Below are positions 1-64,000 of a DNA stretch of 64,000 bases, piece after piece. Where the stretch lies: positions 4,588,001 through 4,652,000 of the forward strand of contig CM075989.1 in assembly GCA_038087875.1 (NCBI GenBank), given 5' to 3'. Position numbers and translations under genes: made by a program. The notes beneath the pieces were generated by a model that was not told the DNA's origin, did no database searches, and saw nothing but the letters and a program-made list of their open reading frames with translations. The first letter of the stretch is position 1. Each line of letters opens with the position of its first letter. The DNA comes from Malacoraja senta (taxonomy: Eukaryota).

Positions 1-3000
1 CGCACAGCTAGGGGAGGGCGTTTATTTTTGTGGGGGTGGGAAAGAGGATCGAAATGGGAGGGGGGTGGGGGTGTTGTTATGCGGGGAAATGCTAACCCCA
101 GTCAGTCCATATCATGTGAGAAAATGTTCATTCGTCAACATGGTGTCCGTCACAACAGTCTGAAGAAGGGTCTCGACCCATACTTTCTCTCCAGAGATGC
201 TGCCTGTCCAGCTGAGTTACTCCAGCATTTTGTGTCTATCTTCGGTTTAAACCAGCATCTGCATTTCCTTGCTACACAAGAACATGGCGACTGTTTTACA
301 GTCCCGTCTGTGTCGACGTAAATGATGCAATGGATCCCGAGATATAAAGCACGTTGAGCTTACTGACTCTTTGATCCGACTTTCAAAACAAGCTCGATCA
401 TGCCCCACCCATACAGCAGCCGTACCCAGGGGTTGGTTCCTCCATTGGGATCATCAGCTAATTGCAAGCTTCCAGGTGCTTCCAAAATTAACTGGATTTG
501 TGCACGTTTCAACATTCTTTTTCTTAACAGGAAAATCAAAGAGATGATTACCCTGTCCTAATACAACGAAGAAATGATTCTATATAGTTTTTTTAATAAA
601 GTCATTATCTATAATTTAGTTCTGTAATTTCACAGATGGTGGAGTGACACTGATTTAAGATGCTTACTTTAAACCAATTTCACCTACATTAATCAATTTT
701 GTTTTTCACCAAGATGTTCTTAAAAATAACAGGGGATGTTTTTAAATAATTTTCTAAAGAGCACATCTTAAAATTGCCCCAGTTCATGACAGGTTAAACG
801 TGAGTGGATTTATAAATGGATCAGGGTGGGGTGGTGAAAAGGTTCTCGCGGTTAAATTGGACGCAAATTTGGACATACTTTCTACCAGAGTCGCTGTTTG
901 CGCTCAAAAAGTATATTTTACATTGGAGAATTGAACTATCGGCCATATTAACAGCCAACATAAATTGGGAGCTTGTTATAAGCCACGCCTGACTACCCAT
1001 AGCTATTTACGAAGGAAGGAACTGCAGATGCTGGTTTACACCGTAGACACAAAATGTTGGAGTAACTTAGCGGGACAAGCATTATCACTGGAGAAAAGGA
1101 ATATTGTTTCAATTTATTAGTTCAATTTTTTTTTACAAGGATAAAATCACTAGGGGCAATTATACAAACAGAAACGCACGCACCTCATCCCATACATATT
1201 TACTACTATATCATTTTTTTGGGCGACTGATTAAGCATCACAAGACAATTCCTTCAATCCAGAGATACTGCCTATCCCGCTGAGTTACTCCAGAGTCTAT
1301 CTTCGGCCATACCAATTTATAGCAGATTAAAAGTTAGCATCAGTATCTAAAAAAATCTCAAAGCATACTCAATTCATGTCATGTATCTCAATTCATATTT
1401 AAAATGAACGTCTATGGAGGTTGTTCCGAAATTCATCCACGCCAATCGGAGATCGAAAAATACAAATAGGAACTTCTCTTCCATTAGACATTGCTTTGGC
1501 CCGAATATCATGTCCTTTTCTGTGTCTTTTGGTGCGAATGCATGGTCTGACCATTTCCAAATCAGCCCATCATACACACAAATCTTTGTTCGCTCGTCTG
1601 TACAATCGATGCATCTCATCCGACGGTGGAAAATAAAAATTGAGGAGAAGTAACTCGTGACAATAGTAATAAAGTACAAAGTGACTGAAAGTCGAGGTTC
1701 TTCCCTAACGAAGTTCCATGGCCAAAAATCAATATTACCGGCCATATGCTTCAAGTCTTCATCAAATTATCTCTGACCAATGGACCTAAAAGGCAAAGTC
1801 TGGTAATCCATTCCAACTTTCACCCAGATGTCATGTCTTCCATCTTATCTCCAAGACTCAGGCCCTTGCAACGTTCGTGTCGTGGTGTTATTGGGGTTCC
1901 CTCTGCGATTAGAGGCAAGCCCTCCGTGATAAGGTCACTCTTCAGTTGACTCTCCCATGCCAAATCTGGAAAATAACACATGAAAGACAATTTTAAAAAT
2001 CGCATTAATTACAAGTTTAATAGCAAAGGACTTGGGCATTTTTGATATTAACAATCCGCATAAAGACGTGTGTTAACAATCTTGGCACAACTGGATGGAC
2101 ACAAAATGCGGGCGTAACTCGGCGGGACAGGCAGCATTTCTGGATTGAAGGAATGGGTGGTCACGATTTCGTTTTCAGAGCACATTTGAACGTAACATTA
2201 GGTCAACCATAGCAGTATTATGACCTGTGGAATAATTTCCTATATATTTTTACATCCAGGTATCAACACAAACTGGACATTTTCTAAGAGACAAAATGAA
2301 CTGCTGATGCTGGAACCTTGATCAAAATACGTAGTGCTGGATGGATTCGGCGGCCAGGCAGCATCTATGGATGGGGTGGAGAGGCGACGTTTCGTGTCGG
2401 GACCCTTTCTCAGTCTGCTCATTGCCTGACCCGCGGAGTTATCCTGTCACTTTGTGTGTTTCTGGACATATCTGAGTTCGTATAATGAAACTGAAAACAC
2501 AATTTTAAAGGGTCTAAAGTCTAAAGGTGGTAAAGTGTAAACAATCCGAATCATTCGTTATTACTTTCGGAAGGGGATTGATGGAAGATGGACGTTGTAA
2601 GCTTGGATAGACACAACACGCTGGAGTAACTAAGCGGGGCAGGCAGCATCTCTGGGGAGAAGAAATGGTTGAGATGGAAACGATTGCACAAGAAGTTCCT
2701 CCAGCACTTTGTTATGCAGTAAATACGACCAGAAAACTAAACTGTGGGGTTAGCGTTCGCGTTTCATTCTCCAAACTGCGGCACAGATACAATATTTTCT
2801 TTTTAAAAGAAAACTTCAATTGCATGATTTTATTAGGAGATCGAAAAGGGAAAAGACAACGATATCAAGGAATCGAGTGAACAGGAAGACGAAGCAAGCG
2901 ATCCCAATCACGAATGACGCCTATAGAATTGCACCAATATAGAACCAGCGTGCCATTCTGATGGTTGGTACTTAATTGGAACCTGAGGGATAACTGTTTC

Positions 3001-4813
3001 ACACAAATGGTGATGGGTGTATGGAACGAGCTGCCTGAGGAGGTGGTTGAGGCAGGTGCTATCGCAACGTTTAAGAAACATTTAGACAGCTACATGGATA
3101 GACGCAAAAATCTGCAGTAACTTCCGTGGGTCAGATAGCATCCCTGGAGAGAAGGAATAGGTGACGTTTCGGGTCGAACCCCGTCTTTTAGAGAGATAGT
3201 GAGTCAAACGCAAGCAGGCGAGACTAGTGTAGATGGGACATGTTGGTCAGTGTGGGCAAGTTGGGCCGAAGAGGCTCTATGACTCTATAACTTCTGAGAC
3301 CAGTACCCGATTTTAACCCGTCTTTACATATTTATCTATGTATGTCTGACCAAAGTCTTCCTCAAAGACACTGTATTCTGCAAATTGACCAAACAAACTG
3401 TGCAATCAGACCGTGGAGGACGCAGGCAATCTGTTCTTAATTGATCATTTAAACTGTCTTACTCTGGTTGCGCAGATCCATTCCGGAGCTACAGTCTGAA
3501 GAAGGGTCCCGACCCTAAACATCACCCATCCCTTTTCTCCAGACTGACCCGCTGAGTTACTCCAGCATTTTACTCCAGTGCTATCCTACTCCAGTATAAG
3601 CACCGCTTAAAGATGGCCAGCTCATACATGCAGGTGTACGACATTGGGTAAATTTGGGTCGGGTAAATCGACTAGTATCTCTCAGTGGACGACAACATGA
3701 GCTGTCTTTCGATCGATATGAAGTCTCATTTACACCTGCACTGGCTTCATATCTTTACTACGAATTAACAACCCGGCCGGTCTGAAGAAGGGTCTCCACC
3801 CGAAACGTCACCTATTCCTTCTCTCCAGAGATGCTGCCTGACCCGCTAAATTACTCCAGCTTTTGTGTCTATCTTCGGTTTAAACCAATATCTGCAGATG
3901 CTTCCTACACCGTAGCGGTGATGTGATTTCTCCTTTGGTGCAAATGGAGATTGATTTTCCATTGAACAGATTGACTCACAACTGTCAATACACGTTAACT
4001 GCCCACTAGGATTTATCCTTGCGGGGGGAGCTGTGAGCTAATTAAAGATCTCGTCTTGCGGGTTAATTAAGTCTTTATCCCCGAGTCCAGAATGTAACCT
4101 GCTGGATCGTTCTCCGCTGCTTTACCAATGAATCTATTCATAGGGTGAATACTTTACAACAATGCAAATATAGGTCACATGCTGGAGATATTCAGAGTCC
4201 AAGTAGTAGTGCGCGTCATTATGGTTTGTTTTTGCGCTTGATCCATGAATATATATTGCAGTCATCTCCACTTTCCGTAATCCGTTTAATATTCCCACAC
4301 TACAAACAGCTAACAATGGCCTGTTTCCTTTATCATCGTTACTTTTTTTTGCATATCTTACATTCATTGTTCTTTATCTCTTCACATCACTGTCTATATC
4401 TCTGGTTTCCCTTATCCTTAACCAGTCTGAAGAAGGGTCTTGACCAGAATCGTCACCCATTCCTTATCTCCAGAGAAGCTGCCTGTCCGCTGAATTACTC
4501 CAGCCTTTTGTGTCTATCTCCAGTAGTTCAGGACTGCTCACCAGTTGTAGTTAGGATGGTTCAGAAGAGCATCCTATTTATCCTATCTTTGCATCTTTCT
4601 CTCAAAATTCAACGCGCTCCAAGTTCCACATCTCCCTATCCTGTCCTCCAGTTTCTCCAAACTAAACTTTTCCAAATAATTAGCCGCACTGAAGACCACA
4701 ATATTTTGTTGTTGTTAGATTTGCATCAGATCCCATTTCGAAGAAACCTTCAAAGTCTAATTATTTTATTTTAGCTCCATTGGACATGTCTTGCACCAAG
4801 GTCTTGAGCCCAA

Positions 4814-6305
4814 TAGAGTCGTAGAGTCATAGTGATACAGTGTGGAAACAGGCCCTTTGGCCCAACTTGCCAACACCAGCTACACTAGTCCTATTTGTCT
4901 GCGCTTGGTCCATATCCCTCCAAACTTGTCTAACTGTTTCTTAAATGATGGGATAGTCCCAGCCTCAACTACCTCCTCTGGCAGCTTGTTCCATACACCC
5001 ACCACCCTTTATGTGAAAAAGTTACCCCTCGGATTCCTATAAAACCTTTTCCCCTTCGCCTTGAACCTATGTGCTCTGGTCCTCGATTCCCCTAATCAGG
5101 GCAAGAGACTGTGCATCTACCCGAACTATTCCACTCATGATCTGTACACCTCGATAAGATCACCCCTCATCCTCCTGCGCTCCACCTCCTACTCAACCTC
5201 TCCCTATAGTTCACACCCTCTAGTCCTGGCAACATCCTCGTAAATCTTTTCTGAACCCTTTCAAGCCTGACAATATCTTTCCTATAACATGGTGCCCAGA
5301 ACTGAACATAATATTCTAAATGCACTCACCAACGTCTTATACAACTGCAACATGACCTCCCAACTTCTATACTCAATACTCTGACTGATGAAGGTCAAAG
5401 TGCCAAAAGCCTTTTTGACCACCTTATCTACCTGCGACTCGACCTTCAAGGAGCCATGCACCTGTACTCCTAGATTCCTCTGCTCTACAACACTACCCAG
5501 AGGCCTACCATTTACTGTGTAGGTCGTGCCTTTGTTCGATGTCCCAAAACGCAACTCCTCACACTTTTCTGTATTAAATTCCATCAACCATTCCCCTGCC
5601 CACCTGGCCAATCGATCCAGATCCTGCTGCAATCGTTCACAACCATCTTCACTGTCTGCAAAACCACCAACTTTTGTATCATCAGCAAACTTGCTAATCA
5701 TGCCCTGTGTGTTCTCATCCAAATCATTAATGTAGATGACAAACAGTAACGGGCCCAGCACGAACCCTGAGGCACATCACTAGTCATAGGCCTCCAGTCT
5801 GAGAAGCAACCTTCCACCATCACCCTCTGCTACCTTCCATGGAGCCAATTTGCTATTCATTCAGCTATCTCTCCTTGGATACCAGGAGATCTAACCTTCC
5901 AGAGCAGCCTGCCATGCGGAACCTTGTCGAATGCCTTACTGAAGTCCATGTCACAACATCTACAGCTCTGCCCCCATCAACCTGTTGGTCACGTCTTCAA
6001 AAATATCAATCAGATTTGTGGGACACGACCTCCCACATCCAAAACCATGCTGACTATCCCGAATCAGCCCTTGCCCATCCAAATGCCTATATAACCTATC
6101 CCTCATAATACTTTCCAGTAAGTTACCACTACAGATGTTAAGCTCTATAGTTCTCAGCATTTTCCCTTCAGCCCTTCTTGAAAAGAGTCACAACATTTGC
6201 CACCCTCTAGTCTTCCGACCCCTTTCCTGTATTTAAGGACAGCTCTTAAATTTCAACCCGGGCTCCCGCAATTTGTTCCTTAGTTCCCGCAATGTCCTCG
6301 GATAT
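4814..6305 (-). mobile_element. CR1-clade (HER1-like) LINE, degenerate RT and 3' end
   Basis: QHGF, LGPLLFVIYINDLD, SKFADDTK, MEFNTEKC motifs with frameshifts; (gactctat)n-type tail at ~4815-4830. Confidence 0.92.
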
Positions 6306-9300
6306 ATCAAATGTATTGAAAATGAATCAGATTTACAGTGAAATAATTGTGTGCAGCATTACCGTCACTAAACTCCTCCCTTACTTGTGCAGGTAGGATC
6401 TGCAGATGCTGGTTTATACCGAAGAAAGACGCAAAATACTGGAGTTACTCAGCGGGTCAGGCAGCATTTCTGGAGAAAAGGAAAAGGTGCATTTTGGGTC
6501 AGAACCCTTCCTCAGACTGCAAGATAGAGAAGGCCAGAACAAACAGGGCCAGCAACAGATGACCCTTAGGAAGGGTGGTCCATATGGCCCATTGTTGGCT
6601 GGGGAAGAAGTGCTAACAGGGATAAAAGAAGGCGAAACACACATGGCTGTGGTAACAAGTCAGGGTTAAAATGTGCTGTTCTGTTCTATGTTACAAAGGG
6701 TTATTGAAGGTGGAGACAGTGATCCTATCTTCACCATCACGCTTCCCTTCCATATCAAATACTGCCTTATATAACTACACACAGTAGAATCACAGTGCTT
6801 CATCTTCCTAATATCTTCCATTGAATCCCAACATTTGGAAAAGAGAACCTAAATGACTTAGTTGAACATTCACATGGTGAACCCAAACGTCATTATTCTC
6901 CTGCTACTGTGTGATATTTCTTACATGAGTAATATGGCCGTTTTAATTCTAAGGAAAAACATTGAAGATAATGTCAATCTTTTTAAGTTCGTATGCATCC
7001 TGTTCTCATAATGTTGCCCATTACCATGTAAGCTGGTACTAAACTACAGGGAGATAATAAAATGTTCATGTTGGTTCTCTCTTTTATTCTCAGCGAGTGT
7101 GCAAGCCAGCTGGTCGTGCAGCTGATCAATATTGTTGTAAGACCTCTGTGACTGCATCACTGGAACAACCAATCTCCACCACTCTGGACATGGAAGCAGA
7201 AATAAACAAAGTCCAATAGCACCAGGATTTCCCCCAAGTCTCACAACAATCAAGGTGCTCAGTCGTCAATGGACTGCCAACATGGTAGTTCCTACGCAAG
7301 ATTATGGGAGCATCTTCACAGATTAATGGTTCGCAAAAAAGGCTCAGCACATCATCTCATTGACAATCAGAAATTGGAAGTGAAAAGCAGACTTGTCTGG
7401 GAAGGCAACATCTTAAGATTTTTTTAATATTGGAAGCTAGATCTCAAATCAATTTCTGTCTGTGTACTAAAACATAGAAACAAAGAATTGTAGATGCTGG
7501 TTTATACCAAACATAGACGCACAGTGCTGGCGTAACTCAGCAGGTCAGGTAGCATGCCTGGAGAAAAAGAATAGGTAACGTTTCAGGTCGGGATCCTACA
7601 GAGGTGCTGTCTGACCCGCTGACTTACTCCAGCACTTTGCATCTGTCTTCTGTCTGTGTACTATTTGAAATCTCTAAGTGCACTGATAGTGACGAAGGAG
7701 AATGTCTCCTTGGATTACAATTTCATAATCGCTGTATTCCGCGCAAATTATCACACAAGTTATAAACTCATCTTCATAGAAACAACTCAAAAATGGTCAC
7801 TGGTGTTCTCCCTCGAGTATATATATCGAGGTTTCGTGATCTAGAAGCTATCACCCCTCCAGCAACAACTATAGATCATTTTTTATCCTGAGTTGGGGAA
7901 TCAAGAACCAGAGAATATGGGTTTAAGGTGAGAGGGGAAAGATTTAATAACAACCTTTGGGACAACCTTTTCACTCAATGGGTAGTGGGTAATGGAATGA
8001 GCTGCCAGAGGAGATAGTTGAGCCAGGTACAATAACAAAATTTAAGAGACCAATATACATTTAATAAGTACATGGAAAGGTTAAGAGGGATATGGACCAA
8101 ATGCAGGCAATTGGGACTAGCTTAGATGGGGCACCTTGTTTAGTATCGACGAGATGGGCTAAAGGACTTGTTTCTGTGCTGTATGACACTATGACCATCA
8201 TCCAATATAATTTTGCATCTAGTTTACTGAGAAAGGGCGACAAAATGTTGTCTATGCCAGCAACACCCCATATAATTAACATAAAAGACAAAAGTGCTTG
8301 ATTATTGCGAGTATATTTCACAGTGAGTGGTGGGTATATGGAATGAGATATATGCCAGAGGAGGTAGGTCCATTGTGGGGAAAGGTTCAGAGGGACATGG
8401 GCCAAATGCAAGCAAACGGGACGTGTAGATGGGACATGTTGGGCCGAAGGAGCTGTTACCGTGCTGTATGAATCAATGATGTTTCCAAATTTCACCACAC
8501 AACTTATTTAAAGAAGAATCATGTGTGTGTGTGTGGGGGGGGGTAGGGGTGGCATTTGGCACTAGGATTGTCCTGACTGGACTAGGTTACACCTTAGTTA
8601 CGATACAGTTCAGGTACATATTGAAGCTATATCCACGACCAGACGGTTTTGATATTGTACTGCAGAAAACCCACATATCAAAAAATGAGCCCAGTTGTGT
8701 ATGGAATTCCACCAACACCTTTTCACCAATGAAATTGCAAGAAATACAGGGGGATTTAATGGTTCTGATGCTCCCAGGATTGAACAAAATGATTCCTGCA
8801 ATTTGCTGGGATGTGCAGTTTAGCAGCCATTATAAACCTATTAGAACATGATAACTACAGCATAGGAAGAGGCCCTTCGGCCCACTGCATTGATGATCAT
8901 GATCATCGATCACGATGCCAAGCTACACTAACCTCTTCTGCCTGCACATCCTCAAACCTATGTGCCTATCAAAAACTGACCGACTTTGGTGCCTTCCCTC
9001 ACAGTGGGAAACTTTTGATTCTGCTGTGTGGGGATGTTTTACGTTGAACTCTATCGTGTGTTGTATTCTTTATTTTATTGTATGGCTGTATGGTGATCAC
9101 ATTTCACGGTGCCAACTGGCACATGTGACAAATAAATGTATCTTGTAAAAGCCTCTTAAACGCCACTATGGTATGTGCCTCCACCACCACCCCTGGCAAC
9201 ACGTTCCAGGCATCCACCACCCTCTGCCTAAAATAACTTGACCTACACATGTCCAGGAAATGTTGTCCCTCTGACCTTAAAGCTATGCCCTCTAGTCTTT

Positions 9301-9775
9301 GACATTTCTACTCTGGGGCAAAAGGTTCCGACTGTCTACCCTATCCATGCCTCTCACAATGTCATATATTTCTATCAGGTCTGCCCTCAACCATTGGCGT
9401 TTTGCAGAGAAAACAATCCAAGTTTGCCCAACGATTAGCACTCTTTGTAGCTAATATCCCCTGATCCAGGCAGAAATCTGATATAGATCAGTACCACGAG
9501 ATATTAAAGTTGAATATCATTTTAACCAACATTCCTGAATAGTTATCATAATCATCCAAACCTGGCAGTTTTTTAAATTTAACATTTAATTGCAGCACCA
9601 GAACCCATCAAGTAATTTGCCTACCTGTACCAATTCATGCTTGCATACATTGTAATTTACCTTTTAGAATCTACACTAATTCATCATTCCAAAACTGTTC
9701 ACTGTGCATCGGTATACATGACAATAAACTAAACTAGACAACTATTTGGTACAACAATAAGCAACTAAAATCAGT

Positions 9776-10025
9776 TAGCCCACTGCTAACAATGTCCTCT
9801 ACCTTTATATCGATACTTTTTTGCATATCTTTCATTCATTTGCTCTATATCTCTCTATATCACTGTCTATATCTCTCATTTTCCTGACTTTCAGTCTGAA
9901 GATGGGTCTCGACGTGAAATGTCACTTATTCCTCTACTCCAGAGATGCTGCCTGCCCGCTGAGTTACTTCAGCTTTTTGTGTCTATCTTCGGTTTAAACC
10001 AGCATCTGCAGTTCCTTCTTACACA
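9776..10025 (+). mobile_element. Penelope-derived short element with 10-bp TSD
   Basis: TSD taaaatcagt at 9766-9775 and 10026-10035. Confidence 0.8.
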
Positions 10026-11567
10026 TAAAATCAGTCTTTGCTTGCTCTTAGGTCAAAATTCACATTGTTCTGTACATTGAACAGCACATTACAAGTGAAA
10101 TGCTCTTCCACGAACCACAGCAAAGTCTAATGACCCTCCCATCTCTTAATTTAAAGTAAAATTCCAATAGACCACACAAACAGGAGGGATCAGTTTCTAT
10201 TTATTAACCGGTTTCATTGAAAGCATATTCTAAACCAGACTCTCCAATCTTCCCCCATTTTGGCCCTGTGAAATCAATAACAAGCAGGAATAAGATTTAA
10301 AAAAAAGGAAATTTGAGTCACAGACTGTCCTCTTCCTTTGAAATGCAAAGCTTGGAAAGGAGGATTTGAATCATCGATATCTAAACACCATTCAAGGCCT
10401 GTCCATCAGGTACAGAGATTTGTTCCCCAGCTTATCACGTTCTATTGCATGGAACTAAATTGAGGGACACTTCACTGTGGAACAAAGGCACCCAACCCCT
10501 GCGAGCAACACCCTCTTAATCTGCAAAACACCTCATGCCGCCCTGAACATTGCAAATCCCTCCACCATCTGTTCCAACTGTAGCCAAATAGGAAGAGACC
10601 AACTCCCCAGACACTGCTAACTCTTCCAGGAGCAAACTAGAATGTTTTTAAAAATCTCTCGAACAAACTGGTGAGCTGGGTTGGAATCGACACCCACTTC
10701 CACAGATCAAATTTGATCCATTTGTTCAACTAATTAACATTTCTAAACGTATATGATATATGCCAATTAATTTTGAATGCACAGCTTTTCACCCAGAGTA
10801 GGTGAATCAAGAACCAGAGGACCAAGGTTTAAATTGAGAGGAGAAAGATTTGTTAGGAAATTGAGAGGCAACTTTTGCACATAGACAGTGCTGGGTAATG
10901 GAACAAACTACCTGAGGAGCAAGTTGAGGCAGATACTATAACTCCATTTAAAAGACATTTGGACAGGTGTATGGATACGGGTTTTGACAGATATGAGCAG
11001 AACCTCAAATATATGTATCCATTCTCACCTATTATCATATCTATTAAAAACTTTCTTGAAGCGAGGTCAAACATTGTCCATGGATGATAATCTTGATCAA
11101 GGTTTTCAAGAGACTATTAAATATCATGTTGATAGACACAGATGATTCAAGAATACCAAGGGCTAGTTCCGAAAATAACTCACTCGCCCTCAGCTAACAA
11201 TGGGCTGTTCCCTTTATCATAATTACTTTTTTGCATATCTTTCACTCATTTGTTTTATGTCTCTGTATCACCGTCTATATCTCTCATTTGCCTTTCCCCT
11301 GATTCTCAGTCTGAAGAAACATCTGGACCCGAAACATCACCGATACCTTTTCTCCAAAGATGCTGTCTGACCCGCTGAGTTACTCCAGCTTTTTGTGTCT
11401 ATCTTCTAAAAAGGTCATGTCCAATTGACATGAATGAAATATTTAGGTTGGTAACAAGGAAGGCTGATGAGGATAGCACATTTTAATTAGTCTACATGGG
11501 TATCACAATGTGTTTAATAAGGTCCTGGCTAGCAACTAAAGAGAAAATTGAAATAAAATAGGAAATT

Positions 11568-11842
11568 GGAGGAGTCTATACCCCAGCGGCATGAACATTG
11601 ACTTCTCCAATTTCCAGTAGCCCTTATTGTCTCCTCCCCTTCTCAGCTCTCCCTCAGCCCTCTGGCTCCTCCTCTTCCTTTCTTCTTCCCGTCCCCCCCA
11701 CCCCCCTACCCTACATCAGTCTGAAGAAGGGTTTCGGCCCGAAACTTTGCCTATTTCCTTCATAGATGCTGCCGCGCCCGCTGAGTTTCTCCAGCACTTT
11801 TGTCTACCTTCGATTTTGCAGCATCTGCAGTTCCTTCTTAAA
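11568..11842 (+). mobile_element. Penelope-like element 3' end, subfamily B
   Basis: SLYPSGMNIDFSNFQ* ORF end, then ctgaagaagggtttcggcccgaaac and the ...gctgagtttctccagc... tail. Confidence 0.8.
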
Positions 11843-13169
11843 TATAATAGGCAAGGTGGATGTAAAATTGGCTCAGTGACAGGATGCAAAGAATAATGAT
11901 CAACATATGTTTAATGTTTGGGAAGATGTTTACTTGGGGGTTCCACAGGGCTTAGCGGTAGGTCCCTTGCCCTTTGTGGTATACCTAAATCATTTAGAAT
12001 TAATTTATGGAGCACATTTAAGAAGTTTGCAGGTGATTCAAAAATTGGCCATGTTGTTGACAGCGAAAAGGACACCTGTGTTGAACAGAGATGTAGCAAT
12101 GTATTGGTCAGATAGATGAGGAACAAAATGAAAAATAACAACCAACAGGAAAAATGCAAGACAAAATATGCAGTAAATAGGATAAGCATTTTGCATATGC
12201 TTTACCTTTTCCGCATATTCAGGCTGTCTAAGCTGGTGTAGTCAAATAAATCTTTTTGAAATGCAATCGCTGTTACCAAGTCATACGTTTTTGGTATGAA
12301 TGTCATGAAGTTGTGGCTTGTGTGTGGTCCTGATTCAAGGAGCATTGACTCAGAAGTCAGATTGTTCATGAAAAGTGAGCTCGCAGGGAGATATAGAAAC
12401 CAAGTGAAAAATAAAAAATAAAAACATATAAAAAGGAAAATCTGCCCATTCAAGTCAGAAAATAAAGGGAATGTATTCACACTTTCCATACCAAGATGTC
12501 ACAATATGATGAGTTTGCTTGGTTTGATTAGGCTGGTACAGTGGCACAGCAGGTGAGTTGCTGCCTTTTACCGCCAGAGACTTAGGTTTGATCCTGACCA
12601 TGGGTGCTGCCAATACAGAGTTTGAACGTTCTCCATGTAACCGCGTAGGGTTTCTCCGGGCGCTCCAGCTTCCTCCCACTTTCCAAAGACGTGCAGGTTT
12701 GTAAGTTAATTGGCTTCTGTAAATTGTCCCTAGCATGTAGGGTAGAACTAGTGTACAGGTGATCCTGGTCAGCGTGGATTCGGTGGCCCCAAGGGCCTGT
12801 TTCCACACTGTATCTCTAACTTAAAATATAATACTATGCACCAAGAGAACAGTCCCCTCTTATTCAAAGAGTGCCATGCCATCTTTGGATACTGTTGGAA
12901 ATCAGCTTTTTGTGGATTCTGTGCTACTCGTGTTGTAGATCTAGGAAATATTCTGGTAAAATATAGACACAAGGAACTGTAGATACTGGTTTACGAAAAA
13001 AAAGACACAAAGCACTGGAGTAACTCAGCGGGCCAGGTTATCTCTGGACAACATGGATAGGTGACATTTTGGGTCAGGACCCTTCCTCAATCTGGTAAAT
13101 GCTAAGTCCAAGCTCTGCAGTACACAGGTAAACACTTCCCTCCAATATAAGCATACAGAAGTGAATTAT

Positions 13170-13520
13170 GGGACATGTAACATTATGGTTAAAGTACTGG
13201 TCTCATAGCCATGGTTCTTAACAATTGTTCCAGAGACATGGGTTTCAATTCTACTTATCAGCTCGGGAATTTAGATTCAAATAATGAAATACAGCTGGAA
13301 TTTTTTTTTTTAAGGCAATGGTCTCAGTAACACAAAACTACTAAACTGTTGTAAAACGCACATGTTTTACTAATGCCCTTCAGGGATGGAGATCTGTCTT
13401 TCTTACCCAGTGTAGCCTGTAAGAAACACCAAATCCACCCTATTGTTTGACATAACTCCTGCCTTAGCTCAGAAGGGATTAGGAATGCCACTGATTCCAG
13501 ACACATTCACAATCCGAGAA
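13170..13520 (+). mobile_element. old tRNA-derived SINE of a different chondrichthyan family
   Basis: Degenerate B box gggtttcaattct and core ttactaatgcccttcagggatggagatctgtc. Confidence 0.5.
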
Positions 13521-16356
13521 CAAACCAAAACACTTTCATGTTTGTCTCTGCCATGGTACTTTTCTGCATCATTAGTCTGAGCCCTTGATATCTCAGTATT
13601 TTTCCACAATCAGTATGCTTTACTCACATTACAGTACAGTGTAGTGTGGACTACTTTAGGGCAGCACAGTGGTGCAGTGATAGAGTTGCTGCCTTACAAC
13701 GCCAGAGACTTGGTTTTGATCCTGACGGAGGGTGCTGTCTGTATGGAGTTTGCACGTTCTCCCTGTGACTGCATGGGTTTTCTACGGGTGCTCTGGTTTC
13801 CTGCCACATTTCAAAGACATACAGGTCTGTAGGTTAATTGGCTTCGGTAAACATTTTAAATTGTCCCTAGTGTGTAGGATAGTGCTAGTGTATGGGGATC
13901 ACTGGTCTGCACGGGCTCATTGGGCTGAAGGACCTGTTTCCACACTGTATCTCTAAAGTCCAAAGTAAAATAGCCCACCCAGTAAAGCATGGACTACTTT
14001 GTAATGAAATTGTGGTTTAAGTGTGATTCTGAACCAAAGAACATTGGCCGAGATATTTATCTGCAGAATAACAGACATTGCACAGACAATAGGTCAAAGG
14101 GGCTGAAGAAGGGTCTCGACCCGAAATGTCACCTATTCCTTCTCTCCAGAGATGCTGCATGCCCCGCTGAGTTATTCCAGCATTTTGTGTCTATCTTCGA
14201 TTTAAACCAGCATCTGCTGTTCTTTCCGACACATTATTTGTGCAAATTTCTGGAAAAGTTTACACTAATCATTAATAGCACATGGAGTTATTGCATATTA
14301 ATAGCATATATTTCACATATGCTTGCAATGTTTTTTACAGTAAGCAGTTTGCTCAGAGGCCTAGCTGATAATATCCAAGTTCCTTTCTGGCAAGATTTTG
14401 CATCATTGGTCTTAATAGCAAGTGTGACTGTTCACTCTCATTGCAACTTTTACTGAAGGCACACAGCATTATTTAGAGGGCCAGGCACATCTCTCCTGCA
14501 GGCTTTTGCAAAGTGCTGCACAACTCTCGGCAAATCCAACATCAAGCTGGAAAGAGTGCAGAAAAGATTTACGAGGATGTTCCCAGGACATGTTGGCTTG
14601 AACCATAAGGGGAGGTTCGGCAGGCTTGGACTTTATTCCTTGGAACTCAGGAAGATGATGGGCGATCTTATACAGGTGTATATAATTATGGGGGGGATAG
14701 GCTGAATGTACAGTCTTTTTTTGCAGGAGTAGGGGAATCAAGAACTAGAGGGAATAGGCTTAAGGCGAGAGGGGAAGATTTAATAGGAACCTGATGGGCA
14801 ACATTTGCACACAGAGGATATAACAAGATAGGCACAAAATGCTGGAGTAACTCTGCGGGTCCTGCAGATTCTCAGAGAGAAAAGGAATAGGTGGCATTTC
14901 GGGTTAGAACCATTCTTCAGACTCAAGGGTTCCGACCCGAAACATCACCTATTCTTTGTCTCCAGCGATGCTGCCTGACCTGCAGAGTTACACCAGCATT
15001 TTGTGTCTATCTTCGCTATAAAACCAGCATCTGCAGTTCCTTCCCACACTTATGGAAGGAGCTGCGTGAGGAAGTAATTGAGAAAGATACTTTAAAAACA
15101 TTTTTAGGAAAGGTTGAGAGGGATTTGGGTCAAACACGGGTAAATGGAACCAGCTTTGGTAACTTGGTCAGCATGGGCGGGTTGGGCTCTGTGGCTCTGT
15201 GACTCTGTGACTCCAAGTACATAAGCTTAAACTGGATTCCCAGTCACCAGGATTCAGATTGGTTTCAGCAAGTTCAGAATGCACTGGCACAAAGTATCAG
15301 AAAAAAAACTTCCTACAAATAAATTAAGTTTGTTCGTTGTTCATCAGATGAAAAAATACAAACTGGTGGAAAGAAATCTAACAACAGAGGATATACCAAA
15401 CACCAACTGCACCCAGGTTTCACCAGGAACCATCCACTAACCAACACTACCTGCAACGTCAATGTTTTCATCCACAAAGTTGTCATCAATCACATCTGTG
15501 ACCCAAGGACGGAATACCGTCGGTAGCATGGTGTAGCAGTAGAGTTGCTGCCTTACAGCACCAGAGACCTACGTTCAATCCTGATTGCGGATGCTGTCTG
15601 AATGGATTTTGTCCGTTCTCCCTATGACAGCGTGGGCTTTCACCGGGTGCTCCGGTTACCCCCCACATTCCATAGATGTGCAGGTTTGTAGGTTAATTGG
15701 CTGTTGTAAATTGTCCCTGGTAGGATAGTAGTGTATGGGTGATTGCTAGTCGGCATGGACTCGATGGGGCAAAGGACCTGTCGCTCCGCTGTATCTCTAA
15801 ACAAAACTAAGCTAAGATTTGAGGGATTTTGATACAAATGACCTTTACTCCTCCACCTTTCAAAGCCCCCAAGACTGTTAACGTGACCCCTGTTAAACCA
15901 AAGCAATAAAGATCTGGTCAGCCAAACATTGCAAGATATAAATCAAGTTGACCAGTATTAGCTGACATATTTTGGGACATTTTAACATATACTTTTCCAC
16001 CTCTCACATTGAAGTGTTAAGATGCGGCATTATTGAGTGGGAAGAGCAAAATAGTTGAAGTGAATATTATTAATCAAATAAATTACAACTGCTACATAGT
16101 TTTGAAATTGGATACATTAAATATATAACAAGTATTAAATCCTTAAATCTTTTGCACTAGAGCAGATGCACGATTACCAGCCTAAGTATTGAGCACAATT
16201 ATAGGTAACTAGTCCATGGTTGTTTGATGTAGTGAATTTTGTAGGAAAAAGAGAGGCAGACTAGAAATGAGAAAAAAATGGCGGTAAAATCTCCCAACAA
16301 GGGGCACTCCATGGTCCACAGAATTGCAGCATGATAAGGAACCGAAAAAGAACCAT

Positions 16357-16695
16357 AGACAGGCACAAAAATCTGGAGTAACTCAGCGGGTGAGACAGCA
16401 TCTCAGGAGAAAAGGAATAGGTAACGTTTTGGGTCGTGACCTTTCTTCAGACTGAGAGTCAGGGGGAAAGCAAACAAGAGATATAGACGGTGATATAGAG
16501 AGATATACTGGAGAACAAATGATATGCAAAAAAGTAACGATGATAAAGGAAGCAGACCATTGTTAGCTGTGGGCTAGGTGAAAACGAGTTACAGACAATG
16601 AAATTCAATAGGATGACATTGAAACTAGTTCAACGACTAGGGTGGGGGAGGGATGGAGAGAGAGGGGATGGAAGGCTTAGTTGAAGTTGGAAACC
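16357..16695 (-). mobile_element. Penelope pLTR long fragment
   Basis: Reverse complement of the 23.4-23.76 kb pLTR. Confidence 0.78.
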
Positions 16696-17383
16696 ATGTC
16701 AAGTTTCTCAGAATATTCAAGCTTTCCAAAAGGAACAGAGAGAATCGCCCTGATCATTAATACTTCTTTGTTCAAATACAAGCAGGCAGCCATGACTTTT
16801 ATCAGTCTGAGATACTGGGAAGATTGAGGGAACATTATTGCCCAAAAAATATTCACCACTCCACTCAAACAAAAAAGGTGAAACTTCAAAAAGATAATTG
16901 CCAAAATGTGAATGGACTTTTTATGGACAAAATATGCAGAATTGCCACAGTACAGTTCCTGTGTCCCACAGTTTCAAGTGCAGTAGACAACAGTAATTTG
17001 GTTGGTGGGTATATGGAACGGTAGTTGAGGGAGGTACAATGCATTTAAAAGACATTTGGACAGGTACATGGATGGGAAAGGTTTAGAGGGATATGGGCCA
17101 AAAGTAGGCTTATGGAACTAGTGTAGATGCGGCATCTTGGTCAGTATGGACGAGTTGGGCCGAAGGACCCATTTCTGTGCTGTTTGAATCTATGAGAAAA
17201 ATAGCCAAAAAATCTCAAGGAAGATACTGTATCAAGTAAATTAAACTTCCAACTGCAGAAGATACATGGCAAAAGACGGGTCTCGTTCATAGATGCTGCC
17301 TCACCCGCTGAGTTTCTCCAGCATTTTTGTCTACCTAAGATACATGGCAACATGGGTTGTTAGCCAAACATCTAAAAGTTGAG

Positions 17384-17600
17384 ATAGAAACAAAAAGCTG
17401 CAGTAACTCAACGGAGAAAAGGAATGGGTGACGTTTCGGGTCGAGACCCTTCTTCAGTACTGTCTGAAGTCTGAAGAAAGGTCTCGACCCGAAACGTCAC
17501 CTATTCCTTTTCTCCAATAGATGTTGTCTGACCTGCTGAGTTACTCCAGCTTTTTGTGTCTATCTTCGGTTTAAACCAGCATCTGCAGTTCCTTCCTGCG
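17384..17600. mobile_element. head-to-head Penelope-derived pair
   Basis: Minus copy then plus copy joined at cttcag..ctgaag; diverged 15-bp TSD (17369-17383 / 17601-17615). Confidence 0.82.
17430..17457 (-). ncRNA. minimal hammerhead ribozyme-like core (Penelope type), representative copy
   Basis: CUGAAGA-A-GGGU(CUCG)ACCC-GAAA-CGUC; identical copy at 62844-62871 (-), variants at 21343-21370 (+) and 54165-54192 (-). Confidence 0.6.
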
Positions 17601-18357
17601 CATCTAAATGCTGAGGTTGGAAAAATTCAACAATCTGAATCCATTTTTCAGTTCAAGGTAACTGGGTTCTGAAGCCATGGTGTATAAATCACCATCAAGG
17701 CACGGATCAGCAACTACAGTCGGACAAGTACAATGGAATCAGCACTGTTGGCAAGAAGGTACAGTACAGAACAGGATAATCCTGTGGATCGAGATCCATA
17801 CAGAATGTGCTTTCACAGCACTCTGACAAGCCTAAATCTTGAACTGGTTCAGTCACACAACAGGCAGTGTTGAGCTATCAGCCACGGTCTTTCATTTTAA
17901 AGCTGAGGAGGAAAGATTTGGAATAATCCATTTGCACCCGCCTTGTACAAATCTTCAGATCATCAACTCTGAATGCATGATCTAGAGGGTGGAGATTCAC
18001 AAACTGCAAGCAGACATCACTGTTATTCCATGTAAAGTCATCTTCCCTCTCACACAATCCAAGCTAATTTATGTTTATTGCGGCAATGTAAATCATCACA
18101 TTGCTACATTTTTTTACACATGATGCATTTCCATATGCGCAGATCGTCACGGTGGCACAGCGGCAGAATTGCTGCCTTACAGCGACGGAGACCTGGGTTC
18201 GGATCCTGACTACAGGTGCTGTCTGTATGGAGTTTGTGCGTTCTATCTGTGACCTGTGTTGGTTTTCTCCGAGATCTTCGGTTTCCTCCCACACTCCAAA
18301 GACGTACAGGTTTGTAGGTTAATTGTAAATTGTCCCTAGTGGGTGTAGGTAGTGTTA

Positions 18358-18826
18358 TGCCCCAGTCCCACTTAGGAAACCTGAACGGTTGCAGGTAGTG
18401 GAAAGTAAGACCTTTTTTTCACCCAGTTTTAATCCACCAGGGAGGTCTTACCTTCCACTACCTGCAACCTCCGGCAACCACCTTCAACTAGCAACACAAA
18501 CCGGCTTCAACTAAAAAATTACCGATTTTTAAAACGGCAACCTATGTTTAGTCGCAGGTACACAAAAATGCTGGAGAAACTCAGCGGGTGCAGCAGCATC
18601 TATGGAGCGAAGGAAATAGGTAACGTTTCGGGCCGAATGTTTAGTCGCAGCCGGTTTTGAATTTTTTGAAATAATCGCCGGAACATAGAAGAAGCGTAAA
18701 CCACTTTCGACCATTAGGGAGACTGACAAAAACCTCCGGGATCCTCCGGGAACCGCACGGAAAGCTTAGGTGGGGCGCAAAGTCTCCAGAGGTTTCCGTT
18801 CAGGTTTCCTAAGTGGGACAGGGGCA
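18358..18826. mobile_element. PIF/Harbinger-like MITE, internal type i
   Basis: 31-bp TIR TGCCCC(A/T)GTCCCACTTAGGAAACCTGAACGG (1 mismatch); TTA at 18355-57 and 18827-29. Confidence 0.85.
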
Positions 18827-18829
18827 TTA

Positions 18830-19075
18830 AGGGCCTGTCCCACTTTCACGACCTAATTCACAACCTTTTTTACTCGTGAACATTTTTCATCAGGCTAGAA
18901 AAACGCCCCGACTTACTTGATGCCACGAGAACCTACGACTAGCATCACGGCCTGCTATGACCTACCTACGGCCTCCTACGACCTCCTCCAACTCGTGACG
19001 ACCATGCTGCGAGTATGAGTCAAGGGCAAACTCGGCAGAGGTCGTGAATTAGGTCGTGAAAGTGGGACAGGCCCT
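18830..19075. mobile_element. PIF/Harbinger-like MITE, type ii
   Basis: TIR AGGGCCTGTCCCACTTTCACGACCTAATTCAC; TTA on both sides. Confidence 0.87.
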
Positions 19076-21094
19076 TTAGTGTGCAGGGATCACTGGTCAG
19101 CGCGGACTCAGTGGGCCGAAGGGCCTGTTTCCGCACTGTATCTCTAACACTAAACTAAGATCACCGTATCACGAACTGTAAGGTAAAAACAAGTGTACGC
19201 CAGTGTGGTGCATCAAATGAAAGCAAGTTTGAACCCGATTGTGTTTGTGGTGTTGAGTGGTCATCTGTTACTCCTGCGGGCAATTCAAATGATGGATTGA
19301 ATTGAAGAGCCTTTAAGGTTGTTCTTGACATAAGGACAAAGAATTATATTCATGACCACCAGGGTAAAGTGCCTGCTCTTTCCATGAGATAGAGGCATAC
19401 AACCAGAAATTATGTGGAGGTGAGAAAAAAAATTGGATTACGACCTTATGGACTGAGTTCTTATTACAACCAGAGTAGGTTTGTTACAAATGTGCCCCCG
19501 AACAAGATGTGGATCCATTTGTTCTGCTTTTGGAACGTCAAGTAAGGACCTTGTGGTGTTTAGGCAGCATGACCACTTGTCAAGTAGCACTGTGCTACTT
19601 ACCTGATGGAGGATGGAGGATGGAAGAACAGCTTGTAACCATGGATCTGTATCCAAGCACAATCAGGAGAGAAGTGGAGAGTAATGTGGAGACATGTAGA
19701 AGGGGGATGAAAATGAAATGGAAAATATTCCAGGCGTACACGCGTCGCTGAACAGCAGACTACTAAAACACAAGGTGCTGTGGAGGGAATGGATGGGTGA
19801 CATGAAGGGTTTCGGCCCGAATCGTTGCCTATTTCCTTCGCTCCATAGATGCTGCTGCACCTGCTGAGTTTCTCCAGCATTTTTGTGTACCTTCGATTTT
19901 CCAGCATCTGCAGTTCCTTCTTAAACACGGGTGACATTTCTGGTCAGGATCCTTCCTCAGGCTGATCTGACCCAAAGCCTTGCCTGTCCATTCCCTCCAC
20001 AGATGCCGCCTGACCCGCTGAGTTACTCCAGAACTTTGTGCTTTGCTCAGGAATCCAGCATCTGCAGTTCCTCGTGTCAGCAAATTACTAAAGATCGTTT
20101 GTCAAATGGAAATGAAAGTTCAGCAGGAGCACAGTGTCTATTTCACTCAACAGCAACATGTCAGCGATCACTTCTGTACTCTGTAACCCAGTGCTTTGAT
20201 CAATGTCATCAGTGTTATTATTATTAACATACACTCTCTGAGTTCTATATTTTCTTGTTACAGGTAATCATTGTTGGCTTATCTGGGATTATACAACAGT
20301 AAAATGATACCCTGGTGTATTGTAGGTTGTTCTGCCACTGCACACTGCGCAGTTAGAATCCATCAACAACAGAATTACCTTTCACATGTCTGAAATGCCT
20401 AAGGCATGTTACAATACCTCATACTGCACAATGAATGGGTAGAAATGATTTTCAAAGCTGAAAAGTGTCAAAAGATATAAACTGAGAGAGGAATATGGGT
20501 GGTTTGATCAAATCTATCAAGTTCTAGTGAATTTGGTGCAAAACTAATTGTATGTCACAAGTTCTGAACATTAGTAGACATACATACAATGCTATGCTCC
20601 TGGAAACAGTGACGTCCAGGTTCAGGTACAGCCTCTTCCCAACAACCATCAGGCTCTTGAACACTACAAACATTGACTAAACTACAAACTGTGTTCGTTG
20701 CACTAGGGACCACGGGCTTTAGTTTTGCATTAATATTGTATTTTTTCAATTTATTGAGTTTTTTTTTGTTTATTTGGTTATCTCTGCATACTGCATTTAC
20801 CTGTTATGCTGCTGCAAGTAAGAATTTCATTGTTCCTTTTATAGTACCCATGACAATTAAAAACTCCTCCTGCTTGGGAATGACTGTTAAAATCTTATCA
20901 TTTTACACAATATGAAGAAGGCTAATCAGTGTATCTTGTCTGTGCCAACTCTGAGAGATCTGTATAATTATGCCTTACAACAGGAACAATTTTTAGCACA
21001 TTTGTTATGAATGATTTGTGTATGGATTGGACCTAGATGGAGATAATTTCTAGGTTGTTGTAAACCATTAGCAACCACTGACTGCAGCTCAGCA

Positions 21095-22210
21095 TTCAAC
21101 ACCATAATTTCAAAATAAACTAATCTCTAAACTTCTAGACCTTGGACTTGGAGCCATCTATAACTGACTGCTGGACTTCCTGACCAGTAGACCTCAGTAG
21201 ATCAGAATTGGTCCGAACATCTCCTCCACCATGACCCTCACTACTGGTGCACCTCAGGTTTGTATGCTCAGTCTCTTGCTCTACTTCCAGTACACACATG
21301 ACCATGTGGCCAAGCACAACACCAGCCCTGATGTTCTTGAGTCTGAAGAAGGGTCACGACCCGAAACGTCACCAATTCCTTCTCTCCAGAGACGCTGCCT
21401 GTCCGGCTGAGTTACTCCAGCTTTTTGTGTCTACCTTTGGTTTAATCCAGCATCTGCAGTTCCTTCCTACACCAACCCTTACGTTCACTGTTGATACCAC
21501 CGTTGTTGGCCGGTTCTTCAACAACAATAAGATAAAGTCCAGGAAAGAGATCGAGAAACATTTTGTCATGGTATCAGGGCAATAACCTAACCCTTAACAT
21601 CAGCAAGACAAAAGAGTTAGTTGTTAACCGAAGGAAGTGAGGGGCTGAACACTTCTCCATCCTCATCAACGGAGCTGCTGTAGAGATGGTCGACAACTTC
21701 AAGTTCTTAAGCATCCATATCAGCAGCAACCATCACCTTCCCTGCTTCTTTCACACTGATGCAGTGATTTAAGAAAGTTTATCGGCTGATTTACTTTCTT
21801 AGGTGTAGGAAGGAACTGCAGATGCTGGTTTACACCGTAGACACAAAATGCTGGAGTAACTCAGCGGTCAGGCAGCAGCGTCTCTGGAGAAAATGAATAG
21901 ATTACATTTCGGGTCGACACCCTTCTTCAGACTTCTTTTCTTAGGTGTCTGAGAAGATTTGGCATGTCCACAGGGGCTATCTTGAACTTCTACAGATGCC
22001 CTTTAGAAATTATTCTGACAGGATCCAGCTCAGTCTGGTACAGGAACTGGACCGTGTCACTTCCTTCCACCCAGTCCATCAGGAAGGCAGGAAGTATGGT
22101 CATGGGTGCCTCGTACGCTGGCCATTTCCTTGTCTCTCTTCTACCTTCTGGAAGAACACACAGGAGATTGAAACCACAGACCCCCAGACTAAAGAACAGC
22201 TTCTTCCCCA
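21095..22210 (+). mobile_element. old Rex1/Babar LINE, interrupted by two Penelope-derived elements
   Basis: TLTTGAPQVCMLSLLLYFQYTHD, DTTVVG, NFYRCPLEIILT, LPSGR..RLKNSFFP remnants. Confidence 0.75.
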
Positions 22211-23254
22211 CTGCTCTCACACTACTGCGCTAAAGTTCTCTTTCACACCCTCTTCCTCTTTCCCTAGTCATAATCATCTCACCTTAATCCGTTATTCCAT
22301 TATTGTACTATAATCTTTTTTTCCACAGATTTTTCCCTACGAACTTACACCATTCTGCAGTTTTGCACTCAATGATTCCATTATACTTTATTGTCACACG
22401 TAACTAAATACAGTACATTGCTTTGTTTTGCATACAACCCGGTAAAATCATACAGCAGACCTCACCTCGGCTGCACACAAAATTGCAAAAGTTACTCATC
22501 ATTATATTTATTGTTTTATTTACCATTACTGTATGTATACTATTTACTCTGTGAGCTTCATGTAAGTAAGGAATTTCATTACACCCTGGTGTATATGCCA
22601 ATCAAACTAACATATCCTAATATATGACACCATTCAGTCACTGCGACCCCGGAACTAGCTTCTAGAGTGCAGGCTATGACCAACATACGGGCGACACGGT
22701 GGCGCAGCGGTAGAGTTGCTGCCCTACAGCGCCAGAGACCTGAGTTCAATCCTGACTACGGGTGATACTATGGAAGGGCGAGTATTCCACCTACATACAC
22801 CATCTCATTGCAATTTCCCCATTTAAATCTTCCCAACTGTGCCTTAAATCCGTCAAAGGAGTTTTTGGAACTGTTCACTTTTAAAAAGAAGAAACAACCA
22901 TCGAGATTAGGAAATCCTCACCTTCACCACTTTGGCTGATCAGGCCTCTGCTCAAAAATAGTGGCTCACCAATGCTGCTTTCAAATATCACATAAAGATG
23001 ATCAGACACACAGCATGTATAAAATGAGTTGATGGATGTCAATCAATAGACTAACCAAGCAACTGTGCCACAAAGCTGAAATCAAATGGGAAGCATGGGA
23101 AAAGATATTCCTTTGTGGTTTCCTCCCTCTTTACTCCGATAACTTCCTCTGATATTACAGTGCTCCAAGATCTCCAATTTTGACCCAATTCTCTCAAACA
23201 AATATGGACTGTAATTTAGAATGCAGCTCAAATCTTCATCAGATCTCCTGGTTA

Positions 23255-23765
23255 TAAAACACTTTAACTCCCCTTCCCATTCCCATACTGATCTTTCTAT
23301 CCTAGGCCTCCTCCACTGACAGAGTGAGGCCACATGTAAACTGGAGGAACAGCACCTCAAATATCGCTTGGGCACCTTTCAACCCAGCGATAAGAGAAGT
23401 GATTTCTCAAACTTCTACTAACCCTTGCATCCCCCCTCTCTCACTCTCTCTCCCTCCCTAGTTGTTGTACTAGTTTTACTGTCGTCCTGCTGAGTTTCAC
23501 TGTTTGTATAACTCATTATCACCTTCCCCACAGCCAACAATGGACCATTGTGGGCTCCACCTTTCCTTGATCATCATTGCTGGCTTTGATCTGTCTTTTT
23601 GCATATCTCTCAGTAATTTGTTCTATTTACCTTTACATATCTCTCGGTCCGCTCTCCCCTGACTCTCAGTCTGAAGAAGGGTCTTGACCCGAAACATCAT
23701 CTATTCCTTTCCTCCAGATATGCTGCCTGACCCGCTGAGCTACTCCAGCTTTTTATGTCTATCCT
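23255..23765 (+). mobile_element. Penelope-like element: GIY-YIG C-terminus plus 3' pLTR with hammerhead-like core
   Basis: HFNSPSHSHTDLSILGLLH*QSEATCKLEEQHLKYRLGTFQP..DFSNFY*, followed directly by the abundant short repeat. Confidence 0.85.
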
Positions 23766-25039
23766 CTATCAATAAACTTTGTCGACAGGTGCTGCTGTTA
23801 TCTCTATGTCGCACATTGCATTTCAAATCCTAACCTCTCATTTTACATTTTATTTACCGATGACCCCAGCATCTCCTGCTTTTCAACATTACCATGCTCC
23901 CTCATTCCATTACGGCACGGTGGCGCAGCGGTAGAGTTGCTGTCTTCCAGTGAATGCAGTGCCGGAGACCCGGGTTCGATCCCGACTAAGGGTGCTGTCT
24001 GTACAAAGTTTGTACGTTCTCCCCGTGACCTGCGTGGGTTTTCTCCGAGATCATCGGTTTCCTTCCACACTCCAAAGACCTACAGGTATGTAGGTTAATT
24101 GGCTTGGTAAATGTAAAAATCATCCCTATTGCGTACAGGATAGTGTTACTGTGCGGGGATCGCTGGACGGCGCCGACCCGGTGGGCCAAAAGGGCCTGTT
24201 TCTGCGCTGTATCTCTGAATCCTTTTCATGAATGTCTTCTGTGTCCTCTACAAAACCTTCACAGCCATTTCTTAACAATTGTCCCGTGTTGCCTCGAGTC
24301 ATCTTGCCAATGAAGTAGGTTTGGCATGTGATCCTGGCATTTCTACTCCACTTATCTACAGTATTTGTAACACATGCTTCATCCACTGTTTTGTTAGGCT
24401 GACCCACCATCTTCACAGAATTATTTACATATACCAGAGGGCTCTCACTCTTATAAATTCATACTTCTAATCGCAGTCCCAGGTAATTGTAAATGTCACA
24501 CAGGGATGGGAATAAATTCTCCAAGTGCAAATATAATTGGTCACAACAGATAGAGAGTGAGAGAAGCATAAATTCAATCTGAATTCTGATTAAGTGTCCC
24601 ATTCAAAATATTACGTCATATTATCTCTTTCAGATGTTGGTTGATATGCTGCATAATTCCAGCATCCTCCTGAGTTAAAGAGCTAATACCAACCACATTA
24701 GTCAAGAGCAGAGAGAGAATATCTACTAGTATCGCATTGGTTCAGTAGATATCATGCAGGAAGAAAATTGAGTAGAGGATAACTTCCATTTATATAGTTT
24801 AGTTCAGAGATACAGCGCGGAAACAGGCCCTTTGGCCCACTGAGTCCCCGCACATTAACGCTACCCTACACACTCTAGGGACAATTTTACATTTATACCA
24901 AGACAGTTAACCTATAAACCTGTACGTCTTTGGAGTGTGGGAGGAAACCAAAGATCTCGGAGAAAACTCGGGGTGAACGTAGAAACTCCGTACAGACAGC
25001 ATCTGTAGTCGGGATCGAACCCGGGTTTGCAGAGTCTCT

Positions 25040-25705
25040 CAATGTTTTATGGATAATGAAGCACTTTAAAGCAGTAGTCATTGTTGTAATATGGGAAACT
25101 CAGAAACACAGGGTGGCACGGTGGCGCAGCGGTAGTGTTGCTACCTTACAGCACCAGAGACCTGGGTTCAATGCTGTCTGTACGGAGTTTCCACGTTCTC
25201 TCTGTGACCGCGTGGGGTTTCGCCGGATGCTCCGGTTTCCCCCCACACTCCAAAGATGTGCAGGTTTGTAGGTTAATTGGCTTCAGGAAATTGCCCCTAG
25301 TGTGTAGGGTAGAACTAGTATGCAGGTGAGTGTTGGTCTATGTGGACTCAGTGGGCTGACGGTCCTGTATCCGCACTGTATCTTTAAACTAAACTAAACT
25401 AAACTAAAACTAATTTGCACACAACAGCTCTGGTAGAGAGCAATATGAGAATGATCGGATAATCTGCTTTTGCAGAAATGATCAAGGATAACTACTGTAC
25501 TTCTAAAAAAGTGCTGTGGGATCTATGGAGTCCACGTAACAGAGTCAATGAAATCTCAGTTTAGAATCTCAGTTTAAAGAGAGCATAGCTCTCTGTCAGT
25601 ATCTCATTGAAATATCAACATAAATTTTTATGCAGTACTCTCTGGGGGAAGATATGAACTTATTTCCTTCTAAGTGAGGGATAAAAGTGCTACCAACTGA
25701 CTAGA
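25040..25705 (-). mobile_element. ancient DeuSINE (SacSINE1-like), interrupted by an HE1 SINE at 25112-25411
   Basis: Degenerate match to the Deu domain as I recall it (aatgaagcacttt..gtagtcattgttgtaat..ggaaac; aatttgcacac; gataatctg; agtgctgtgggatct..gtccac) and a tRNA-like head at ~25650-25700. Confidence 0.6.
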
Positions 25706-28700
25706 TGATGAAATTAGCTTAATCAGAAAATTCAGCAATTTTGGAACTGCTGTGATTCCCCTTTTTAATTGCTTTGCACCAAGAAGCATCAATACAAATT
25801 TGTCCATGACAGATTAATTCAGCAATATGACTCAAGGTAGGGAAACAAAACTTCTGGTAGAGTTGCTGTCTCACAGAGCCAGAGACCCAGGTTTGATCCT
25901 GAACTCAGGTGCTGTCCGTGTGGAGTTTGCACTTTATCCCGACGAACCGCAAAGGATACCTCCCACATCCCAAAGATGCGCGGGATTGTACGTTAATAGG
26001 CCTTCTGCAAATTGCTGCCAGTTGGAGGGAGTGGATGAGAAACTGGGAACAAGTGTGAACAGGTGATCGGTGGTTGGCGTAGACTCGATGGGCCAAAGAG
26101 CCTGTTTCCATGCTGTATCTCTAAACTAAACTAAATCAGTACCAGGGTTTCATGAATGCCTTTGTTTTCTAAATAGATGTATCTATTCTAAATAGTTTTT
26201 CAATTGCCTTTCTCATGCAGTCTGACATAAATTTGCTATAGAAAGTAGAAAGTTTTGCATTAGGAAAGCAACTGCTATTTGTAAAGGTGACAAATTAAAG
26301 GAAACAATTCCATTGGCCACTAACAGCCGCAAAAGGGTCCCAACCTGAAACTTTGCCTAACCAGGTTGTCCAGAGAGGCTGCCTGACCTGCCGAGTTACT
26401 CCAGCACTCTGTGTCCTTTTTGGTAAACCAGCATCAGCAGTTGCTTGTGTCTGGAAGCAGTTCTTCTTGAGAAATCATCCATCACTCATTACAGGTTTAT
26501 TTTTTTAAATATCTGCGTGCAGACTGTGAAAAGAATTGCTTGAGATATCAACTCCTCACTCACATATAGGAGGCCAAATTTGTCCCTGGAAAAGACATGA
26601 GACCATATCACCATCATTTGGATGAAGCCACATGTAATCTACTTAGAGGCGTTCGCAAAAGTGAAAACCACCATTACATTACGGAAGCTACTTGACCATA
26701 AAGTCAGTCCTTCTCCAAGTGACAAGTGAAATATTGTGTAGAAACAAAGAACTGCAGACAAAATGTGGGAAGGAACTGCAGATGCTGGTTTACACCAAAG
26801 ATAGACACAAATTGCTGGAGTAACTCAGCGGATAGGCAGCATCTCTGGAGAGAAGGAATGGGTGGCCTTTCGGCTCACATTTCCCTCTCCCCTGACTCTC
26901 AGTCTGACGAAGGGTCTCGACCCAAAATGTCATCTATTCCTCCTATCCGGAGATTCTGCCTTTCCCGCTGAGTTACTTCAGCAATTTGTTTCTATCCAAG
27001 AACTGCAGATGCTGGTTTAAATCAAAGATAGACACAATGTGCTGGAGTAACTCAGCGGGTCAGGCAGCACATCTGGAGAACAAGGATGGACGACATGATT
27101 TCAGTTCGGGACCCTTCTTCAGATACTTTGTGTCTATCTTTGGTATAAACCAGCATCTGCAGTTCTTTGTTTCCACATTCTGTCTGCTCCACTGCTAAAT
27201 CTCCTCAAGGTATACCTACTATGAAGAAGTTCTCCTCTCTCTGACAGTTCTCCAACACCCTCCCTCACTGCTCCCCTTCTGTGATTCCTGCCAACTGGAA
27301 GAAGGATCCCAACCCAAAACGTCACCCATTCTTTTTCTCCGCAGATGCTGCCTGACCCTCTGAGTTACTCCAGCACTTTGTGTGTATGAAAAGTGGAACA
27401 TAATTATTAACAGTCAATTAAATTGGAACAGTTAACGATGCTTGCTCTAAGGACATTGCAAAGATAAAGTCTTTTTCTCCTCACATGTAACTCAGACAGG
27501 TAATTTTACTTTTATCCCTTTGTTCCCCATCCGCAAAATGCCTGAAACGGGGTACTGATTGTGGATGGTCCGCCATGAACACATTGAATGATGGTGCTGG
27601 CTCGAAGGGCCGAATGGCCTACTCCTGCATCTATTGTCTATTGTCTATTGAAACCATAAATAATGAGATGGTGATGGTGGTTGGTTGGAAAGGTGGGAGA
27701 AGCGATTAATAATCAGAATAGATTTCTGGTTAAGTTTATCTCCTTAGAATGCAAGGACATTTTTGGCTATCCATCAGCTTGCCCTTGGTCCCTCTCCGCA
27801 ACAATGCGTTTTTGTCAATTGTTAATCTAGTTCAATTCCAGCTCAATGCAAGCTATGCTGCTAATGCCAATACGTGTCTTTGATTTCCAGCAGTGGGACT
27901 TCAAAGAGATACAATCACACTCTCCCAACCACCGCCCACCCCTCCCCACAAACTGTTTGCACTAATCCATCCACCTCATTTACTGAGCATCCGTCTGCAC
28001 AACAACTATTATAAAAATTGAAGGATAAAAGCTTGGTCCCGTATTAAGAGACTGGAACTTTACATTCCCACAAAGGCACTGTATATGTAACGTACTTGGA
28101 TAGGTGTGGGTGGATAAATTACTGAAACCAAATCTGTACCCTTTATTTAACCTTTTTGAGCTAACACTACCAACACGCTTAAGGTGTATTAGACAGATAG
28201 ATATTTAACGTTGCACAGCAGAAATTCTCTATAATTTGAACATGAAGTAGTCACGGCAACAGACCATCATATTTATAGGCAGCGTGGGATTGCAAAGAGA
28301 TTTTTAAATTAAAAATATAGATGGTAAATGTACCTCAGGTACCTTGTACAAGATTATGAAGTAATTTTTTTCCCAAATAATCTGTTCATCTATTTAAAGC
28401 AATGTATAATTCAGGAAAATTTCATACTTGCATCTCCTTTGCAACGAGCTAGTCATCATGTCCAGCTCAATTTTATGCATTCAAATACCAACGCCAGAGT
28501 CATTATATATAGATTAATTAAAGGCAGAAACCTCTTATGTAGAAATAAGGAACTGCAGATGCTGGTATCCGAACGAAGACACAGAATGCTGTACTAACTC
28601 AGCAGCTCAGACAGCATCTCAGGAGAACATGGATAGGTGATGTTTCAGGTCTGAAAAAGGATCCCGACAGAAATCGTCACCTATTCATGTTCTCCTAAGA

Positions 28701-29669
28701 TGCTGCCCAACCCGCTGAGCTCTGTGTCTTCCTTAATTAGGGGCGCAGTCTTCACAGAACTGTTTTTAACAAGCCTTTCCTCACTTGTTAACAAATTGAC
28801 TAAATTACACAAAATCACGTCAATACACGTCAACAATGACTGAATGTTAAAACATCAAGAGGCTCCTCCATCCTGACGTAGTGCATTCACTATGGTATGG
28901 ATGTAACCATATGTCTCCATCATTGCTTTCCTTTAATTTACACCACATATGATATCAGGGCTTGAAAGAGTTAAATAAAGAGACTGGGTTACATTAATCT
29001 ACACCCAGGGAACAACAGACACTTTATGGCCTAATTAATTTATGCTTCTCAGAAGCCTCCTCCGAACCTACTTCATCTCACATGATCAACATATTCTATG
29101 TGTAGGAACGAACAGCAGATGCTGATTTATTCCGAAGAAAGATACAAAATGCTGGAGTAACTCAGCGGGTTAGGCAGCATATCTGGAGAAAAGGAATATG
29201 TGATGTTTCGGGTCAGATAGAAAAGGCCAGAACAAAACAGGGCGGGCAGCAGGTGACTTCAGTAAAAGTGGCCATTATGGACTCTAGCAAATTGCCCACC
29301 TGGTCCTTAATGTTGGATACATGGAACTTGTTCCTCTGGTGGAGAAATACTAAACATGACACAGAATTGGATGGCAATTCAGAAGAGAAGCCAAGAAACA
29401 ACTTTGTGACCAATAAAAGCAACTGTTCTTCAGCAAAAGACTATGGATCGTGAGGCAATTGGGGCTTTGGAGCTCTCAAGATTATTTGGTTTTTGTTCAT
29501 ATTAACATTTCCCAACACATGGGGCGAAGGTGGAATTTTGGTTCACAGATCTGGTCTATTTGAATGTGAAAGCAGGTTTGAGGGGCTGAATGGCTAATAT
29601 CCCATATTTAATCTCCTTGTTTTCTTTCTCCATCTACTGACTTGCTGGAGCCACCAGTTGCCCTTTGCT

Positions 29670-30310
29670 TTGCTATTGTGGGAGTGCGGAGTAGTTTCAC
29701 CATGTTAATTCCCGGGATGGCGGGACTGACATATGATGAAAGAATGGGTCGACTGGGCTTATATTCACTGGAATTTAGAAAGATGAGAGGGGATCTTATG
29801 GAAACATGTAAAATTCTTAAGGGATTGGACAGGCTAGATGCAGGAAAAATGTTCCCCATGTTGGGGGAGTCCAGAACCAGGTGTCACAGTTTAAGAATAA
29901 GGGGTAGGCCATTTAGGACAGAGATGAGGAAAAATGTTTTCACCCAGAGAGTTGTAAATTTGTGGAATTAGCTGCCACAGAAGGCAGTGTAGGCCAATTC
30001 ACTGGATGTATTCAAGAGATAGTTGGATATAGCTAACAGAATGAATGAATAATTTTATTGGCCAAGTATTCACATACAAGGAATTTGCCTTGGTGCTCTG
30101 CCCGCAAGTGACAACATGACATACAGTGGCAGTTAGGAATGACACATAAAACATTAAACATTAATAATGAAACATTAATAAATCAAGGGAAATGGGGAGA
30201 AAGCAAGAGCTGGATACTGATTCTGGTTGATCAGCCATGAACATATTGATTGGCGGTGCTGGCTCGAAGGCCGAATGGCCTACTCCTGCACCTATTGTCT
30301 ATGTTTCTAT
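29670..30310 (+). mobile_element. CR1 LINE 3' fragment (second subfamily), interrupted by an antisense Rex1-type tail at ~30040-30180
   Basis: LGLYSLEFRKMRGDLMETCKILKG..FTQRVVNLWN; tail ggctcgaaggccgaatggcctactcctgcacctattgtctatg. Confidence 0.88.
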
Positions 30311-31564
30311 GTTTGCTGCTTCTCCAAAATGGCAGTGGTTTCACCGCTTATCAATGTCACTAGTGAAAGGGTTGAGTACGCCCTGCACACACATTGATAG
30401 GAGACACCAGTATTTGTTGGTGTTTTAGTTTGCTTACTGGAAGAAAAGTACTTAATTTACAGCATGGAAACAGGCCTTTTGACTCACCAGGTCCACGTTG
30501 ACCATCGATCACCTGTTCACGCTAGTTTAGTTCAGTATAGTTTAGAAAACGGCGTGGAAACAAGCTCTTCGGCCCACCGAGACCACGCCGAACAGTGATT
30601 TCCGTACACCCGCACCATCCTACACACTAAGGACAGTCTACAATTTTTACCAAAGCCAATTAACCTACAAACCTGTATGTCTTTGGAGTGTGGCAGGAAA
30701 GCGGAGCACCCAGGTAAAATCCACGCAGTCACGGGGATAACGTACAAAATCCATACAGACAGCACCTGAGGTCAGGATCAAACCCGGGTCTCTGGCACCG
30801 TAAGGCAGTAACTCTACCGCTGCACCACCATGCCGCCCCAAATTGTAGTTCTATGTTATCCCACTTTCGCTTCCGCTACCTACACTCTAGTGGCAATTTA
30901 CAGAGCCCAATTAACCTACAATCCTGCACATATTTTGGATACTGGAGGAAACACATACTGTCACAGGGAGAACGTACAAACTGCACATGGACAGCAGCTG
31001 AGGTCAGGATCGAACCCGGGTCTCTGGTGCTGTGAGGCAGCAGCTCTACCAGCTGCACCACTGAACTGCTACTGCTGAAATTACGGTGGATAATCAGAAG
31101 AATAAGAACGGAAGTACTCTAGCAAAATATCAAAACTTTGCAAATCGGCAAATATATCCCTGAGTGTATTTAAGAGAAATATTATGTTTTTAAATTGTAG
31201 AAGCGAGGAACTTTAATACACTCAAAGACACAAGTGTTGGAGTAACTCAGCAGGTCAGGCAGCACCTCTGGAGAACATGGATAGGTGACATTTCGTGGCC
31301 TGACAGGAAACATCACCTATCCATGTTCTCCAGAGATGCTGCTTGACCTGCTGAGTTACCCCAGCACTTTGTGTCCTTTTATCTTTTAAAATTGCTTACT
31401 TCTGATCAACACAATTGACAAATAATTTTAAACTGCTAAGATCATCCTTTGGTCTATCAAGCCTGTCCCTCAAATGTGGGCAACTTTAGCACAGAATAGA
31501 CATACAACGACCCAATAGGCAATACAACTATTGAAAAAGGAAGCAAATTTGGAAAAAATATGTC

Positions 31565-31764
31565 NNNNNNNNNNNNNNNNNNNNNNNNNNNNNNNNNNNN
31601 NNNNNNNNNNNNNNNNNNNNNNNNNNNNNNNNNNNNNNNNNNNNNNNNNNNNNNNNNNNNNNNNNNNNNNNNNNNNNNNNNNNNNNNNNNNNNNNNNNNN
31701 NNNNNNNNNNNNNNNNNNNNNNNNNNNNNNNNNNNNNNNNNNNNNNNNNNNNNNNNNNNNNNNN
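31565..31764. other. assembly gap (200 N)
   Basis: Run of N. Confidence 1.
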
Positions 31765-32430
31765 AGCTTCGGACGATAGCTAAAATAAAACAATTCCTCC
31801 ACTTTGATGACCTCGAAAAGATCATCCACACATTTATCTCCTCCCGCCTAGATTACTGCAACTCCCTTTACACTGGCATCAGCCAATCTTCCCTGTCCCG
31901 CCTGCAACTGGTCCAAAACGCCGCAGCGAGACTCCTGACGGGCACCCGAAAAAGGGACCACATCACCCCGATCCTGGCCTCTCTCCACTGGCTCCCTGTG
32001 CGGTTCCGTATACATTTCAAGATCCTCCTCTATGGCTACAAAGCCCTTAATGGGCTTGCCCCCACCTACATCAAAAGTCTTCTTACCCACCACTCCACCT
32101 CCAGGTCCCTCAGACCGGCCGACGGGGTTGCTGAATATCCCACGGTCTAGGCATAAGCTCAGGGGGCGACCGTGCCTTTGCGGTTGCAGCTCCTAGACTG
32201 TGGAACAGCATCCCCTTCCCATCAGAACTGCCCCCTCCATCGACTCCTTTAAGTCAAGACTAAAAACTTATCTATACTCCCAAGCCTTTCTTGACGTCCT
32301 CTGAGCGAGGGCTACATGTATATATGTATGTAGTTTGTTTGTTTATACTATTCTTATAACAAATGTAAAGCACTTTGGCCAACGAGAGTTGTTTTTTAAA
32401 TGTGCTATATAAATAAATGTGACTTGACGA
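31765..32430 (+). mobile_element. L2-clade LINE 3' fragment abutting the gap
   Basis: IIHTFISSRLDYCNSLY..LQLVQNAAARLLT..HITPILASLHWLPV, the L2 ORF2 C-terminus; 3' UTR ending aataaataaatgtgacttga. Confidence 0.9.
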
Positions 32431-32569
32431 CCTGACTTCTCTCCCTTTACCCATCCCTCCTTCCCACCCTCTCCCTTTCTTCTAGTCTGGGATTACCTTA
32501 ATTCAAGACAGTTGGATGGTGTTGTAGTTGTTGTGCATCCTGAATACATTTCCCTTTACTGTTGCACTC

Positions 32570-33140
32570 CCCTAATACCCTATTCACTGGTGCTCACCCC
32601 TAAATCCCCATTTACTGGTGCTCACCCCTAAATCCCCATTTACTGGTGCTCACCCCTAAATCCCCATTTACTGGTGCTCACCCCTAAATCCACATTTACT
32701 GGTGCTCACCCCTAAATCCCCATTTACTGGTGCTCACCCCTAAAGGAGCTGTCCCACGGTACGAGCATTCCAAGAGCTCCTGAGTTTAAAACTCGTGGTA
32801 AGCACGGAGACTGAACGTAGCGGGTACATCTCTTAGGGGACGTCTCTTAGCGGCAGGTACTCGGAAGACTCGCTAACGGCAGGTAAGCACGGGAAGACTC
32901 GTGAAGATTTTTCAACATGTTGAAAAATGTCCACGAGAGCCCCGAGTACCGACGAGCGGCCATTACTGTAAATCTCCGACTTCAAATCAGGGCAAACTCG
33001 GGAGAATTGGAATGAACTCGTACCGTGGGACAGGGCTTTAAATCCCCATTTACTGGTGCTCACCCCTAAATCCCCATTTACTAGTGCTCATCCCTAAATC
33101 CACATTTACTGATGCTCACCCCTAAACCCACATTTACTGA
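32570..33140. repeat. 24-bp minisatellite (ccccatttactggtgctcacccctaaat-type)
   Basis: About 10 near-identical units; relic units at ~34850-34900, 35650-35695 and 36170. Confidence 0.9.
32744..33038. mobile_element. PIF/Harbinger-like MITE, type iii, inside a minisatellite
   Basis: TIR ..CTGTCCCACGGTACGAG; TAA TSD at 32741-43 and 33039-41 splits a ccccTAAatcccc unit. Confidence 0.85.
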
Positions 33141-33148
33141 TGGTCTCC

Positions 33149-34081
33149 GGGCCTGTCCCACTTACGCGACTTTTTCGGCGACTGCCGCTACCCATCATAG
33201 GTCGTTACAGGTCGCCGAAAATTTTCAACGTGAAAATCCAGCGGCAACCAGAACAAGGTGCGACTCTTTGGGCGACTACTCACGACCATACAGGCTTCAG
33301 CCCGCGACATGTTGTCAGTATGGTCGTTAGTAGTCTCCTCAGTCGCCCAAAGAGTCGTGGCGTCTTTCTGGTCGCCGCTGGATTTTTTTTTAATTTTTTT
33401 TTTTTAAATTTTTTTAATTTTTATTTATTAGAAGTACATTACATTACAACCGCATACATTAGTACTCGTCATTTATATCTTCTTACAATTAATGTACTCC
33501 ATTTATTTTTTTACACTAGAAAAGGAAAAGATTGAAAGAAAGAAGAAAGTGAAGGAAAAGTGAAAGTGTAGAAAACGTGACAACAAAAAAGGACGAAGAC
33601 CCTATAAGAGCAAAATTAAAAACAAAAGAAAAAGAGTTAAGAAATAGACCCTAGGAAAGAAAGAGAAAGAGAAAGAGGAAAAAGAGAGAAACAAATATTT
33701 TTATGAGCATTACGTAAATGGGACATACCAACTCTTCAACTATCATCCCCCCTTACCTGACCTCAATTTTTTTTTTTGTAAGTACTTTTGCACCCTATGT
33801 TTGTAATAATTCTATAAATGCAGACCACGTCAGGTGGAAGTGATCTGGTTTACCTGCTAGGAGGAGTCTTATCTCTTCTAGGTGTAATGTTTCAAACATA
33901 TTTGAAATCCACATATTTATAGTTGGTATTGGAGCCTTCTTCCAAAATTTTAGAATTAGCTTTTTTCCAGTTATTAACCCAAAGTCTATTAGTTTCTTTT
34001 GAAACACATTGTTGAAAATTTCCGGCGACCTATGGCAGGTGCCGGCACTCGCTGTAAAGTTGCGTAAGTGGGACAGGCCCT
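33149..34081. mobile_element. PIF/Harbinger-like MITE, type iv, split by an L1 fragment
   Basis: GGGCCTGTCCCACTTACGC...GCGTAAGTGGGACAGGCCCT; internal sequence matches 44692-44958. Confidence 0.82.
33385..34008 (-). mobile_element. L1-clade 3' fragment, related to the 40-42 kb copy, nested in a MITE
   Basis: KKLILKFWKKAPIPTINMWIS..LHLEEIRLLL parallels KKLILKFWKNTPIPTLKMWIA..HLEEMRFLL; purine-rich 3'UTR and poly(A) (T-run at 33384-33420). Confidence 0.85.
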
Positions 34082-35321
34082 TAATTCTCCTTTCATTGGT
34101 ACTCTCCTCAGGTCAGTCTGTGCCTTTGGTGATTGATATCTTTGTGTGTGGACTGTGGAGTCTGCATGGTATCCCTTTGACCGTGTGGGTTTCAAGAACC
34201 TGCACATGCCGCAAATCTGAGATAAACAGAAAATGCCATGAGCTCCCTGATGTTCATTAACATCCACCAGCACCCATATTCTTCCTGCTCCACCTCGCTT
34301 CCCCTTGGTATTCACTGCCCCCTCCGCCAATCAAAGACCCACACCATCCTGGCAACACACTCATCTCTTCTTTGCTATCGGGAAGAAGGTACAGGAGCTT
34401 GAAATCTGGAACATCCAGGTTCAGGAACAGCTACTTCCCCACAGCCATCAGGCTATGAAACTCGCCATCAAACAAACTCTGAACAATAACAGCCTATTGA
34501 ACTTTATCTATTTATTTATTGTATATATATATGGTCTATGGTCTATAGACATACTGAACTTTTATCTCCTGTTCTGTATTATGTTTACATATTCTGTTGT
34601 GCTGCAGCAAGTAAGAATGTCATTGTCCTATCTGGGACACATGATAATAAATACTCTCTTGACTCCTGACTTGACTCACTTTAACTGACACAGTATCTTC
34701 CTCTTTCTGACACACTATCTCTCCCACTGACACCATTCATTTCTCTTACATCTCTTGCATCCACTAACACACCATTCTCTCACTGACACCCCATTCGCTC
34801 CATGTCACTGACACACTCCATTTCTTTCTCTCTCTTCTCAGATGTGTGCTCTCCCCTAATTCCCCATTTACTGGTGCTCGCCCCTAATTCCCCATTTACT
34901 AGCTGTCCATATGGACTCCAGCTGGGTATTCCGTATGCTAGGCTTTTGATTGATTTTGAATGAGAACATACAAGGCATGATTAGTAAGTTTGCAGATTAC
35001 ACCAAAGTGGGTGGTATTGTCGATGAGAGGTGATTTTTCAGAGGTGTAACTCTCTCTCTCTCTTCTTTTTCTTCTTCTTGTGTATGGCGTGCACAGCCTA
35101 AAGTTGTAAGACAACTTGTTCTGTTTGATCTTCTGTTTGTGCCCGCCAGGTTGATTGCATTCGTCGAAACAGGGTGGACCACGTGAAGGTTGCAATCTCT
35201 CTCTCTCTCTCTCTCACTGACACACTCCATATCATTCTCTCCCTGTCACACTCTATTTATTTTTCTCTCTCTCTCTCTCTCAGGAGAAATCACCATCCCA
35301 ACTCCCATAGTTTCCCAGTAA

Positions 35322-35620
35322 AGGGCCTGTCCCACTCTACGAGGTAATTCAAGAGTTCTCCCGAGGTTCCCCTGATTCGAACTCAGCGAATTACGGTAAT
35401 AGCCGATCGTAGGTACTCGGGGGCTCTCGTGGACATTTTTCAACATGTTGAAAAAACTTCACAAGCTTACCGCGTTTCCCGAGTACCTGCCGTTAGCATT
35501 ACCATCCGCTAAGAGACGTCCCGAGCTCCGACATACCCGCTACGCACATTCCACGTACTTACCACAAGTTTGGTGTCTCGGGAGAGCTCTCGGGTAAACT
35601 CGTATAGTGGGACACGCCCT
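35322..35620. mobile_element. PIF/Harbinger-like MITE, type iii
   Basis: AGGGCCTGTCCCACTCTACGAG...CTCGTATAGTGGGACACGCCCT; TAA/TGA flanks; similar to 32744-33038 in inverse orientation. Confidence 0.82.
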
Positions 35621-35909
35621 TGACCGATACACTCCCCCAAAAAAATATATTATTGGTGCCCTCCCCCATTTCCCATTCACTAGTGCGCTCTCCTAACGTT
35701 TTTGTTTGATCTTGGCTTCAGGTCCTTTCTTTGTGGGTGGAGACTGCGTTCTCCCTGTGACCTGCAGGGTGAAAGGGGAATGAGGGGTAATGTTATAGAG
35801 GTGTATAGGATCATGAAGGGAATAAATAGGGTGAATGTGCAGTCTTTAACCTAGAAAGGGGAATCAATAACCACAGGGCATAGGTTTAAGGTGAGAGGAG
35901 AAAGATTTA

Positions 35910-36146
35910 AGCCCCTGTCCCACTTGGCCGACCTATGCCGACCTTCATTTACTCATGGACATTTTTTAGCAGGTTGAAAAAACACCGCGACCTACTTGAG
36001 GCCACGAGTACGCGCAGACCACTCACGAGCATGAGGAAGAGTTAATGAAGACCTCCTACGACCTCGTGGCGACCATGCTGCGTGTATGAGTCAAGGGCAA
36101 ACTCGGCAGAGATCGGCAATTAGTTCGTACAAGTGGGACAGGCCCT
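35910..36146. mobile_element. PIF/Harbinger-like MITE, type ii-related, inside a CR1 3' end
   Basis: AGCCCCTGTCCCACTTG...CAAGTGGGACAGGCCCT; splits the CR1 motif gaaagatTTAataggaacctgagg. Confidence 0.82.
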
Positions 36147-37624
36147 TCAATATGAACCTGAGGGTAACTTCTAATTCCCCATTGGTATTCTCTCCTATTT
36201 TCCTATTTTCTGATGCTCCATTCGGCTAATGTTTCCGCAGAACCTTTCTGCGACTATCTGCCTGCATGTTCTCACCCTCAAATCCACTCTCCATTAAGAA
36301 CATTCATCTCTCGTAGGTAAGAACTACAAATGATGGTTTACACCAAAGATAGACACAAAATGTTGGAGTAACTCAGTGGGACAGGCAGCATCTCTGGAGA
36401 GAAAGAATGGGTGACGTATCGGGTTGAGACCCTACTTCAGACTTCTGACTTAGAAGATTCTAAAGAAGGGTCTTGACCCAAACCGTCACCCATTCCTTCT
36501 CTCCAGAGATGCTGCCTGTCCCGCTGAGTTACTCCAACATTTTGTGTTTATTAATCTCAAGCAAAGCTAACTTCAATGGAAGATCATTGGTTTACTTTCT
36601 CAGCAGAAGATCTGATTGAATCCTATAAAGTGCTCTTTGCACCTTCCCTAATCAGTTGAAACGGCTCAATATTCAAGGATCATTGTGAAATCCAAGGATT
36701 ATCTCGTCATTACCTCCTCCTTGTCATTTTAGAGCCCTCGCCCCTTCGCTTTCATATGGCATCACGTTCAGTACAGACAAGGCACTCCACTGTTTTATGT
36801 TCTATGTTCTATATTCTATGTTGACACAGTGGCGCAGCGGTAGAGTTGCTGCCTTACAGATCCAGAGACCCAGGTTCGATCCTGAGTACGGGTGCTGTCT
36901 GTACGGAATTTGCATGTTCTCCCTGTGACCACGTGGTTTTTCTCCAAGTGCTCACTACGATCCAACTGGGTGTGAGTGTATTCAGCTGGTTAATTCTTGT
37001 CTACACGGAGGATTGCCTGGAATGGCTTCCATCTTGATCCAGTCTGCGGTCGACCTCTATGTGTAAGGGACTTCATAGGCCTTGGTTCCCGGGTCCAGCG
37101 TTCGGCCACGGGGGACCGGCTCGGTGGCTACCCCCCCCCGCCCCCCCCGCAGGCCTCGGCCCTCTGGCAGCTTCAGCCTCATCCATCCCACTGCACTCTC
37201 TAGAGTTCCCGACTACGGGTGTTGTCTGTATGGTTTGTACGTTCTCCCCGTGACCACGTAGGTTTTCTCTGAGATCTTCCGTTTCCTCCCACACTCCAAA
37301 GACGTTAGGGATGTAGGTTAATTGGCTTGGGTTTGTATACTTGGTATAAGTGTAAATTGCCCCTAGTGTGTGTAGGCTTGTGTTAATGTGTGGGGATCGC
37401 TGGTTAGTGCGGACTCAGTGGGCCAAAGGGCCTGTTTCCGCACTGTATCTCTGAACTACACTAAACTAAAACTAAGGAGAGACACAAAAAGCTGGAGTAG
37501 CTCAGCTGGAGTCAGGCCCGAAACGTTGCCTATTTCCTTCGCTCCATAGATGCTGCTGCACCCGCTGAGTTTCTCCAGCATTCTTGTCTACCTTCGATTT
37601 TCCAGCATCTGCAGTTCCTCCTTA

Positions 37625-38040
37625 AGCCTCTGCTGGAGTCCGACTTCGGAAGATCCAACCACGGGAACCTGCGGACTTTGACATCGTGGAGCTCGCGGCC
37701 CCTGGTTGGAGACTGACTTCGGGAGCTCCAGGCCGCAGGAGCTTCGACCGGGAGCTTAGATCGCCCCAACGCGGGGGCTTCGTCCACCGGCTGCGGGAGC
37801 TTCAATCGTCCCGACTGCAGATGGTTTGACTGCCCCGACCACGGGAGAATAAAGAGGGAAGATTAGACTTTATTGCCTTCCATCACATTGAGGAATGTGG
37901 GGAATCCACTGTGGTGGATGTTTATGTTAATGTGGTTGTGCGTCTTGTTGTGTCTTTTTTAGTATGGCTGTACGGTTATTCGAATATCACCGTACCTTAA
38001 TTGGTACACGTGACAATAAAAGACCTTTGAAACCTTTGAA
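37625..38040 (+). mobile_element. unclassified non-LTR retroposon 3' part
   Basis: GC-rich internal tandem units (ggagcttcga.cg..), then gtgacaataaaa and an (acctttgaa)2 tail; related 3' end at ~8980-9147. Confidence 0.55.
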
Positions 38041-40068
38041 GATTTGGCTGTTGGTGGCAACATAAGTAGCAACAAGGATGCTTCATAACTCAGTCTGAAG
38101 AAGGGTCTCGACCCGATACGTTACCTATTCCTCCTCCCCACAGATGCTGCCTGTCCCGCTGAGTTACTCCAGCATTTTGTGTCTACCTTCGGATTAAACC
38201 AGCATCTGCAGTTCCTTCCTACACAAGGATGCAAAGATGATTCAAGAGGACGGATTGAGTGTGGTTAATAGTACCCATGGGAAACACCAAGTAATCCTCT
38301 GGATAGAGAAGAATGAATCAATTCAACAAGTGGAAAAAGATGATGTCCTCCATTTTGGTCTTACTATTTAATGGTGAGAGATTGGGAAATATGTTAACAC
38401 ATAGAACATAGAACATAAAACAGCATAGGAACAGGCCCTATGGCCTACAGTATCCATGCCAACCATGATGCACAGATAAATTAATCTCATCTGCCTGCAT
38501 GTGGTCTGGAATCCCACCATTCCCTGCATATCCATCTGCCTATCTAAACCTCATCGAAATCACTATTATACTGTACCTGGCTCCATTATATCTGCCTCCA
38601 CCACCACCCCTGGCAGGGTGTTCCAGACACATCCCACCCTCCACGTAAAAAACCTGCCCCACACAATCTTTTAAACTTTGCCCCTCTCACCTTGAAGGTC
38701 TGCCCTCTAGCCCTTGAGATTTCCATTCTGAGACAATCTAATGTTCAAAGGGGCCCCATGTGTCCCTGTAAACCAGCTAACACTGCTACAGCGGGAAGCT
38801 CGGAAGGTGAAAGCAAAGTTGGCTTATATTACGAGGGGACTGATGCAAGGGTAAAGATGTCTTGCTACAGCTTATAAAGTGTTTTGGTGAATCAGATTTA
38901 AAGTATCGAGTACAGTTTTGGTCTCCTTATCTAAACAAGAAGCTAAAACAAAAACGGGATAAATTGTGTGAGGCAAATACCTCAATTAGAGTGGTAAAGA
39001 AGCCAAATGATATGTGTATGAAGGAACTGCAGATGCTGGTTTAAACCAAAGATAGACACAAAAAGCTGGAGTAACTCAGCGGGACAGGCAGCATCTCTGG
39101 AGAGAAGGAATGGGTGATGTTTCGGGTCGAGACCCTTCTGTCTGAAGAAGGGTTTCGGCCCAAAACGTTGCCTATTTCCTTCGCTCCATAGATGCTGCTG
39201 CACCCGCTGAGTTTCTCCAGCACTTTTGTCTACCTCTAGTTTAATCCTCCCCTGACTCTCAGTCTGAAGAAGAATCTCGACCTGAAACGTCACCTATTTC
39301 TTCTCCAGAGATGCTGCCTGTACCGCTGAGCAGCATTTTGTGTCTATCTTCGGTGTAAACCCAGCATCTGCAGTTCATTCCTACCCAATCATTCTGGGAG
39401 ACCTCCTCCACACCCTTTCCAAAGCTGCCGCATGATCCTTGCTGTATTGGGGCGACCAGAACTCTACGCAGTACTCCAACTGCGGCCTAACCAAACTCCT
39501 ACAAAGCTGCATCCTGACCCCGTGATTCTTACCCTCAAATCATAATCTTTTTCCAGATTAAATAAATTGCAATAAAATCAATCGCAGCCCATATGGCTGG
39601 AACTGGTGATTACTGCACTGCCTCTTTCACTGAGAAGTGTGGGGTTACAAATGAAAATTGATTTAAATCTTCGATTAGATCCCTTCACAACCTCCTCTAT
39701 TCCATGGACTTTTAGTTAGATTAGCGATACAGCGTGGAAACAGGCTCTTTGGCGCAACAAGTCCACGGCAATCATCGATCACCCAATGCTAGTTCCATGT
39801 TATCCCACTCTCTCATCTTTCCCTACAGACGACGGGGAGTTTACAGAAGCCAATTAACCCACAAATCTGTACGTCATTGGGATGTGGGGGGGGGAAACCC
39901 AGGCGGTCAGATGGAGAACGTGCAATCCCTACACAGACAGCACCCAAGGTCAGGATCGAACCTGGGTCTCTGGTGTTGTGCGACCGTGGCTCTAACCGCT
40001 GTGCCACTGTGCTGCCCATCTTCTCCCAGCTATCCACAGAACTATGGCTCTTGTCTATTCCTCATTCT

Positions 40069-42017
40069 TTTATTTGTTTTAATTTGTATTTTATTAGAAG
40101 TAAGTACAATTGTATACAATCATATTTTCATAATGCATATTATGTACAGCTTCTTATTTTTATAATAAAGGAGAAAAAGAAAAATAAGTTAGATAATGAA
40201 AAATAGAAAAATGTGAGATATATAGTGTGTGAAAAAGAAAAATAGAAAGTGAAAGAAGAAAGTTAAGAAATAGAAAATAGAAAAAATAAAATAAAAGAAG
40301 AAAAAGAAAGAAAAAGAAAAAAAAAGAAGTAAGGAGATCTTATTTATAATCTTGACCATCCCTCGCCCAGTCACGAATTAGCTTTTACAATTGTGTTGCA
40401 CCACATATTCCAAAAAGACGACAAATGGAGACCAACTCGTTGGGAATTGGTCAAAATTATCTATTAGGAGGAATCGCATTTCCTCAAGATGTGCGGTGTC
40501 CAACACACTTGCAATCCACATTTTGAGCGTTGGTATTGGTGTATTTTTCCAAAATTTCAATATTAATTTTTTTGCTATTATTAAACCATAATTTAAAAAT
40601 ATTTTTTGAGATGGATTCAATTTATTCCCATCTTCTATTACTCCAAATATAATCAATTCATTATTAGGTTCCATTTTTATCTTAAATAATTTTGTGAATA
40701 TTTGAAAAATATCACTCCAAAATCTATGAAGTTTTATACAGGAAACAAAAGAGTGTGTTATAGTTGCATCTTGGGTTAAACATTTATCGCAAGTGGGGGA
40801 TATATTTGGATAACATTTATTTAATCTTGTTTTTGAGTAATACAATCTATGTAACATTTTAAATTGAATTAGATTATGTCTTGCATTAATCGAACATTTG
40901 TGAATGTATGTCAAATACTTTTCCCATGTAACCTTCGTAATTTTTATCGTTAATTCCCGTTCCCACTCTTCTCTAATTACCTCAGTCGCAGGTAAATCTA
41001 TATTTAAAATACTATTATATAAATATGATATTAATTTTTGTGTATCAGCTTTAATATTCATTACTTCTTCCAATAAATCAGGAGTTATTTTTTGATATCC
41101 CTGTATATATGTCTTCAAGAAATTGCAAATCTGAAAATATTTAAAATAATGATTGTTTTTCAGTTTAAATTTTAATTGGAATTGTTGAAATGATAGTAAA
41201 TCTCCCATTTCATACATGTCCCCAATCCTTTTAATTCCTAAACTTTCCCATTGATTATATGTTTTGTCCATCATAGATGGTTTAAATAAAGGATTATTCG
41301 CTATCGGTGTTAACAATGATAGGTTTCTTAATTTTAAGGATAATTTTATTTGTTTCCATATTCTTATTGTATCTTGTATAATTGGGTTCTTCTTATATAT
41401 TGTATTGTTCATTTTTTTCGGGGAGAAGAGGATTGTTCCTATATTACAAGGGTAACAATCCTCTTTCTCCATTTTTATCCATTCTGTCTGTTGGGTTGAA
41501 CTATCCAACCAGTAAATTATATTCTTAATATGTATTGCCCAATAGTAATACAGAAAATTCGGGAGTGAAAGTCCCCCGACATCTTTTGGTTTACATAAGT
41601 GTTCTTTTTTAATTCTATGTGATTTATAATCCCAAACAAAATTTGTAATATTAGAGTTTAATTTAGAAAAAAAATATTTTGGTACATATACTGGTATAGA
41701 CTGAAATAGATATAGTAACTGTGGTAGAAAAATCATTTTTATAGCGTTTATTCTACCTATTAATGATAAAGGAAGTGTTTTCCAAAATGTAATCATTATA
41801 TTAAGTTTATTTATTAAAGGTAGAAAATTAGCATTGAATAAAGCTTTATGTTTTCTAGTAATCTGAATACCCAAATATTTAAATTTTTCTGTTGCTATTT
41901 TAAAGGGGAACTTCAGTAAGTGTGTGGATTCTTGAGGTTTTAACGTCATAATTTCACTTTTGTTCCAATTTATTCTATATCCAGAAAAGGATCCAAATTC
42001 CTCTAATAAATTTGGTA
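40069..42017 (-). mobile_element. 5'-truncated L1-clade LINE with open ORF2 C-terminal part
   Basis: Uninterrupted ORF to 40378 (FGSFSGYRINWNKS, FKYLGI, GGLSLPN, CDKC..H...C knuckle); A-rich tail at ~40070; 16-bp TSD gtctattcctcattct at 40053-40068 and 42018-42033. Confidence 0.93.
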
Positions 42018-43549
42018 GTCTATTCCTCATTCTGACCGAGTTTAACACCAGATCCTTTCATACCTCACTTCATGCGTCCATGGAGTGGAAGTGGCAGACA
42101 TTTCATGCTCTCAGGAGTGGAAGTTTCATTTTAACATTAAATTTAACATTAAAAAAAAACAAGAATGAAAGCAAAGCTCACAATGAAATACAACTTTAAT
42201 TAAAGCATTTCTCCGAAAGAAACATACTGAGGAATATCCCTTTAGACTATACAATTCAAAAATCTGTGGATAGTTGTACAAGGTATATTTAAACTCTTAA
42301 ACACATTTTAAAGATTTACCCATATATTTTTCATTATAAATCATAAATGGCAAACTTCAATCCCGTCAATGTGACTGTGTGCACTTTAGAGTCAAGAGCA
42401 AAATATCTTTGGTTTAAGCTGGGTTTACCACAAACTTACCATTTGTGAAGTAAGGAGAAATGAAACAATTATTCAATGACATTTTCCGCAAGAGTCACAA
42501 ACCAGCTCTGTGTATTGTGCAGTGCTACTAGGATTTACTGGGCTTTTATTGGGGATGCTGCTGTCGGAAGCTCTGGGCCGACATAATCACGAGTGGCAGA
42601 GATAAAGTGAATGCACACAGTCCTTTTCCCAGGGAAGTTAAATCAGAAACTCGAGGGCCAGGGTTAGTTGAGGTGGGCAATGTTTAAAAGGGAAATGAGG
42701 ATCAACTTCAACAGAAGGTGGTGCGTATATGGAACAAGCTGCCAAAGGAAGTGGCTGAGTTGCTGCCTTACAGCGAATACAGCGCCGGAGACCCGGGTTC
42801 GATCCCGACTGCGGGTGCTGTCTGTACGGAGTTTGTGCGTTCTCCCCGTGACCTGCATGGATTTTCTCCGAGATCTTCGGTTTCCTCCCACACTCCAAAG
42901 ACGTACAGATATGTACAGTAGGTTAATTGGCTTAGTAAATGTGAAAATTGTCCCTAGTGTGTGTAGGATAGTGTTAATGTGCGGGGATCGCTGGTCGGCG
43001 TGGACCAGGTGGGCCGAAGGGCCTGTTTCCGCGCTGTATCTCTAAACTAAACTAAACTAAAACTAAACAACATTTAAAAGGCATTTGGACAGTTACATGG
43101 GTAGGAAAGGTTTGAAGTAATATGGGCTAAACATGGGCAAAATATTAGCTTTGATGGGGATTTTGGTTGGCAATGGCGAATTGGGCCAAAGGGCCTGTTT
43201 CCATGCTGTATCACACCGTGCTTCCCTCAACAGATGCTGCCGGTACCACTGAGCTCCACCAGTACTTTGAGATAAACACAAAATGCTGGAGAAACTCAGC
43301 GGGACAGGCAGCATCTCTGGAGAGGAATCGGTGAAGTTTCTGGTCGAGACCCTTCAGTACTTTGTTTTTCGCTCCAGATTCCAGGATCTGCAGTTTCCTT
43401 GGGCCTTCCAGTTCCCACCAACCTCTGTATTTAACACTGCTGGTGTTTGCAGTGGATGAGGTGCCTCTCGGACTCAGGGAACTGATCGGGTTCCACATCA
43501 ACTGGACTCTCCTTTAGGCTGCGTGTGGGGAAAACCCAGAAGAGTGGAC

Positions 43550-44180
43550 ATAGAGTCATAGAGTGATACAGTGTTGAAACAGGCCCTTCGGCCCAATGAC
43601 CTAGCTACACTAGTCCCACTTGCATGCGCTTGGTCCATATCCCTCCAAACTGGTCCTATCCATGTACCTGTCTAACTGTATCTTAAATATGGGATGGTCC
43701 CAGCCTAAACTACCTCCTCTGGTAGCTTGTTCCATACACCCACCACCCTTTGTGTGAAAAAGTTATCCCTCGGATTCCTATCAAATCTTTTCCCCTTCAC
43801 CTTGAACCTATGTCCTCTGCTCCTCGATTCCCCTACTTTGGGCAAAAGACTCTGTGCATCTACCCGATCTATTCCTCTCATGATTTTGTATACCTCTATA
43901 AGATCTCCCCTCATCCTCCTGCGCTCCATGGAATAGAGACCCAGCCTACTCAACCTCTCCCTATAGCTCACACCTATATAAGTCCTGGCAACATCCTTGT
44001 AAATCTTTTCTGAACCCTTTCGAGCTTGACAATATCTTTCCTATAACATGGGGCCCAGAATTGAGCACAATATTCTAAATGCGGTCTCACCAACGTCTTA
44101 TACAACTGCAACATGACCTCCCAACTTCTATAGTCAATATTCTGATGAAGGCCAAAGTGCCAAAGGCCTTTTTGACCACA
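43550..44180 (-). mobile_element. CR1/HER1 LINE 3' fragment
   Basis: [61 protein letters not shown]. Confidence 0.9.
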
Positions 44181-44691
44181 TTTTACCTGCCATTCATTGT
44201 CAGTGAACATCTGATGCCATTGCCGACACTGACTTTCAGATGTATTTCAGATCTATTTATTATCCAGGCTACATTTTTCTGGAGAAAATATTCTGCTTCT
44301 TTTAAGACAAATGATGCGGTCTTGGTTTCCGCTACTCAGGTAGGACTAGTCTGGATGGAGCATTACTCCATGGTCAGCATGAGCAAGTTGGGCTGAAGGG
44401 CCTGTTTACATCCTGCACGACTCTATGACATGATTTTACTTGCTGTACAATAGTGAACCTTACCTGCCCACCTGATCTCCAATTTATATTGATCCAGCAA
44501 CGTTAAAGGAAAGTTTATTGCTTTTGAATTGTGTTGGAATAAAAAAAAACACCACTCAGCACGAAGCGATGTATCAATCCCTTGCAACCAAGTCCTATCA
44601 TTATAAGAGTCTTCCACTCCTACTTCTGATCAGCTGCGTTACTTAGATCCTCATCTGAAGAAGGGTCTCAACCCAAATAGTCACCCATTCC

Positions 44692-44958
44692 TTCGGCGAC
44701 CTTTTCGCCGAAAATGTTCAAAATGTTCAAAATCCAGCGGTGACCAGAAAAAGGCACGACTCATTGGGCGACTACTCATGACCATACAGGCGTCACGTGT
44801 CGACATGTTGCGGGGTGACGCCTGTATGGTCGTGAGTAGTCACCCAAAGAGTAGTACCTTTTTCTGGTCGCCATTGGATTTTCAACATTTTGAAAATTTT
44901 CGGCCGCCTGCTGGTGCTGGCAAGTCGCCGAAAAAATTGCGTAAGTGGGACAGGCCCT
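44692..44958. mobile_element. PIF/Harbinger-like MITE, type iv, left end missing
   Basis: Right TIR GCGTAAGTGGGACAGGCCCT; internally palindromic; sits among Penelope-derived pieces. Confidence 0.75.
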
Positions 44959-46749
44959 TTGGAGTAACTCAGTGGGTCAGGCAGTATCTCTAGAGAAAAA
45001 GGGTAGGAGACACAAGTACTGAAGTACTTCGGCATTTTGTGTCACCTATTCCTTTTCTCCAGAGATGCTGCCTGACCCGCTGAGTTACTCCAACACTTTG
45101 TACCATATCTTCAGTATAAACCTGCATCTGCAGTTCCTTTCTCCACATTCTATTTAATTCCTGTTTGATGTGAAGTAAGTTGATTTCAGAATGTTCAGAT
45201 TAACTCCAATGCAATTGGATAGGCCTGAGGAGCCGGAACCAGGAAGCAGGCCCTTCGGTCCACCGAGTCCGTGGGGACCAGCGATCCCCGTACACTAGGA
45301 CTATCCTACACACTGGGGACAATTTACAATATTGTACCAAAGCCAATTAACCTACAAACCTGGTCATCTTTGGAATGTGGGAGGAAACCCAGGGAAAACC
45401 CACACACCCACTCCAGTACAAACTCCGTAAAAACAGGATCGAACCCAGGTCTCTGGCGCTGAAAGGCAGCAACTCTACCGCTGCGCCACCACAAACACCC
45501 AACACACCTCCCCTCCCCCTTCGCTGAAAACAGGCTGTAAGGAATTCTCAAAAATTGAGACACAAAATGCTGGGGTAACTCAGTGGGACAGGCAGCATCT
45601 CTGGAGAGAAGGAATGGGTGGCGTTTCAGGTTGAGACCATTCAGAATCTGGAATCGGAAACAGGAGTCAGCAGGAAGCTGATGTCTGATTGCTGATATTG
45701 TAATGTTGTGGAGGTGAACTTAGTCTTTGAAAGCCAGCACTGAGGATGCACCAGGGAGTTAGTCCCTGACTGTTCCCTCTTCTGCAGCTACTGATACAGG
45801 AGAAATGAACATGAGATGTACGAACCACCAGTGGGAGATGCGTTTAACTGCCGACACCACCTTCTCTTCCCTGGCACAGGCCCAGGCGCTGGGAATGGTG
45901 GACGAGGGAGAGTTTGATCAGGTTCATGCCATGATCACATTGAATGGCGGTGCTGGCTCGAAGGACTGAATGGCCTACTCCTGCACCTATTGTCTATTGT
46001 CCAATGTCCAAATGTCAAACTAATCAGCTGCAAAAAAAAATCTTTAGAACCTCTAGACCTTCTGTAAATTGTAAATTGTCCTGAGTGTGTAGGATAGTGC
46101 TATGGTACAGGGTGATCGCTGGTCAGCACGGACATGATGGGCCGAAGGGCCTGTTTCTGCACTGTATCTCCTGCAGGCAGCTTGGGGCATCTGTAGCTGG
46201 TGAAGGGCACTAGATGAGATCCTGACACTCGCGTGCCTTGGTATGAACACCCAGAAGTGAGAGTCTGAGAGACAGTCATACCCATACAGTACATGTTCCA
46301 GTGCGACCCAGTGCCTGCAGGAGAAGCAAGAGAGAGGATTTACCAGGATTTTGCCAGGACTCGAGGGCCTGAGCTATAGGGGGAGTTTCGGTAGGCCAGG
46401 ACTTTATTTCGTGGAGCGCAGGATGCTGAGGGGTGATCTTATACAATCATGAGGGGAATCAAAAACATGAGGACATATGTTTGAGATGAGAGCGCCAAGA
46501 TTTAATACAAACCTGAGGGGCAACTTTTTCACACAGTGTATGGTTAGTATATGGAGTGAGGTGTCAGAGAGGAGGTCGTTGGGGCAGGTACTATAACAGC
46601 TTATGAAAGACACATGGACAGGTACACATAGGAAATGTTTAGAGGGATATAGGCCAAATGTGGGCAATGGGATGGGCTTACATGAGGCATATTGGTCAGC
46701 ATGGATGTTGGGCCGAAGGGCCTGTTTCTGTGCTCTATGGCAAGGGGAA

Positions 46750-47033
46750 TAGAGGCACGAGATGTGACAGTGGCAGTCAGCACTCTATCAATGAATAGGG
46801 CAGTCGTTACAAAGCGAAACAATCAAAGCCAGAGGATAGCGCTCCAGTAAAAGTAAGTGTTCCCAGGCTGAAGAGACGGAGAGAAGGGCCGGGGGATAGC
46901 CCACCGCCCGCGAGTCTCTTGGAATGTCCGCTGCGTTCCCCGAAGAGGCTGCCTCGCATAGTGGAGAGAGCAGAGAGGTAATGGACAAAACGCCCTCTTG
47001 GTCAAGGCTTGATAATGTTCAACACACAATCAT
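46750..47033 (-). other. rhcg: candidate non-coding terminal (3'UTR) exon of rhcg; 3' end undefined
   Basis: Strong acceptor ccatttttgtctttgtag|ATG ATT at 47034/47033 in unique sequence 1.5 kb past the exon-10 donor; mammalian RHCG has a UTR-only exon 11. Confidence 0.4.
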
Positions 47034-48589
47034 CTACAAAGACAAAAATGGAATGGTTTTATGAGTACCATTATTTTCAATAGGCGACCCTTTCATTTCA
47101 TCTGACTGCTGACTTCCCAATAAATATTGAAGAGACCTGCTCCTGCATTGCTGCCCATGGTGTTATGTGCTCAGCTGTGCTCCCTGGTGGCACAACCGTG
47201 AAACTGCAGCAGACAAAACACAAGAGGCTTCAGAATTTGTCTTTCATTGTGAGTCCAGTGGCAATAAAATTGAATCGGTCAACCCGGGCAATTGAGACTC
47301 CCTTGAAGAAGTTTAATTTAGTTCAGAGATACAGCATGGAAACTGGCCCCTCGGCCCGCCGATTCCACGCCGACCATTGATCACTGCTCACACTAGTTCT
47401 CCGTTATCCCACTTTCTCGCCCACTCCCTGCACACTAGGGGCAATTTACAGAGGTCATTTAACCTACAAACCCGCATGTCTTTGAGATGTGGGAGGAAAC
47501 CAGAGCACCTGGAGGAAACCCACATGGTCACAGAGAGAAGGTGCAAACTCCATACAGATAGCACCTGAGGTCAGGATCGAACCCGGGTCTCTGGCGCTGT
47601 GAGGCATCTGCTTTACCAGCTGTGCCACCATGCCACCCCCAAGTTGAGTTAAAATCTGACTGTCTGAAGAAGGTTCTCGACCCAAAACAACATCTAAGTT
47701 CTTTCTCCATAGATGCTGCCTGACCCGCTGAGTTATTCCGGTTTATTGTGTCTATCTTCGGTTTAAACCTACATCTGCAGTTCCTTCCTCGACTTAAAAT
47801 CCTGTCCGTTTGACTGACTGATAAATAATGCTAACACTATTCACCCCCTCACTCAAAATCAAACATTTAGTGAGAAAGTAAGAAACGCTGGATCTTCTCA
47901 GTCCACGACCAGACTTGATTGTTGCAGAAACTTGCTAAAAGCAAGATGGCGTGGAGTGCGGTGACTCTTTGCGTGCTGGCCCCAGAAGACGATCTACTAA
48001 TGTCCACTGTAAACTAAACTAAACAACTAAATGGCGGCACAGTGGCGCAGCGGTAGAGTTGCTGCCTTACAGCGCCAGAGACCCGGGATCATTCCTGACT
48101 ATGGGAAGCTTGTCTGTACGGAGCTTGGACGTTCTCCCCATGACCTTTTCGCCAGGATATGCACAATCCAAAGACGTACAGTTTTGTAGGCTAGTTGGCT
48201 TGGTTTGATTGTAAATTATCCCCAGTGTGTGTAGGATAGGATAGTGTGCGGGATCGCTAGTCTAGGCGTACTCGGCAGGCCAAAGGGCCTGTTTCCACAC
48301 TGCATCTCTAAAATAAGCTAAACTAAACTAAATTGTTCCGCTTTGGCTACCAAGGTAAGGATGGAGAAGTACTTTTCATTTCATTGGGATTTTATAGCAC
48401 TTTATTCAACCTGATCTCCAATAATTATTCCAAATACTGAATCTACATCAGTAGCATTTTTATTTTACAGACTATTAGTTGAGATTTCCAGCTGAATAGT
48501 CCATGATGTAACCTCAACATTAACTCACGAGTAGTAGACCTGTTGTGTTTACCTGTAATATGTCACAAGGAGGCACACTCACCTGGGTG

Positions 48590-48673
48590 TCACGGGTCAC
48601 TGTTCCCATTACTATTCGGTTTCAAATGCGGTGCGTTTGAGGAGAGGACAGTGTACAGTGAATCTTCTGGAAC
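48590..48673 (-). CDS. rhcg: rhcg last coding exon (exon 10 equivalent) with stop codon
   Basis: ctgcag|GTT CCA GAA GAT...: VPEDSLYTVLSSNAPHLKPNSNGNSDP*; continues YWE|VPED as in fish Rhcg; a donor (CAG|gtgagt) follows 7 nt after TGA at 48583. Confidence 0.85.
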   Translation of the reverse strand, partial: VPEDSLYTVLSSNAPHLKPNSNGNSDP

Positions 48674-50187
48674 CTGCAGATTCAAAAATGTAACTCGATT
48701 TAGTTTAGTTTACACGGAAGCTGGCCCTTCGGCCCACCGAGTTCGTGCCGACCAGCGATCCCCGCACACTAACATTATCCTACACACTAGAGACAATTTA
48801 CAATTTTTACCAAAGCCAATTAATCCACAAACCTGTACGTCTTTGGAGTGTGGAAGAAAACCGTAACACACAGAGAAAACCCACATGGTGACAGGGAGAA
48901 CGTACAAACTCCATACAGACAGCACCCGTGGTCAGGATCGAACCCGGGTCTCTTCCGCTGTAAGACAGCAACTCTACCATCGCGCCACCTTGTTGGATAT
49001 CATTGCTCTCTCAACTGCGGTCAAGTCTGTAACTCAACGAACTTTATGCAGCTTCGAGAAATGTCAAAGTGTGTAAGGAGGAACTGCAGATGCTAGTTTA
49101 AACTGAAGATAGACGCAAAAAGCTAGAGTAACTCAGCGGGACAGGCAGTATCCCTGGAGAGACAGAATGGGTGACATTTCGGGTCTAAAGAAGGGTCTTG
49201 ACCTGAAACGTCACCCATTCCTTCTCTCCAGAGATGCTGCCTGTCCCGCTGAGTTACTCCAGTTTTTTGTGTTTATCTTCAATTTAAACCAGCATCTGCA
49301 GTTCCTTCCCACACATCCATTGATATACATCGATTTCCTTTATTCAAGGGTTGTATACGTTACTGAATTGGAAGTAGTTACAGTGAAACAAGTTCTCTTT
49401 AGAATTATCTGTTCTGTACTGGGGAGTGTCCTGGACTTAGCATCAGCTTTAAGTATCAACAGACAAGCATCAACAAGTGGACAAGGCCAGAGCTAAGTGC
49501 CATTTAGGTTAATTTACATGGATAGGAAAGGTTTAGAGGGATATGGGTCAGGCATGTCAAATGGGACTAGTGTAGAATGGGGCATCTTGGACGAAATATG
49601 TAGGAAGGAACTAGAGATGCTGGTTTAAACTGCAGATAGATACAAAATGCTGGAGTAACTCAGTAGGACAGGCAGCATCTCTGGAGAGAAGGAATGGGTG
49701 ACGTTTCGGATTGAGACCTTCCGACTGGTCAGGGAAACGTGATATAGACAGTGATGTAGAGAGATATAGAACAAATTAATGAAAGATATGCAAATAAATA
49801 ACGATGATAAAGAAAACAGGCGACTGTTAGTTGTTTGCTAGGTGAGAACGAGAACCTGGTGGACTGTATTCTGTGCTGTGTGATGCTATGACTTGTGAGG
49901 TGTCTGGAGTTTAATGTGTTAAATTCAGTCCGACAGCAGGGTAGCCTTAAGGAGTTCTCATCGGAACGTGGGACATTGATGAATGGGTTTCAGCATAAGA
50001 TTAGAGACAAGCTGACATGAGGGTCGAACATATTTAATTAAGCAGCTACCAGTGGCAGATGCATCTCTCTAAAGTCACCAGTATCCACATTCCTCGTGGA
50101 GACAAAGTCTCATCTTCACAGGAAGGCATTCTTCGTGAGTGGCAGTGCAACCGTGCAAAATTGGTTCCACCTCTCTGCTGCAATAAA

Positions 50188-50357
50188 GTTACTGCAGCTG
50201 ATGGGAAGTTACTGCAGCTGATGGGAAGAGTTGCAGCTGATGGGAAGTTACTGCAGCTGATGGCAGGTTACTGCAGCTGATGGGAAGTTACGGCAGCTGA
50301 TGGGAAGTTACGGCAGCTGATGGGAAGTTACGGCGGCTGATGGGAAGAGTTGCAGCT
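50188..50357. repeat. 20-bp minisatellite (gttactgcagctgatgggaa)
   Basis: About 8 tandem units. Confidence 0.9.
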
Positions 50358-51262
50358 TCTTCCCGTCACTTTCTCCTCTATTTGTTTTAGTTTAGAGATG
50401 CACCACAGAACGCCACAGGAGATCCTTTTTCCCTGACACTATCAAACTGTACAACTCCTCTCCCTTCAGTCATGGGGGGTAGACTGGCTCCCCTTCCCGC
50501 TTAACCCCCCCCCCCCCCCACTCCCCAATCTTTGCACATCCCCAATCTTGGACTTTCCACTTGTCAATTTAATTTCATGTTTCATGTATTGTGTTGTGTT
50601 TTATGATTGTTGGCAGACCAATTTCCCTCCTGGGATAAATAAAGTTCTTATTGTATCGTGTCGTTTAAGTATAAACTGTTAAACTGGGAAACACAGAGGC
50701 TCCAAGAACTGCAGGTGTTAGTAGGAGTTGCAGCTTCTTCCCATCACAATTTTTTATTAGTTTAGAGATACAGAGCAGAAACAGGCCCTTCGTCCCACCG
50801 AGTCCGCGCCGACCAGCGACCCCCGTACACTAGCACTATCCTACACACACGAGGGACAATTTACGATCTTTATCGAAGCAAATTAACCTACAAACCTGTA
50901 CAGACAGGACCCATTGTCAGAATTGAACCAGGGTCTCTGGAGCAGTAAGGCAGCAACTCTACCGCCTCGACACCGTGCTGCCCCCAAATGGTTGTTGAAA
51001 GGAATGGAAGATAATCTATGTCAAGAAGTGAATGTTTGTCCGATGGTAGATCTGATTTTTAACAACTCCTCAGGTATAGGCTGAAGGAAAGGCTGATTGG
51101 CGTAAGGAAGCCCTGAACTGAGGAAGTGGAATCAGCAGAGAAGGGAAATTTAAATATATGTCATTGTTTTTGTCTACACCAAAGACATCCATTGTATCAG
51201 CAAAATCAGGAATGAGAACAGAATTCCAAAAACCAGGAGCAAACAAGCACAGGTTTTGCTTA

Positions 51263-51487
51263 AGGGCCTGTCCCACTTTCACAACCTAATTCACAACCTT
51301 TTTTACTCGTGGGCATTTTTCATCATGTTGAAAAAACGCCCCGACCTACTTGATGCCACGAGTACCTACGACTGGCATCACGACCTGCTACGACCTACCT
51401 ACGACCTCGTGACGACCATGCCACGAGTATGTCAAGGGCAAACTCGGCAGAGGTCGTGAATTAGGTCGTGAAACTGGGACAGGCCCT
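51263..51487. mobile_element. PIF/Harbinger-like MITE, type ii
   Basis: TTA|AGGGCCTGTCCCACTTTCAC...GTGAAACTGGGACAGGCCCT|TTA; close match to 18830-19075. Confidence 0.87.
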
Positions 51488-52233
51488 TTATGCTTCTCCG
51501 TCATAGGCATTAGATATGAACTGGGACATAAAATTCATAATTGCTGCAGCTGTACAGTCATGTTAGATGCAACAAGAAATATTTACAGTAAGTTATCAGC
51601 TATTCGAAGAAAACTAGATATATTACTGTAAACACTACACTGGCTGGTAGAGCCACTGCCTCACAGCGCCAGAGACCCGGGTTGAACCCTGACCTTGGGT
51701 ACTATCTGTATGGAGTTTGCACGTTCTCCCTGTGACCACATGGGTTTCTTCTGGGTGCTTCGATTTCCACCCACATCTCAAACACGTGTGGGTTTGTAGG
51801 TTTCTGCAAATAGCCCCAAGTGTGTGGTTCAGTAACGTGAAAGAGGGACAATAAAGAACTAGGGTGAACGGGCCTGGATGGTCGGCATGGTCTCAGTGGG
51901 CCAGAGTTCCCATGCTGTATCTCTAAACCAAACTAAATATATATTTAAGAGTTAAGAACTCCTGTACGATCTAAAAATGCTCATTTTTATCCTGTATTAT
52001 TGGAACAAAACCTTTGAAGTGAACAGCTGCAAGCTCAAACCAACCGCTCCTGTCGTCAAGAGGCAAGAGAATTTTGACATGTCAAAAATGGAAGAAATGC
52101 AAAAATTCTTACTTGCAGCAGCGTAACAGGTCTGTAAACACAGTACTCATAGATAACACAATAAACAAAAAAATCAATAAATTTCAATAAATTAAAAAAT
52201 AATAATATTAATGAAAAAAATTCCCGAGCCTTA

Positions 52234-52452
52234 TGGGCCTCTCCCACTTAGGTGATTACAGGTGACTGCTGCAAAATTCTCAACATGTTGAAAAATTTTC
52301 AGCGACAGTGGCGCCAATCTTTGCTGCCGTGGGTTGTCATTGGTTGACGTAGGTGCTGTCGGAGGTGGTTGCCAGGTGTCGTAGGTGAATTCAATTAAAA
52401 CTAGGATCTGGCAGTCGGTCGCCTAAAGAGTCGCCTAAGTGGGACAGGCCCA
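52234..52452. mobile_element. PIF/Harbinger-like MITE, type v
   Basis: TTA|TGGGCCTCTCCCACTTAGG...CCTAAGTGGGACAGGCCCA|TAA. Confidence 0.82.
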
Positions 52453-52537
52453 TAAGTGTAACCAAGAGGGATTGTAGTTCACAGTTTAGTCGGCTGTGTG
52501 GAAATAGCCAGTGGCTTTAGTGCGCTCAATGACTCAC

Positions 52538-52611
52538 CTCCCAGTACACCTCATCTTCAAAGCAGTTTTCGTCTGGTGGGTCCCCCCAGATGGGCAATTT
52601 TAGAATAAAAC
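52538..52611 (-). CDS. rhcg: rhcg exon 9 equivalent
   Basis: ttcaag|GT TTT...GAG|gtgagt; [24 protein letters not shown]; 74 bp; typical Rhcg/Rhbg CFEDxxYWE. Confidence 0.95.
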
Positions 52612-52876
52612 CTTGAAAAAGAAACAACATTGATCAGTTTTTAATTGTAGGCAGTGGGGTTGCGAAGAGCATTGCTGGGGCAAGCCATTCATGTCAGAAC
52701 GAAAAGTGAAATTCCTCAATTTCATTTATGTTTCACACGGTGATTTCTTTGGCTCTCTAACTTCATCTCTTCAGGTCCCTGCTCCAAAGATCGGAGAGAT
52801 TCCTTTGAATGAATTGATCCAAGCCTCCCCGTTGTAGCTTCTCAGTTACAAGGAGGCAACTGATGAAGATTGTTAA

Positions 52877-53043
52877 GGAAGATAGACAAAAATGCTGGAG
52901 AAACTCAGCGGGTGAGGCAGCATCTATGGAGCGAAGGAAATAGGCAACGTTTCGGGTCGAGACCCTTCTTCAGACTCACCCGCTGAGTTTCTCCAGCATT
53001 TTTGTCTACATTCGCTTTTTTCAGCATCTGCAGTTCTATCTTA
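52877..53043. mobile_element. inverted Penelope-derived pair with 11-bp TSD
   Basis: TSD aagattgttaa at 52866-52876 and 53044-53054. Confidence 0.82.
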
Positions 53044-53359
53044 AAGATTGTTAATGGCGTGTTCAGGAGGAGAATGTGGAGAATTACTTTCTACAGAAGA
53101 GGAAACTGCTGGAACTAGTACATCGGATCCGTGCTAAGTCCATACATTAAACCTACTTAAACCAAAGCAGCAGGCAGTAATAGAAAGAGGATAGGGTCAG
53201 TACGCTGGGAAAGATTTCAAATACCTTTACACACATTTTTTCAAAGCTTTGTACAATTTCTCGCAAGCAGAAAGTATTTTAAAGTACAATTTTAACACAA
53301 CTTTCAAAGTATTGCTGCAGAAAACACATGGAGTTTTAGTTGTAGTGAGCTGTAATAAG

Positions 53360-53383
53360 ACAGTGACACCACTAGGCGGCAGC
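53360..53383 (+). promoter_or_regulatory. CTCF-like binding motif in rhcg intron 8
   Basis: ACAGTGACA-CCACTAGGCGGCAGC matches the CTCF core consensus plus an upstream CAGT element; lies in non-repeat sequence. Confidence 0.45.
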
Positions 53384-54262
53384 CAGGGTCCACTAGTTCC
53401 ACTGTTATGTATCCTTGGATCCCCTCATTAGCACATCTTCCCCATCAACAATGGGCCATGATGGATTCCACCCGTCCTGAGGTCATCTGTTTGCAGCTCT
53501 GATTGTACTGGCTTTTTCTCGTCTCCAGGGCAGCATGGTGGCACAACAGTAGAGTTGCTGCCTCACAGCGCCAGAGACTCCAGTTCGATCCTGACCACGG
53601 GTGTTGTCTGTACGGAGTCTGTACGTTCTCCCTGTGACCTGAGTGGGTTTTCTCCTGGTGCTCCGGCTTCCTCCCACACTCCAAAGATGTACAGGTTTGT
53701 AGGCTAATTAGCTTAGTGTAATTGTAAACTGTCGCTGGTGTGTGTAGGATAGTGTTAGTGTGCAAGGATCACTGGTCGGCACAGTCTTGGTGGGCCGAAG
53801 GGCCTGTTCCCGCACTGAATCTCTAAACTAAATTCAGCTGAAGTTCCCTCACCCCCACCCCACCACTATCTTTCACTCTGAGGAAGGATTCCAACCTGGA
53901 ACATTGCCTATTCCATCATCAGAGATGCTGCCTGACCCGCTGAGTTACTCCAGTACTTTGTGCCCATCTCCACCATGCTCAATCCAAGTGCTGCTTCAAC
54001 AAGTCATTCGTATTTCTTGAAGATGCAGCATCCTTAAAAAGAGAAGCCTGGCTCGAAGGGCCGAATGGCCCACTCCTGCACCTATTGTCTATTGTCTATG
54101 GTACACAAAAATGCTGGAGAAACTCAGCGGGTGCAGCAGCATCTATGGAGCGAAGGAAATAGGCAACGTTTCGGGCCGAAACCCTTCTTCAGATGGATTC
54201 CACCCGTCCTGAGGCCATCTGTTTACAGCTCTGATTGTGTAAGGGAGTAAGGGAGATGGAGG

Positions 54263-54601
54263 TCCATTGTCCATTGTCTATTGTCTATTGTCCATTGTCT
54301 ATTCTATTGTCTATTGTCTATTGTCCATTGTCTATTGTCTATTGTCTATTGTCCATTGTCTATTATCTATTATTGTCTATTGTCCATTGTCTATTGTCTA
54401 TTGTCCATTGTCTATTGTCTATTGTCCATTGTCCATTGTCTATTGTCTATTGTCTATTGTCCATTGTCCATTGTCTATTGTCTATTGTCTATTGTCTATT
54501 GTCTATTGTCCATTGTCTATTGTCCATTGTCTATTGTCCATTGTCTATTTATTGTCTATTATCTATTATTGTCTATTGTCCATTGTCTATTGTCTATTGT
54601 C
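54263..54601 (+). repeat. (CTATTGT/CCATTGT)n heptamer array
   Basis: About 340 bp; the unit equals the CR1 3' tail repeat. Confidence 0.92.
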
Positions 54602-54946
54602 TTATCCTGGGTCGTATTCAGATCACAGATAGTTGTGAAGTCAGGTGGGTAATGAGGAATTGTCAGAATGGGGTGAGGAAATGTTTGGCCAAGCAATAGT
54701 GGGAGCCTGCAAGTTATCACCAAAATGAGTAAGGGAGATGGAGATGCTTCCACACTTTTAAAGAGAGCTTAGTTGAACATTTGCATTACTGTAATCTCCA
54801 GAGAAACAGGGCAAGAGGTTCAGACCTTAGCCTTTAGAGATACAGCGTTGAAACAGGCCCTTCGGCCCACCGAGTCCGTGCTGCTCAGCGATCACCCCTT
54901 ATACTAGGACAATCCTACACACTAACGACAATTTACAATTGTACAG

Positions 54947-55530
54947 TTGTACAGGGCCCTGGTGAGACCGCATCTGGAGTATTGTGTGCAGTTTTGGTCT
55001 CCTAATTTGAGGAAGGACATTCCTGCTATCGAAGGAGTGCAGCGTAGGTTCACCAGGTTAATTCCCGGGATGGCGGGACTGTCATATGATGAAAGACTGG
55101 AGCGACTGGGCTTGTATTCACTGGAATTTAGAAGAATGAGAGGGGATTTTATAGAAAGATATAAAATTATTAAGGGATTGGACACGCCCAGAAACTTGTT
55201 CCCGATGTTGGGGGAGTCCAGAACCAGGGGGCACAGTTTAAGAATGGGGGGTAGGCCATTTAGAACTGAGATGGGGAAACACTTTTTCACGCAGAGAGTT
55301 GTGAATTTGTGGAATTATCTGGCTCAGAAGGCAGTGGAGGCTGGTTCACTGGATGCATTCAAAAGAGAATTAGATAGAGCTCTTAGGGCTAGCGGAATCA
55401 AGGGATATGGGGAGAAGGCAGGAACGGGGTACTGACTGTGGATGATCAGCCATGATCGCATTGAATGGCAGTGCTGGCTTGAAGGGCTGAATGGCCGAAT
55501 CCTGCACCTATTGTCTATGTATCTATGTAT
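54947..55530 (+). mobile_element. CR1 LINE 3' fragment
   Basis: [18 protein letters not shown]...GYGEKAGTGY* then CR1 3'UTR and tail. Confidence 0.9.
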
Positions 55531-56137
55531 CTGTCACCTATCCATGTTCTCCAGAGATGCAGCCTGACCCACTGAGTTACTCCAGCACTTTGTGTCTTTT
55601 TTTCTCTTCCCCACTGTTCTCCTTGGACCTCACATACTCCAAGGATAAATTCCTGATCTTCCAACCTACCTTGTTGCAGCCCTGGTATTTTCTCTGTAGC
55701 CCATAATACTATATTCTGCCCTTTGGCTATTTTTCTCTTTGCACTAACACAGAAGTGGAGGCTGTTAATAGATATTTTTAAGGCCGAAATAGATAGATTC
55801 TTGAATAGTACGGGTGTCAGGGGTGATGGGGAGAAGGCAGGAGAATGGGGTTAGGAGGTAGAGATAGATCAGCCATGATTGAATGGCGGAGTAGATTTGT
55901 GGGCCAAATGGCCTAATTCTGCTCCTATCACTTATGAGCCTGTATCGGATTGTACTGGACACAAAAAGCTGGAGTAACTCAGCGGGACAGGCAGCATCTC
56001 TGGAGAGAAGGAATGGGTGACGTTTCGGGTGGAGACCCTTCTTCAGACTGATTGTACTCATGTGTGGTATGACCTGCCTGGATTGCAAGCAAAGTGTTTC
56101 ACTGCACACATGGCAATATAACCCAACACCATTAGCA

Positions 56138-56395
56138 GGTTGTTGTTGTTCGTCCTTCATAGTCGAAGAAGACTATGACTGCAGTGTTTTTGTTTGTCGG
56201 TCCGGAGGTGATGGGTGAGACCTATCCGGGCCTGGAAGGCTCGCCCGCATATGGGACACAGTTGGGTGGGTGCTGCAGTGGGAGCTGAAGTGGCTCGAGC
56301 CTTGCGTGTTTCCTCCGAGCTTCTGGGGCGCGCTTCTTCTCAGCTGCACCTGTGGTGATCTTGCTTCGCCCTGTCGGGCGGTACGGGTCCTGAAG
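56138..56395 (-). mobile_element. RTE-clade LINE 3' end
   Basis: Minus strand encodes CPICGRAFQARIGLTHHLRT (C2H2-type knuckle) then a short UTR and (CAA)n tail. Confidence 0.75.
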
Positions 56396-56548
56396 TCATG
56401 ACCCGCGCTCGACTTGGATTAAAGCGAGGGAGAGTCGCCTCAAACCGTCAGCCTCGCCCTCTCGTCCCGGCCTATCTGGATCCAGTGGCAAGACATAGTC
56501 AAGACGGCTGGCGATAGCAGGCACAGGGGAGGGACACCCTCTACTCAC

Positions 56549-56673
56549 CCACAATGATGCCTCCGGCCAGGCTGATGGCAAGTGTGACGCACAGGGATGC
56601 GGCTTGAAACCCCCCCTGCTCACTCGGGGTCCGCCCTTCAAATCTACCCTCAAAACCAAAAGCAGCGATCAGC
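56549..56673 (-). CDS. rhcg: rhcg exon 8 equivalent
   Basis: cctcag|G CTG...GTG G|gtgagt; LIAAFGFEGRFEGRTPSEQGGFQAASLCVTLAISLAGGIIV(G); 125 bp; phases match exons 7 and 9. Confidence 0.93.
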
Positions 56674-57591
56674 CTGAGGAAAGCAAGAAGATCGTCACTG
56701 GAGGCACAAGGCAGTGAGTACGACTGTTATCGTGCTGAGTACAGTCCCATCATCTAACCGCAGAGCTCATCGACACATACACCAATAACCTGACCTCCAC
56801 ACCAAGCATCTATCTATACTGAAACAGATACCAGGAGAGGCTGAACAAAGCCGAGGAGTGGAGAAAGCAGGAAGAGCAACGAAAGAGAATGAAAGTAAAA
56901 GTGAAACGCAAGAGAGGGTAACAAAGGTAACAGACCCCAATGGAGGAGAGAGAACAGAGAGTGGTCATTAATAGTTACTCAGCACAGTGGCGCAACTGGC
57001 CGAGCCACTGCCTCACAGCGCCAAACACACGGGTTCAATAGTGATCTTGGGTGCTGTCTGCATGGAGTTTGCACGTTCTCCCGATGTCCGCGTGGGTTTC
57101 CTCCGGGCGCTCTGGTTTCCTCCCACATCCCAAAGACATGCGGGTTCGTCGGTTAATTGGCCCTCTGTCAATTGCCCCTGATGTGTAGGGAGTGGATGAT
57201 GCGAGTGGGATAACATGGAACTAGTGTCAGCGGGTGATCGATGCTCGGCGTGGACTCAGTGGGATGAGGGGCCTGTTTCCATGCTGTATCTTTTAAAAAA
57301 AGTGAAATGAGAGAGAGAGAGAGGCCGAGAAATGAGGGATTGGGCAGGAAATCAGCTCAAATGCGGAGGGATGGAGTGTGCAGGAGGCCAATAAAGAGGG
57401 GGAAGTGTGAGAGAGAGGGAGTCGTTAAAGAGGAGTCAGTGTGCTGTTGATGTGTAGTTTAGTCTTGCCCAAAGTTGCCTCCACACTGCGGCAATGCTGC
57501 GTATGACTCACACCTCCGCCTCACCACCTCCCCACCTCACCACCTCCACTCACCCACCTCCCCCCCACCTCCACCACCGCCCCACACCTAC

Positions 57592-57728
57592 CCTTCCCTG
57601 CTGTAGACACCCTCGGTGGCGGCCGCTGCAGTGACGGCCCCCACGATGGCTCCGATCAACCCTGGTATGGCGTGCAGGTTGTGGATGCCACACGTGTCCT
57701 GGATGTGCAGGTGTTTCTCCAAGAGCGG
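57592..57728 (-). CDS. rhcg: rhcg exon 7 equivalent
   Basis: ctccag|CCG...GG|gtaggt; [45 protein letters not shown](G); 137 bp; DTCGxxNLH motif with the second pore His. Confidence 0.96.
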
Positions 57729-57798
57729 CTGGAGAGGGAAAGACAGAGGTCAGGAGCAAGGATGGTCCAGAGCATTGAGATACCCACCACAGTGATCA

Positions 57799-58048
57799 CT
57801 GTGTGTGTGTGTGTGTGTGTGTGCGTGTGCACGCTTGTGTGTGTGTGTTTGTGTATGTGTGTGGGTGTGAGTGTGTAGGTGTGTGTGTGTAGGTGTGTGT
57901 GTGTAGGTGTGTGTGTGTAGGTGTGTGGGTGTGGGTGTGAGTGTGAGTGTGTATGTAGCTGTGTGTGTGTAGGTGTGTGTGTAGGTATGTGTGTGTGTGC
58001 GCGTGTGTGTATGTGTGTGTGTGCATGTGTGTGCGTGTGCGCATGTGT
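57799..58048. repeat. imperfect (TG)n microsatellite
   Basis: Direct reading. Confidence 0.95.
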
Positions 58049-58067
58049 TATTTGAGTGTCTGAGGGT

Positions 58068-58720
58068 GTGTGGAGTCTTTTAAGTTCCTTGGAACCATCA
58101 TCTCCAAGGACCTGAAATGGGGGGCCACCATCGACTCCACAGTCAAAAAGGCACAACGGAGGATGTACTTCCTGCGGCAGCTGACAAAACACAATCTGCC
58201 ACAAGCAATGATGGTCCAATTCTGTATGGCCATCGTAGAGTCTGTCCTCACCTTCTCCATCATGGTCTGGTTTGGCTCAGCCACCAAGCATGACATCCGG
58301 AGGTTGCAGTGAATCGTTCGATCAGCTGAGAAGGTTATGGGCTGCAACCTTCCCCCCATTGACGAACTGTACACTGCAAGGGCCAGGAAGCGAGCGGGTA
58401 AGATCATCTCTGACCCCTCTCACCCTGGCCACAAACTCTTTGAATCACTTCCCTCTGGAAGGCGACTCCGGACTGTCAAAAACAGCTTTTTTCCACTAGT
58501 AGTAGCTCTACTCACTCAATAACCAAAAGTCTGTAGCCTCCTTGTGCTCTGGTATTTTATTTCATTCACATGTTTAAACTATAATGTTTTATTATTAATG
58601 TTTAATGTTTTATATGGTCATTCTTAATTGTTTACTGTATGTCATGTTGTTACTTGCGAGCGGAGCACCAAGGCAAATTCCTTGTATGTGTACATACTTG
58701 GCCAATAAACTTATTCATTC
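58068..58720 (+). mobile_element. Rex1/Babar LINE 3' fragment in rhcg intron 6
   Basis: ESFKFLGTIISKDLKW..VKKAQRRMYFLRQL..ESVLTFSIMVWFG; DPSHPGHKLFESLPSGRR. Confidence 0.88.
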
Positions 58721-58799
58721 AAACTTATTCATGTTTGTGTGTGTGTGGTCATATGTTCATGTGTGTGGGTGTATGTGTGTGCCTATGTCTATGTCTGCG

Positions 58800-59332
<533 letters not shown>

Positions 59333-59385
59333 CACAACCATGTATAAAACCAATCCCCGATGTGTCTCTCCTCAGGCTAACTCAC

Positions 59386-59523
59386 CGACAGGTAGAGGAA
59401 TCCCAGCGTAGAGATGGTCCCGGAGATGGCTCCGACAATCAGCGCTCCGTACGGAGTCAGCATCATCTCCCCGGCCGTGCCCATGGCTACTCCCCCGGCC
59501 AGTGTGGCGTTCTGCACGTGGAC
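59386..59523 (-). CDS. rhcg: rhcg exon 6 equivalent
   Basis: cgccag|GTC...TCG|gtgag; [46 protein letters not shown]; 138 bp; NATLAGGVA Rh/Amt signature. Confidence 0.96.
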
Positions 59524-59709
59524 CTGGCGACGGGAACAAGGAGATCACCTTCGTGCCGCTTCCAGCCCCTCCACCCCTCACCTGCCCCCATCCCCTCCCA
59601 CCGAGCCACAGCCTGCCTGGACAGTGAGAGTTGCCCAGGTCTCTGAGCCTCATCAACGTCCTATAAAGCTGCATCATGACATCCTGACTCTCATACTCAA
59701 TATATAGTA

Positions 59710-60095
59710 AACTTGGGCAGCTTACAACCAGGCAGTATAAATCTTGATTTCTCCAACTTCAAGTAACCCTTGCATCCTCTCTTTCTCTCTCTCTCTCTCT
59801 GTCCCTCCCCCACCCAAGTCGTTGTATTAGTTTCAAAGTCGTTTTGTTGAGTCTGATTGTCAGTAACTCGTTTTCACCCAGATCACAGCTAACAATGGCC
59901 CGTTTCCTTGATCAGCGTTACTTTTATGACTATATTTCATTCATTTGGTAGATATCTCTCCATATCACCATCTATATCTCTCATTTCCCTTTCCCCTGAC
60001 TCTAAGAAGGGTCTCGACCCGAAACGTCGCATATACCTTTTCTCCAGAGATGCTGCCTCACCCGCTGAGTTACTCCAGCTTTTTGTGTCTATCTT
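59710..60095 (+). mobile_element. Penelope-like element 3' end, subfamily A
   Basis: LGSLQPGSINLDFSNFK* ORF end, then pLTR. Confidence 0.8.
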
Positions 60096-61115
60096 ATACT
60101 CAATGCCCAAACCTATAAAAGCACTCTTTACCACTCTATTCACCTGTGTTGCCACATTCAGGACTATGGTCTTGGACCCTAAGATCCCTCTGTACATTAA
60201 TTGTGTTAGGGTCTTACCATTCATTGTACATTTCCCCTGACATATGACCTCCCAAAGTGTAACACCCCACACTCGCACTTCCTTGTATTTGGAGTAGGAA
60301 TCAGTTCAACTGCTGACTGTCAGCTGGGCTCTATCTTCACAATTACATTAAATGTCGCCCAAACCAAGGTTTGCACTTCCCAGCGATCTAGTCAACTATG
60401 GGGTCATATTTGAGTCTAAGGCAGGCAAAGAGCATAGAACAGTACAGCGCAGGAACAGAACCTTCAGCCCACAATATCTATGCCGAACATGATGCCAAAT
60501 TAAATTACTGCTCCATTTGCATCTGGTCCATATCCCTCCATTCTCAGCATATCCATGTGCCTATTCAAAAGCCTCTTAAATCCCATTTGCTATCATATCT
60601 GCCTCAGCCTCCAATCCTGCCGCCACTTTCCAGGCACCCATCACTTTCTGTGTAAAAAAACCTTATCCTGCACATTTCATTTAACTTTGCCCCTCTCACC
60701 TTAAATCTATGCCCTCTGGTCTTTGACATTTCCACCCTGTGATAAAGGTTCTGACTGTCTACCCTATCTATGCCTCTCATCATTTTATATACTTCTATTA
60801 GGTCTTCCCTTAATCTCTGACGTTTCAGAGAAAACAATCTAAGTCAGTTTAATCTCTCTTTATAGGTAATACCTTCTAATACAAGGAGCATTTTACTAAA
60901 ACTCTTCTGCACCTTCTCCAAAGCCTCAACATCCTTCCTGTAATGTGGCCAGAACTGCACATACTTCAATTGTGGCATAACCAAAGCTGGACCACGACTT
61001 CCTGATCTTATACGCCGTGTCCTCATCGATCCAACTTCTATATTCAATACTCTGACTGATGAAGGCCATAGTGGGAAAAGCCTTTTTGACCACCCTAACT
61101 ACTTGAGATGCCACT
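60095..61115 (-). mobile_element. degenerate CR1 LINE fragments
   Basis: VVKKAF..FISQSIEYRSW; LREDLIEVYKMMRGIDRVDSQ. Confidence 0.8.
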
Positions 61116-61146
61116 TTTAAGGAAGTGTCTTGAAAGCCTAGTCTTA

Positions 61147-61465
61147 GGTCACAGTGGCGCAGCGGTAGAGTTGCTGCCTTACAGCGAATGCAGCGCCGGA
61201 GACCCGAGTTCGTTCCCGACTACGGGTGCTGTCTGTACAGAGTTTGTACGTTCTCCCCGTGACCTGCGTGGGTTTTCTCCGAGGTCTTCGGTTTCTTCCC
61301 ACACACCAACGATGTACAGGTTTGTAGGTTAATTGGCGTGGTAAATGTAAAAATTGTTCCCAGTGGGTGTAGGATAGTGTTAATGTGTGCGGGGATCGCT
61401 GGTCGGCGCGGACCCGGTGGGCCGAAGGGCCTGTTTACGTGCTGTATCTCTAAACTAAACTAAAC
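61147..61465 (+). mobile_element. HE1-like tRNA-derived V-SINE, representative of ~25 copies (e.g. 12535, 13659, 15520, 18146, 23913, 24797-, 25112, 25855, 30523-, 36823, 39712-, 42750, 45245-, 47313-, 48034, 48698-, 50755-, 51645, 53528, 56981, 61733-)
   Basis: A box (TGGCGCAGCGG) and B box (consensus GGTTCGATCC), V-domain (tgtatggagtttg.acgttctccc..gtgggttt..cggtttcctcccaca.tccaaagac), 3' end tgggccgaagggcctgtttcc shared with CR1/HER1, (ctaaa)n tail. Confidence 0.9.
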
Positions 61466-62165
61466 AAGGGGAGGACTTCAGTCCCTTGTGCCCAATGACT
61501 GCGTCTCCAGTCCAAATGTTTCCATGTCAAGGGATCGCTCTAATTGCAGTTTGGATTAACACCAATTCCACACCTGAGATTGGAATACGTTTCTGTTCAC
61601 TTTGAAGTCAAGCCTAGATTCCTGTGGCAAATGATCCACATCTAATCATCGTTGGTGCTCTGTTCCCCCTCCCACTACCCCCACCCTTGGTGGGCAGCTG
61701 TCTCTGAGGTTACCCCCAGACTAGTAACATGTAGTTTAGTTTTGTTTAGAGACACAGCACGGAAACAGGCCCTTCATCCCCGACGCACCGACAAGCGATC
61801 CCTGCACATTAACACTATCCTACACTAGGGACAATTTTTTAAAACATTTATATCAAGCCAATTATCCTACAATCTGTACGTGTTTGGAGTGTGGGAGGAA
61901 ACCGAAGTTCTTGGAGAAAACCCACGCAGGTCACGGGGAGAACGTACATAGACAGCACCCGTAGTCAGGATCGAACCCGGGTCTCTGGCGCTGTAAGTGC
62001 TGTATTGCAGCAACTCTACCACTGCACCACCGTGCTGGTGTGTCATCGTGTGTTTAGTCCCGGGTACATTGTGGTCCAAATACTCCACGGTCTCCAGATA
62101 CCCTGCAGTCCATATACCCCACCCCCAGCTACCCCAGCCCCCGCGATCCACGTCCCCACCCCTAC

Positions 62166-62332
62166 CATGTTGATCTTCCCTTTCTTCTCCAAGAGGCTGG
62201 AGATGGCGATGGTGGTGAGGACGCTGGCGGCCAGCGAGGCATAGGTGTTGATGGCGCCCCGGTGTTGTCCGTCCCCGTGATGGGAGATGGCGGAATTGAA
62301 GCTGGGCCAGAACATCCAGAGGAAAAGGGTGC
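62166..62332 (-). CDS. rhcg: rhcg exon 5 equivalent
   Basis: ccgcag|GC ACC...ATG|gtagg; [56 protein letters not shown]; 167 bp, the usual Rh exon-5 length; SAISxHGD/AINTY is RhCG-like. Confidence 0.96.
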
Positions 62333-63117
62333 CTGCGGAGGAGAACAAAGAGCCCTGTTCTTTCTTTTTTCATTCTTTTTTGTACAATTGCTTCCAAGAA
62401 AATTATAATTAAAAAAATAAAAAATAAAATAACAAAGAGCCCTGACGCAACTGGATCCTCACCGCCGCAGTCACAGGAAACAGCAGATGCTGGAATCTGG
62501 AGCAAAAAAACCAAACTGCTGGAGGAGCTCAGTGGAAACCCACGCGGTCACAGGGAGAACGTGCTAACTCCGCACAGACAGCATCTGAGATCTGGATCGA
62601 ATCCGGGTCTCGGGCGATGTGAGGCAGTGGCTCTACCAGCTGCACCACTGTGCCGCCCTTTCTCTGAATCTCGTCCATTCATGAGAGACTGTGATACAGT
62701 GAAAAACAAAGAGTGAATTGGCCAGCAGTGGGTACAATCCACATGCCATCCCAATTCAGATCAGGGAGGCAGACCTTTCCTGGTCATAAGATAGACACAA
62801 AATGCTGGAGTAACTCAGCGGGTCAGGCAGCAAAGGAATAGGTGACGTTTCGGGTCGAGACCCTTCTTCAGATGTTTAGAGGGATGTGGGCCAAACGCAG
62901 GAGATGGGATCGGTATAAATGGGGCATCTTGGTCAGCATGGGCAAGTCGGGCCGAAGGGCCTGTTTCCATGCTGTATGACTACGGCTCTGTGAGCTATCC
63001 CAGCATCTGCAGCCTCCTGCGTCTCCACTCCATTCACCGCATTGGTTGGTGGGGACGGATGGGAAGGGGCAGTTCTTTCCCCTGAAATTCTCAGCGACTA
63101 AACGAAGAAACCCTCAC

Positions 63118-63259
63118 CAATCATGGAGAAGATGTCTGAATGGTAGACTGATTCATTCTTCCGTTGATCCAACTGAGGCCTGTACAGAACACGAGTGACT
63201 GCCAGTCCAAAATAGCCACCAAACATGTGGATAACCATCGAGCCCCCCGCGTCCCGGGC
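63118..63259 (-). CDS. rhcg: Rh family C glycoprotein (ammonia channel), exon 4 equivalent
   Basis: ccaag|GCC...ATT G|gtgagg; translates [47 protein letters not shown](G), with the Rh DAGGSMxIHxFG motif and the first pore His. 142 bp. Confidence 0.95.
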
Positions 63260-63575
63260 CTTGGAAACAGAAAACGCTCATTAAATAACATATATTCACA
63301 CGTGAAGAACCCATTCCATCCATCATTCGGTCATAACCACCCCCTCCTCACCACCTCCTCTCCTCCCCTCGCCCTCATTCTCCACACTCCTTTTCTTCCC
63401 CTCCCCCTCCTCCCCTCCCCTGCCTCCTCCCTCCCCACTCACCTCCCCTCCCCCTTACCTCAATTTCCCCTCTCCTCCTCTCCTCCCTTCCCTCTCTCCA
63501 GCCTACCTGAGAGTTGGGACAAATGGCCTGTTTCCTGTTTTATGATTCTATCTACTGTATCCACCACCACCTGTG

Positions 63576-64000
63576 ACAATAGACAATAGACAATAGGTGC
63601 AGGAGTAGGCCATTCGGCCCTTTGAGCCAGCACCGCCATTCAATGTGATCATGGCTGATCATCCCCAATCAGTACCCCGTTCCTGCCTTCTCCCCATATC
63701 CCCTGATTCCGCTATCTTTAAGAGCCCTATCTAGCTCTCTCTTGAAAGTATCCAGAGAACCTGCCTTCACCGCCCTCTGAGGCAGAGAATTCCACAGACT
63801 CACAACTCTCTGTGAGAAAAAGTGTTTCCTTGTCTCAGTTCTAAATGGCTTACTCCTTATTCTTAAACTGTGGCCCCTGGTTCTGGACTCCCCCAACATC
63901 GGGAACATGTTTCCTGCCTCTAGCGTGTCCAAACCCTTAACAATCTTATACGTTTCAATAAGATCCCCTCTCATCCTTCTAAACTCCAGAGTATGCATGC
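63576..64000 (-). mobile_element. CR1 LINE 3' fragment in rhcg intron 3 (runs off window)
   Basis: LEFRRMRGDLIETYKIVKG...GYGEKAGTGY*; (ctattgt)n tail. Confidence 0.9.

Follow-up and report, generated by a model that had tools for sequence, protein, structure and literature searches.

The 64,000-nt stretch of Malacoraja senta DNA analysed here (the window) is strewn with a short repeat, many copies of which carry the core of a minimal hammerhead ribozyme. A sequence-only reading had taken these copies for a stand-alone, non-autonomous, retrozyme-like population of Penelope origin. The locus therefore raises the questions of which element the repeat belongs to, how its copies were inserted, and whether the genome holds traces of hammerhead cleavage in the living animal.

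Abundance and layout of the repeat

A profile search of the window yielded 69 repeat matches on both strands (37 plus, 32 minus; span 155..62872) and none in shuffled or in reversed sequence. Merging reduced them to 50 loci of 41-408 bp, in line with the approximately 50 loci reported from the letters. A genome sample gave 386 matches in 788,800 bp, or 0.49 per kb, and the window holds about twice that average. The repeat occupies about 4.7% of the sampled DNA, and its copies number roughly 10^6 genome-wide, which bears out the very high copy number that had been proposed; about 1 in 10 of these has an intact core. Arms of head-to-head pairs make up 28 of the 69 window matches and 156 of the 386 sample matches, and 5 tail-to-tail pairs were counted among 252 matches. 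Core pairs on the same strand within 400 nt were found only twice in the window and 16 times in the sample. Copies in the window occur as monomers or in inverted pairs, and none is a tandem having a hammerhead in each unit.

Positions are numbered from the C of CUGA as 0, which places the predicted scissile bond after +27. The core is spanned by 35 of the 69 matches, so that many copies do carry it as claimed, but it is intact in only 7, of which 4 also keep the 2-bp stem I. All motifs singled out from the letters were present. The CACG-loop motif at 21343-21370 is the intact core of a long-form stub with a tail (21339..21472, plus strand), with the predicted cut between 21370 and 21371; another long-form stub (3778..3910, plus) keeps its core and 2-bp stem I. 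The motif at 17430-17457 (minus) belongs to the inverted arm of a head-to-head pair (17381..17457, minus), which has an intact core and an internal deletion downstream and is paired to a direct arm with a tail (17467..17602, plus). CUGACGA, near 26904, lies on the plus arm of a further head-to-head pair (26764..27009, both strands).

An Rh-family gene, best matched by RhCG, occupies 52538..63292 on the minus strand and continues past the window end, with exon matches at ~63107-63292, 62127-62381, 59395-59523, 57603-57725, and 52538-52612. Four minus-strand stubs with intact cores are sense to it: an inverted-pair arm (52857..52977), a short stub of the UUCG subfamily (54077..54194; motif at 54165-54192), a short stub with a 9-bp target duplication (55956..56051), and a stub with a downstream deletion (62788..62872; motif at 62844-62871). 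Several copies thus lie in the sense strand of rhcg introns, as had been stated, but with 5 of the 9 matches in this region in sense there is no strand bias.

The repeat is linked to a coding Penelope-like element

The repeat corresponds to the 3' end and the upstream pLTR of a coding Penelope-like element (PLE). In 29 of 30 ORF loci the motif lies 119-189 nt after the ORF match, which upholds the proposed Penelope origin. The P0002 frame encodes 1,224 residues with an RT, a proline-rich stretch, and, at its C-terminus, GIY-YIG, and contains the motifs DKG and YIDD, a CX4CXXC linker at residue 1091, and a CxxC ahead of YIGET at 1131 with histidines downstream; the CX2-5CxxC linker and CCHH motif that mark Neptune and Nematis are therefore present. 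Its domain scores (RVT_1, E 7e-6; GIY-YIG, E 1.5e-3) are both below the curated cut-off, and the GIY-YIG of P0001 is above it. Protein relatives labelled RT and GIY-YIG numbered 475. Relatives in metagenomes comprised 30 loci, mostly fragments, with one hammerhead-like motif, on the opposite strand. GIY-YIG arrays of 759 residues, considered as candidates, belong to a separate PLE family that lacks this repeat.

Four marks of EN+ PLEs were found, namely a single RT/GIY-YIG ORF, a partial tandem, an adjacent inverted 5'-truncated copy, and a 30-40-bp tail. The partial tandems form the pLTR, and in one tandem the cores are spaced 3,996-3,999 bp apart; 40 pLTR-to-ORF junctions were scored and show 100% identity, and the first ATG is at +163. 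In the window, the copy at 23666 extends back into a disrupted remnant of the C-terminal part of the PLE ORF (23191..23415, plus; 47% to P0002 residues 1149-1223), which is followed by a pyrimidine-rich 3' UTR and pLTR (23416..23801, plus; core at 23671). Young stubs are identical to ORF-linked pLTRs over the 50 nt searched, and 4 of the 5 large sequence clusters hold ORF-linked copies. In one old cluster the number is 0 of 33, and a non-autonomous source may exist for it. Judged from these sequence relationships, the repeat is the terminal repeat of a recently active PLE and very probably no stand-alone retrozyme; the population envisaged earlier has the same sequence as the pLTR of the coding PLE, and same-strand core pairs are few.

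Constraint and predicted folding of the hammerhead core

The motif is, as had been read from the letters, a type I hammerhead of the minimal kind, whose ACGU stem III lacks a loop. CUGANGA, GAAA, and UH are constant across the five large cluster consensuses, all of which share the G10.1-C11.1 pair and the palindromic 15.2-16.2 (CG). The last base is indeed always H (35 of 35 core-spanning window copies). An extra A between 9 and 10.1, present in 33 of these 35 and earlier suspected of marking degeneration, has been published as a trait of PLE hammerheads and is no sign of decay. Among the checks that had been suggested, an Rfam search returned no hammerhead covariance-model match, and the comparison of consensuses showed differences at 0 of 13 core positions versus 15 of 63 flank positions (p=0.06). 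The six variable positions between -2 and +29 are every one tolerated by a hammerhead, and N7 changed in 30 of 206 cases versus 54 of 1,029 for the other core adenines (p=1e-5). Decay after insertion, at non-CpG sites, differed little between core (5.7%) and flank (7.9-9.0%).

Folding did not favour the hammerhead, with a stem II probability in context of at most 0.03 and a pairing probability of at most 0.04 for helix I, whose 2 bp are maintained by one-sided changes; no support for a longer stem I was obtained by folding. The U-A versus U-G wobble noticed in stem II is real but one-sided, so it is no two-sided covariation. With its core constrained and N7 free, the lineage does not look degenerate at the sequence level, contrary to the suspicion that it might be so catalytically. 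As a ribozyme family, it is nothing new.

Copy ends and insertion marks

Ends were mapped in 99 young copies picked on +42..+91 alone. Their 3' ends form two groups about 35 nt apart, near +92 and +128 (65 at +91..95 and 29 at +123..133), and their 5' ends peak at -3/-2 (29 at -5..0 versus 3 at -30..-6). Most stubs thus begin 2-3 nt ahead of CUGA rather than at the predicted cut site, and solo 5' ends at +27..29 number 3 of 99. The copies show the 10-17-bp target duplications of PLEs, and duplications of at least 8 nt accompany 37 of 71 non-inverted copies. Genome-wide counts of the point where the match ends gave 1,364 copies at -2, 2,981 at -3, and 1,924 at -4, with 11,040 in which it continues past -4. 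On the second pass through the upstream pLTR, the -3/-2 stop occurred in 1 of 21 cases versus 29 of 63 (p=4e-4), so it is no fixed RT block. A G stands at -3 in 1,344 of the 2,981, but a plain duplication plus G was found in only 2 of 30 such loci, and a cap-derived added G is weakly supported. Full-length copies seldom start at -3, against the expectation for a single start site. A purine replaces T at +27 in 320 cases (152 at +26, 232 at +31), many of them point changes or inversions.

Very probably, each stub arose by an insertion of its own and is a copy of the PLE's hammerhead-bearing terminal repeat, likely made by an RT that begins at one of two fixed points in this repeat and runs off at a nearby RNA end. 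By analogy with the anole element, +92 and +128 would be the RT start points. The balance tips slightly towards the -3/-2 peak being the 5' end of an RNA begun inside the pLTR, and most stubs would be dead on arrival.

Tandem arrays restarting at the predicted cut site

A junction gap search that did not fix the restart position turned up, by hand count, 72 hits at 36 places. A +88|+28 junction without microhomology accounts for 34 hits at 10 places, in both A28 and G28 variants, and 5 further places are compatible with a +28 restart (about 15 in all). The array unit is 61 nt long, lacks the core, and is repeated up to 9 times consecutively. The nine +28 places inspected all have distinct flanks; their 3' ends mostly fall on or close to the usual +92 or +128 points, and three start exactly at +28. 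An 11-unit array of +28..+165 terminates at +129. The 61-nt junction of subfamily A is confounded by GTC microhomology, and a few of its +28 restarts are free of homology. Unlike +28, the far commoner -3/-2 ends lead to varied junctions. Arrays of 94-102 bp that contain the core occur in small number elsewhere in the genome.

One raw-read run also contained a contig joint that matches +88|+28; this run may be the assembly's own sample, so the joint was left out as independent support. Raw reads from two related organisms covered the repeat about equally on both strands in two bulk libraries, with no pile-up of molecule starts or ends. Fragmented cDNA libraries would lose cleavage ends, so this result weighs neither for nor against cleavage.

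Alternative explanations and proposed mechanism

The fixed 5' and 3' ends of the stubs and their own target duplications could also mean that they form a non-autonomous family of their own, similar to retrozymes or SINEs, transcribed and copied stub to stub, with which the restriction of the -3/-2 stop to stubs, the old cluster devoid of ORF links, and the few core-containing arrays would agree. Such a family is very improbable, since young stubs equal ORF-linked pLTRs over the 50 nt that were searched, nothing is shared upstream of the -3/-2 ends among the loci compared, same-strand core pairs are scarce, and the anole RNA, in the portions of that report compared (PMC11167929), requires sequence past the RT start that the stubs lack. 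A rather doubtful reading of the -3/-2 peak is that it reflects a splice acceptor or a fold-back at the TCAG-T-CTGA palindrome, with no transcription start. The sequence around it does read like an acceptor (pyrimidine tract, CAG, U at -1), a D. virilis intron terminates at helix I according to the compared portions of PMC4209133, and some inverted junctions are centred on the palindrome; but -2/-3 would fall within the intron, no shared stretch and no common exon was found upstream of these ends among the loci compared, and most copies ending at the peak are non-inverted.

A +28 restart could likewise result from RT stalling at a hairpin edge, with no cutting by the hammerhead in vivo. In the young subfamily, folding gives a hairpin at +7..+27 a probability of 0.79 versus 0.15 for stem II, and because this hairpin ends at +27, a stall there could yield +28 as well; metazoan minimal hammerheads cut poorly in vitro, and none of the anole RNA reads ends at the cut site. 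At -5.9 kcal/mol, however, this hairpin is weak, and it is missing from subfamily A, which still shows its few homology-free restarts. The junction recurs at about 15 places despite the very few solo +28 ends, while the commoner -3/-2 ends join variably, and the constraint on the core with a free N7 also speaks against stalling, which we consider possible though unlikely. The arrays starting at +28 likely record hammerhead self-cleavage in the living animal, as far as sequence can tell. In detail, we lean towards reading the 61-nt arrays as its fossil, in which RT copies the 3' product, jumps to +88 (or circles a closed loop), and repeats, the common stubs marking the start of the uncut RNA. 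On this self-cleavage reading, with moderate confidence, a minor part of the RNA would be cut by the hammerhead after +27, probably in dimer form or helped by protein, and RT would then jump repeatedly from the cut end to +88 and so write the arrays.

With its intact frames, its exactly predicted ends, and one specific product, the +88|+28 arrays, the element bears on in vivo cleavage by animal Penelope hammerheads. If this reading is true, the genome would show with nucleotide precision where the RNA starts, where RT starts at its two points, and where the ribozyme cuts, and pLTR mini-arrays, possible retrozyme seeds, would arise within a single insertion event. Given the share of the sampled DNA that the repeat occupies, it matters to repeat libraries that it be annotated as PLE ends and not listed as a SINE of its own.

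Comparison with known systems

Cervera and de la Pena (2014, PMC4209133) described minimal type I hammerheads in thousands of copies in the pLTRs of metazoan PLEs. In the portions of their report compared, these agree with ours in the core, the extra base between 9 and 10.1, G10.1-C11.1, and the palindromic 15.2-16.2, and also occur mostly as single motifs of truncated copies with some opposite-strand pairs; here, in contrast, helices II and I comprise 4 and 2 bp, respectively, and copies number about 10^6. Those portions contain neither a map of copy ends nor arrays starting at the cut site. The parent element resembles EN+ PLEs of the Neptune/Nematis type, as far as the compared parts of Craig et al. 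(2021, PMC8557442) describe them, in its one ORF with RT, CX2-5CxxC linker, and C-terminal GIY-YIG, its partial tandems, its adjacent inverted truncated copy, and its 30-40-bp tail. It is likened to both clades jointly by these features, and differs in its longer frame of 1,224 residues with a proline-rich stretch.

The Poseidon element PAc of Anolis (Frangieh et al. 2024, PMC11167929, in the sections compared) likewise has a tail delimited by two internal RT start points, a hammerhead upstream of these, and uncut RNA as the main template, the start points and the template being inferred in our case. Its ORF starts inside the hammerhead, whereas the first ATG here lies downstream at +163, and no RNA ends were found at the cut there, whereas genomic arrays restart at the cut here. 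Animal Penelope minimal hammerheads are, in the sources compared, weak in vitro and dispensable for insertion in the sole reconstituted system. Metazoan non-LTR retrozymes, according to the compared parts of PMC7229834 and bioRxiv 10.64898/2026.07.22.740005, are similarly pLTR-derived, non-coding, and hammerhead-related, and short tandem arrays exist in this genome too; unlike them, the copies in the window are present as monomers or in inverted pairs, and the 61-nt arrays are without a core. What appears to be new here, at the level of sequence, is that 10 of 36 places share a junction free of homology, with its restart exactly at the predicted scissile bond.

The repeat and its parent element

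Searching the genome for GIY-YIG turned up reading frames that run directly into the repeat, and in 29 of 30 ORF loci, that is, genomic places carrying this frame, the hammerhead motif lies 3' of the frame on the same strand. The full frame, P0002 (1,224 residues), contains DKG, GVAMG and YIDD motifs and a CX4CXXC linker, and its GIY-YIG domain has a CxxC motif. The repeat is also found 5' of the frame (40 scored junctions, 100% identical), about 40% of repeat matches are arms of head-to-head pairs, and in one tandem of the element the cores are spaced 3,996-3,999 bp apart. One copy in the window is still attached to a broken ORF end (23191-23415). With this frame, the ORF link, the upstream copy and the head-to-head pairs, the repeat shows the features given for endonuclease-positive Penelope-like elements (PLEs) in PMC8557442.

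A second PLE family, with 34% identity to P0002, has intact 759-residue frames in tandem arrays among (CCCTAA)n near contig ends (C14:18.24-18.41 Mb, the start of C17 and many small contigs; L031-L034, L037) and its own hammerhead-like motif with an extra A; it looks telomere-targeted despite keeping its nuclease. A metagenome contig (L384) has, at 1305 on the minus strand and opposite to a PLE-like RT match, a hammerhead-like motif that carries the extra A and whose stem II is 7 bp long.

Abundance and window content

With a profile of the repeat, the window yielded 69 matches, and shuffled and reversed controls gave none. The sequence-only reading had counted about 50 loci; the 69 matches do merge into 50, and every motif it cited was found in its place, but the core is intact in only 7 of the 35 matches that span it, 4 of which also keep the 2-bp stem I. 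Sampling of 79 unselected 10-kb stretches of the genome gave 386 matches in 788,800 bp, which extrapolates to about 10^6 copies occupying 4.7% of the DNA; a single exact 50-nt piece of the repeat occurs 19,422 times. At C1:3.87-4.04 Mb (L424-L446) lies a cluster of repeats, mostly about 2.45 kb apart, each of which contains the same stub with a U16.1 change.

From 52538 onward the minus strand carries an Rh gene that matches RhCG best, and 5 of 9 repeat matches there are in sense orientation. The segment 21300-21500 has a 99% identical inverted copy at C13:4269273-4269473, which suggests a local segmental duplication. Between 12523 and 61474 lie about a dozen copies of another dispersed repeat, about 300 bp long and headed by a tRNA-like part (families D12-D20), which is probably a SINE of cartilaginous fishes. 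Judging by its repeat landscape, the host is probably a cartilaginous fish. Tandem repeats have units of 28 bp (32517-33176), 7 bp (54264-54612), 14 bp (57758-58069) and short AC-rich sequence (58809-59400).

Ends of the short copies

Positions are numbered from the C of CUGA (0), so that H17 is +27 and the predicted cut precedes +28. The first 100 matches listed on contig C1, chosen only on +42..+91, supplied 99 young copies whose ends were mapped. Among these, 3' ends fell at +91..95 (65) and +123..133 (29), and 5' ends at -5..0 (29), -30..-6 (3), farther upstream (31) and +27..29 (3). Target duplications of at least 8 nt surround 37 of 71 non-inverted young copies and 7 of 50 older window loci, the latter versus 2% in controls. 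Genome-wide, 1,364 matches end at -2, 2,981 at -3 and 1,924 at -4, while 11,040 read past -4 and 9,332 past -6.

The 5' stop is not a fixed block, because copies crossing the whole ORF stop at -3/-2 of the upstream pLTR in 1 of 21 cases, compared with 29 of 63 first-pass copies; the best fit to this peak is the 5' end of an RNA. The sequence at -3/-2 resembles an initiator. In D. virilis Penelope, a promoter lies inside the pLTR (PMC2377424). A cap-derived G at the stub 5' end has weak support. Several stubs (L184, L200, L278, L283, L246) have a short stretch of their 5' end duplicated in front, as expected if RT reaches an RNA end at -2 and then jumps.

Arrays restarting at the predicted cut site

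Solo 5' ends at +28 are rare, and short arrays are present among the matches that break there. A gap search for a 3' part joined to a 5' part, with the restart free from about +17 to +34, gave 72 hits, equal to 36 places by hand count. At 10 places (34 hits) the junction is +88|+28 without microhomology, 5 more are consistent with +28, and the other 21 are ambiguous or have a different restart. As binomial tails, 15/36 against 1 in 15 gives 3e-9, and 10/36 against 1 in 8 gives 0.011. Junctions back to the -3/-2 end, which is far commoner, are varied (99 hits), and tail-end junctions restart at +28 in 1 of 3. In subfamily A, a 61-nt unit occurs at about 12 places and is ambiguous through GTC microhomology.

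Nine array places were read, eight from the 36 and one from another search. Their flanks all differ, with target duplications at several; the first unit starts exactly at +28 in three, and the last mostly ends close to or exactly at the usual +92 or +128. Each array is uniform, A28 or G28, and one has an additional A at 2 of its 4 junctions. At C1:27817367-27818779 (L402), a 138-nt unit (+28..+165) that reaches from the predicted cut to the ORF's first ATG occurs 11 times in a row, with the array ending at +129. The 64-kb window contains no cut-site arrays. Head-to-tail arrays of 94-102 bp with the CUGAAGA box within units (C4:0.53-2.82 Mb, C636:15117-15343, C3796:409768-409904, C824:24295-24415) are the only arrays seen that are retrozyme-like and possibly dimer-competent.

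Possible templates

RT would start near +92 or +128, giving the 95- or 130-bp stub from uncut RNA whose 5' end is at -3/-2. Longer tandem transcripts would yield copies that are truncated or complete; where the RNA has been cut after +27, RT would run to the cut end and might jump back to +88 again and again. A pure 61-nt circle is less likely as array template than such repeated jumping, or than a move from linear RNA onto a circle, because the last units carry +89 onward, for which the pure circle fails to account.

The main rival is that RT stalls at a hairpin over +7..+27, producing the +28 restart; folding predicts such a competing hairpin in the young subfamily. Folding in context also gives stem II a probability of at most 0.03, the core pairing with downstream pyrimidines. 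Both predictions count against hammerhead activity, and an Rfam search returned no hammerhead match. Across five consensuses clustered on the flank only, 0 of 13 core positions vary versus 15 of 63 in the flank (p=0.06), and from -2 to +29 six positions vary: two in the loop, H17, and three where a change on one side leaves the pair intact. N7 is about threefold more variable than the other core adenines (p=1e-5).

Comparison with known systems

The extra A, G10.1-C11.1 and CG palindrome of this repeat are given as PLE hammerhead traits in PMC4209133. Hammerheads in PLEs have already been described in sources including that paper, as have truncated single motifs and solo pLTRs. A 2026 preprint (bioRxiv 10.64898/2026.07.22.740005) proposes retrozymes as pLTR derivatives, and its supplements include one chondrichthyan genome. 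Our literature search found no paper on Penelope hammerheads in elasmobranchs and none, by title either, on Penelope hammerhead cleavage-site tandems or template jumping. In the anole element PAc, two RT starts plus tail, as described in PMC11167929, match both stub 3' ends here. The PLE hammerhead is of a known kind, and the new part is the arrays that restart at its predicted cut site.
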